In this document: piece by piece, positions 1-64,000 of the stretch
Layout of the letters: the number at the start of each line of letters is the position of its first letter
How positions within the stretch are numbered: the first letter of the stretch is position 1
NCBI GenBank assembly: GCA_051294375.1
Contig: CM119268.1
Coordinates: 6,329,525 to 6,393,524, forward strand
Length of the DNA stretch: 64,000 nt
From: Paraspadella gotoi
Taxonomy: Eukaryota; Animalia; Chaetognatha
Reading direction: 5' to 3'
Program-made: the position numbers and the translations under genes
The notes under the pieces: generated by a model
Told to the model about the DNA's origin: nothing
Seen by the model: only the letters and a program-made list of their open reading frames with translations
Databases searched by the model: none

Positions 1-1809
1 GATCGTCGTAATAAGTAAGCACGTAATCTAATCCTTTGTCCTGGAACTTCCCGTGCGGCCGGATCACCATGTTGGACATGTATCGGTGAACGCGAACATA
101 CTTTTTCCTGTGGGTGCGACGAATTATATTCGGTGGTAACTTCCCAATTTACTCCCCTTAGACGTACGATATCGGCTCCTTGGGATGTTCCACCCCTTTC
201 GACATGAGGACAGCGACGTTGTTCTCGCGATCGACGAGGAATCGGCGGACGTAAACGTAGTCTCGTCGACTCATCGGAAACGGATAGTGGGTCACCCAGT
301 GGACCACCTCCGATCCAGAGGCCCTGTCCCGGTCGATCACGTCCAAGGAGACGACGAGCTTGTCCCAAGCTAAAAAGGCAGGGATAGATTTGAAAAGGAA
401 CTATTGACGTGGATTTCATTCTTGAAGACCCCCTTACCCTTGCGGTATTCGAGATCGACTTGGATGAGATAAAATGCAGCGGCGGGGACGTCGTCCCATG
501 TCCCGAAAACCTTGTACTGAAAAAGTTCATCGTCGAAGATTGGGCGGCGCCAAACTTTAAGGTTCGGTTTGTCCATCACCGGCTCCCAACCTAATCGCGA
601 TTTTTAAGAAGATCGCGACTGAAATGGATAAGGCAATCAGCACATTACTTGCCAACCTTCAAGGCATTCTCCTGCAGCCAAGAAAGCCTCCGATGACGAG
701 ACGGCGGCCTGCTGCTGCTGCGCCGCCGATGGCGACGAGTGAACGTCGGTTTGAGAGGAACAGTTGGAATCCTGTGAAACGCCGTGGTTTCCATTGTTAT
801 TGCCATGCAACGAGATGACTCCGGCGTTGAGAACGTCGTCCTCTGGGGAGTGCGGCCGTGACGGCTGCTGCCCCGGCTGCTGCGTGGACGTCGCCTCTCT
901 CGACCTGCGCTCCATTCGACAGCGGGAGTCGAGGATGAGCTTAATGTTTTCCAGTTGGTGAACATCGTTCACGCAGTGAATCATGTCGTCATCGGAGATG
1001 CCGTCTTTGGCCCAGTGAAATAGACAGGCCGAGAGCATCGTTCCGCCAGCTGATCGAATCCCTAAGGGGGAAAGGTTTTGGGGAAAGGTTTAAGGAAAAC
1101 CAAATTAAGCCTATAAGAACATCCGTTTAATATCGTGACGAATAATAACTTGACTTAAAAGGAACTCGTCCTATGGGGACTGCCTCACACTCAGTGCTGG
1201 CGTCGCATGTGTCTCGCTCGATTCTATCTATCGAGCTCATTTCCGAGGAGATTACATCAAACTTGAACAATTTTGAAAACTCTTGCTGGCTTTTACTTCA
1301 TGCCAGAGATATTTTGACGAGCTTCTTCACAGCTCTCTAATGAGGGCTATACTTTTTTTCCGTAGAAACATTTCCTTTTCGACGAGTCTATAGCCTTTCC
1401 ATAATAACGTACCTACGACGGCCTCGTCGTCCATGATGGATCGAAACCGCGTGGCGTAACCGCGCATTACTTTTCGGACGGTTTGCTCCGAGTATATTTC
1501 GCGGTAGAGTTGAAGAATTTTGACGAGGCGCCGCACGCGAAGCGCCGCCACGGAGTGGCATTGCAAAGCGATCTCTTGCGAAGTCTGACGCCCACTTTTG
1601 GCGCTCGTTCGACCACGAAGCCAACACGTCAGACGGAAGTCGCGTCTTGGCCCAGCGGGGGAAGCGCGATGGAGACTGAAATTTAAAACTAATGTGTCAA
1701 CTTTCTCTCGTAACGGCTGACAGAAAAATCAATTGTGGCCTCACCATGACGCCTCCAACGAAGAACTGGCGTACGACCTCAGGAACATAACTGATTTCCA
1801 CGCCATCAT
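1..1809 (-). CDS. STARD7: START-domain phosphatidylcholine transfer protein (STARD7/PCTP-like), multi-exon, 3' end beyond window start
   Basis: Exons encode WEPVMDKPNLKVWRRPI..YKVFGTWDDV, EVVHWVTHYPFPMSRRDYVYVRR (START domain) and the N-terminal MQC..VAALRVRRLVKILQLYREIY segment typical of STARD7; GT-AG introns; likely ATG at 1809/1806. Confidence 0.85.
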
Positions 1810-2343
1810 TGACCCCGTCCTTAGCCCCAAGGATGATTAGTTTTAGCTAATTCTAGTCCGACGCTCATATTTTACATAATTTCAAAAAGGCTTAACAACT
1901 AAAAATCAAAGTTAATAATGAAATAATTAAATTCGGCTAATTTTTTTCTGGTTTTTTGTTTGGTTTTGTGTTTTTTTTTTAAACAAGAGGAAAAGATCGA
2001 GGCGGAGAAAAAAAAAGAAAATTGTAGTAACTCGAACGGAAACGCGACACCAGAAATAACTAATCATGTTAGAAGAATACGTACAAAAACAAAACTCTGG
2101 ATAAAACAGAAACTGGAGAATCGAAAATGAAAAAAAAACTTAGTTCGAATAAATAAAAGTGATAAAAAAAATAATTATTCGATGAATGAGGGTATCGCCG
2201 GAATCGAAGCTGCAAGGGCGATATGAAAGGGGGGGGGAGTTGCGTAACGAGTCTTTTGCATTAGCGGAATAGTTGCGTCTCTCCTGAAAGGGATCGAGGG
2301 TAAAGAGGGAGAGCGAGATCTTATGAAGCGACGACGGAGAAAT

Positions 2344-5300
2344 TCAGGAGGTGACCAGCACTCGTTCGGCCGAAGTCTCGACGCCGAACAAAATATCCGC
2401 TCGCCGCGAGATTAAATACATGAGGATCATGAAGAGCAAGAATTCCGCGAAGCCGACGAGCAGGATCGTCGCTTGTCGTCTGCGACGGTATTCAAATTAT
2501 TTGACTTTAATATTGTTTTAAAAAAATAAACTATCGAAGAAATTAATCGTTCGAAAATACTTACAATACGGACGGAACGAGGAAAATTCTGGCCTTCATG
2601 GTTTTTGGACTCCAAACAGATTCCGTCCAGGCTGCCATGGACTCGCCCAATTCAGGGTCGTACTTATATAGGAAATCTTCGTCGGCAGTTCGTATCGCGG
2701 GAGACAGAGCGGGAGTTAAACCAACGAAGGAAGTGACGCAGGTTCCGTTTCCTCCTGGAAAAATGATTTAGGAAACGCTAACAATGAATTCCAATTATTA
2801 ATAAATATCAAGATCAACAACACTTTTCGACTCCTTTCATTCGAGACCTTTTCCGTCGAGCAGCATCCAGTCATACACTTCGCCGTCGCATTCCTTAATC
2901 TTTCTCGTCGGCTCCAGATCTCCAGTGAATTTAGCGAGAAGGAGACTGATGAAGTAGGGGATGTTGTTTTGTGAGCGGTAGACGCCGACGTAGTAGGAGA
3001 ACAGGAAGGAGTGATCGGAGACTTTGTTTAAGTCACTCGCCACGGATAAAACCTGATTTTGAGGGGGGGGGAAGGTCAACGACCGTTCATCGCACGAGGA
3101 AGCCGTCGTTGACATTTCGTCTTGCCTGCTTGAAGAGAGTGCAGTTGGTGTCGAAGAAAAAGCACTCCACCAGTTCGTCAACAACGTCTGCGTCGGCCTG
3201 GACGTCTTCATCGGCTTCAACACCTGTCGTCAGGTTGACGATGGCACGCGCCGTTGTCGTCGCCACTTTTTGCAAGTTTGCTTAGTTTTGAAAGATTAGG
3301 AAATACTAAATTATTATGGCAACAAAAAAGATATATATTATGAATCTCAAAAGAACTACTCACCGACCAGAGCAGTTCGATACTCTGGCGTTGATTCAGG
3401 CAGATCCAAAAAACTATTATAGACTTTGTTGGTGAAATACTCCTGCAAAATAAATATACAAATATTTATTTCATAATGCGAATCCAGTAATGACCGCCAC
3501 TAACCTCGTGCTCAGCAAAGACGACACCCGAAAAATCTTTTTTCAGTTTCGTTGAAGCTTTAAGAAACTGGTGCAGCGAGGACGGCGGAAGTTGACCCTA
3601 AATTAATAAGAAAGAGAAAAAGTTTTAACACGACTTCTCTTTCGATGAATGGCTTTACCTTTCGTTTAGTTAGGGCTTACCGTGTTCCGGGTCAGCGTCA
3701 GATTAACGCTCTTCGCTGCGGAGTCCAGAGCGTCCATCGCCTCTTTTGTTCCGGTCGTCGCAGTCGCTAAATCGGCGAAAAGGCTCGCTCTAAAAAGGTA
3801 AAAACATAGACATAATCTTACAGAGCACACTCGTACATAATTGTGAAATGATAAATAAAAACCTTTCGTCTTTGATTCGGCCAAGCTGTGACAATTCTAT
3901 GTAGTGAGATACGTCATGTAATTCTACTGGAGCCCAGACGGAACCGTTAACGTCGGGCCACCGCGAGCCCTCCGCGGCGGTCATGTCGTAAAGGACCCGA
4001 GTGGATCCGAGGTAGTCGTACGCCTCTCCAGAGAACAAGGCGAAGATGACGTTTCGTCCCGCCGCACCAATCTGGGATGAAACACGAAAACTGCCAAATC
4101 TCCGCCTCAAATCAATTGAAATGTTATTAATTTCGCACCTTCGCTTCCGCTTTCTTAACGGCGTGGGCAGCGGCGAGCAGAGCCACGATCCCCGACGCCG
4201 GGGAATCTGCGCCAGGATACACGTCCTCAAAAAGGCTAAACGCGTCCATCCTCGCCGTCACCATTACCATCGTGCCTCCGACGGTGGGAACGGGGTGGGG
4301 GTTACGGAGGAAACCGAACACGTTCTTGCTGCCCAACGGATCGCACTAAAAATGAGGGATGAAAATAAAATTTTTACTAATTTCAAACAGAAAATCTAAG
4401 TTCAAAGCACATCGTGATAATATATACGTACATATGAGAATGACTAAAAAACTATGGCAGATGAGCTTATACGTCACCTGCATGTCGTAGCTTCCGGCGG
4501 AGATATCAAGCTTACGACTTCGCCTCAAGCAGCGATTCGTATTGACGCCTGCGAACATGAAGGAGTCGAGTTGAATACTGCACAAAGGATAAGTCTGTTC
4601 CGGCTGATTTTTGGCTTTTTTCGGTGAGTTGTACTTGGTGAAGCATTTGACGATCAAAAGATCGCGTTCGGTTTGATTTCTATTTTGATAGAGGAAAAAA
4701 AAAATCATTTAATTACAAAAATACTTTCAGTTCCCATGTCTAAACTTTATCCTTTCGACGACCTGATGAGAAAGATGGGAAAGGGGAATTCCCTGAAGGA
4801 TAGGCCGGATCCCGGCTGATTCCATCGATCGCAGGAGCTTTCCGGTCGGTCGCCGTAGAGTCCGTATTTCAAATTGGGACACGCGGCATCGGTAGAAAAC
4901 TCGACAGTCTGGTTTACGACTTCTTCGGTGCCGAGCAAGACAATCCCGGAAATGCGACCATTCTCGTGGGCAGTGACGAGTTGCTCCACGGTGGATTTGG
5001 TGAAATGGATCGGGGTCATCACAGGTATGTAGGGAGCCGCCGTGCCTGGTTAATGTTTTTTCATACGAAATTACATGCAATGTTTATCATAAAAGCAGAA
5101 ATGTACTTGGTAATTATTTCTCCGACATGAATTCTCTACCGTAGTATTCATTCAGTTAAAAAATTTAAAAATAAATTAAAATTTATTGAAAAATAATAAG
5201 TAAAATATAAATTTTATTAAAATTACGAGAAGTGATTTTTTTTAAATGAAGTACCCTACCGCAAAGCTGAATATAAAAAAAATTTAATATATTAAAGACT

Positions 5301-5956
5301 AATCTTTTTTCTTCTGATATTTTATATTCCAGAAAGGATAGCTGGATTGCCCAAATCCCTAAATTATGATCTTAAAATTACTAAAATATTTGATGAATGA
5401 CAATTTTATAATTCTGATGCTTTTAGATAAAAATCAATTTTCTTGTTTGGTTTTAGAACTTTCAAATTTAAAAAATCATATATCCTAAATCATTTGACCG
5501 ATTGTAATACAATTTAAATGCATTAATTTTTTTTAATTATTTTTTTAATAATTTTTAAAAATGTCTGGAATTTAAAGTTATAAAGTGGCGCGGTTTTTTT
5601 TTTTGTTTTTTTTTTTTGCACAGGAGTGTATGTTAGAGGGTGATTGTTGTATAAATTGTAAATAATAAAATCGCCATTCTACCCTGTCCCAAACTCGATC
5701 TACCTTTTCTAATAACGAAATCAACGTCGGCGTCGACATTCTCGAAGAAATGAACGACACCGACGTCGCCGTTGGGCGAAGACTGACAACCGACGACGCC
5801 GCCGGCGGAAAGACGCCGGAAGCATCCTTTGGCGTCAACGAGATCCACGTAGATTTTTGCTTTGGTGCGGTCGGCGACCGAGAAGGAGAAACAAAGTATG
5901 AGGAGGAGAACAACGTTCGTTAACCTCAACGAGGAAGACGGAGACACGTTTCTCAT
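2344..5956 (-). CDS. NCSTN: Nicastrin (gamma-secretase subunit), multi-exon
   Basis: Signal peptide then KIYVDL..CFRRL...VGCQS; VMVTARMDAFSLFEDVYPGADSPASGIVALLAAA; FALFSGEAYDYLGSTRVLYDM (DYIGS-like); WTESVW..ARIFL, a single TM helix and short tail ending ADILFG...VTS*. Confidence 0.93.
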
Positions 5957-6226
5957 CGTCGATAATTGAGCGGAAGTTGCCAGTTGACAATAAACTCCGG
6001 GAACTTGATATTTTTTTTTCAGTGCGTCAGATTAACTATTTAAAGAGTCTCTTCAAGCTACATTACAACGAAGAATTTAAATTTTTTTTCCCTTCTAGCA
6101 TCGTTTTTCACAAGTACTTGGTACTTAGTCTTAGAGCACAATCTGGTACAAAGAAAATCGTATAAAGCAAATTATTAGATCCCTTATACAAAAAAATACG
6201 CGGCCGCATCATCAGTCATACACGTC

Positions 6227-7422
6227 TTATGTGTACAAGGCGTTCTTATTCGATTGTTTGTCCGCCCAAGCGGCGAGATCCCTTGTCATTTGCGGATTAG
6301 TCTCGTAAGCGCCTTCGAGTCCGAAGGCGACGCGTCCCAAGCGCAAGAGCTGCGCGAAGGAGGCAGCGGCCGCGGCGTCAAGCGGAGCCGGGGCGAAGGC
6401 GACGAAAGCGGCGGCCGGCGGATGTCGAGCGATTTCGCAGGCGGTGAGGAGCTGGGCGACGGCGCCGGTCACCAGATTTGGAGGCTCGAGCCGGGGAATG
6501 GGGCATGACTGTGACGAAGGGAAACAATGCTAGATCACTTATTGTTTAAAACGGTAATCAATAATTTTTTGTCTTACTTTCATTTCTGGGTAAGCGGCTG
6601 AAGTGGCGAGCGAACGGAGGTAAGGCGGATCCCCAGCCGAAGTTTCTGCGAGGTAGTGAACCGCGTTGATGCAGCTCAATGTCACCACCTAATAAAATGT
6701 GAGTAAAATGAGTGTAAATTTAATGTAAATTTAATGAGTCCCATTTAATGGCAATTAAATGGGACGCTAAGTCTAAAACAGTAAACAACTTCACAAAGGA
6801 ACCGGCTGAGTATTTAATTAATCTACTTATTTAATTAATCCTAATAACAAATAATGATAATTTAATGACATTGATGTAAAAACCGGCAGAAAAGTTAGCC
6901 AGACCTTAGCATCGTCGGTGAACTCGAGGCGAGAGAATAAAAGGCGCTGCCAAGACGAGAGCTGAGAGGGTAAGAGGGAGGCGGTGACGCGAGCCACGAC
7001 GACGGATGGGGACACGGGCAGTCGGTGTATGGTGCACGATGTTGAAGGCGAAAGCGACTTGGGCGGAAAGCGACCATCGGACTGCGAAAAGATACGGGTA
7101 AAAAGAGGCAACAAATATTTTGTCAATTTCCTTAACGACGCACCTCGGCAAAACCGGCGTTGATGATCGCCACTGTCTCGGCGTCCCGTCGCCACAGCAA
7201 GGCCGCATCGACGAAGGCTACGGCGGCTTCGCCGACAGCCACCACCAAAAGACCACAAGAGACTTGAGAGTGGCCGAGAACTGGATTCAACAACAACTCG
7301 CACTCCTTGGCCGGTGGAGCGGAAAAACCGGCGAGATCGTCGTCGTCCTCGTTTTCGCTGTCGTCGTCGTCGTCAACGGCTCGAGATGAGACCGGCAAAA
7401 TCTCGCCCCAAAATGAGGCCAT
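6227..7422 (-). CDS. PSMG1: Proteasome assembly chaperone 1 (PAC1), multi-exon
   Basis: N-terminus MASFWGEILPVSSRAVDDDD (cf. FFGEV..CRAG plus acidic run), LVVAVGEAAVAFV, PRLEPPNLVTG.VAQLLT.C and C-terminal NALYT (cf. NIYT). Confidence 0.85.
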
Positions 7423-7798
7423 GGTATTATACACTCTTGAAACTAAAGTTAGATTCCGATATTTATAAATTAATGCAAATACGGTTGTGTAAAGATTATT
7501 ATAAAAATTAATGAAGCAGTGATTCGAGTGGAAAGTAACTAATCAACTTTTTTTTAATCTACATAAAAATAAATTAGCGAGCTTTTCGTATTCAATTTTC
7601 TCACGAGGTAAAGTGCAAAAACAAATAATCTTAGCAAATCTTTAAGATTTCGTAAGTTAGGAATTTAAAATCCTGCCGGGCAAACTGTGGTGATGACGAA
7701 GAGTATCAAAGACTAGATATACTTTTATATAACGATTTACAAAGTATTAAATCTAATAAATCCACGAAATTCATTAACTAAAAAAAAAATAATATTTT

Positions 7799-9669
7799 TC
7801 AATTTTCATCGATTTCTCTTAGATAAACTCTTTGCATGACGGGCAAGAGAAGCTTGAAGGCACTCTCGAGAGAGTCGGCGGCGCGGGATGATTCGAGGAA
7901 GGCGTCCGTCATAAGTTGGTTCACCTCGATCGATGATTCCGTCGCTTCTATAACCGTAAGCGTCTGGGAAATTCGAATACGTAGAGATTTTATTTACCAA
8001 CTTTTTTCCACAGTTTTTGCTCGTTCAAAAATGATTTACCTGAGCAAAGGCGGCGGCGACGGCATCGCAATCGGCCTTGGCAATCTTCTCCACGGCAACC
8101 AAATGATTGATCCTTTCGAGGAATCCGTCGAGGTTCTTCGATCGCTCGCGGCCACCCGCTTCCGCTTCCATCAACGCCATCTCGCCCACCTTGTGAAACA
8201 TTTCTACGTTTCGCGCGGCGAGCGAGGCGAGGTGGCGAATGCAGTCGCGATGAGCGTCTTTGGCCGAAGGTGACGTCGACTTCGAGTTAGTTTCTTCGGC
8301 ACCGGACGCGGTCTTGTCCCTCGACGCGGCGTCTGCCATCTTCGTCGCTGCAGAGATGGCCTCGCTACGAGCTTCGATCAATTTGTTCGGGGAAAACGCG
8401 ACCCCGAATTTTCCGAGGTGATTGACGAGCACCTCGGCTGCGACGTCAACACCGGGCGACGATGTCGAAGGTTCATCGTCGTCCTCGTCATGTAGAAAAA
8501 TGTCTTTAATAGCGACGAGGCTGGAGTCCAGATCGGCATCCGGTCGATCGGAAAGAACGTCGACGATTTCGCGCTCGATGCGAGAGTGAAGAAGCTCCAG
8601 CGCCTCAACGTGAACCATTCCCTGTAAGGAGGAAAGAGAGAGAGATCGACCTTGCGTAAAATCAAAACGGTCCAGTTTCTACGACCAGCGTACCTCATAT
8701 TCATCGAACCAGTGCTCGAAGGTATCTCGCTTTCCCTTTAGAGCCTCGTCGGCCGCGGCCTCCTCCAGCTCCTTCGTTCGCCTACCCTCGCGCAAAAGCT
8801 TCGAAAGGGTGGGACCGCGGCGGCGATCCTCAAAGATCGTTCGAGTTCTTTCGAACTGAGGGTCTGATTCCTAAAAAGAAAATACGAATACTTAATCAGG
8901 AACGATATCATCGTATATTTTGATAGGTTGTACTCACCTTCAGCACATCCATCGTCTTTCTCCCGACTCGCTCTAACACGTTCAAACTACCCTCGACTAA
9001 TCCCGAGACGCCAAGCGAGAATCCGACGCCAGTAATGGAAGACGCGGAAGAAAAAATACCGGAGGCGAAAGAAGCGATCCCGGAGTCGTCAACGATCGGT
9101 TTGTTTTGGGCAACTTCCCGAGGACAAGTAGCGTCTTCGACGGGCGACGATCGAGCGCTGACCATTGCGGGCTGCGCCTCCACCACTGGCGGAGTATCGA
9201 TACTCGCTTCCGGAGCATCTGATTCGTCTTCTCCCATTTTCGCGCCGTCGGCGAGCACGTTAAGTCCCTCTGCTACTTCCGTTGACAACTGGGAGATGGA
9301 ATGGGAGGCCGTGGAAAGGATGGACGCGCCCCAGGTGGACCAGGACGATCCCCATCCAGACGCGGGTTGTGAGGGGACGGCGGTTGGTGAAGCTTTGAGG
9401 GGTATTTCGGGGGCGGATGTCGAAGGTGGAATGGGAGCAGTATCAGATTCGGACTCTGCGACCTCGGCTGCATCGAGAATAGAGGGCAAAGCCACTTCAA
9501 TAATATTTTCGGCGGCGACGGTTCGTGTTTTCACGGAATCTTTGGTTTCAACGTCGCCTTCACCTTCGATCACGGCGAAGGTTTTAGAGGTCAACGGAGA
9601 AGGGATTTCATCTTCGTCGGCGCTTTCAAAGGCCTCGTCGCCATCGTCGTCGCTATCGTGCGTCGACAT
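7799..9669 (-). CDS. FAM114A2: FAM114A/Noxp20 family protein, multi-exon
   Basis: FESADE N-terminal motif, GWGSSWSTWGASILS (WG motif), GSLNVLERVGRKTMDVL, HVEALELL, and last exon LMTDAFLESSRAADSLESAFKLLLPVMQ. Confidence 0.85.
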
Positions 9670-10073
9670 CGTCGCATTTAAAGTTATTAAAGAAAGTTAT
9701 ATTTGTTATAAGTAGTATCTGCAAACAATGAATTATATTTATTAGATAAAAATATTTTTATTACATAACGGATAAATTAAACATTTGAGAAACTCAGCCA
9801 ACAAAGCTACAAATTAAAAAAAAAATGAAAGCGGCTCAATCGTACGGCTTCGGAAATGTTATAACGGGGATAAATTAAACGATGGGCCAGACTAGGAACG
9901 GCACTTTGAAATGACACGTTTGGAACAGGCGAAAAAACCCCAACTTGGCACCTTGCCTCGCATAGCCGAAGTCAACACGAGAAACGAGTTTTTCCAACAC
10001 AGTGAGAGATAGTAATGAACGCGAGATGGAATGTGGACGAATGAACGAAGAATGCGTGGAGTAGGGGTAGATG

Positions 10074-13000
10074 TCAAGGATCGATAACAATAGGCTGCGG
10101 GTCCTCCTGCGACTTGGGTGACTTGGCCTCGAATTGCGGGGCTGGCACCATGACCCGCGCGAGGAGATCTGGTTTTTCAAAGGATTTGAGATCAAAGATG
10201 ATCACGTCGCGACGCTTTCTCGCGGAGGTGAAGGCGAACTGTTTGCGTAACTCGGCGAGACCCGCGGGCGAGGTTCCGGCTAAGATCGTGAACCGAATGG
10301 AAGCATCGAGGAGAACGTCGAGGCGACCTGGGAAATTCATTCGGAAAAAGGAGAAAATCTTAGTTTTAAAATTTACCAATTTTCTTCCATCTCTCCCTCA
10401 GAAAAAAAAAACTGTTTCCCTTTACCGGCTTGATAGCACAGGCTAAGATCGGCGCCCCGATGAGTTACCACCGGCTCCTGGTGAAACATGAGTCTCTCCC
10501 GGCGTAGGAGGCCGTCGAAGGCGGGAGCCTCCCTGAGAGCGGAAGGAACGGCGGTGACGGCGCCGCCCGTGCCGCTACGGAAGGCGTAGACAAACGTGGC
10601 GCCGGGAAAGGCCCCTTCGGGAAGGGAGCAAAAAAACTCTGCGCCCCAGGCATTCAAGTCGACGAAAATGAGGTGACCCACGCGGGCAGCGGCGAGTTTA
10701 GATTCTGGTGACGGAAGGGGCCCGAGATTATGACGGGGACAGGCGGACGATTGGACGGGAGAGGGAGTGAGAGAGGCAGAGCCCGAGTCGTCGCTGAGTC
10801 TCAGGCGTTTTAGGTTTTGATCGTTAAAAAATGAATCCAAGAATCCGTCGCCGCCGCCGTCACCGGGACAGCGACAACCAACGACCACTCCCGATCTCTC
10901 GTGGCTCTTCCGCTTTCGGGCATTTGCGACGGTGAAATGATGGGGATGTTGCTGAGGCTGTTGATGTGACTGATGATGATGAGGGGCGTCGACGGGAGTA
11001 TGAGCCGAGGTCGAGTTGAAGAGGATCACGTCATTGGACATGTTCTGAAACGAAGAGAGAAGAGAAAGTTGCAAAGGCTAAGGCCTCACAGCCAATGCAT
11101 CCCAACTTACCAAGTCCTCCTCCTCGACGCTTCCCACCATCATGTCAAGGGGACATTTGGTGATCATCCAATTTCCGATGGACTCGACGCTGCGCTTCCA
11201 CTTCCGCTGATGCATGGTGACGGCTGTGGATGAGCGGCGCGAGTCGCTGGGTCCGTCCATGCCGAGAATCTCGATAGAGTGATCACCGTCGGGGGGCGGC
11301 GGAGTCGCTGCTGTTCGGTTGAAATAATTAAGAATAAAATTTCCTTACTTAGAAATAGTATTAGAAATTTAAATTTATAAATAGAAAAAGAAAGAGAAAA
11401 TACACTAATGCAATAATTATAAAAAATAAATAATCATTCTACCGATGAGATAATAAAATAATACTGACCTTTGACTCTGTCAACGATTTTTCTGACCGCT
11501 TCTTCCCGCTTCTCTTTCGTCGCGGTTTCCTCGTCTTCTTCGTCGTCTTCAATGACCACGACGTCTTCCCTCTCCGCTTCGCCCTTCCTCCTCTTCTGAT
11601 GGATCTTTCCGACGGTTCGCTCCTCTTCCTTGCTCCCTCCCTTCTCCCTCGACCTTCGCTCGCGTTGAGGCGCAGCTTCGTTGGACTTCAAAAAAATTCC
11701 CGTCGAGCGAAGACGATGACTCCGTTCACGTCGTCGAGCCCCGATTCCGTCGGAAGTGGCGCTCCGAGGCGAAAGGCGTTGGAGGCTTTCGGCGCCGGCT
11801 TTGGCCTTTTCGATCTGAAAATCCCCGTCGTCTCGGAAGGCTTCGGTCTTTTCTCGATTGGGCGATCGAATCAGCTCTCGCTCGCTTCGCGGTGAATCTT
11901 CCTTCTTTCCCTTGCACAATCCAGATTTAAATTCTGGATTCGAGTTTCGCTTCCCCGTGTCTTCGGTCGACTTCGGAGAGCAATTCAAGGGCGGGCTGGT
12001 CGAGGATGGACGGGTGAGACTCGCTTCGAGCGACTTTACCTGAAGATTGTTACGTTTAAAAAACAAATTACGCAATATAAAGATATATATATTCATTATT
12101 CATTAGTCTTTTTTACTCACCTCGCGAGAACCTAAGATATCAGAGCCGGGAGTAGAATTATCCAGTCCAGAAATCAAGGGCTTGGTTCGTCGCCTCGCGG
12201 AAATTCCGCCCTGGGTTTGCGGCGAAGTCGGATCAGAAACGGACGGAGATGAGAGGCGCGACGATCGGGGTTCGAAGATGTCGACGGAGGCTTCTTCCTC
12301 AACGGAGAGATCGATTAAAACCGTCTCGACCCGACCTAAAGAATATCACAGCAAAACTAGAGCATTTTTAAAGAGTATGTAAAAAAATAACAAAACCCTT
12401 TAAAAACTAAAGTCAGTAAATTCACCTTTCCCCTCGAGTTGATCGGGCGACCCGGATGGTTTCCGCGTCAAAGGATGCTCCTCGTCCGCTGTTTTTCGTG
12501 AGGTCTGAACGTCGCCTTCTTTGGGAGGTTTGACGTCGACGATCTCGGCCACTTCGTCGCCCTCAGCGTCTTCTTGGGTTTCACGAGGTCGACGGGGGCC
12601 TCCGGAGTGAGCGCCCTCGACCTCCGCCTCAGGTCTACCGTTATACTTTCCCCTACCTCGATCAGTCGTAGATGAGGATTTGTGGTCGCGATCTGCCCCG
12701 TCGACGAGCGCGACGGAGCGAAAGCGTTTGGCTGCGCGAATTGGGACGGGCGGAGAGGCCTTACCGAGATGGATTCGAGAAGGGGAGACGGAGACTTTTT
12801 CCCGGTTTTTAGTCGGAGAGGAAGAAGATTTAGGCCCGCTTCGTAATGGGGAAGTGGGGACCCCGTTGTTTCTCAAAGCAGACGATTTAACGCGACTTCG
12901 AAATGGCGAAGATGCGGGAGAACCTCTTCTTCGGTTTTTAGTCGGCGAACCGGCGACGCCGTTTTTTCTAGCCGAGGAGGGGGACGCGTCGGGATTCCGA

Positions 13001-13446
13001 CAAGCCAAAGAGGGGGATCGTTTTCTATAAGGCGAAGAGACTTTGCGGCAGGTCGGCGGGGATGATTCTCTCGACGTGGGGACGGCTTGGGTTTTAGAAG
13101 AGGACCGGGTGGGATATTTGGAGCGGTGTGTGGAAGATAGCGGACAGGCGCCTCGATTGATAAGGATATAGTCAATATGTTTGCATAAAGGATGACGATG
13201 ATTGACAATGCAATAATGCTTTGTCAAATGTGAAGAAGAGCACCAACCTGCGACGATTCTGTCCTGATCAACGTCCACTTCCACGAGAAATGATACAGGT
13301 AATGACTGTTTCGATGACAATGATCGACGCCGGCTGGAACTGATCCCGAAAAAAAAGTAACGTTCTAGCACTGCTTCAGTGCTACAGTATTTTCCCAAAC
13401 TAACTCACCTGCGTTGAAGACTTATTTTTTCCGACCCTAGACTCAT
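10074..13446 (-). CDS. Protein with long disordered S/P/R-rich region, several SUMO-interacting-motif candidates and a C-terminal ZNF451-type PIN-like domain
   Basis: HLIFVDLNAWGAEFFCSLP...TFVYAF...GADLSLCYQAGRLDVLLDASIRFTILAG..GLAELRKQF aligns by eye with the ZNF451 C-terminal PIN-like domain (IVFVDFDNW..FF..LP..TFIWGF..AADFAICMHAGRLDEQLP..IPFTILSGD.GF.EL..QF). 5' exon structure approximate. Confidence 0.7.
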
Positions 13447-14316
13447 ATTCGACCGAAAAAAAAATGGTGGATTGAGAAGCCACGACGATGACGACGGAGG
13501 CGTCCGGCGGGAAGGGGAACGGGTAAAGGAGAGGGGATCAAGGCGAGGGGAAGGGAAGCGAGGAAGGTGCAAATGGAAGTAGTTGGAAGCTGTCAAAGAA
13601 TCAACGGAAAAAAATAATGAGGGGATAAATTTACGTACAAAAAATACGGAACTCAAAAATAAGAAACAAATTTAAAAATTATAAAGGAAAAATATGGATC
13701 CGCACAGAAAAATATTAAAATCCAGTTTTCTTTCTGGAAAGATCAGCACTAAATTAGAAATCGATTCGTTAGATTACGAATAACGTATGGTAAGTTGATT
13801 AAGTTTAACTTCCAAACAAAGTTACGCGGCAATTCAGAGAATAAAAATGATTCGGCTGAAACCTAAAAAAGAATCAACAAAAATATTTTAGGCAAGTTCA
13901 AACATTAACACTAGTCGGAAAAACCCATTAACAATTATTAAAAGCGAAAAGATATTATCATGGCACTAAGGCGTATTTTAAATAAATGAGTGTTGACTAA
14001 ATTTGACCTCCATAATTTGTATTCTATTTAGTACGTATCTCCAACCAATATATCAATTGTTTTTTTTTTATTTAAAAAAAAAAAATTATTAACAGCTATT
14101 TGAAAATTCGGAAAGCATCTGTCAATCAAAATAAACTCAAGTCTTAGAGACGAGAGGTTTTTTTTAACCTCATCAATCTCGTCATAACCAGAAATGACAA
14201 AAATATACTTAATGAGAAGTAGATACGTTGACAATAAATAGAAAATGACTAGAACTTGATTGGTGCGAACATTTAGGGATGATTAAGCGTCGATAAACTA
14301 GAGTTGGGAATTTAAT

Positions 14317-17300
14317 TTAATCACTCAGTAAGTCATCTGAGAGATCGAGATCGTGTAGGTCGACGTTAGATAAATCTATGTCGTCCAAATCCAGGTCCAG
14401 CTCCGCTTCTGATATTTCCGCTTTCGAACTGTCCGCTTCTGATATTTCCGCTTTCGACCTATCCGCTTCTGATATTTCCGCTTTCGACCTTTCCGCTTCT
14501 TCAGAGGTCACGAGTCGGTTATCGCCAAGAGATTCAACAGCGACAGAAGTATCGACGGGTTTGGATAAAGAGAGGATCGCTTCTAACCCATCCTCGTCCG
14601 ATTCGAATCCTCCGAGCTCCGGAGAGGGTGACCGATTCGAAGCCGCGAAACATTCATGGGGCGTAGCCGTCTCGAGAGCCGTTTCTTCGGAGGACGGAAA
14701 GACCTCCGATGACTGAGACTCGAACTCTCTCCAATCCATGGCGGGCGCATTGGATTGGACTAAAGCCGTTTGTAGGTGAGAGATAGCTTCGGCTTCATCG
14801 TCGTCGGATTCAAACCCAAAGGCTACTAGTGACGATGTAGCTTCTTCAGTCGACAGAAATACGTCAGAATCGAACCTTCCCCATTCGACCATAGGTTCGG
14901 ACAGATCATTCGTGACTTCGTTATTAATGTTAACAGAGGAGTCAGCCGTCATCATGGTTGCAAACGTTTCTGTTGTACTTGGCGGTTCATCTTCTGAATC
15001 GGATCCTCCCCAGTCGGACGCGGGTAAAGCAATTTCGGCATATTTTTTACCAAATGATTTCTCATTAGTGATTTCATTGCTAGTAACGGCTTCGTCGTCC
15101 GATTCCCAGTCCGGAGCTGGAACCAATCTAGGATCATCTGCGGAAGGTAAAAGTGATTGTCCGAACGACGCGGTGTTTTCAAAAGAATGCTCAATGCTGT
15201 CCTTAACCGATTCCATATGCAAAAAATCTCCAATTTTTGCGACCGATTTAAATTTTGTAGCTTCAGCTTCAGTGTCGTCCGATTCGAATTCGCCCCAATT
15301 TTCATCATTCGTAAAAAATAATTGCTGTTGTTGCGCCTCCGTCACTGGTTCATAATCGATTATCGACTTCGGCGAATTAAAAGATTTCGTAATAAAATCG
15401 ATGGCATGAGCCTCATCATCATCCGATTCGAATCCGCCATGAACAGAAGATTCATCGCATTTTGAAGAATCTGTTGATTTCATTTGGATACCTTGCTCGG
15501 CAATCTCAACAATTTCTTCATGAGATATTAAGGGAGAGACAAGAATATCCTGCTTCGAGAGAAACGGAATTGGCGAATCAATGATAAGACGTTGATCCTC
15601 AGAGTTGAAAGGATTTGTTGATTCCTTGGTTGTAAGCGCGGGATTTTCTGTATTTGTTACATCGTGTGGGCTGGGAGTCTCTGTTTCGATAAGATTTGAA
15701 GATTGAGCCAAATTATCCTTAGACGCCTCAACTGAAATGAGTGGTGCTAGAGTTTCCTCACTTAGAGATTCAGCTTTATGAAGTGATTCTTTATTATCAT
15801 AATTTACTTCCAACGTAATATCCTTTCTGTTTGGAGCTACTTGGCGATCTTCAAGAGCGCCGCTGCAAGGCATCTCTATTTCCTCTTCGGAACTCGTTTT
15901 CAAAGAATCGACTGCTTCGTCTGCAGCTTGGTTCACAATTTTATTATCGTTTGCGTCAAGACAATGATCGTACTGTTTTCCACCAATTTCAGCAGAAACT
16001 TCAGGAGATTCGGCATGGAGACAGTCAGCTTCGACAACCACTGGTGCTACAACAGTAAGTGGTTTTTCCGTCGGTCGCGAATTCGATTCTTTCGGTTGAG
16101 TGGTTATATTATCAGGCGATGGCGATTTAGACGGAGAACTAAACCAACTACTAAAGGACGATGAGAAAAACGATGAAGCTTTGGAGGAGGCGGCGGCGGC
16201 GAGATTTCCCACGACCTTTGCTCGCGGGGAAGAAGAAAACGTAGTTCCCCCAACCTTCCCCGAGGGCAAAGGAGATTGGGAAGAATTCGCCGGTGGAGAA
16301 GTGCAGGAAACAGATTCGGTCGACACTTTGGCCGGCGACGATAAAGAATCGGCAGTATTGTCGTCAATCTCGGCCCCAGTAGAATCCCGACCAGCAGAGC
16401 CAACAACCTTGGCTTGAGGAGAGGAGGCCGAGTTGCCAGAAGACCCCGCAGAATAAGTAGGTGAGATTTCTAGCTCGTTCACCCTCTCGTTTCGGAAGTA
16501 GGGATCCGTTGATAAATTGCTTGCGGACATCTGGACGGAAGGAGAGGATGAAAATCTGTCCGGTTCCTTCTCTTGCCGAGGAATGGTCTCCGCGTTCTCA
16601 TCAGTATCGACAGAATTGTGACTAAAGGAAGTATTCCCAGAACTCCCGATAGTCGGGGTTAAAGGTTTTCGAGATATCGAGGAAGGAAGATCGAAAGGGG
16701 ACTCTTGAAAAGATAAATCATCACTCTTTAAATCCGATATCTCTATCTCTTTCGTCCACTTGGAATTAGAAAGATCACCGGTATGAAGATTGTCCTGGTT
16801 TGAATCAGAATCAATTACAACAGATTGGATGTCTTCCGTTTCTTCATTCAAGGTTTCAGCTTCATAACTAGGTGGATCGGCCGAAGAGGAATTTGGAAAT
16901 TGCGAATTGCGAACGTCGACTGTCATCGTTGATTTTTTCTCGTCTTCCTCCCCTTTGCCATTCAACGTCGTTGGCGCAGAAGCAGCGACGTCCAAAAGAT
17001 CGTCCGATTCGCCGCCGTCGTTCGGATTGTACACCCTTGAACCCTCAATTCCGCAATCTGCCGCTACGATATCCAAATCGGATCCAGAGGCGAGGGCGAG
17101 GGCGACTTCCGCTCGGACGTCGCGATCTTGGTTAGGCGTCGCATTGGGAAACGAGGACGCGGGAAAGCGCGAGCGCCGTTCAACCATCAGTAACTTTTCC
17201 GCTTGAAAACCCTGACAAAAAGTGAAGAATGATAGTTATTAAAATACATTTTAGACAATAGACAATTGTATTTCTCACTGACCTCTCTCAGTCCAGGAAA

Positions 17301-20300
17301 AAGATTTTCGTAGTCGGCAGGATCCGCCAACGCGGCGGCGACTTTGGGTCTTCGCGGCGCAACTTGGCGACGCCACAATCCGACCACCTCGGAAACGCGA
17401 GAGGGAAGATAAGAACGGGCGAAAAGCGCCGCCTCCGGGACGCGGTTCGATCTGACGAGAATATCGAGGCACTCCTCCAAGTCGCCGAGAAGAAACGCCG
17501 CCATGAAGGCCACGTTGTTCTGCGCCGCGGCTGCCGCGTCGATGGCGACGGAGGCGGCGGATGATGCATCGCCGGCGGCGGTGGAGAGGAGGAGGAGGCC
17601 GGAGAAGTCTTCGGCCTAAAAGGGAAAATCTTAAAAGTATAATGATCTCGCCAGACGTTACTATCAAAGAAAATTATTAAAATAATCCGAATCGATGATA
17701 CGATACGATAATAACCGAATATTGATGCGATGATAACCGAATATTGATGTGATGATAACCTAATGAGGGATGCGATGATAGTCATTGATGCAATGATAGT
17801 CATTGATGCGATGATAATCATTCATTGATGCGATAATAATCATTCATTAATGCATTCATTGATGCGATGAGTCATTCATTGATGCATTCATTGATGCGAT
17901 GAGTCATTCATTGATGTTTATGTCCAACATTTATAATAATCATTCATTAACGCGATGTTAATCATTCATTGAATAAAACAAACAAATGCGTGTAAGAGTG
18001 AAAGAGAGAGAGAAAAAGAAAACGATAGAGAAGCTGGACAGCCGCTGCAGAACTCGTTTTGAGACGAATTAGAAAAAAGGAACGATATATAATTAAAAGA
18101 GAAAGAAAAAGAAAGAGAAATAGAAAAACTGGACAGCCGCTTAAGCAGATTAATTTGTGGATTAGCATATTATATTATTTTGATTAAGCTTTGATAAATT
18201 TTTGTTCTATTGCCCTAAAGGTTTAATAAAAATATTTTACATTGGTAAATGATCATGTTTGTTTGTGGCTCAATTAATAGCTAAATAATTAATTATCATA
18301 ATTGCTAGTTTACAACTTTACAACTTTAATTATTCTTGTACAGCTGCTGCAGAGCTGAACTAAGCTATATATATATAAATTGTTTTGTAAATAAAACAAA
18401 CAAATGAGTGTAGGAATATGAAACATATTAATTTAAAAGACCTCAATGATGAGAAGCCATATCTAAATTTTCAGCTTCCTATAGTTACGCTGTTTTAACA
18501 TGGAAAATAGCTTAAGTGTGTAACGACGGGCATTCGCCCGTCTGGCGAGATAATTAATTGTGACAATTAAATTAAAATCTGGACAAACCCGCTGCAAGCA
18601 GCGCTTCGCCAGGTCGAAGTCGGCCGCGTTGGAGGCCAAGTCGGCCAGTCGCTTCCATTTTAAGTCGGCGCCAGCGACTTTGCCTTCCTCGGCGACGTCG
18701 AAGGCGGCTTTGAGGTCTCCCAATTGAAGGGCGAGGTCGAACCGGTGGTCTGGGTCCGAGGTCACCGCGAAAGCGCGGGAAGTGAGTCCTGCGGCAGAAA
18801 GCGAAATCCTTTTTAAGTATCGTCTTAAATTGTTCGCATGCGGATAGCCAGACGTTTACAAGACAAGTAAGCAGTTTTTAAGTTATTCTCAAGAGTGAAG
18901 ATTAAAACCAAGTATCGCTCAAAGAAGTTATTTTCTCTCAGGAATGGAATTTTAACGTCCTTGCTGAACAGTCTTAGGAAAAAAAATTAAAGAAATCAAC
19001 ACGAATAAGACGGTGAAATTTTTCGGAGACACGCAACAATGACTTTTTTGTCGTTCTTAAAACTGGGACACGAAAAAAGGAGCAACGCAATTTATCGCAA
19101 TTGTTTCTCCTGATAGAGGGCAGGACTGACTTTAGATTTTTAGGAAAAAAACAAATGATTACTTTCTTTCTAAACAGAAAGAAAAACTTTTCTGCAGTTG
19201 AATTTGAAATTAAATGAAATATAAAATATTAAAAAAAGATTCTTTCGAAGTTTCATTTAATAAATAAGCTATCTTGCCCGACATTGGACAGTTGGTGGTG
19301 GTAGTTTAAGGCCTCCATCATTCTTACACGATAATGACATAGCAGTCTCGTTTATTCACTTATTACAGAATATTTTGCACTATTAGTATAAGAATGACGA
19401 GTGTTTCTATAATTTGTTAATTTTCGTACTTAATATAATTATTACAACACTTTTAAATAATAAGGAAAATTTTCAGAAGTACTCCTACGTATTTCGTCTT
19501 AGTAAATTCATTTTTTTAGTATTAATGTACGCTTCGCCGTCTAAATATATACATATTTTGTCTAAACATACATGAAGTTATACGGATCTTCGTAGTTTTG
19601 AATCACTACCCTGTACACATATACATTATACAATATATATACAACTGTAGAATTATTTATAGTTATTTTCTTATGTTTTAAAGAGACATATCTTTTTGTA
19701 TAGACTTTAATAGTTGTCTTTGTTTTCCCGAAATACGTAGCAGATTTCGTAACAGTCTCCGTGACTGAATCATAGAATAACTCAGATGTTTCTCCCTGCC
19801 TAGTTTTGATTCTCACAATGTTTTTTAGTCAGTCACAATTTAGTCTCATGTCTCGAAAAACTCTTGTAAAACATTGCTAATATTTTATGCCTTTTTAAAG
19901 ATGGAATTTTATCTCTTTGGATTCTATAAGCCAGGTATTTGTTATTTGAACATGTTATATTTGTAAATGGTTAAAGTATTTAAAAGGTTATATTTGTTTT
20001 ACAGTTAAACTCTTCTACTTCTCTACTTCTTCTTCTTCTTCTAATTCTATTATGTCATCGCCTATGTTACAAATGATACCAGTGTCTATCATGTCCTATG
20101 TCAATTATGTCAATAAACAAGGTTATGATATATTTGGATGCTTACGGCTACGAACTATTGAGATGAGGCATAAATAAGTTTATAGGAATTCCACATTCTC
20201 TTAACTGGTTTGCTTCTTTAAATGGTTGCAATTCTCTTAACTGGGTTGCGATTCTCTTAAGTTGTTTTAACATGACGTCAAGTCTCAATGACCGAGATGT

Positions 20301-23300
20301 GAGAAATGAGATTCGTGAGACTCATTTAGTTTCCAATATTGAAAAGCTTACTGCAATAATTGCAGGATGGAAAGATTCGGCATCACGTGACAATCTTAAA
20401 GTTGCCTTACTTCTCTTGGAAGAGATTAAGAGTGCAATAAGTGTTTAACTTTGTTTTATAATAACCAAAGTCTTGATCCAGATGCCAGAAGAAATCTTCA
20501 CGAAATTATTATAGCAAACAAACTTAAACTGAGTAGTTTTGAAAGGGTTTTGGAACTCGAATCAAGGAGCTTTACACCTGACTCTAATTCTCCGTCTCTT
20601 CAGCGCCGACTATAGTAGGGGATGATTCCTTACCTCCACCGGCTCCTACGCGGTCAACGGCGCCAGTTTCAGTTGAGATCACTTCTATTTCTTCTAGTGC
20701 ACCCACGCTTACTCCATTGAGCGCCGATAGCGCCCTACTCAGGGTTTGACTAATATAACATCATTAAATATAGATGAAGATGATGCCCGTAGTATTGATA
20801 GTACAATTTCGACTGCCTCTGGAAGGATTCGACATGCTCAAGCCAAGCAAGTTGCGGCAGAAGTCAAAGCAACTCGAGCAAAAGAGCTCAAAAGGCAAAG
20901 AATTGAAAATCGAACCAGATTGTTTCAATTACAACGGGAACAAGAACTCCTGCGATTGGAAATGGAGGAAGACGAAAAAATAGCCGAAGCTGAAACCGAG
21001 GTTGCAGCACAACGTGCTTCTGTTCAGGTTCTATCCACTAATGTCAGTGAAGTTTCTCTAAATCCACCGTTGCAAGAGTTAAGCTCAGCAGATATTGTTT
21101 CTAGATATCTCAGTGACACTACCCTTCCCATACATACTCAAGGGAGAGCCATACAACCTGTTCCTCTCACATTGTTTGACACTACAGTTTCTGCTGCATC
21201 TGTATTGAATACAACTTCCAATTCCATTTTTCCCTTACAACAACGTTTACAATCTTTGTCCTTAGTACCTGCTCCATCTGCTCCTTACCTTACGGTCCCT
21301 TCTGATTTCAATCAACCTCAATCATCTCGTGTTCAAACTACATTAGTTTCTGCAGTTGCTCCTTCCATCACCTCTCATAACAACATAAACCAATTTCGTT
21401 TGCCTTTGCCTAATCTTTCAGTAACATCACTATCGTCATTATCTCCCCATGTCACAACAGCTCCACAAAATGTTACTCTCCCTTTATTCTCTAGTCCTCT
21501 TAACGCAAATGTCCCACAACCTCAGCTAATTACAAATACGACTCCATCTACACCAGCTGACGCTATGGAAGCTCTTATCGGCAACCAAAAGGTTGTGCAA
21601 AACCGTCCAACAGAAGAGTTGCGCTGGAGTGGAGATTCTATTTACGCTACATGAATTTTTAATGAACTTTGAAAATGATGTGGAGAATGTTCGTGGAGTG
21701 GACGATCGCAGAAAGTTGACGGAACTGTTCAAATGGGTCAAAGGTCCTGCCTTTGAAGCCATTAGGCCACTGAATAAACTGAAGACCCGAGATATGCCCT
21801 TCAAATGGCAAAAGCCAAGTTCCACGAGGTTTGGGGCCTACAGCAAAGAACCGCCTCTGATGTTTTAAGAAAAGTTTTGGCCGGCGGGCCAATCAAGTCA
21901 AAGATTCGGTTTCCATTTGGAATCTCGTTTGGCTCATGGAAGATGCATACTTGACTGCATTAAAAGCTGGTGATTTGTCACACCTTACCTCCATTGAATC
22001 AATGCGGAAAGTTGTCAAAATTAAAGTGCCTTTTCTGGAGAACAAATGGAGTGATTATGCATATAAATTGGAGCATAAGTTATCTCAAAAAGTAACATAT
22101 AATCACTTAGTCGAATTTCTCAAGGACTTTGCCAAAAAATTGTCTTCTACCTTTGGCTCTAATGTCATGTCCACTGTCCAAGAGGAAAACAAACAAATGA
22201 ACAAAGAGCAAAAACCGCCCTTTGTCAAAAAATCGTTCTCATCAGCAGGCATTGAAACAAAATCTAATGATGGTAAGCTACCAGCACCAAAGTGCATTTG
22301 CTGTGACAAAGATCATGCCATTTATGCTTGTCCTGATTTTAAAAAGATGGAGGTTGCATCTAGATTGGAATTTGTCAAGAGAAAAGGTCTTTGCTATCGC
22401 GATTTAGGTCGCCATTTGAGAAAAAACTGTAAGTCCGATAGAAAATGTAAAATCTGTGATAGAGACTCTCACATACTTTATTACATATTGTTCAAAAAGA
22501 AGAACAAAAATCCGAATCGACTTCAACACCAACAGCTACGTTATTGGCTCCTGCCACAACTTTGTCCAATGGGAGTACCTTTGTTGATTATGGTAAAAAT
22601 CATCGTCCAGTTGTTGCTATTGTGCCATGAACCCAAAGACAGGAAAATCTGTTGAGACCTATGCCTTACTAGATTCTGGCTCTAATCGTACATGTATCAC
22701 CCAAAATTTGGTCGACAAAATTGATGGAGAAACCATTTCTGAAGAGATGGAGGTAACTACTTTAGACAAGAAGGTATGTGAAATCCGAAAAATCTTGGAT
22801 TTAGATTTACAATCACTGTATGATCCTAAGTATAAACTAAATGTTGCGGCAGTGGTTGGCCAACACCTTCCAGGTGGAGTTTCCTCTATCCCTTTAAAAG
22901 CTGATGTCGAGAAACACTCTCATCTCCATGATGTCGAAATTATTGAATTGCCTAATTTCAACCACGAAATTGAAGTCCTTATTGGAACAGATGTTGCAGC
23001 ATCTATGCTCCCAATGCCAAATGGCATCCGCCGTGGTCGTGTCGACAAACCCAGCGCAATCTTAACTAATTGGGGCTGGGCTTTAATTGGTCCTGAAGGT
23101 CAAATGGACGGAAAAATAATCTAAGTTCTGCCTTTGTGGATTTCGACAACCAGATGCTTCATGCTCAAATGGAAAGGATGATTAATCAGATTTCAATGAT
23201 TCGCCTTTTGAAAAAGACGGAATGTCTATTGAAGACAAAAGGGCAATGGAAATAATTAAAAATTCCTGTAAGCTCGTCAATGGACAATATCAAATATCGT

Positions 23301-26300
23301 TACCTTGGCGTCATGGAAGGGAAAATACTGCAAAGTTGCTACCTTCTGACGAAAGTGCTGCAATGGCAAGAAAACGAACTGAGAAACTCGGACATCGTCT
23401 CAAAAGTGACCCTGTTAAGTATAAGATGGTTTGTGATCAAGTTGACATGCTTTTAGAGAACAAATATGCTCGAATTGTGCCCGAGGAAGAGTTGGAGCAG
23501 CCTTCCAATATCCCTATTTGGACTCTACCTCCTGTATTGGCTACTCACCCACATAAACCAAATAAGGTGAGGTTCTGTCATGATGCAAGAGCAGCGGTAA
23601 AAGGTGTTTCTTATAATTCATCTCTATTTACGGGACCTGATTTATGTAATANNNNNNNNNNNNNNNNNNNNNNNNNNNNNNNNNNNNNNNNNNNNNNNNN
23701 NNNNNNNNNNNNNNNNNNNNNNNNNNNNNNNNNNNNNNNNNNNNNNNNNNNCATATTTTGTCTAAACATACATGAAGTTATACGGATCTTCTTAGTTTTG
23801 AATCACTACCCTGTACAATATATACAATATATATATAACATATACATATAATGTTGTCGGCATAATATTTAAACTTAAATTTATTATTTAAATTTATAAT
23901 AATTTTATTTACCTTTCTTTTGAAGAAAAAACGCGAGGCGGTTATGCTCTTCCTCAGGAATTGATGAAAATATTTCATCGGCGCTGTCCAAGTCAGCTCT
24001 CACTACGTAAGTCTGTTAATTATTAATCAATTGTTTTATAACTGAACAGTTCCCAAAAACACTATTAAAACCATCGTACTTGATATTCTAGGACAGAGGC
24101 ACGGAGACAATATGAAGTGACGTTTAGCTCTTTGTCGGACAAGTAAATTCTCTCGTCTTTCGGTAAATATCCTGAGAATAAGGAAGAGCAATTGCAACTT
24201 ATCGTTTTTAATCGAAAAACGAGAGCGAGATATTCTTCTCTCGCATTCGGCCCTTACCCAAAAGATAATGAGCTCTGTCGAGATGCGCGACGGTGAAAAT
24301 CTCTCCCCCGACGAAATAGTTGAGTCTATTGATCGAATTGACGTAAACGAAAACGTCGCCGACCCAGACGCCGCCGCTGATCACTTCCGGCGCTTCGTGC
24401 TCCATTTTGAAAGCGGATTCCACGCCATCGTTGCCTGGTGATGACTCTGTGTGACGGGCAACCACGGATGAGATAAATATATTTATCCGTCGACTTAAAG
24501 CCGTTTATCATTTAATGCGAAGACGAAAGAGAAAAAAATCTCCTTATTAATCTAGCTACTACTTTGTTACCTGCCCCTCCAGAAACGGCAGCGGCGTCGT
24601 ATCGAAGTACGTAAGAGGATTCTGTCGTCGCTATGCACAACAAATCTCCGCTTTCGCTCCAGAACACATTTGTCGGCGAAATGTCGATCCGCCTAAAAAC
24701 AGAATCCATTCTACACACTTCAGCTCTCGATCTTAATTCTTTTTTTCTTCGTCACCTAACGAGCATCGCCGTCTCCCAATCATAGAATGACAACCCCGTC
24801 GACGACTTGAGGCCCAAAAGATTCCCGCCGAAAATCTTTTCCACCCCGGAATCCGGCTTTAAAATCTTTCGCTCCTTGAAGTTTTTAAATATTTTCACCT
24901 GAACGAAGGAACGTGATAAAATATAAATTAGATTCCCAAATCCTCGTTTTTAAAATGTTCCAAATTTAATCTCACTCTGTCGTATGTTTCGGTGACTGCG
25001 AACTCGTTTCCTTCCTTGGCCCAAGCGAGATTGAGACCGACGCCGAAGGCTTTGCTCCTCAGCGCCATCGCTGTGTAGACGACGAACTCCCCGTCACCCA
25101 CGACGGACACGAAGCGGCCGTTGGGACTGTGGAGGATCGATTGCGGGTAAACCTCGCAGGAACCAAGCTCCTTGAAGTCTACCGGGAGTCGTTCGCCGTC
25201 TTTAAAGCGGACGTCGGCGGGGAGAGATCTCAGGTTCGCCTGTCATCACGGGCAAGGGATAAATTAGGTTGTATGGCAACGGGGAGACATGTGTGATGCC
25301 CGGAGTGTGAGGCATCTCCCGACAGCTGGCGCTAAGTGCTTTGGACCTGCAGTGACCAACCCATGTCACTGGCGTGTCTATGCCGACACTTTCACACTTT
25401 AACCAACGTGACCGTGAGGGGATTGAACCCGGAACTCACTTCCGCCGCCTTTAGATCGAAAACGAACCTGTTGAATTTCCGAGTGTCTGGCGGCAACAAT
25501 TTTTCCCCCAGAGTCCATGCAGACGGCCGGTGCGTCCTGACCGAGATGCAGCAAGATGGCGCCCTCGTCGTATCCCAGCGCCACGTGGTTTGCGCTATCC
25601 TGACAGCCGATCGCCCAGGCTCGCTCCATGCCGTAGTTCAAAGTCGATTCAAGTCTGTGTTTAAAATAATTTTCAATAAAGAAAAGCAATGACATTACGA
25701 ATTTTAAAATGACTCTTAAACCCATGGACGAACACCTGTAAGTACTGGCGTGCCACACTTTGACGGTGCCGTCTTCAGAAGCCGAAAGAATTATAGGCAA
25801 CTCGTGATGATATGCGACGGAAGAGACGTTATGGACGTGACCATCTAGAGTCTGTACAAGCGAATCAACCTTAATTAACATAACATGCCCTTTCTCTCTC
25901 TCTACCATTAAAACATTCGGGCATTAAACCTGAACGCAAGTCTTGTTTTGATAATCCCATATTTTGATTTTGTTGTCATCGCCGCCGGAAACAAGATAAG
26001 GCTTATCTCCACCGGGATGGAAAGCCAAGCAGTTAATTCCGCGCTCATGACCAATTAGAGTGAAGTTTGCTTGCTTCGAGCCTAACTGCCACACCTTAGA
26101 AAATATAGTAAAGTTTAAAATAAAAATTGAAATTAAAAGTTAAAAAATTGCAAATGAAGGCATATTGATTGCTACCTTTATGGTTTTGTCAAGCGACGCC
26201 GAGGCAAAGGAGTTGTTGTCCTTGGGATTGAAGACGACCTGCATGACGTAGTGAGCGTGGTCTTCGAACGTCTCCACCAGATTCCATCCTTTGTCCCAAT

Positions 26301-27269
26301 CCCAGAGTTTGACGGTGGTGTCGTCGCTGGAGGACAAGGCGAGCGAGCGCGTCGGGTGAATGGCGATGCATCGGATGTAGTCAGCGTGCGCCTCGAAAAC
26401 TTGGATGCGCTCGAAGGTGTTAACGTTGAAGACACGGATGCGAAGGTCGTCGCTGCCGACGACGATCCAGTGTTTCCTGACGACGAACTTGGCGGTACGA
26501 ACCGGTAGGTCGCCAGTCTCGAAGGTCTTGAGCAATTGCTATTGAGTCGGGCCGAGGAGGGGAAAATAAATTGATCTATTTTTAAAGAAGATCCAGTCTT
26601 TGTCTGAATCTTAGACTTAGTCACGGCTTGGTTTTATTAATGTCACGCTTAAACATCCTTCTTTTCGTTTCCCTGCTCTTTCTGCCCATCATTTTTTAAT
26701 ACTTATAGTAGTATACTTATATTTATAACTAATTGGAGATGAGTAGTACTATGGGCAACGGAGGATAGCCTGTGATACCCGGGGCGCGGGGTATCTCACC
26801 AACTGGCGTAGGGGCTGCGGACCCTCAGTGACCACCTCCTGTCACTGGCATGTTTATACCGGCACCGTCACATTTAAGCCAGAACCAGGATACCCAGGGA
26901 TTGAACCCGGGACGCACGGATGGAATGAGATGATTTAGCTGCTCAGCCATTGAGACGAGGCTGAGGACGGACAGCAGTGAGGCAGCTTTAAGTCTTGCTA
27001 CCACAGTTACAAACATTCTTTTTTGTCTAACATAGAATTTACAAAAAAGTATAATTAATGTAGATCTACAGATGAAAGAAGCGAATAAACGCCGACTAAA
27101 AAAAGTTTGGAATCCGAGAACAAATAACCTGCGTATCGTGGTTCCAAACATGAACGTTTCCATTATATAGAGAGACCAGCATCCACGGCTCCCTGGGATG
27201 AAGGTCCACAGATTTCACGCGATCCGAACGCGCTGTTAGCTTCCGCCGAGCGTCCAATTTCAATGGCAT
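14317..27269 (-). CDS. COPB2: Coatomer subunit beta' with greatly extended C-terminal tail, multi-exon
   Basis: [29 protein letters not shown] start; WD40 exons ([16 protein letters not shown]..., [13 protein letters not shown]); solenoid ([41 protein letters not shown]); last exon 14317-17211 ends [26 protein letters not shown], like the conserved COPB2 end. Confidence 0.95.
14400..14500 (-). repeat. 30-bp coding tandem repeat ([10 protein letters not shown], ~3 copies) in COPB2 tail
   Basis: tccgcttctgatatttccgctttcga repeated at 30-bp period. Confidence 0.85.
17628..18553 (-). mobile_element. Non-autonomous Helentron/DINE-1-like (HINE) element in a COPB2 intron
   Basis: Subterminal inverted repeats atctcgccagacg / cgtctggcgagat, adjacent hairpin acgggc-attc-gcccgt, shared core gatgagaagc..tatctaaattttcagcttcc, internal GATGCGATGATA-type tandem repeats; related copies at 27489 and 46570. 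Confidence 0.75.
20600..23651 (+). mobile_element. Decayed BEL/Pao LTR retrotransposon (gag-protease-start of RT), frameshifted, cut by N-gap; antisense inside the COPB2 intron 18789-23911
   Basis: Triple zinc knuckle [35 protein letters not shown]; aspartic protease [14 protein letters not shown]; [10 protein letters not shown]; GQYQISLPW; [26 protein letters not shown] (Pao RT start). Broken into several ORFs. Boundaries approximate. Confidence 0.88.
23652..23751. other. Assembly gap (100 N)
   Basis: Run of N. Confidence 1.
25268..25440 (-). mobile_element. 5'-truncated tRNA-derived SINE copy in a COPB2 intron
   Basis: B-box gttccgggttcaatccc on minus strand; body colinear with the copy at 26745-26957. 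Confidence 0.65.
26745..26957 (-). mobile_element. tRNA-derived SINE in COPB2 intron 1
   Basis: On minus strand, A-box-like tggctgagcag and B-box ggttcaatccc at tRNA-like spacing, followed by a structured body shared with 25268-25440. Confidence 0.72.
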
Positions 27270-27488
27270 TATTAAATATTTTAATTTCACATTGAATAGA
27301 ATTGAATTGACTATCGCTACGCAAATTTCGGCAAGTTTTATTATAGCATTGATGGAATTACGAAGATTTTAACACCCACGTCAAAGGAAAAAGTCGTCCT
27401 AATTTGAATCTTAGGGGGAACAAATAAATAAATCAAGAGAAAAAATGTCACAAATAGTGTTCAGGAATTATGAGAAATGAATTTAAAA

Positions 27489-28946
27489 ATCTTAAAAGTA
27501 TAGTGATCTCCAAGACGTTACTATCAAAGAAAATTAATGAAAAAATCAAAAAAAAAAAAAAAAAAATCAAATGATTGATGCGATAACGAATTATTAATGT
27601 AATAGTAATTTATTGATGTAATAATAATTGATTGATGTAATAATAATTTATTATTGATGCAATGATAACCAAATATTGATGCGATGATAACCAAATGATT
27701 GATGCGATGATAACCAAAAGATTGATACGATGATAACCAAATGATTGATGCGATGATAACCAAATGATTGATGCGATAATAACCAAATGATGGATGCAAT
27801 GATAATCATTTATTGATGAGATGATAATCATTTATTGATAAGATGATAGTCATTTATTGATGCGATAATAATCATTCATTAACGCGATGAGCGACATAAA
27901 AAAAAGGAGAGAAACTGGACAGAGGCTGCAGATTTGAACTCCTCTATATATATAACAAGTTTGAGCAAACAATGTCGGATCTGCCCATGATCATTATCGG
28001 TAATTAATTAATTAACAAATAATTAATTATTTAATTATTAATTAATTTATTCAAGTTAATTATTTAATTAATTATGCAATTATACAATTAATTTGATCCA
28101 AAATATTTGTTTTGATTGATTAATTAACTGATTAATTATTAATTAATTAATTGATTAATTAACTAATTAATTATTTGATTAATTATACATCTTGCATTTA
28201 CATTTAAAATAAAAAGAAAAAGAAGCATAATCAATTAGTGAAACAGGTTCTTTGTTTTTTCTATTTAAACTCATTTCCACTCAAACGATTCCATTGAAAC
28301 TTGATTTCCAGTTTAATCACACACTTTTCTACCCAAATACAAAATTTCAAGTCAATCGCCCCATCCACTCATGAGTAATTGGTGTTCAAATAGTGAAATA
28401 TATTTTATTGTTTTTTTCTATTTAAACTTATTTCCACTCGGACGATTCCATCGAAACTTCATATCCAGCTCAATCACACACTTCCCTACCCACACACAAA
28501 ATTTCATTCCAATCCATCCATCCAATCACGAGTAATTGGTGTTTTTTGCTAAGGTAGGACGGATGGACGGACGGACAGACAGATGGACGGACATCGTTTT
28601 TTTTTGCATAATTTATCATAATTCGATGTTCTGATATGATATAAGTGAATGCCCGACAAGATTGAGGGCGGACGATGGACCGACAAAGTGAATTATAGAG
28701 TCGGATCTGCTGAAAGCATCCGACTAAAAATTGGTTTTTATAAATAAAACAAAAGACTGTAAGAATATAAAACATAACAATTTAATTCTTAATGATGAGA
28801 AGCTATATCTAAATTTTCAGCTTCCCATGGTTACACATGGTTATTTTCAATGTTAAAACAGCGTAACGACGATGACAACGGTTAAAAAAAGCAGAAACGA
28901 ATTAACATCTCGCCCAAGTCGGGTATTCGCCTGTCTGGCGAGATAA
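27489..28946 (-). mobile_element. HINE/DINE-1-like element (outer) between TTK and COPB2, carrying a nested insertion
   Basis: Same termini as 17628 copy (atcttaaaagtatagtgatctc... / ...tgtctggcgagat), ~23-bp GATGCGATGATAACCAAATGATT array, shared core. Confidence 0.78.
27954..28725 (+). mobile_element. Nested second-family HINE/DINE-1-like element
   Basis: Starts aacaagtttgagcaaacaatgtcggatctgc, has two ~159-bp tandem units (28250-28545), a GGAC/AGAC microsatellite (28556-28592) and terminal hairpin gtcggat..atccgac; interrupts sequence that is contiguous in the 17628 copy. Confidence 0.7.
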
Positions 28947-29360
28947 AAAAGTTAAGGCCATCATGGAATTTTTCTTCAAATGACAAAAGTAATATTATTA
29001 GTTTAATTTATTCTAACCAGCGCACATTTAAAATAACTCAGAATATCAGACTGACTTTATTTTATTTATTGAGCAAAACGACGAGAATCGATCAAAACTC
29101 GGATACTAAATTATCCTTGTTATATATCTATTATCTATAGCTACTAACAAACTTCGATTATGATCTTTGATTTGTCCAACAGACTAATTTAATCAAATTC
29201 AGTCATCAACAGCTTTTTATTTAACAAAAGCAAAATGTAGTGTAAATGTAAAAGCTTTCTATAACAAAAGGTACATATGTATAAAAAATTTTATCGACTT
29301 GTAAACTTCTCCTGGTTTGAGCGGTCAACATGCCTCTTCGACCGCGAATTGGAATGTCCG

Positions 29361-32118
29361 TCAAGCTCTCCTTAAGTAGGGGTGCCGCAAGAGTTCGTCG
29401 ACGGTGGGGCGGGATTTAGGGTCCCGATTCAAGCAAGATTTCATGACGTCAACCATGTGAGGATCGCCGGCGTCGGGAAATTTGATGACGCAACGAGGGT
29501 TAATGATTGCCTGAAGCTTGGTCAAGTTGTTGAGATGGTGAAAAGGAGTTTTGTTGTAAACCTGAAAACGAATAAAGGCGTTGTAAAACTAGAGTTCTAA
29601 AAAGGTTTAACCTAAAAGACATGGCTTTACAGACCATGGAATAAAGAATGCATCCCAGCGACCAAACGTCGGACTTGGTGCCGATTTTTATGCGTGGCTT
29701 CTCGCTTTCTTCCGTCTGCGGTTGAGTGTCCAAAATTGCTTCGGGGGACATGTAATTTAGGGTTCCGATTTGCGAGTCACGCGTAACACTTGTTTTGTCG
29801 GACTAAGAATGACAAACGTGAAAGTCCTAGGTCTTCAAGAAATACATATGATTTTTAGCGCCAATTTTTTGGAAACCTGAATGGCGTTGGCGATTCCGAA
29901 ATCGATCAGCTTCAAGGTCCCATTGACAAGCAAAAAATTGGCCGGCTTAAGATCCGAATGAACAATTCCCTCCTGAACATAACGAGGAATTGAAAACAAA
30001 TCGTTAAACAAATACGTAGCGTTGCCTGGCTCGGTCTTAATCTAATCTCTATTTTCTCGCCTTGTGAGTAACCGCGATGCAGGAGAGCATCTCTTCCCAA
30101 TAGAAGCGAATGAGATTAGGAGAGACGTCGTTCCTGGATGCACGGTCGTTAAAGATGACGGCGAGGTCGCAATCGCCACACTCCATCACGATGGACAACG
30201 AGTTGGAGGCTCGACACATCTCCCAATTCAACAGTTTCACTACGCGGTTGGAATGCTGCGAATCGGGTTGGGAGTGGAGGGAGAGTGACGATAAAATTTT
30301 AATCAGCATGAAAAAAATGTTTTTGTCACGGAACTGTACCTGGAGTTTGGCTAACAACCCGATTTCGTTCTGGAATGATTCCACCATGTCTTGATCGACT
30401 TCATCCAAGTCGACAGTTTTGATCGCCACCAGCTGTCGCTTGTTCGTATCCAACGCCTGATGGACCTAAATAAAGATTCGAGGATCAGGTTAATTAGCGC
30501 AATAGTGGAGATTCAATTATACCAAATAAGCGAAATCGCTGTCAGCATTTACTTTGGAGCTTCCCCCACTGCCGATCTGGCGCACGAGTCGGTAATCAAC
30601 TCCTTGGATGCGGATGAGTTTGGGCTGGCGGCCGAAATAAGCTGCCTGCGGTGGAGGCGGTTGAGCCGGGGTGAAAATCGGCTGCTGGTGCAGGGGGGGA
30701 TAATTTTGCGCTCGATGAAAAGACTGATGGGGTGGCTCTAGAGGATACGAATTCATAGGCGTCGCGGGCGGCCGATACGACGCCGCGGGTACGTGATCTC
30801 GCTGCATGGGCGTCTTGGCTCGTTTCTCCTCTACTTCGATGCGTTTCCGCTGAAAGCCTTGCTCCATCGGCGGTGGCTTGGGCGGCGTGAGGATAGCCTC
30901 GGGACGGTTGAAATTCAATTCCTTTAACGGCGCCATTCTTCGATCGGGAACAGAAGGTTGGAGGGGCCGATGCCGCAACGACGCAGGGTCAGATTCGTCG
31001 ACGTCGAGGTTCTCGTCTCCGTTTGAGGAGAGACTCATCGATTCTCGAAAGGAGGCGTTGAGGTCGTTGTCGGCAATGTCTACGGAAGAGAGTGGGTCAG
31101 AACACTCCGTCACAGAGTCGATCAGCGCGTCCTGAAAAAAAAGAAGAAAAAAGTAAACAAAAAACTAAGTCTTTAAATATTGTTAACAATTGCCCATTAA
31201 TGCAGTGATTCCTAACCATCGGCGCGAGTTTGCCCTCGCGGGAAACATCGATCGAGACGTTGACCGCCGAAGGGACGTCCCGAGATTCATCAATGACGTC
31301 GAGAATGTGATGGGAATTGGTGTCGAACGCGAGGCTTTCATGCAGTTTTACTGAGGACACTGAGGGAAAACGGAGAGACGGTGAATTAAATGGAAATAGA
31401 AACGAAATATGGCTATATTTTTTTACTTACGGTTTTCGGCCTTTCTCTCCATTTCTGGCGCGGGCGTCGCCGCTTGGTCGCTAGTTCTCAAAACCCGGCG
31501 CGGTTTGCCCAATAGGCGACGCCGGGTCCCAGTTTCGTCGGCGTTGGTCGTCGGTACAGAATCGAGTAGGTTCTTGCAATCGGGCGTAGACGCGTAGGAC
31601 CGCATGCCTGAATGTTGAAAAAGAAAAGCGAATGGAAACCATCTGAATCGGAGTTTAAATTTTTAAGTCGTAAGGAACATTGTACAGAGAATACTCGGAA
31701 AAGAATTCTACCCCATCTTACCGGGTTTTTTCTTGGACGCCGATGTCGGCATTGTCAATCCTCCCCCAAAATCTGCTTGGCGTGAAGCCGCCAGTGAAGC
31801 GGCCGCAAAATGACTCTGCGAAGTTCGACCTTCGGCATCGGAGGCGTGACGTTGGCGGCGCCACTCTTCTTCCAAGGGAGGCGAATAGCGCTCGGGGAGT
31901 ATGCCACGTATTTCTTGTTCCATCGTCCTTTGCTGCGGCTGCTGCTGCCACGGTGGATGTCGCTCTGCGCCCGCGTTCTCGAGAAAATTGACCCCACTCA
32001 AGTCAAGATCAAAGGTGGGTGCGGCGGAAGGCGCCGGCGACATCTCCGAACCACACTCAATCGCCTGCAGTTTCTTCTGCAAACTACGCAAACTGCGAGA
32101 ACTCTGGGACTTTTCCAT
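29361..32118 (-). CDS. TTK: Dual-specificity kinase TTK/Mps1, multi-exon
   Basis: [105 protein letters not shown]. Confidence 0.93.
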
Positions 32119-32412
32119 GACGATTGTTTTCGTCTTTTCCGATTCGTGAGAATCAACCTTTGAGTTTCGGTCTTACGAACTCCATTATCTAGCTAAATCT
32201 TCAAATATAAAACAAAAACTAGTTGAAATCAGTTTTAAAAAACAGACATAAATTAACCTAATCGAAATCATGATTTATGATTTATGGCAGAATTTGAGCG
32301 TTGTATTAAGAATATTGTGGCGACCAGTGGTGAATGGTAAGGTCATTCGTCGTCCGTTCGTTTGATGCACGACAACATAATATCAAGCATAGCTAAACAT
32401 CACCAGCCAATT

Positions 32413-35400
32413 TCAAGCGACAGTCAGATCGAGAAGATAATCTTTGAGCGAGTTGGGAATGCGCAGCCGCTCAACTTTTGGCGGCGTCTTTCCGTTTAAC
32501 GCTGTCAGTATTCGCTTTCGGCACAATGATTTGAGAGATTCCGCGTTGGTCAGTCGCTCTAAGATCAACCGTCGGATCGTAGAGCGACGGTTGACGGACG
32601 AGGCGGCGGAAGTGACGGAGTTAGAGACGGCGGGAGGGGCGGAGTTTGTATGAGCGATAGCCGTTCCGTTCCAAGCGGTGACGCCGTCTCCCACGGAATC
32701 GTCATATGTTTTAAGGGCCGATGCCAAACAAGCGAACATCGTCCCAGAGTCAATGAGGTGGCAAAAGAGGCGGAGGCAATTCTCGTAGTGGGGACCAGAT
32801 TCGACGAGCCTTTTTAATAGACATTGAGAAAACGAAGATAGAATTAGAAATAGGTAAACTACTTCGATTGAAACAAAACTCGTTACCGAGCAAACTTGAT
32901 TCCGAGCTCGAGGTATTGGCAAAGAATGTGGCGGCGAATGGCAGCCATGATTTGCGCGCCTTCGAATCGATGAGGGGACAGATATAGTTGGTTCGGTAGA
33001 CACCATAACATTAGAGTCGTGGTCAAGCGAGAAACGACCTCCAAGTCGGACGAATCGAACACATTTAGGCACATGCTGGACGAGGTAAAGGGTTTTAACA
33101 TTAATTTTTAATAATAAACAAGATGACCATCCCCCCTCAAAGAAAAAACCTTAAAATTTCCTCGTAGGTGTTGTAAAAAACGAGTCGACGGTTGACGCGA
33201 ACTACGGAGACGACGGAGGCGTTAAAGCGAAAGAGCAAGGCCAGGATCTCGTTGACGACCGGAAGTACGGCGAGGAGCGAGGCCGACTCTCCACGGTTCA
33301 TCCAGATTTGGCACCACGATACCATTGTCGATAAGGGACTAAGAGGTAAACAAATTTGGGTTTTTATAAACTGAAATTTTTGACCTCCGCCCGTCATTCA
33401 ACCTGAGAGCGAAAGCGGGCCTGATGTTGGGATCGGCCCCGTTAACCAAGAGAAGTTCCAACGCGGCCAGAAACGGTGATCGCAGCGCCACCAGTTCCTC
33501 CGGCGAAATATTGCACGTCTGAGGAAAGGTAAACCCAATTTCTCAAACAAAAAAAACAAAGGACAATTTACAATTGTAATTTTTATGTTATCACGGAAAA
33601 AGAAAACCTGCAAGGAAAATATCCACGTGAGTAGTGGAGTGATCAATCCGTCTTTGAGCGGCAAATTGACGTCTGCCCCTCCCTTTTCGATCAAAAGCCG
33701 AAGAATATCGAGAATGACGAAGGCGCCGGAGATGTCCGTTCGATTACTGTATCGACAAAATAAATGAAATCCGAAGTCATCAACCTTAGTCCTTACAATT
33801 CGCCGAATCACGATCCTCACCTTCCGACCGTGTCATGAGTTGCGTAGGCAAAGAGGTTCCGATGCAGCAGAACGTGCAGCGCCGTATGTCCGGTGCTGCA
33901 CTGAACATTGGGGTCGGCTCCGTAGTTTAGCATCAGTCGAACACACCTTTCGATGTCCGCGTTTAATCGGGATGTAGAAATCGGCGAGTGAGAAGTGGAA
34001 TAACACGTTTTCGTGAAATTCCAACAAGAGTTAATGTGGTGTAGTAGGAGAAGCAATGGAGTGTAGCCGTGGCGATCCAGGCTAAATCAAGCATACATAT
34101 ATTTTACATATCACATATAAGAAGATACATGTAAATACATGTAGAATTTTTAAAACATTCGCGATACCTGTTGATTTCTCTATGGATTCCCACGTCTAGC
34201 AAGAGTTTGGCCACTTCAGCGAACTCGTCATTTAATCTTCCGTCAACCGCGAATAGCGCGTGAAGAGCGTGCTGGCCAAAACGATTGCGCGCGCGAATTT
34301 GGGCGCCTTTATGAAGCAGCTTTTCGGTGAACCATTTGCCTTTCAGCACGGCGTAGTGGAGAGGGGTCGAGTCTGAGAAGGGATGAAATCAATATGGAAA
34401 AAAATAGGCAAATCATTGCTGCAGTTCAAGAGTCAAACCCATTATGTACTCACCGTCATCGTCGACGACGTTGACGTCGCATTCGACATCGTCTAAGGCG
34501 AACAGGAAGCAACGCCTTGCGCCAAATTTGCTGGCGAGTAAGAGCGCCGACGTCAAAGATACCGGGAGATTGGATCGTGAACTTGACACGAGACGAAGTA
34601 TGTCTACCTGCAGTAGTAAATACGTACTTTGAACAACTTAACCTAAGCTTTAATGTCTCACTCAACATCCTAAACATAATTATGACATAATTTAGTCCGC
34701 TCACGTTATCGGCAAGAATGGCAAAATGAGAAGCGTCCGCTATCCCCTCGGGGTCGATCTTCATGAGGCGTTCCCGCGCCACCGGCGTCATCGACTCTGG
34801 AACAAGCGCCTCGGGCCCGCGAGGCGCAGTCAACGACAATCGACTTTTCAGGCCGGGATCGGCTCCACCGGCGAGGAGGACGGAAACAATGTCGATGCGA
34901 CCTTTGGAGCGAAACGATTGCCATTGGCAGAAAAGTGAATAATAACAACAACCTAACGGTGATACAAGCAAAGTTATTTAAGAAAAACATCTCACCGAGA
35001 AAAGAAGCGAGATGTAGAGGACGGTCGCAACCTTGACGAGGTGTTGCGTTGCAATCGACGCCCCGATTTACAAGAAACGACACCAATTCCTCTTTATTCC
35101 AAATTATCGCCTTTAAAAAATTCATAAAAAATCCCGTCAATTTTTAAAACTTTTGCTTTTAAATAAATTTACACAACGTAAACCTTTTGTAAGAGGTTAT
35201 AGTTGTCAGCGTCGACGATTTTGAGCAAGTCTTCCGAATCGGGAATATCCCTCAAGGCGGCGATAATTGCGCTCACATCGATGTCATCCTCTTCTCTTTT
35301 GTTCACAGGGAAATAAAAAAATAAATGTCATTAGTTAAAATAACACTTCATATCATATACATGGTGACAATTTTACAAGCGCCGGTAGAAATACGCTGTC

Positions 35401-36480
35401 ATTTGCAAACCAGTGGTTATTTCATTGATTTTAAAAATTAGTTGAGTAGAACATATTAAAGTCATTTATGTGTTCAAAATTTATATTGATCAGTTAAGAT
35501 ATGCCTTGGCAATGAGTGGAGAAAGTTGGCTTGTAAAATCGGGTTTCATTTTCCAACTCACTGTTTTTAAATTCTTTTTTTTTTTTCAACTTTTAGCTCT
35601 TTTTTAAATCAAAGTATTTATTAAGATATTAACAATATTTATATCCTCAGAAAGCCCTTAAAAAAATGAAGAGAATGATTTACTTATGAAAGCTCTAACA
35701 TAAAAATTAAGCTGCCCAGCCTTGGTTCAATTAAGAGAATCAAAAGTTAATTATCTAAAATTTCAAATCTTTTTTTAAAATATATGACCTGATTAAATTA
35801 TTATAACATAAAATATTATTATTTATATAAATATCATGAAAGAGCCTGAAAAAATGAGATTTAAGATAGCCAATCACAATTTGATAAAAATCTTAAATTT
35901 ACCCTCCAGCTATTGATTTTTGGAAAGATGTCTTGTTTTTGAGTACCCTAATTAAATTAAAGCTGGGCCGGTTAAATTTTATACTACAGTATTTGCAAGT
36001 ATATCATTCTCTTTAGATTTGAAAGGGCTTTCAGAAGATAATAATATTAATATTATTTTATTTTAAATTTTTTCAGAAAACTTACTGAAAGTAAGAAAAA
36101 AAAATTGAATCTAAAAAAGTGAGTTAGAAAATGAAACCCGATTTTACAAACCAACATTCTCCACTCATTGCCAAGGCATATCTTAACTGATCAATTTAAA
36201 ATTTAAACACATAAATGACTTTAATATGTTCTACTCAACTAATTTTTAAAATCAATGAAACAACCACTGGTTTGCAAATGACAGCGTATTTCTACCGGCG
36301 CTTGTAAAATTGTCACCATGTATTATATGCATTCCATACTATTTACCCGTTTTTCAGACGATGATAGATCGCGGCGACGATTTCAAGCGTGGAATCTGAA
36401 GGCGGCGTCGCCGTCGGCGCTTCTTGCGTAAACTGATTGAGCGCGAACTGCATTGCTGCCGTCACGAAACGCATCAACAT
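32413..36480 (-). CDS. Ankyrin repeat and SOCS box protein (ASB family), multi-exon
   Basis: Several ankyrin repeats (DRPLHLAS, STPLHYA, GYTPLL, GHTALHVLL) and C-terminal SOCS box SLKSLCRKRIL...VERLRIPNSLKDYLL. Start codon approximate. Confidence 0.82.
35360..36320. mobile_element. MITE/foldback element with long terminal inverted repeats and TA flanks, in ASB intron 1
   Basis: catggtgacaattttacaagcgccggtagaaatacgctgtc... matched by ...gacagcgtatttctaccggcgcttgtaaaattgtcaccatg over >200 bp; TA on both sides (Tc1/mariner-like). Confidence 0.9.
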
Positions 36481-36818
36481 TTTGAACTTTGAATCAACAA
36501 TTCCGCTTCAACCAAGTCGCCAATGAAAAAGTTTGGTATCAAATTCACCAACACCATATTTCGTTTGGTTGATTTCTACACACTTGCTATACCCACATAA
36601 CATCATGATTCAGTTTTACTTCTTATTAGGCGTTGGTCAGAAATTTCAAGGGTGATCCTGATAATTTAATAACAAAAAAGTAAATGTGTGAATTTTTCAT
36701 ATTTTGGAGCAATAAATAAATGCACGACAAAACCCTTTTATTGAAATAATTCACAAATGAATCTGCTTCACCCGTTCCTCGTCAACATCCGCAATCGACC
36801 TTTAACAATTCAAGTGGG

Positions 36819-37581
36819 TCATCTGCCACCGACGTCGGCCGTCTTGGCGAAAGCCTCGACGACGGCGGCGACGATTTCCGGATCCTGCGTCACCATCCGA
36901 CGCCAACCCGCAGTCTCCCTCACTCGAGCCAACCCCCCCTGGATTCGAGCGACGGCGACGTCGAGCAGAGCGGAAGAGTTGTGACGCAGCGCCAGAAGAA
37001 CGCAATCGCAGGAGGCGTCGTCAGTCATCACGGCGGAGAGGATGGAGGAAGCGGCGTCTTTTAGACGAGAAAGACGAAACTCGGAGGCGACGGCCAAAAC
37101 CTCGGCCGCGTCGGAAGCGGAGATGGAGGCGTCCGGAAGAACGTCAGAGTAGACGAACCTTAAGAAGGAAAAGTTCTTTGAGATCCGTTCCCAATTTAAA
37201 GATAATCCTGACGGACCTCATGACGTGATGAAACGCCTCGCTTCCGACGCCTGGCACCCTGATCCGCGTCAAGCCCACCGAATCGTTCATGAACATCTCG
37301 GCAAAGTGATCGCTCCTCGCCGCCAGGACAGACTTGTGAGCGCGAACCACGCCTCGGGCGCCGAAGCCGTCCGCCTCCGATCCGGCGAAGTCGAGGTCAA
37401 AAACAACGTCCGCGACGACGCCGGATTCGAAAAGACGCCAAAGATCGTCGCTCAACGTCAAGACGGATGGGCTCGTTCTCGTCCCGCCACCGGCGTCAAC
37501 TACGGCCTGGTTTCTGACGCCACCTCGAATAGGCTTCTTTATAATTCGAACGGGATTTCCTTCGATGTCTCTTTTAGACAT
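36819..37581 (-). CDS. Small BTB/POZ-BACK protein (SPOP-like, no MATH domain), 2 exons
   Basis: LSDDLWRLFESG..ADVVF..RAHKSVLAARSDHFAEMF..FHHVMR|FVYSD..VLAVASEFRLSRLK..VLLALRHNSSAL..VRETAGWRRMV..P. Confidence 0.85.
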
Positions 37582-37860
37582 TTTTGTAAGTTTGTTTGAT
37601 TTGTTATGATTTAAAAATAAAAAAAAGTTTAAAAAAAATGAATAAAAAAGAAAGAAAAATATATAAAATATAAAAAAATGAAATGTGCCTGGGAAAAAGG
37701 AAAAATACGTACGACCGTAACAAAAATGCATGTTCGACAACGGCAATCTCAAGAGAGATAGATGCAAAAAAAAAAAAAAAACAATCTCTGGATCAATTCA
37801 AACTATATTCGGGCATTTGCCTGGGGTTCTCTATTCCCCCTGCCACTTTACGCCTTAGCT

Positions 37861-40289
37861 TTAACTCTCCGCTTCTATCAACAACGATTCGGACGTTCCC
37901 GATTTTTTATCAGAACAGGAGATTAAGAGTCCGCCCTCCTTTTTCAAATGCGCCGTTACCGAGACCTCGGTCGCTTCAGTCGACATCCCCTTCAGCACCA
38001 AACGCGCCACGAGGGACAGACGACAGGGATGTAATTGACGATCGGGCGACGATTCCGTGGACCCGTTTTCAGTTCGAGGTTTTTCCCCGTTGGTTGACGA
38101 AGAATGAGACTCCTGAGAACGCAAAAAAAAAAAAAAAAATTGCGATTCTATCTTAACTTCATCGCGGAATCAAACGCCGCGGCTGACCTCTCCAGTCTCA
38201 GCCTCCTCCTCGAGAACTTCCAGACAAAACCAATCTCTTCCTTTCGGCGAATCCAGGCTCAAGGAATTTCGGCAAAATCCCAAGGGCGAGAATTTGGAGA
38301 AAAGGAGATGGGGCGTTGGAGAAGCCGGGTCCGTCGCGTCCTGGGAAGATCTGGCGGGGAAGATGTAAGGAGTGTTAAATATTTAAATTCTGAAGCAAAA
38401 CCAATAACTTTGAATGCAAAAAAAATCTTCACCTGACGTAAATAGAATTGGTAAGGCAATCGAAGGTTTCATCCTGCATGATGTCGCGGGGATCGCCGTC
38501 TTCTGAGGCAGAAATGAGAGACGCTTGAACCTAAAAACGAAAGAAGTTTATTAATAAAGGATCCACCTTGAAAGTCAAATATTTAAATCGGTCTCACCGC
38601 GCATCCGTTCGCGATGACTTCGTCGGGAGCGATTGAATCGAGCACTTCGGCCCCACGAAATGCGGCGGTAACTGCACGCTGCAGAGCCGGAGTCCGGGCC
38701 ACGGCTCCGCAAAGAATTACATGGGAAACGAATGGGACAGCCGCGTCAGCGACCACGGATTTCATGAGGTTGACGCAATCCTAAGCGGGGAAAAAAAAAT
38801 AAAACGAATGAAATCTCCTTTTTTTAAGAGAATTTGTTTTGGGGAAGAGAATTACAATTCAACCGCGCAAACCTGAACGGAGGAGGTGATGAGCGCCTCG
38901 TACCGACCCCGAGTCACCGACGAGTGGAGGTCTACGCCTTCGCAGAGAGACTCGATGGAACACTGCGCGGACTCCAAAGTGGACAAGATATTTTTCGTGA
39001 TTTCGGCGCCGTTCCATAGTTTGGCCTTGGACCTTTTGTTTTCTTCGGGATCGAGTTTGGTTTTGCGACGAAAGTCCGAACCCAGGAGGCGCGAAAGAGA
39101 CGCCGTGAAGAGATCGCCGTTAATCGCGTCGTTTCGGCGGGAAGTCATTAATCTGTCGGTGGGTGGGAGAGATTATTAACATTAGGATTGTTTCGATCAT
39201 GACCCTATCCATCATGACCCTATCCATCTCTTCCTCACCTAATGAGTCCGTTCTGAACGGCGACGACGGAAGCTTCGGTGGACCTTCCGCCGGCTCGAAG
39301 GACAACAGCGTGTAGAGGATCGAAACTTCTAGTTTCTTGCCCTAAAGGAATTCAGCGATTAAAAATGTTCAACCCTCATTGTAGCTACTTATTACACATC
39401 CTCTCCCCCCCCCAAATGTACCGAGCCCATACGCAAGGACGGCAGCGACGGGTTCCTTCACGACCCGAAGGACGTTGAAGCCGGCAGCGCGGGCGGAGGC
39501 GATGAGATCTCGGCGAAAGGAAGGACTCGATTCGGAAGGGCAAGATAGGACGACGTCTTTGGAGGAAGAAGATCCAGAATTGCTTTGGCCTGAATGAAGG
39601 GAAACTCTGACATTGAGAGGCAAAGTGAAAGTTTAAAACAAACATTCAAAAGGGAGTACGTGAGAAGCAGTAACGGGTTATTTTTATTTTGACAAAAACT
39701 TTTTTTCGCATTTTTCCAGTTTGACAATTAACAGAAAAACAAAAGTGTCCGAAAAAAAATGGGGAAAAGACAAATCACTGATAAGGTAGGTTCTAGTCCC
39801 CCAAAGTATAATCAAGCCCATTACCTCTTCCACCTCTTGCTCACCTAATTTTAGCAAGTCCTTGAAAATAGAAGCGGTTACATCGACGGCGGAAAAGGTC
39901 TGACGCTTTCCCTTCAACTCAACCTCAAAATGGGGGGCCCCATTTTTGTCGACGACGGCGGTGCTTTGGTCGGCGATGCCTTTGAGATGGTTGTCGTCGA
40001 AGGCGGCGCCAAGATACCTTTTGACTCCCACGACGACATTGGCTCCGTTGCGTCCACGTCGTTGTTGTTCCGCGGCGCCACCGACGAGAATTTCTCGATC
40101 AGTGAAGGCGACAGTCGCCGGGGTAAGTCGGTCTCCCGCCTCGTTCGCCACGACGTCAACGCGGCAGCTTCCGGAGCCGTTGGCACCGCTGGCGCCGCGA
40201 AAGACGGCCAGGGAGGCGGAAGAGGCGCCGAGGTGAACGCCGAACACGACAGAGGGCGCGGGTGGCGGGGGTGGGGGAGGAGGCGCCAT
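37861..40289 (-). CDS. HSPA14: Heat shock 70 kDa protein 14 (RAC subunit), multi-exon
   Basis: FGVHLGASSASLAV, DVVANEAGDRLTPATVAF, AAGFNVLRVVKEPVAAVLAYGLG, CSIESLCEGVD, VLDSIAPDEVIANGCA, C-terminal ISCSDKKSGTSESLLIEAES. Confidence 0.92.
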
Positions 40290-40557
40290 ATTTTGGTTTA
40301 CACGAGTTTGGTTCTCAACTTCTATGAATCTTATGTACACAGCTAAAAAAATAACAAAAAACGAAATCGACAAAAAAAAAAAAAAATCGAAAATGAAATT
40401 CATTCCTTTCAAACAAAAGGGAAGAGAAAACAGATTTATCGACGGGTGAATTCTTCACGAATGGAAAAAGAGACTGTCAGACCAAAAAGGCACGAATCAG
40501 GTCTTCAGCTTTTATTTTCGAATGATAAATCGACTTCAAATCGCCAACGAAACCCGA

Positions 40558-43020
<2,463 letters not shown>

Positions 43021-43290
43021 ATCGTTCGTCGGATGGGGAGAATTCTACCTCTCAACTACGAAAGTACAATCGGTTGTAAAAAGTTAACGAAATAGTAATT
43101 GGAAACGACGACGAGAAAAAAATAAAACTAATTAACAAAACTCAATTCGCTTTTTCCCGCGCGAATAATTGACTAGATTGGATAATCTCGAAAAATCAGT
43201 GATCGTAAGGCAACAACACCAAGGAAGAATTTGATCGGACGGTTTAGCGTTTCCCAGTAAAAAGAAAAACAAAAAAGATTTGATCTCGTA

Positions 43291-45551
43291 TCATTTATTT
43301 CCACGTGGAGACAATTCCGCGTTCTCCTTCCTCATGCTCTCCAAATCTTTTGTGATCTGCTGCAGGTTGGCCTCCATCCCGAGTCCTTCCTCGCGCTCGA
43401 TGGCGTCTTCGACGTCCCGCGTTGCGCGAACCGCGGATCCGATCTCTTCTATGGCGGAAATGAGGGAGGCGCAGCTCTCGTGCAGCGACGCTAACAATTT
43501 GTAGGCTTTTCTGGAAGTAGAGGAATTATTTCTAGTTTCTACGGGGGCGTTTATAAAAAAGCTAGTAACTAATCATGATTATCAAAATCATTATCATAAT
43601 CAAGATTGCCTACTTCCTTACCTCACGGCCTCGTCCTTCTTGGCATCTCGAAAAACGACCTCGTCGACAACGACGAAGCTGCGCTCAAGTCTCCCGTTGA
43701 GGGCGTTGATGTCTTTCTGCAGATTCTTGGTGTCCCCTAGGATTCGATCCATCTCTCCTTTTTGCTTCTTAATGTTGGCGATAATCTCCAAAATGCGTTT
43801 GGTGAATGAGGTTCGAGAAACGGGGTCCTTTTCGTAAAAAAATGGGCAGAGTTAATATTGAAATTTCAATTGTCATCCCGTAATAAAGTTGGAGGAAAGG
43901 GATCGTTAACTACCTTTGGAGCTTTCTCCAACTCCTTGGCCAGGGTTTTTATAGACGACTCTTTCTTAACTAGATCTTCTTTAACCCTTTGATATTTGTC
44001 CGCGGCGACCGTCGCTTCTTCTTCCAGTGCTGCCGTCACCTGGCCCTTGACGCCGCTGCGATCGGCGAGGGCGCGGATCTCTTCCTCGAGCGGCGAGCGA
44101 ACGGCGTTCCATTGCTCCTGAAGTCTAACCATCCTTTGCTGGGATGCGGCGATGGCGGATTCGAGACGGTCCACGGATCCAGAAACGTCGGGCAATAACG
44201 CCGCCAACTTGTCGCCGCGTTCACATACATCTTCCGCGGCGCGAGCGGAGCGTGCCAGTTCGGCGATCTGGATCTCCTTAATACGCTTGGAATCGACGAC
44301 GGAGACGACAGCGGTGGAGAGTTGATCATTGTCGTGAGCGGCGCTCTCGATCTCGGCCCGGATGTCCGCCAAAGTGGCCTCCCGCGCCGCTAATATTTCC
44401 TCCTCGGATCGGTGCGTCTTGACATCAACTTGGCGCTTTGGCGAAGAATCTTCCACCGATTCCAAACTCGATTTTAACGACGTTGCTATAGAAACGGGAG
44501 TTGCTTTATTCCCCGTCGATTCTTTCAGGGCGGGAAGCAACTCTTCCGGCGACGCCACACTCTTGGCTTCGTTAATGGACTCAGTTAACATGGCTTTTAC
44601 GTTGTACCTAGTGTTTTTTTTTTCATTTACGTATAATTTAACTACTTAAATAATCATTCTCATACCAACCTCATTTTGTCTTTTCTTCCTTTCCTCGGCT
44701 CAGCATTAGCCATGCCTCCACTCTCCCTTTCCGCCTTCATTGCTACCAATCTCAGAGCGTTGGCTTCCAGCAAGGACGAAGCCAACACCGACCTGCGTTC
44801 CGTCTGTTGCCAGAACCAAGGCATAATTTCGTCGAGATAAAAGTATTCATCCGACGAGGGGTCGATTTTCCCGACTGACGCATTGGGCACGCTTATCCTC
44901 TTTGCTATAAAAGGTTCCTTCGTTCTACTTTTCATCGACAATCCCCACGGGCGATAGTCGACTCCGAGCGGGTCTTCTCCGGCATTGACGACGCCACTGC
45001 GATCCCAGGGAGGGCGAACGGCGCCGGGCACCCGGATTCGGCCGAGATCAGCGGCGATTGCAGCGGTGGCTTGTCGCCGCAACCGGCTCGCAGCGTCAGG
45101 GTCGTCGTCAACTGGCGAATCGAATTCTGCCTTGTCCTTAGGCAACGCCTCCACTAAAAATAAGAGAAGGGCGCGCACGTCCGCTGCATTGAGGTACATA
45201 AAGGTTTGATAGCCTATCTCGCCAGGAAAACCGGCTTGACGGACGGCGTCGGCCAGCTTGGTGCCGATTCTGTCGAAAAAGAGCCGATGGCGGCAAGAAT
45301 TTATAAATACGCTCAAGCCAAAACGAAGTACACCTCTGAAACATTCACCTAAACCTCGCCGCCATGTTGGGCGGCATTCGAAGAGGCAGGTCAAGCGTGG
45401 GATCGATGAACATGAGGCATCTAGAGGCGGCTTCCAGGACGTCGTCGACGGTCAGTTCGTTGAGGGTCGAAGGCGAAGTTTCAGAGGCGGAGAGGCGATT
45501 CAAGCCGACTTGACGCAGCGCGTGAATCACCAAGCGGTCGACCTCCTCCAT
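43291..45551 (-). CDS. CCDC22: Coiled-coil domain-containing protein 22 (CCC/Commander complex), multi-exon
   Basis: MEEVDRLVIHALRQVG, MPPNMAARFR, GEIGYQTFMY, RTSFTKRILEIIANIKKQK, LERSFVVVDEVVFRDAKKDE, RKAYKLLASLH, DLESMRKEN. Confidence 0.95.
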
Positions 45552-45743
45552 TGTCACTCGATTGTGGGATAAATAATTTCAAACAAATTGTTTACGCATT
45601 AAGCGCCACGACTGATAACAAAAACTATCACGAAAAAATGTATCAAGTTTTCACACAAACAAATGTCCAATGACAAATATAAATGAAAAAATCAGCGAAT
45701 GTATAAATAACATTTAACAAAGGTTGGGATGGTGTGGCTAATT

Positions 45744-46192
45744 TCACGAGAGTTGCGCCTTAAACTCGTCCGCTTCGAGAGCGTGAAAAGCTTTTGTTCG
45801 GTTGATGTCGTCGAGATATTCGGTCCCGATGCAGCGACGATTCGTCACGGGATCGACCGTTGTCCCTTTCGGAAAAATCACCTGAAAGTCAAATACAAAT
45901 CTTCCAGCGTTCTTTCGCCGAGATGTCAACGAGTTCCAAATTAAAAAAAAACCTTATGCACGGTGTGTCTGACGTCAACGGCGTGTTCTTGTGGCAACTC
46001 TTTGATGAGCACGAGGTCGCCCTGTTGACAGGAATTGTCTTGATCCAGCGCCCAAAGCTCGGTAGATTCGTTGAAGTGTTTATTGAGTTTAGCGTTGAAG
46101 ACCATGTGGACCACCTTCACTTTAATGAAATCGTGTCTCTTACCCATCTGTACTTTAGCCACTTGCAGCAAGTGGCGAGTTACGTGAGCCAT
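45744..46192 (-). CDS. MRPS17: Mitochondrial ribosomal protein S17 (uS17m), 2 exons
   Basis: KVKVVHMVFNAKLNKHF..LWALD...CQQGDLVLIKELP..VRHTVHK|VIFPKG..VDPVTNRRCIGTEY. Confidence 0.88.
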
Positions 46193-46360
46193 GATAGACT
46201 AGAGGGAATAATTTAAAAAATAAAATTTGGACATTTTCGAATGTGTGAAATCATTAAAAAGTGAATTGATTACTGGAAAAATATTTGATAGGGCGACGCG
46301 GCATAAAACTGATTGTGCTGTAATAATTTTTGTTATTTGTCCAAACTAAAAGTCTCAAAT

Positions 46361-48942
46361 CTACGAATCTCTCATCAGAGCGTCAATCTCTTTCATAAAT
46401 TCGTCATAGGCATCTTCTTTAACTCTGGCGATTTCACTAGAATTTTGTTGTCTTTCGTTGCCTTGAGCGCTCCACATACGCGTCCCCGTATTCGGCATGC
46501 GTCCCCCACGGACTGACGACGGTTCTCGTTTTATCTGAGAGAAAGACGAAACCGTAGGGAAAAAAATAATAAAAGTATAGTGATCTCGCCTGACGTTACT
46601 ATCAAAACAAGTTTGAGCAAACAATGTCGGATCTGCCCACGATCATTATCGATAATTAATTAACTAATTTAGTAATTCAAGTTTATTAATTAATTAAGCA
46701 ATTTAATAATTTATGTTAATTAATTAAATAATTAGGCAATTAATTAAATAATTTGATCCCAAATGTTTGTTTTTAGAACTTTTTATCACTATGATAAAAG
46801 CAATGACGACGAATCAGAAGAAGCAGCGACGGAAAAAAAGAGAGAGAGCGACATATAATTAAAAGAGAGAGAACGACATATATTTAAAAGTAAGAGATAG
46901 AGAGATAGAGAGCTGGAAAGCCACTGCAGAGTTGAACACTTCTATATATATAATTGTTTTGTATGAGTGGAGGAATATGAAACAACAATTTAAATAAAAG
47001 ACCTCAATGATGAGAAGCCATACCTAAATTTTTAACTTCCTATGGTTACACACTCGAGCTATTTTCAATGTTTAAACAGCATAACATCGACGACGGCACG
47101 AAACAATACTAAATGGTTATCTATGCCCAAGACGGGCTTAAAACAGTGACGAGATAAAAAAACCTCAAACCTCAAACTCAACAATATCCCGAGTACCTTA
47201 AGCGCGGTGGGCATAAACCTCATAACTTCAGGGTTCACTTTACGAAGCTGCGGCGTGGCAACGATCGTAGCCGCGTCGCGCCGCCGCTGCTCCTCCCGTC
47301 GCTGATGCAGCGCCGTTATCCGTCCGCGCTGTCGAGGCAACTCTTTCAGCGGATCCTTGAGCAAGATCGGATCCGTCGGTTTTGGACAAAGAGTGCTAGG
47401 GAGAGAAGGCGGCGGCGGAACGGAAGGCAAACGGAGCAAAATCGAGGGAGGCGGAAGACCTTTTGGGGGACCCGGGGGGATCGCGGGAAGACCTTTTGGG
47501 GGACCCGAGGGGATTGCGGGGAGCGGGAGCCGGGGAAGAGGGAACCGTGGCGGAGGAAGGGATGGAAAAGCCGGCGATTCGCAGGCGGGCGGTGGACCGG
47601 TGGGAGGTAGAACGTGAAACACCGTAGCAGTCGGTGGAGGCGGTCCGAGCGGGGGCAATGGGGAAAACGCCGGCTGCGGGGGTCTCGGAGAGGCCAAATC
47701 GGAAAGCGGAGAAGCGGTGACGGGCAATGCGTCGTCTTTAAACGTAACGCGGAGAGAAACGTGACTGCATGAACCCATAAAAAAAAAAATTGAAACGAAG
47801 AACTCTCCGTCTTAATTAATTTTTCCACTCGACGCACCTCGAACCCGCGGCGCGTTCCACGATCGTCTCCGCCTCGATCAACTGCTGCTCGCGCAACAAA
47901 GCCCGCGCGATGGCCTCGCTGAGGTCGTCTGATTCGTCCAGTGGGGGCGGGTCGCCCGGAGGAGGGCCCGGAGAAAGACGAGACGACCGATTGCCACGGG
48001 CGACGCGAGAATTAAAAAACCGAGTGGCGGTGGCGTTGGAATTGGCGTCGCGGTCTGGTCGCTTCAGAATGCCTGAAGACGAGGTTTTCTTCAACTATCC
48101 TGAATCAAGATCGACCCGACCATCATCGCACCCTTAGATTTATTTTGTTTAGAACTCCTCGTGGGTTTCTTCGTTTCCTTCTTCTTTCTTTTTCTCTCGC
48201 TTCGTCCCGATGACAAGAGCGGCGGAGCCATCATGTCCAGCGGCATCGGGATGGCGTCCACGGTGACTCGCTGCGCCTCTTTCACCGCTTCGTAATAACG
48301 CTGTTTTTCCCGGCGTTTGTGCTCGTAGCTGGTATTAAGAAAGTTGTCAAGTTGCCAAGATAATTTTAGAAGTTCTAATTCACTTATCGAAAAATATCAA
48401 AAGTTATATCTTTATAACTAAGTTTACTTTTTTTATTGGGTAGTTAATTGCAATTATTGCGTTGCATGTAAAAGAGAAAAAATTAACTCCAACAAAGATA
48501 AAAGAGGCAAAGAATATATTTCCACACCTGACAATGATATCCCTGATTTCGGGATAGTGAGATGGTTCTTCCCGCTGATAAAATCTCATGATCCTGTAAA
48601 GGGTGTCCATGAGTTTTTTGCGTTTCTCCTTCAAAGTTTGTTCGGCTATGACAGGGAGATGAATCGGGTCGTACTCGACTGCGTCGAGACTTTCCAACTC
48701 CGCCACGAGCAGTTTGGGATCTTTCCCCTTCATGGCCAAGGCACGGACCTGGAAAAACCCGGATTTTTTTTGGGTGTTTTTTTATTCCTTTCAGAAAACT
48801 TATTCCCTTCCCTACCAATTCTCACCATCTGACGCTGCTTTTTGTTTCGCTTGAGCTCTCTCTTCCTCGCAAATTTTCTTGCTTGATCAGTGGGATTCAT
48901 GAATTTCCCTCCTTTCGTACAGTTAACAGGACGTTTTCCCAT
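46361..48942 (-). CDS. WBP11: WW domain-binding protein 11 (Npw38BP/SIPP1), multi-exon
   Basis: MGKRPVNCTKGGKFMNPTDQARKFARKRELKRNKKQRQMVR, PGPPPGDPP, LRVTF (PP1-docking-like), proline-rich region, ATIVATPQLR..RFMPTALK, DAYDEFMKEI. Confidence 0.95.
46570..47158 (-). mobile_element. HINE/DINE-1-like element in last WBP11 intron, containing a fragment of the second family
   Basis: aaaagtatagtgatctcgcctgacgttactatcaa start, shared core, degenerate end gtgacgagat; aacaagtttgagc... fragment at ~46606-46770. Confidence 0.72.
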
Positions 48943-49509
48943 TTTGCTTCTCTTTTTAGGAGCGAAAATTTTAGTTATTTGTACTTGGTAGTCGTTAACG
49001 GGTTGTGGGTTAAAATTTATTGGGCATCGCCTCTATTTTACACTTGTAAATCCTTGAAATTGGTTGGACCGTAACTAACGAAGAAATGAGTTGAAATTTT
49101 TAATAAGTAACCTCCTGCCAGCAAAGATAGGCGCTTTAATTGGAAATAAGTTGAGATGGTTACCCTAATTATTCATAACATCGGTTTATATAAGTTCAGT
49201 TGAGAATGAACATAAGGCAACTTGGCTGACTTCTTAGTGATAGGAAATGTAAATGAGATTGAACTCAATCTCATTTGAAATAATTCACAAATTAATCTAC
49301 TACAATACTATCGAGGTATTTTGAACAATGAATATTTTGTTGGCCTTCCGTTGACAAATATGAAACTAAAACCTCACTAATTCGTTATCGAATTAAAAAT
49401 TTAACGATAAAATTGGAATTTAATATTTATCAAACAATCAAAATGTTCCATCACAAAACAGACTTTTATTCCGACTGTTATCTTTGTTTTAGCTTTAAGA
49501 ATTATTAGT

Positions 49510-52500
49510 TTATCTCCATGAGCTAAAAGATGATCCACCGCCGCCACTGGCACCGGGAGACGCAGGGGAACCAAACGGCGCCTGTTGCGTGCCGGATCCG
49601 AACGAGGCCGGGGCCGGCGAACCGAAGGGGGGCGCCCCGGATGTAGCGGCGCTACTGAAACCGCCAAAAGAGGGATTGGAAGCTCCGGCGATGGAACCAA
49701 AGGTCGGGGCGTTGGAGGCGAGAGCGCCGAAGGACGGCGTTGATTGGTTCGCGATGGAACCGAAAGCAGTCGTGGTCGAAGCGGGAGCTAAAATTAGATG
49801 AAATGCAGATTGATTCAGCGTTAAAAACTATCTAGACACCGTTACGCTAACTAATATTTAAATTTATTTAAAATACTGATACACAATCCATTTTCGTTTA
49901 CAAATTCTCATTGCTCATAAAATGTGATTAACTATTCTCACCGGTTCCACTTCCAAATATTTTACTCGGCGACGTCGCTCCGAAAACCGGGGCTCCGCCG
50001 AATCCCGAGCTGGCGCCGAAGGCGGGCGGAGATCCGAAGGCTGTGCCGGCGAAAGCTGGCGCAGCGCCGAAAGCCGAGCCCGAGGACGACGTGGGAGTTT
50101 TGGGTGGAGAGGAGAGGGCGCCACCGAAAACTCCTTGAGAGAGAGAAGGTCCTCCGGTGGAGAAGGGACCCGACGGTTTGGCAGTGGTGCTGACGGAAGA
50201 TCCGAAACCGCTGGCCGAGGCGCCGAAAAGACCGGGCGTCCCCGTCGAAGTCGTCGGGGTTCCAAAGACACTGCCGGTGGTCGCCGCGACGCCAGCTCCG
50301 AAAGGATTCTTGTTGGCGCTCTCTGCGGAAGCTTGACCGCCGAGGCCAGAAAACATTCCGCCTCCGCCTCCAAACAAGTTGCCGGAGGAAGTGGAGACGG
50401 GCGCGGGACCAAAAATCGAGCGCGCCGCCGTCGATGGAGTCGCGGATCCAAATGCAGATGGCGCGGCGCCAAAGCCAGATGACGGCGCTCCGAAGACACT
50501 AGTCGTCGCGGGTGTTGACGTTGAGGGCGGTTGGCCAAAAACCGTGGACGTTGTTGTCTTTTGACCAAAGAGTGCAGATGTTGATGCTCCAAATACTGAT
50601 CCTGTCGCTGTGCCTCCACCAAACACTGAAGACGAGGTTGAGGCGGCTGGCTGGCCAAAGACTGGAGGCTGGAGACAGGAGTGGCTCCGAAGCCTAATGA
50701 AGCTGTTGTAGAAACAGCTCCAAAGGCGCTAGGGCATCACTTGTGGTAACTGCTCCAAACATGTTCGATGCAGCCGTTGATGAGGCCGCCCCAAAAAGAC
50801 TGGGCGCAGCTGTTGTGGTGGCTTGGCCAAATATACTGGGTGTTCCGGAAGTGGACGTAGCACCAAAAACACTTGAAGCCGACGTCGTAGATACACCAAA
50901 CATATTGGTTGCTGCCGTTGTGGAGGCTGCTCCAAAAATGCTCGGTGCTGCAGTGGACACTGCACTGAAAACAAGGGGTGTTTGAGACGAAGGTGCAGTG
51001 CCGAATACGGTGGGGGCCGCGGTTACGGGGGCTGCGCCAAAGACGTTAGAGGCTGAAGTAGAGGTCGCCGAGCCAAATTTAGGCGGTGCGGAGGATGCAG
51101 CGCCAAAAAGCGATGGCGTCGTGGACGACGACTGCCCAAAAACCGGAGCAGAATTTGTCGTCATTGGACCAAAAATTGAAGAGGAGGACGACGAAGAGCC
51201 GAAGGCAGACTTAGCCCCAAAGACAGACGTCGCCGTCGTTGAGGACGTGGCTGGCTTGGCAAACACCGACGCCGATGCGCCGACCATAAGCGAGGAAGAC
51301 GAGGAGGACAAAGTCGATGTAGAGAGAAGCGTCGTGGACGAGGCACTGGAAGTCTCAGGCACGGATGTCAAAGGAACAGTGGCGAGAGAGGGAGCAATGG
51401 TTGTTGAGGTTGCGCTTGCGGGCGCTTGTCCAAATACGGACGCGGTGGCAATGGACGCAGAGGAGGTCGACGAAGGCGCTAAGGATGTTGCTACTCCAAA
51501 GACCGAAGGATGGCTTGAAGAAAGCGTTGTGGATGTCGCCGCCCCGAAGACCGAAGAAGGGTGGCTTGAAGACAGCGTTGTGGATGTCGCCGCCCCGAAG
51601 ACCGAAGAAGGATGGCTTGAAGACAGCGTTGTGGATGTCGCTGCCCCGAAGACCGAAGAAGGGTGGCTCGAAGATAGCGTTGTGGATGTCGCTGCCCCGA
51701 AGACCGAAGAAGGGTGGCTCGAAGACAGCGTTGTGGATGTCGCCGCCCCAAAGACCAAAGAAGGGTGGCTTGAAGACAGCGTTGTGGCTGTTGCCGCCCC
51801 AAAGACCGAAGATGGATGGCCCAAAGACAGAGTTGTGGATGCCTCCGCCCCAAAGATGGAAGTGCTCGATGAGAGCGTGGAAGACGTCGCGACTCCGAAA
51901 ATTGAAGAAGGCGTGGCAGAGGTAGGGGCAGACGACGGCACGGAAGAAGGGGCTGAAGAGGGCGAGCCCAATGTTGAAGATTTCAAAGTGGTCGAAGAGG
52001 AGGAACTGCCCAGTGTTAAAGAGGAAATAGAAGACGAGACAGGTGTCGTTGTTGTTGACTTAGTCGCGACTCCAAACACGTTCGAAGGTTTGGTAGTTTG
52101 GCCAAAGATAGTCGCGGCGCCGTCGCCAATCCCGCCGCTCGATGATGAAAAGGTAGACGACGAAAGAGTCGAGGACGAGACGGAGCCACTGATGCCAACG
52201 CCGGTAGGGATCGAATTCGTCGCTTTCGGTACGAAGAGGGAAGAAGCAGCGGCGTCGCCGGCGCCAACTCCCAGTCCGGCGAAACCGGCGCCCGATGGTT
52301 TGGCCAAAGCGGCGGAGACGGAAAAGGTTTGACGAAGAGGCGGCTTGGTCGACCCAGAACGAGATTTCGGTTCGTCTGAGGAATAAATCCTTAAGTTAGA
52401 ACATAACTAAGATTACACAATTATAATTATATAATTACATAATCGATAGGTTGATTATTATTGTTTTATAATTTTCTGAATTTTTACCCTTGACACCGGC

Positions 52501-55500
52501 CAACGCTTTGGATTCAGCTTCTGAAATCTGAGCCTCGGGTAAAAGATTAACTCCAGCGAGTTGTGCGTCCGATTCTGTAGCTTCTGGTTCTTCCATATCC
52601 TGTTTTTAAAAAAATATCAATCTTCAAACATGCAAAATAAACCCTAAACGTAAAAATACATCGCGCTGATATACGTGACCTTCAAGGCTTGAAGCGCCTC
52701 CGGATCCAGAGCCTGGCCGAAAGCGGGAGTGGATCTCCCTGAAACCGCTGGAGACTTAGAGAAAGTGGGCGTTCCAGAAGGCGTCGCAGAGGATGGCGTC
52801 TTTTGACTTGTAGCACCAAAAACCGGAGTCGCCGGTCTAATATTAAAATTTGTTTTTTATTTTTTATTATTTTTTTTTAGAAAAAATATTTACGCAAGAA
52901 AGAATGAAAAAAATTCCTAGATAAAATGAAAAAAGAAGAGAAGAACATCTGTGCCCATCACCTGGCGGCGCCAAAAGTAAAAGCGGCGGAAGGAGTGGTA
53001 GCGGGCGTTTCTGCACGCGATTCTGTACGCGATTCAGATGCATCTGAAAGGGAAAAGGACAAATAATAAAACATTTCTTTACCATGGATCTTTGAAAAAT
53101 AAGAAATCTTGTATTGAATTGTCACCTTTGCTTTTGCTATTTGTTTCTATACAGAGATCCACGCCAGAACCAAGAATCGGCGGCGGCGGCGCCATTTTAA
53201 TCGGCGTGCTTGAAGAGAGGCCACCAAAGGAGAAACTGAAGTTTAAACCCGAAGTCTTCGCGGGAGAAGCGGCAGCAGCGACAAGGGCGGCCGGAGAACC
53301 TGCAGCGGCGACAGGAGCAGTAAGGCCAGCGCCAGCGTTTGACGATGTGGGCTTAAAGGAAAACGCCGGTACCGCAGGGGCCGTAGAAGAGGTCGTCGTG
53401 ACGGCACCGAACCCAGTTTTGAAAGCGCCTTCTGTCTTGAATTGTCCTATGACGAATTTCGAAGCGGCTTTTGGAGTCGCCAAGACGGAAGCCTTGTTGA
53501 CGGCATAATCAGCCTCTGTAGATTCTGACTCGGCTGATTCGAATTTCAACGACTGTGGTTTCGAAGTTACGCTCGAGAACGCCCCCGAGGCCGGGGTGGC
53601 AGTTGCCGCCGCCGAGCTCGCGAACCCGAACGTTCCCGATGCAGTAAATTTGGGAGTTGACGATGAAGACGAACCGAAGGAAAACGTTGGCGGCTTAGAG
53701 GAGGAAGCTAAACCAGAAGGCCCCGAAAATACCCCGGATCCGGCGATATCGGGCGCCGTTCCTCGCGACGAAGCAACGCCGAATGATAATTTCGGCGCCG
53801 CCGAAACCGCGGGAGTCGATTTAATCGACGCCGGAACGCTGGGCGAAAAAGCACCGTTAGAAAGAGGCGTTGTGGCCGCTTCCTCGTTCTCCTTCTCGGC
53901 GGCCAAGGCCGCCCGGACGCGGCTAACAGCTGTGGCGGATACAAGACGGGACGCCGCCAAATCTCCGGACGCAATGTGCGATTTGACAACGGGGACTTTT
54001 CTCTTACTCAAAGACTCTCGTAACTTGGCTACGCGTTCGGGAGAAAAGACGGGGCGACGGAGTAATGTCGAAGAACGTTTGGTAGACGCTTGACTGAAGG
54101 TGGCATCGCCGGATCCCCGAGCTGCTGAGGATTTGGATGAAGATTCGAGATTGAGAGATTTTACTTGTTCACGGAGTTCGGAGAGGGCGCGATTTTGGAG
54201 AACGATCGTCTGGTTGTTGTTCCTTGAATAGCGAAATATCAAAATTTACTCGATTAATTATTGTAATAGTCATCAAGTTAAACGTAAAATCAAAATGGAG
54301 AAAAAAATGGGTCGAACCTTAATATAGTAAAAATAGAAGCGAGAGTCAAACAAGAACTCTCCGCCGACTGTCCCCGCCTCTGCCGCCGCTTCATCTCTTG
54401 CGTGGCCTTCCATTCTGCGTCAAGCAAAGTCGTCACGTCGTCAAGTTTGTTCTCGACGGAAACATAGGCATCGCGAATCTCCTTCATTTTGCGACGTGTG
54501 CTCGGGTCGAGCGGCTTGTTGCGCAGCAGGCGGAGGTATTCCGGGTCGCGGTCGTTGTCGACGCGTTGCTTGGCCTGGTCGCCCACGGAGAGCTGCTCCA
54601 TCATCTGATTATAAATCGGTAAACAATAAGTCTTTAGATGATCTTATTCACAGAATTGTCTTCATCAACGAGTTGAAAAGACAGACGAAAAGGTTTTTGA
54701 GTTAATGAGAGATATACCTTGTTTAACTTTCTGACTGTGTCTGTATTTACTATTTTTCCTACGATAACTTTTAAAACTGGGTTTAGCTATTCAGAGGTTT
54801 TGACTTACCCTTATCAGATGACAATGTAAAAGGACAAAATGCGTTCAAGACTTTCAAACTCCCGACGCCACTCACTTGCATCTTAACGGCGTGAACGTCA
54901 AGATTCAAATCCTTCATGCTACACTTGACGTCGTGGAGGAACTGGGCCGAACGCGCCGTCCGACTTGCCAAAGCCTTCATTTCCTTCTCGTCACCGACGC
55001 GGGCATCGATATCCGCCACAAATTTTTTGTGATCGAGCATTTCGCGAGCGAAGTGCGCCAACTCTTCAGCGATGGCTGCGGCGAAAGTTGCATCGGCGGC
55101 GGGCGACCCTCGACGAGCAAATTGGGAAGAGTCGACGGAAAGCGGGTCGGGTTTAGATCCGAGAGTCGACGGAGCTTTCGGCGTTGAAGCGCGGGTCAGT
55201 CGCGCCGACAACGCTTGCGCGTCACTTGAGATCGTAGCTGTTGTTTTCGAAGGGGCGACAGGCGACGGAGCTGCCTGAGGCGTCGATAAGATTGTCGACG
55301 AATTCGTCGACGGCTGCTTCCCCCAGCTGATCGTGAATGGTTTTGCGTTGGAAGTTTCGACGGTGGGCGTCGATGGATTTTGGGCTTTGACAGGAGTCGC
55401 TTTAGACGTTGTCCCTAACAGATGGGGAAAGCTTACCCCTGGTGTCGTCGACGGCGCCGGCTGTGTGGGAAACGGCTTGACCGGAGTGCTAAAAGTCGGG

Positions 55501-57660
55501 AGTGTGGACGGATTTTTCGGAGGAGTCGTGAAACGGGCAGACGATGAGTCAAACGAAGGCGGCGCCTTAGTACCGCCGGCGCCCCCAGAAACGATCGCTC
55601 TTAGATCTGCCCGCTCTCTGACGGCGCCGCCCTCGACGGGCGAAGCGGCAATGGTCGCCATAGCCGATCCAGGAATCGCGTTTATCATGTGAAAGGGCGC
55701 GAGCACGCCGTCCGTCGAGAGAAGTATGAGGATTGGCGACGCCACGTGATAAATGTTGTCACCTAGAGCAATTTTGGAGGTGGCGGTGGTGTCGATGGCG
55801 ACGCCAATGGGCAAAGTGTCAGCGTCGGAGTCGCTGAGAGGAAGTTCGGCTCGACCTGAAGATATTTTGATCGTTGATTTCTCCAGAAAAAGTGCAGGAA
55901 GAGTTTTGTTTTAATTTTAATATGGGCTGGTTAAGAAATGAATACTCTAGAATAGTAGAGCTTCGTAGTAGAAAAAAGAAATAAACTCGCCTTCGTCTGG
56001 AAGGAACCATCGCTCGAAAAGGATCTTATCTCCTGGATGTTTTCCCAGAACCGAGGATTCGAGGGCGTTGTTCGACGAACAGACGATGACGTTCCAATCG
56101 GCAACGAAACGAAAAAAATATTTAGAGGGACGTTCTTCACAAGCGCCGAAGCAGACGTCCTGAACAGAAATATAAAAGAAGCTATGCGTGACAAGAAAAC
56201 GGAAAAGAAGACGGTGTGGACGAACATATCAAACACGCAACCTCGGTCAAACCACTTGACCTTAACAACCTGACCCCGCTCGGTTCCCCCAGTTTATATG
56301 TGGTCAAATCGTTGACCTTTGTAAATACCATTGTAATAGACTTAGAATCTGAGCATTTTGATTGTTATTGTTTATAATCTTGTTGAAGAATAAATCATTC
56401 TTGATCTGAAACTTGTGTCGTCCATAACGGGAAAGTTTTTTTGTTTTTTTTAAATAAAAATAAAATCAAAACGCCTGGGTTTCCACCTGATAGTCAAAAT
56501 ACTTGACAGCCTCGTTCTTGGCGGCGGAGACGGCGATAAGACGAGGCTGTTCCTCGTCGGGGAAGGCGACGGCGGCAAGGAAGAAGGTCGTGGATTGCCA
56601 GAAGACGTCCACGATACCGGTGGAGTCCGGTGGCGCCGCGATGCGCTTCTTCTCCATCAAATCAGGGCTGAACTGAATCAGGCCGCCCGTCGACGAAGAA
56701 CCAACCACCAACTGCTTGCCTGAAGACAAATTACCAAGTACGAATTGGGATTTAAATCTTTAACTTCTTCATTTTCATCGTATTGTTTTACCCTTTGGAC
56801 TCCAACAGAGGCAGTTAGCGTCGACGTGCTTGGCGCCGACGATGACGGTTCCGGCAAAGTCCTCGAGAGAGTTGCCCGCCTGAATCACGCTCACTTTCCC
56901 GTCGGATGTGGCGTAGGCGAGAGTCAAGGGTTGAGCAGGGTTCCATTGGAGGTCCTTGAGACGCACGTCGTCTCCGGTGCAGACGAGGTTCAAATTGAAC
57001 CACGACAGCGACTCTTTTAACAGAGAGGGTCGAGAGAGAAAGAATGAGAAAAAGGTGAAGACAATCTTAGATATTATTTGTAGAATCCAAAACAGAATCA
57101 AATCCGGTCCACTCCAATCCAAAATTTTCTCACCCTTATCTTTTCGCGAAAAATTTCTGACGTCAAAAAAGTAACATTTCGTGTTTGGTCCAGTTTGGAA
57201 GACCGCGGCCAAAGTGAGGTCGTCGCAACTCAGGGCCACGTGAAGAACTTCTGTGGCATCGGGGACGCGGAGAACGGCGATGGGCCTGGCCGGTGAGTCC
57301 AGGGTCAGGCGAGACGACTCGGTACACGCCCCTTCATGAAGGAGAGATTTCGTCTGAGAATCGGGGAGAGGAAGAACGAATGAAGTTCGAACAGAGTTAT
57401 ACCTCTATCCAATGTCTCTCCCGACATTCATTAATCTATTTTCAGTTTTATAGATAACAATAAAAAGCCCACGTTCCCACCTCGAATATCTTGATTTCGG
57501 CAGTGGAAGTCCCGACAAAGACGAGTCCGTATTTGTTGGAGACACACAGAAGACTGAGTCTCTGAGCGGGGAAGGAAGGGAAAGATGGGCCTACCCTGGC
57601 CTTCGCGACCCCGACGAATTTAAACTGTTTTTCCTCTCTCTCTGGTCCGGGTTCTGCCAT
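49510..57660 (-). CDS. NUP214: Nucleoporin NUP214 (beta-propeller, coiled coil, FG repeats), multi-exon
   Basis: SLLCVSNKYGLVFVG, LSCDDLTL, CLCWSPKGKQLVVG, RAELP, ILLSTDGVLAPF, IAEELAHF, YLRLLRNKPLDP, many FG/SVFG repeats, NKNPFG, PTFGSIA, C-terminal FSSWR. Confidence 0.95.
51490..51860 (-). repeat. 51-bp coding minisatellite (SSVFGAATSTTLSSSHP, ~7 copies) in NUP214
   Basis: gaagacagcgttgtggatgtcgccgccccgaagaccgaagaagggtggctt repeated at 51-bp period. Confidence 0.93.
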
Positions 57661-59239
57661 GACACAAGACGTCTCCAAAACGTAAGGACTATTTTTTTTT
57701 CAAAAATATTGCGGATTTTGGCTTGAAGAAAAAGCAAAGTAATTGAAACGCATTTCAATTTTTCTTTTTTTTTTCAAATATGGTTTTATTTTCATTCGAT
57801 TTTCTGAAACAAGAAATGTTAATCATAACCTTGTGATTGCCCCTTCAAGGCATAAAAGTATAAGGAAGGAACTTTTGATGCAACCAAGCTAGTAAATGAA
57901 TTGTGGAAAAACTTGGCGAAATCTCCATTTTTGGTTGTTCATCATCTACGTATAAGGACTAGCCATCGCCATCCCGATGGCCAAGAAAAATCTTACTGTG
58001 CAATAGTCTGATATAACTACCCTTTCTTGTTTTTGGCATGGTCTATACCGGCGTTTATTGTTTTAAGTTGCGCGCGAGTACTTGCGAAGCAACCCTACAA
58101 GACACTTGGGTGTCGGCCGCTAAGTCTGTCCATCGGTCTGTCTCACGTTTTAAATGCTCATAATGTTAGACAATAACGCGAGTAATACTTCATCAATTAA
58201 ATTTATATTTGGTAGAAAACCATGAGACCTTTGCGCATAAATATCATTCTTGAGAAGTCACGTGATAACCTGAAAAATCGATCACATGACCAGAAATTCA
58301 TTGCGGCATAATTAATGAAATACTGAGGCATTTTAGTGAATTTATGGTAGACTGGTAAGGCATCAATCAGTAAGAGCTTCATATGCATACATTTCATACT
58401 TGTATAAGTATAATGTATAATCACATGACCACACAGAACTTGGATCACGTGATCGTGTTGGCTTGTTTGATGAAATACTTAAAAGAGAAATAATAAAACA
58501 TAAGATGCTTCCTGTGCATATGTTTCATAGAACTGATCAAGGGGAAATGAGTCCGCGAAAGAAAGTCACACGTTGAACTTGCCGGTTCTTGTTAAATTCA
58601 TGCAAGGGAACAAACTTGCTAGACTCCTCGGTGAATACAAATTACAAATACCATCACCGAAGGAACAAAAATTATTAAGAACTATCCTCCTTTTTCCGTA
58701 AAACTTTGGTACTAACCTGATTAAAAAATGACCAAAATATATTTCCGTTCAACAAAAAAAAATAACATTAAAAATAAATAATCAGTAATCACAGAATTGA
58801 CGATTGGCAAAAAAACAATTTTATGTAAAATTAGGCAATAATATTGCCGCAATATGCTATATCACAATATCGCTTGTATGGACAAGAATAAAATTTTAAA
58901 TTAACAAATGCACACGTTGTTCTTAAAAACTTTCAAACATAAAAATCTCCTAAACTTTGTAAAAACAAATTATCGCTAAAAGCATTTATAAACTACACGA
59001 TCAGTGGTAGAAAAAATCATTTGAAAATAAAACAAAATATAACTAACAATAAAACGAAAAATGTCGATATCGGGCGACAGAATTGACACACAACTAGTAC
59101 GTACAAATCGCAAAGATAAGGCTTAGCACTAAAGACCCTAATCATTAGGCCGGAACAGATTGAAAACTAGAAGTTCACTCAAATAAATAATGTGACTGTT
59201 AAAGAATTTTCATAAAATAATTTTTAAAATTGATCTTAT

Positions 59240-59620
59240 TAATAAGCGCACGGAAGCATTTAAAAATTATTTTATTACTATATAAAATTTAAATTTTTTT
59301 AAAAAATTTTCATTTTTTTTAATAGATTCTGGTAGAGCTTTAAATGTTAGATAAAGGTTATTAATACAACTTTTTAAATTTTTTTCGTTTTATTTATAAA
59401 AATTTTAAAAAACTATAAAATTCAGCCAATGATGATGATGATTTTTTAAGGTTTTTTAATTTTTAACCAATTTATCGTCAAAATTTTAAAAAATTGTATT
59501 ACTAACTTTCATTTAACTTTTCAAGCTTTATATGAATCCGTTTTTAAAGAATAAAATTTAAAAAACAATTTTTTGTCATTTGTTATATTTTAATAAATAT
59601 TTAAAAGCTCCAGTGCAACA
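59240..59620. mobile_element. Degenerate AT-rich foldback/MITE remnant
   Basis: gcacggaagcatttaaaaattattt..gattctggtagagctt..taatacaa mirrored imperfectly by ttgtatta..aagctttatatgaatc..aaatatttaaaagctccagtgc. Confidence 0.45.
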
Positions 59621-60019
59621 ACCCAATGAACTAATTCAAAAAGTTGCATTGAAAATCGATTTAATAATAGAAGGAAAAAATTATTACTAATAATAATTCA
59701 CTAATAGAAAAATTTTTTCAGGATTTATTAGCCTTACTTTACTACAATGTTAGTATAACCGATGTTAATATTCTCGTTATGGATAAAATACGTCCTTATA
59801 TGCAATTATTTTTTATTGCACTAGAATTTGTTTATAATTTGTCTAATTTTGCACAGTAGATCGTTATATTGTTATCTTCATTATCGTAATTTTAGTATAA
59901 TTGTATTAATGCATCGAGCATCGTTAGACTACAGTTTTTTGTTTTGTTTTGGTTTTATTTTATTTGCCTGTTAATATGCGATTTTATTCGAATACAACGA
60001 GGTGATTCAGTACAATCAT

Positions 60020-60470
60020 CATCAACAAACAACAAACAAACAAAGACAGACTAAGTCTAAGCATAAAACATAAAATAGAGAGAAAAAAAAACAGTTAATT
60101 AAATAAAATTAATTAATTAAAATTTAAACAAATAAAAATTGTTCTTATGTTGTAAAAAATGGAACAAGTTTCTGAAGAACAGTATTTTTCATTGTATATA
60201 TCTTTGAGATAAAGGTTTTCTTACGATTATTAAAAATTGTGGATAGGTCGTGGTATCCAAACATACTCCTAAGTTCTCTCACACTTTCCCATCGATTATA
60301 TCCAAAAATCTTTCGTACACCATCATTTACAGCAACATTAAGTCTATTCATATTACGTACAGAAAAAGTTTTTACTTCACAACCATAAAGGAGAACCGGA
60401 ACACAGTTAGTATAATACAATTTCATCAATAATTCCTCTGAAGGTTTTAACAAGCATTTATCAAACAGTT
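60020..60470 (-). mobile_element. 5'-truncated LINE (CR1/L2-group-like) 3' end
   Basis: LMKLYYTNCVPVLLYGCE..LNVAVNDGVRKIFGYNRWESVRELR resembles the post-RT C-terminus of LINE ORF2; followed by T-rich/(TTTG)n tail. Confidence 0.7.
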
Positions 60471-60909
60471 ACTTGATGTAGTCATGTAGTTAATGTAGTT
60501 GTGTATCAATCTGTATCATTACTTGATATGAATAAAAAAACACCTCATATATAAACTGTTTAAAAGTAATGAAGGTGTCTTTTTCTTTATAAACTTTTTG
60601 ACTTTTCAATTATGAGAAAAACTACCAGTTATTGACGCAAATCATTTATTTAATAGAATAGAATAAAAAATAGAACAACTATGTATGAAACTAACAAATA
60701 AAAATGACTCGCAATGAAGTCGTAAAATAACTCTGGAAACACCAAAAATTATATCCGTTGATGGATACTACAAGCCCGTAAAAGGCTACAACATCAACTT
60801 TAAAAGGTTAATAGTTTTTTCCAAGAATAGCTTTAAAAGAAATTAGCGTGAATTAAAGATCATAATCCAAAAATCTGTACTACTTTGTAAACAGTTTCTC
60901 CGAGTTGAA

Positions 60910-63600
60910 TTAAGCAAGAAGCTGGGTCTCCGTAACGTAATCTCCGTTTGAAGCCTCCTTTTCATTAAGATTAATTTTCTTCGTTGGGCGGTATGCGACT
61001 CGGCCACTCATCAGAAACTAAATAGAACCAAAACACGTTATTTTTCACCCATAGGGTAGTGCGGGTTAATACAGAACACTTTTGTAAGTAATCAAATTTT
61101 TTACATAGTAAATATATTTTTAAAAAAATTTCTGATGAAATATTTAGGAAAGTGTCCCTGCTACAGGTTGATGTATTCATTTTTATCCTTTTTTTTTTTA
61201 AATTGAAAAGTGTTTACTTTTTTAACATAATTATTCAACAAATGTTGAAAACTTTTATTTTTTAATATTAAGTTTTCATAAACCCGCTCAGAAAGCATAT
61301 TGGGTAAAACGGAACACTTACTTTACAAGTGTTCCTGTTTACTCCAATTTACTGTCAGCCATGTAAAAAAAATTTAATATTTTTTTAATAATGTTCTGAA
61401 GAGAAAGAAAGAAAGAAAAAAAAAGAAAAAACTAATAAGAAAAAATTAGTTATCTCCTTTGTCAAAGTCATATTTGTCATAATAGAGGCTTGAAAACGAC
61501 TTTTTTAAATTTGCTGCTGCAGCCACAGTGAAATGCTACAACTCTTAATATGTTAGACCAGTTGGTGGAATATTTAATGCACCACTAATAATAATTCAAA
61601 TTCCTTACATAATTTTTTTATTTCATTTTATTTGTCAGTGTTCCGAATTACCCCTGTTCCGAATTAACCCGCACTACCCTATACATTAGACAATTTATTA
61701 TTTTTAAGAAAATGTGGGAAATAATGTTGTAAATTTTATTTGTAGTAACTAAGTTTCATTTTCACTGTCCCTAATTTATTTTCCGTTTTGTCTTAAACTT
61801 GGTTGCTTTCTTGAGGCTGGATATCTGCATTCAGTTGTTCATCAGGGCCATCTTTAAGGTTAGAAGCGTCATTCATACCTTCTACAGCATTTTCTTGGTT
61901 CAAATCATCCGTCACCGGACTATTCATAATTTGAACATTTTTATTAGCCGCTTTTTTTTTTCCGCAAATCTTTACTACCGGTTGGCCGGATTGTAAAAAC
62001 TACGATTTAAACGATGTACGACGAAATGTTCAAAGTCAAAGAATATGAACGCTTTCTTAGTTATTTCATAATTAGGTTACCTCGACTGTTTCTTGAAAAG
62101 TGCGACCTTTTGTTTCCGGTATACGAATGAAAACAAAGAATCCTATGGTTATGACGATAAACATGAACGGCAAAAAAATGTAGGGTCCCAGTGCATCTGA
62201 AAATAGCATCCAAACAATATAAAAATCAAGTAAAAAAAAAATCTTAAAAGCATAAGGATCGTCGCAATCACATAAGAAAATCTGGATTGACGACAAATTT
62301 TGATACTAAAAAAATCAATTAAAAAAAGAAAAAATAATTTAGAAACAGAAAGAAAAATAAAAGAAATAATATAAGAAAGAATAGAAAGAAAAGAAAGAAT
62401 AGAAAGAAAAAAAGAATAAAAAGGGGAAAAAAAATAGAAAGGAAAAAAAAATAGAAAGGAAAAAAAAAGAAAGGAAAGAAAGAATAGAAAGGAAAGAAAG
62501 AATAGAAAGGAAAGAAAGAATAGAAAGGAAAGAAAGAATAGAAAGGAAAGAAAGAATAGAAAGGAAAGAAAGAATAGAAAGAAAAGAAAGAGTGACGAGA
62601 AGAAAGAACAAAATAAAAACCGGATGTTGAGAGAGAGAGAGAGAGCCAGCTGCAGACTCGTTTTTTTTCCCTATGAATCAGTGACTAGGGAAAAAGGAGA
62701 GGGAGAGAGACAAATAATTAAAAGAGAAAAAAAATTGTTTGTTTTGATAAAACGTAAACAAAACATATTAATAACTGTCCTGACTCAATTTTAAGCACAT
62801 CGATAATGAGAAGCTGTATATAAATTTTCAGCTTCATTCACCAAAATTTAATCATAAAAAAGGCGAGCTATAATTAGGAACGCCGACGACAACAACAACA
62901 AAGACGACGAAGCCACTTATGTGCAAAACCACAGCAAAATCGTCGCAAACGCAAAGCGATTGCGACGATAAAAATAGAGAGAACAAATAAGGTTTCCAAA
63001 CAAGTGTTAAACAAGTTAGGTAACACATATCAACAGAACAATGACAATGTTGAAAGTGGCTAAAAACATGAAATATTGCGCATGTTACCTTTTAGATAGA
63101 TAAAGGTTAAAGACAAAAGGAGATTACAAGTCCAGTTAACGACTTGAGCGATTGAAGAGGCAGCGGCACGTGGAGCCTTGCAAATTAAAAAATAAAGTTA
63201 AAAATTCGGTAAAAAGGTTATTATAATCACAATTTTCAGTTACTTGACGAAACAATTCTGCAGAAATGTACATAGGAATGGGTCCAAGTCCAATAGCGAA
63301 GGAGATAATATAGATCATAATTCCAATAATAACGATGATAGACAAAACATATTGAGTATTCATATTAGAGACGAGTTCATCATAATCATGCCGAGATCCT
63401 AAAATTGTACAGAGTACAAATAATAGTTTTACGTATTTTGTTATATTCATTCTTACAAGGAAAAAAAAAAAAACACTTCAGGTCAAACTCACTATTTTGA
63501 TTGTAGAACAGATAATTTTCTAAATCATTTACACTCTTGTTGAGTGGAACCATCGTCTTATAATCATTGCGAATGTCCATTACATTACTATGAAGCTTTT
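60910..63600 (-). CDS. Facilitated glucose transporter (SLC2A/GLUT class I-like), 3' exons only, two candidate last exons
   Basis: [23 protein letters not shown]|[29 protein letters not shown]; 5' part lies beyond window end; upstream boundary approximate. Confidence 0.88.
61054..61679. mobile_element. MITE with short TIRs and TA flanks, between the two GLUT last exons
   Basis: ta-gggtagtgcgggttaat ... attaacccgcactaccc-ta; internal ggaacac/gtgttcc motifs. Confidence 0.85.
62241..62971 (-). mobile_element. HINE-like element, different subfamily, in GLUT intron
   Basis: atcttaaaag terminus and gagaagc..taaattttcagcttc core as in other copies, but subTIR atcgtcgcaatc / gattgcgacgat and an internal 18-bp AAAGGAAAGAAAGAATAG array (62340-62590). 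Confidence 0.68.
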
Positions 63601-64000
63601 CCTAAAGTTAAAACGATACGAAAGTTAAGAAATACAAAACTTGTATAGAACATTATACTCAGTATAGTACAATATACAGAAGGCTTCATATTATAAAATG
63701 GACCCCTTTTTTGTGACCAGAACACGTTCCGAGAAACTATTGAATAGATTTTAATTAAATTTGGTATGAACGATCCCTATGTGAATACAAATAGAAATAT
63801 CGAGGTGAGTTTCAATATTTGACCCCTGAGCCGAGATATAGGGCCCGGTAGGGGTCACACATGGGAGCAAAAAATGGTCAAAATTTATTTTTAATTTTTT
63901 GTTTTGTTTTGAACAGTTGCCCAGATGTTTACTCTTCCACAAAAATGTATTTATTTCCACAAAAATATTAGTTTACCATAAGTTTCAGCTTCATGAACAT

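Follow-up and report, generated by a model that had tools for sequence, protein, structure and literature searches.

Animal operons whose transcripts are resolved by spliced-leader (SL) trans-splicing are known from few phyla and mostly contain two to nine genes. The largest operons of Caenorhabditis elegans hold about eight genes, and the directional gene clusters of kinetoplastids are genome-wide and nearly intron free. Operons have been defined by distance, with neighbors at most 500 bp apart in Oikopleura (PMC11067885) and less than 250 bp apart in chaetognaths, for which the longest operon described counts ribosomal, ubiquitin, and proteasome genes among its nine members (PMC12460157). 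The trans-splice sites of Oikopleura, as far as the available part of PMC6389100 describes them, are unpaired AGs, usually with A as the next base.

We analyzed a 64-kb stretch of DNA (64,000 nucleotides, here called the window) in which all 16 host genes lie on the minus strand, comprising a block of 15 housekeeping genes from NUP214 to STARD7 and the upstream GLUT gene. The genes are as follows.

61793..64000, minus strand, 3' part of a GLUT/SLC2-type sugar transporter (Pfam Sugar_tr, two exons)
49510..57660, minus strand, NUP214, the first gene of the block (Pfam NUP159/214 propeller, gene model)
46361..48942, minus strand, WBP11 (Pfam Wbp11, reading frames)
45744..46192, minus strand, MRPS17 (Pfam Ribosomal_S17, gene model)
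43291..45551, minus strand, CCDC22 (Pfam CCDC22_N and CCDC22_CC, RNA contig record 3)
40558..43020, minus strand, adenosine kinase (ADK), 7 exons, 360 aa (PfkB, six RNA joints, homologues, gene model)
37861..40289, minus strand, HSPA14-like Hsp70 (Pfam HSP70, gene model)
36819..37581, minus strand, BTB-domain gene, 234 aa (Pfam BTB)
32413..36480, minus strand, ASB-like gene (ankyrin repeats and SOCS box), 12 exons (Pfam Ank and SOCS_box, nine RNA joints)
29361..32118, minus strand, TTK/MPS1 kinase (Pfam Pkinase; best PDB match TTK, E 2e-15)
14317..27269, minus strand, COPB2 (Pfam WD40 and TPR_COPA_B, homologues, gene model)
10074..13446, minus strand, gene encoding 903 aa, PIN_11 domain at the C terminus (Pfam matches with E 8e-5 and 0.036, last two exons), presumably resembling ZNF451
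7799..9669, minus strand, FAM114A-like gene (Pfam DUF719, gene model)
6227..7422, minus strand, PSMG1, proteasome assembly chaperone 1 (Pfam PAC1, E 1e-9)
2344..5956, minus strand, Nicastrin (Pfam Nicastrin and Ncstrn_small)
1..1809, minus strand, START-domain gene, incomplete at the window edge (Pfam START, reading frames), which by likeness we take to be the orthologue of STARD7

Of the 15 block genes, 13 were modeled, 12 of them with complete open frames and NUP214 as far as an assembly frameshift. For WBP11 and STARD7, the exons were verified one by one, and the gene names were backed by Pfam or PDB matches. Models from an ab initio gene finder were dropped because introns were over-called. 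The locus is intron rich, with 97 introns (median, 83 nt). The last exon of COPB2 encodes about 960 aa of low complexity. The COPB2 exon used for a homologue search had no more than 72% identity to each of the 120 matches listed. In the ESM Atlas, PSMG1 had weak matches of PAC2 type, and no usable match was returned for the PIN_11 gene. The nearest homologues of ADK were 12 meta-omic proteins (69 to 77% identity), ranked before any named protein, and in quick trees of 64 and 40 rows, these proteins and the window ADK formed a clade without named species. Among 10 clusters of such proteins, one member had a protein name. An initial assignment to Oscarella was abandoned since no named sponge falls close by, and placement among chaetognaths, gastrotrichs, or catenulids is conjectural. 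A metagenome scan with ADK gave 80 loci, two of which (L001 and L003) fell in the sister clade of the window ADK.

The layout that we observed bears out the preliminary description, which had placed 16 of 16 host genes on the minus strand in a run reaching the window edge; STARD7, the last gene of the run, is cut by that edge. The 14 stop-to-ATG gaps that it listed were recomputed and proved identical, at 567, 168, 192, 270, 268, 279, 338, 294, 2,091, 870, 404, 376, 270, and 534 nt in NUP214-to-STARD7 order (median, 316 nt; 12 of 14 below 600 nt and 10 of 14 below 500 nt). The block shows the spacing by which an SL trans-spliced animal operon is recognized, namely, neighbors on one strand with short gaps. 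The GLUT gene is 4,132 nt from NUP214, far from the median inside the block, and five AATAAA lie within 170 nt of its stop; it is an upstream neighbor and probably a separate unit. On the plus strand, the longest open reading frames that are not antisense to exons (20731 to 23851) are part of a retrotransposon-like insert (DUF1758/aspartyl protease, E about 0.004) in a 5.1-kb COPB2 intron.

It is scarcely credible that misassembly produced this gene order and orientation. The assembly of the window does contain a 100-N gap, and compared to the RNA contig, which has insertions at 50666 and 50731, NUP214 is one base short at each of these two sites. However, an independent RNA contig is colinear over NUP214 and WBP11, the genes yield intact models, and the gaps consist of ordinary unique sequence.

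The one-strand layout had also been assigned a probability of 2^-15 under random orientation. The layout stands, but its rarity was overstated, as the figure applies to a single window: for 15,000 to 20,000 genes and a same-strand probability between 0.5 and 0.55, 0.2 to 1.2 runs of 16 are expected by chance per genome, and a same-strand run alone is thus not extraordinary in a large scan. This expectation suits a compact genome of monocistronic genes, in which short promoters of their own overlap the upstream 3' untranslated regions (UTRs), the strand run is a chance extreme, and bridging contigs reflect leaky termination and low-level read-through. We regard such an arrangement as possible but somewhat unlikely. 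Head-to-head pairs of housekeeping genes are common in compact genomes, whereas this explanation requires 15 broadly expressed genes in head-to-tail order with zero head-to-head pairs. The gaps share no recurrent promoter word, an outcome compatible with promoters being either present or absent there; none of 10 known words was present in more than 3 of the 14 gaps, and one 7-mer was barely above the null. A precedent is the compact genome of Dimorphilus, described without operons or leaders in the available text of PMC7854359.

The RNA evidence comes from assembled contigs of one run of this species (X1) and covers 8 of the 14 gaps, within the block from NUP214 to TTK. The RNA status of these contigs is a guess, and contigs do not show single molecules. 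Runs X2 and X3 gave 0 and 2 short contigs at the locus, from which no inference was drawn. Cis-splicing of the genes was observed, as all 15 of the splice joints listed (of 43) in X1 contigs read CT..AC, corresponding to GT-AG on the minus strand. One spliced contig (record 4, pieces 49942 to 51199 and 48824 to 49787) was observed to cross the whole NUP214-WBP11 gap (48943..49509, 567 nt) without a break; the last intron of NUP214 is skipped, and the contig then continues into WBP11. Among the eight covered gaps, this is the one bridged directly, and the data imply two more bridges. The depth label of the ASB contig (335.5) was seen again at 37866 and 38320, and the length of this contig (3,752 nt) fits only with BTB and the last HSPA14 exons included, so that HSPA14, BTB, and ASB would be joined in one contig. 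Depth arithmetic implies that about 330 gap letters are omitted from it. A depth deficit of 197 nt in the bin from 36536 to 37202, in the BTB-ASB gap, fits the following candidate feature.

36576..36771, minus strand, predicted 196-nt GT-AG splice in the BTB-ASB gap (from the depth deficit rather than a direct joint)

This splice is one of three single-intron fits to the deficit, and four two-intron fits also exist. It would link BTB and ASB RNA, with excision of the poly(A) signal of BTB. A skip of about 197 nt argues against library DNA as its source, since DNA would give no skip. The HSPA14-BTB gap would hold another skip, of about 135 nt, for which no GT/GC-AG fit was found among donors from 37800 down; a T-rich stretch is masked there. 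The CCDC22 contig comes within 50 nt of the ADK ATG, at about 43070, and about 160 of the 192 nt of the MRPS17-CCDC22 gap lie under contigs. The depth bin of the WBP11-MRPS17 gap is compatible with either one bridging contig or two. Stretches without contig cover, which were not counted as evidence, amount to about 80 nt in ASB-TTK, about 30 nt in MRPS17-CCDC22, about 27 nt in CCDC22-ADK, and 30 to 111 nt in ADK-HSPA14. The span of contigs over most of several 170- to 570-nt gaps speaks against monocistronic genes. However, a contig over two genes does not demonstrate one transcript, since read-through also occurs between genes with their own promoters.

Because fully spliced contigs cross gaps and one is apparently spliced within a gap, the genes might instead be cotranscribed without a leader, as di- or polycistronic mature mRNAs or as cis-spliced conjoined transcripts. 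We consider this improbable. Bridging contigs are expected with leaders too, as de Bruijn assembly discards short leader tips where a longer read-through path exists. Furthermore, AATAAA lies 39 to 76 nt past three stops of the block, and with cap-dependent translation, long polycistronic mRNAs are unlikely in animals.

One candidate acceptor was noted.

32198..32200, minus strand, candidate trans-splice acceptor AG/A, 80 nt 5' of the TTK start codon (TTK contig record 1)

The first aligned base of the TTK contig, 32198, is an A right after AG; nine unaligned letters precede it, which hints weakly at a leader. These letters apparently do not end in G, as 85 of the 97 donor exons here do, and an adapter, an error, or an indel could therefore explain them. 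No leader sequence was seen in the X1 contigs among the loose ends listed. The ADK transcripts L001 and L003, compared by eye, showed no clear leader and no match to the chaetognath leaders of PMC2481426, and Rfam gave no matches within the window. When scored with a cis-acceptor matrix, the best acceptors near ATGs were no better than shuffles (the observed mean was reached by 73 and 172 of 300 shuffles), with 1 of 14 gaps individually significant; AGs after U-rich tracts do occur in the gaps, with scores by this matrix not above those of shuffles. AATAAA is present in 6 of the 14 gaps. U/GU-rich words are enriched there, with TTTTGTTA found 7 times in gaps versus once in introns (Fisher p 0.0075, uncorrected) and shortly 5' of an AG in five consecutive gaps. 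Acceptors at shuffle level would also be expected of monocistronic genes, and AATAAA with U/GU-rich words could come from any poly(A) site. The proposal of a giant trans-spliced operon is supported in part, by the layout and by the contig across NUP214-WBP11; the unseen leader and the acceptor scores count against it.

Contigs that cross gene boundaries, together with the AG at the start of the TTK contig, fit operon-type cotranscription. On balance, we favor the reading that the block consists of SL-type operons, as one or a few long transcription units, with two to three long polycistronic RNAs more probable than a single one. Transcription would start from a promoter at the head of the block, upstream of NUP214, and would read through HSPA14-BTB-ASB, and each downstream gene would be capped at its 5' end by SL trans-splicing at an AG just past the 3' end of the upstream gene, the leader itself being a postulated element. 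The nine-gene, 28-kb block from NUP214 to TTK is the best-supported unit, and the 2,091-nt and 870-nt gaps are natural break points between units. Continuation through the 2.1-kb repeat-bearing TTK-COPB2 gap into COPB2-STARD7 is hypothetical, the RNA covering NUP214 to TTK. It is unlikely that all 15 genes form one unit, and it is similarly doubtful that one promoter upstream of NUP214 drives a single polycistron, rich in introns, that spans at least 58 kb and 15 genes. The preliminary description had proposed one polycistron of about 58 kb from NUP214 to STARD7 or a few abutting ones; the NUP214-TTK contigs support cotranscription in part, and nothing favors a single unit over two or three.

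Two further features bear on the head and the interior of the block.

58258..58452, unstranded, cluster of four E-box-type sites (TCAYGTGA) within 195 nt, 600 to 790 nt upstream of NUP214 (motif count)
27480..28960, unstranded, interspersed repeat in the TTK-COPB2 gap, the putative HINE of the preliminary description (self-BLAST)

The first of these holds 4 of the 6 distinct TCAYGTGA sites of the window, and shuffles (n = 2,000) gave at most 2 per 200 nt. None was found in the 14 gaps, where only 0.2 was expected. The CpG observed/expected ratio (o/e) around the cluster is 0.66, like that of the retroelement in the window, and judged by its motifs, the cluster is a candidate for either the head promoter of the block or part of a mobile element. 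Copies of the interspersed repeat are also present in WBP11 and COPB2 introns (self-BLAST matches among 17625 to 18488, 27485 to 28876, and 46562 to 47094), with a depth of 6200 over the WBP11-intron copy. The coding CpG o/e is 1.26 to 1.50 in 13 of 13 gene models versus 0.63 to 0.68 in the retroelement, a contrast that suggests the pattern expected of transposon-only methylation. Such methylation is linked to trans-splicing phyla in the accessible text of PMC12460157, a link that a referee of that paper called weak.

No account of the NUP214-STARD7 locus, nor of an animal operon of more than nine genes, was found in the literature within scope (subscription papers lay outside it), and the genes of the block are not named in three PDF supplements of PMC12460157. 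A single unit of 15 genes would be of unusual length among animal operons, beyond the nine of chaetognaths and the seven of Ciona, and could be a sign that an animal has directional gene clusters like those of trypanosomes. A unit of 9 to 15 genes with about 100 cis-introns would be a test of polymerase endurance through repeated 3' cleavage and recapping. If the lineage is new to trans-splicing, the locus would add a further origin of SL operons and a further test of the link to loss of gene body methylation.

Among known systems, the SL operons of chaetognaths (Paraspadella gotoi, PMC12460157; Spadella, PMC2481426) likewise consist of closely spaced, broadly expressed genes on one strand, according to the accessible parts of these reports. 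Chaetognath gene bodies are described there as lacking methylation (PMC12460157), and the CpG pattern of the block suggests the same. However, the leaders of chaetognaths have been sequenced and their operons validated, whereas no leader was seen for the block. Tunicate operons (Oikopleura dioica and Ciona, with a single SL) also contain head-to-tail housekeeping genes, with unpaired AG acceptors and possible internal promoters, in the available text of PMC6389100 and PMC11067885. The median distance reported between their cistrons is about 1 bp in Ciona and about 30 bp in Oikopleura (PMC7986045); the stop-to-ATG gaps of the block are longer, with much of their length filled by UTRs. Ciona operons contain at most 7 genes (PMC7986045), compared to 15 in the block. 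The SL2-type operons of C. elegans have about 100 nt from the upstream 3' end to the acceptor, with a U-rich element, and TTTTGTTA lies near AG in the block. Kinetoplastid directional gene clusters likewise arrange unrelated genes in long runs on one strand, which a leader resolves, whereas the block is an intron-rich animal locus. The genome of Dimorphilus gyrociliatus is equally gene dense, with short introns and intergenic regions (PMC7854359). In the available part of that report, leaders were excluded by ATAC and 5' UTR analysis; in contrast, contigs cross gene boundaries in the block.

Exon edges read by hand over the whole window were snapped to GT/GC-AG sites with the frame kept open, which gave complete open frames for 12 genes. 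The WBP11 and STARD7 models were checked exon by exon, and the gene names are backed by Pfam and PDB matches. The NUP214 frame is open as far as an assembly frameshift, which is also visible from an RNA contig. This contig has one extra base each at 50666 and 50731, which accounts for the broken frame, and both single-base differences are probably assembly errors. The models contain 97 introns (median, 83 nt), including two GC-AG introns at 30060 (TTK) and 3125 (nicastrin) on the minus strand. As claimed in the preliminary description, all 16 host genes, including GLUT, the neighbor upstream of NUP214, are on the minus strand, and the lengths of the 14 stop-to-ATG gaps (median, 316 nt) were identical on recomputation. 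The probability of 2^-15 given there is valid for one window but not as a genome rarity, as a genome of 15,000 to 20,000 genes is expected to contain 0.2 to 1.2 runs of 16 when neighboring genes share a strand with a probability of 0.5 to 0.55. The strand run therefore counts only in combination with spacing, gene content, and RNA. The 15-gene block from NUP214 to STARD7 is real, dense, same-strand, and housekeeping in content, and RNA backing for its co-transcription is partial.

Sequencing run X1, present as assembled contigs, shares 0.70 of the words of 48000-57700, and the 15 splice joints listed, out of 43, all have GT-AG borders when read on the minus strand. X1 is behaving like spliced RNA of the same species. 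Its alignment covered 31200-51199, or 8 of the 14 gaps (NUP214 through TTK). A gap crossing was seen at NUP214-WBP11, where one contig spans the gap in full and omits the last NUP214 intron. A small high-copy hairpin repeat is located in this gap (49240-49300). Misassembly of the block is highly improbable; RNA and assembly join NUP214 and WBP11 alike. The joining of HSPA14, BTB, and ASB is inferred from contig depth and length. Depth in the ASB bins agrees with exon-only cover (e.g., 251.5 observed, 500 nt at 335.5), indicating that the depth arithmetic is accurate to about one base in those bins. Of the 3752 nt of the ASB contig (depth, 335.5), 1410 precede the ASB ATG, and the depth label 335.5 recurs in HSPA14 at 37866 and 38320. 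Most likely, this contig therefore also contains BTB and the final two exons of HSPA14, with ~330 gap letters omitted. By depth arithmetic, 197 of these would fall in the BTB-ASB gap, where splicing at a candidate GT-AG pair (36771-36576; 196 nt) would drop the BTB AATAAA; this pair remains a candidate since two other single-intron and four two-intron fits exist. The CCDC22 contig comes as close as 50 nt to the start of ADK.

The first aligned base of the TTK contig (32198) directly follows an AG and is preceded by 9 unaligned letters, seemingly without a terminal G, compared to 85 of 97 donor exons in the window with G. Contigs cannot fix a 5' end, and this stub at the contig start counts as a hint rather than as a leader. 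No leader sequence was seen among the loose ends listed for the X1 contigs over 31200-51199, a listing dominated by repeats. Polycistronic products without a leader would accommodate the NUP214-WBP11 contig but are quite improbable. Two ADK transcripts from a metagenome scan, L001 (approximately 41-48) and L003 (approximately 71-78), have the word CACGTGAGA in common at their 5' ends with a similar stretch ahead, and their coding regions are divergent. In the tree, the window's ADK groups with meta-omic proteins and no named species.

A matrix built from the window's cis-acceptors found AGs in all 14 gaps. These scored no better than dinucleotide shuffles (73/300 and 172/300 shuffles reached the observed mean), and only HSPA14-BTB was individually significant. 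This counts against the operon reading or is at best neutral, since shuffles preserve U-richness. The word TTTTGTTA has 7 copies in 6 of 14 gaps, mostly a short way ahead of an AG, versus a single copy in short introns totaling 8.4 kb; it failed the multiple-word null and could represent a standard downstream element of poly(A) sites. CTAGTC occurs in five of the 14 gaps, is also present upstream of NUP214, and is absent from short introns, and TCTAGTC narrowly passes the shuffle null.

Sequence features of the window
46202, 43176, 14252, 9895, 7716, and 57962, minus strand: CTAGTC sites
60145-60468, minus strand: 107-codon ORF, no Pfam match
19550-23850, plus strand: retrotransposon-like insert in a COPB2 intron, weak DUF1758/aspartyl protease match, CpG depleted

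The CTAGTC and TCTAGTC words loosely resemble TCTAGA, an internal-promoter word in Oikopleura. Separate promoters for each gene, with read-through producing the gap-crossing contig, are a possible but less favored explanation. A cluster of four TCAYGTGA sites (E-box type) lies 600-790 nt upstream of NUP214 and is a plausible head promoter candidate; it may also be part of a mobile element. No such site occurs in the 14 gaps, where only 0.2 are expected, and this absence is uninformative. The 107-codon ORF resembles a LINE remnant, and we take ~58060-58140, just downstream of the E-box cluster, to be a possible mobile-element end.

The coding CpG o/e is 1.26-1.50 (13/13 models) versus 0.49-0.77 in three segments of repeats or retroelements, which suggests from composition that gene bodies are unmethylated, and such a pattern would fit a chaetognath. 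Three copies of an interspersed repeat are without CpG depletion (1.29-1.34). A high-copy repeat fills ASB intron 1, within 35300-36340 (depth, >1500; CpG o/e, 0.49). The COPB2-intron insert, which we assume to be BEL/Pao-like, adjoins a 100-N gap and is flanked on both sides by a 94-nt direct repeat. COPB2 has 1769 aa versus ~900-1300 aa in most relatives among the matches listed, none of which is a close homologue. Its last exon (14317-17211, minus strand) has 964 open codons, acidic and low complexity, with repeated F/W-ESDDDE words and no Pfam match. A NUP214 tandem repeat (51467-51917, minus strand; unit, ~50 nt) encodes SSHPSSVFGAATSTTLS units. The ASB SOCS box, the animal-type STARD7 N terminus, and the BEL/Pao-like insert point to a probable animal origin of the window.

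We consider spliced-leader operon transcription of the block, with downstream RNAs re-capped by the leader, the probable explanation. The polymerase would start upstream of NUP214 and read through; each gene would undergo cis-splicing and poly(A) cleavage, after which a leader added at a nearby AG would re-cap the RNA downstream. Occasional molecules would escape, leaving conjoined and at times gap-spliced RNAs. A nine-gene block with one or two further units is likelier than one unit, as the TTK-COPB2 gap is 2091 nt long, contains a repeat, and has five AATAAA signals within 400 nt of its beginning, and the next gap is 870 nt long. A single unit of at least 15 genes is unlikely.

In chaetognaths, 18% of genes are reported to be in operons, the longest of nine genes (PMC12460157), and leaders have been described (PMC2481426, PMC2566580). 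Ciona operons have up to seven genes, and median intercistronic distances are ~1 bp in Ciona, ~30 bp in Oikopleura, and ~100 bp in C. elegans (PMC7986045). Oikopleura has operons and internal promoters (PMC11067885, PMC6389100), and the compact Dimorphilus genome is described as without operons or leaders (PMC7854359). No animal operon of more than nine genes was found in the literature searched. Membership of the block among spliced-leader operons is not established, as the leader was not seen; however, no defining feature failed, and in the features examined the block works like these operons.
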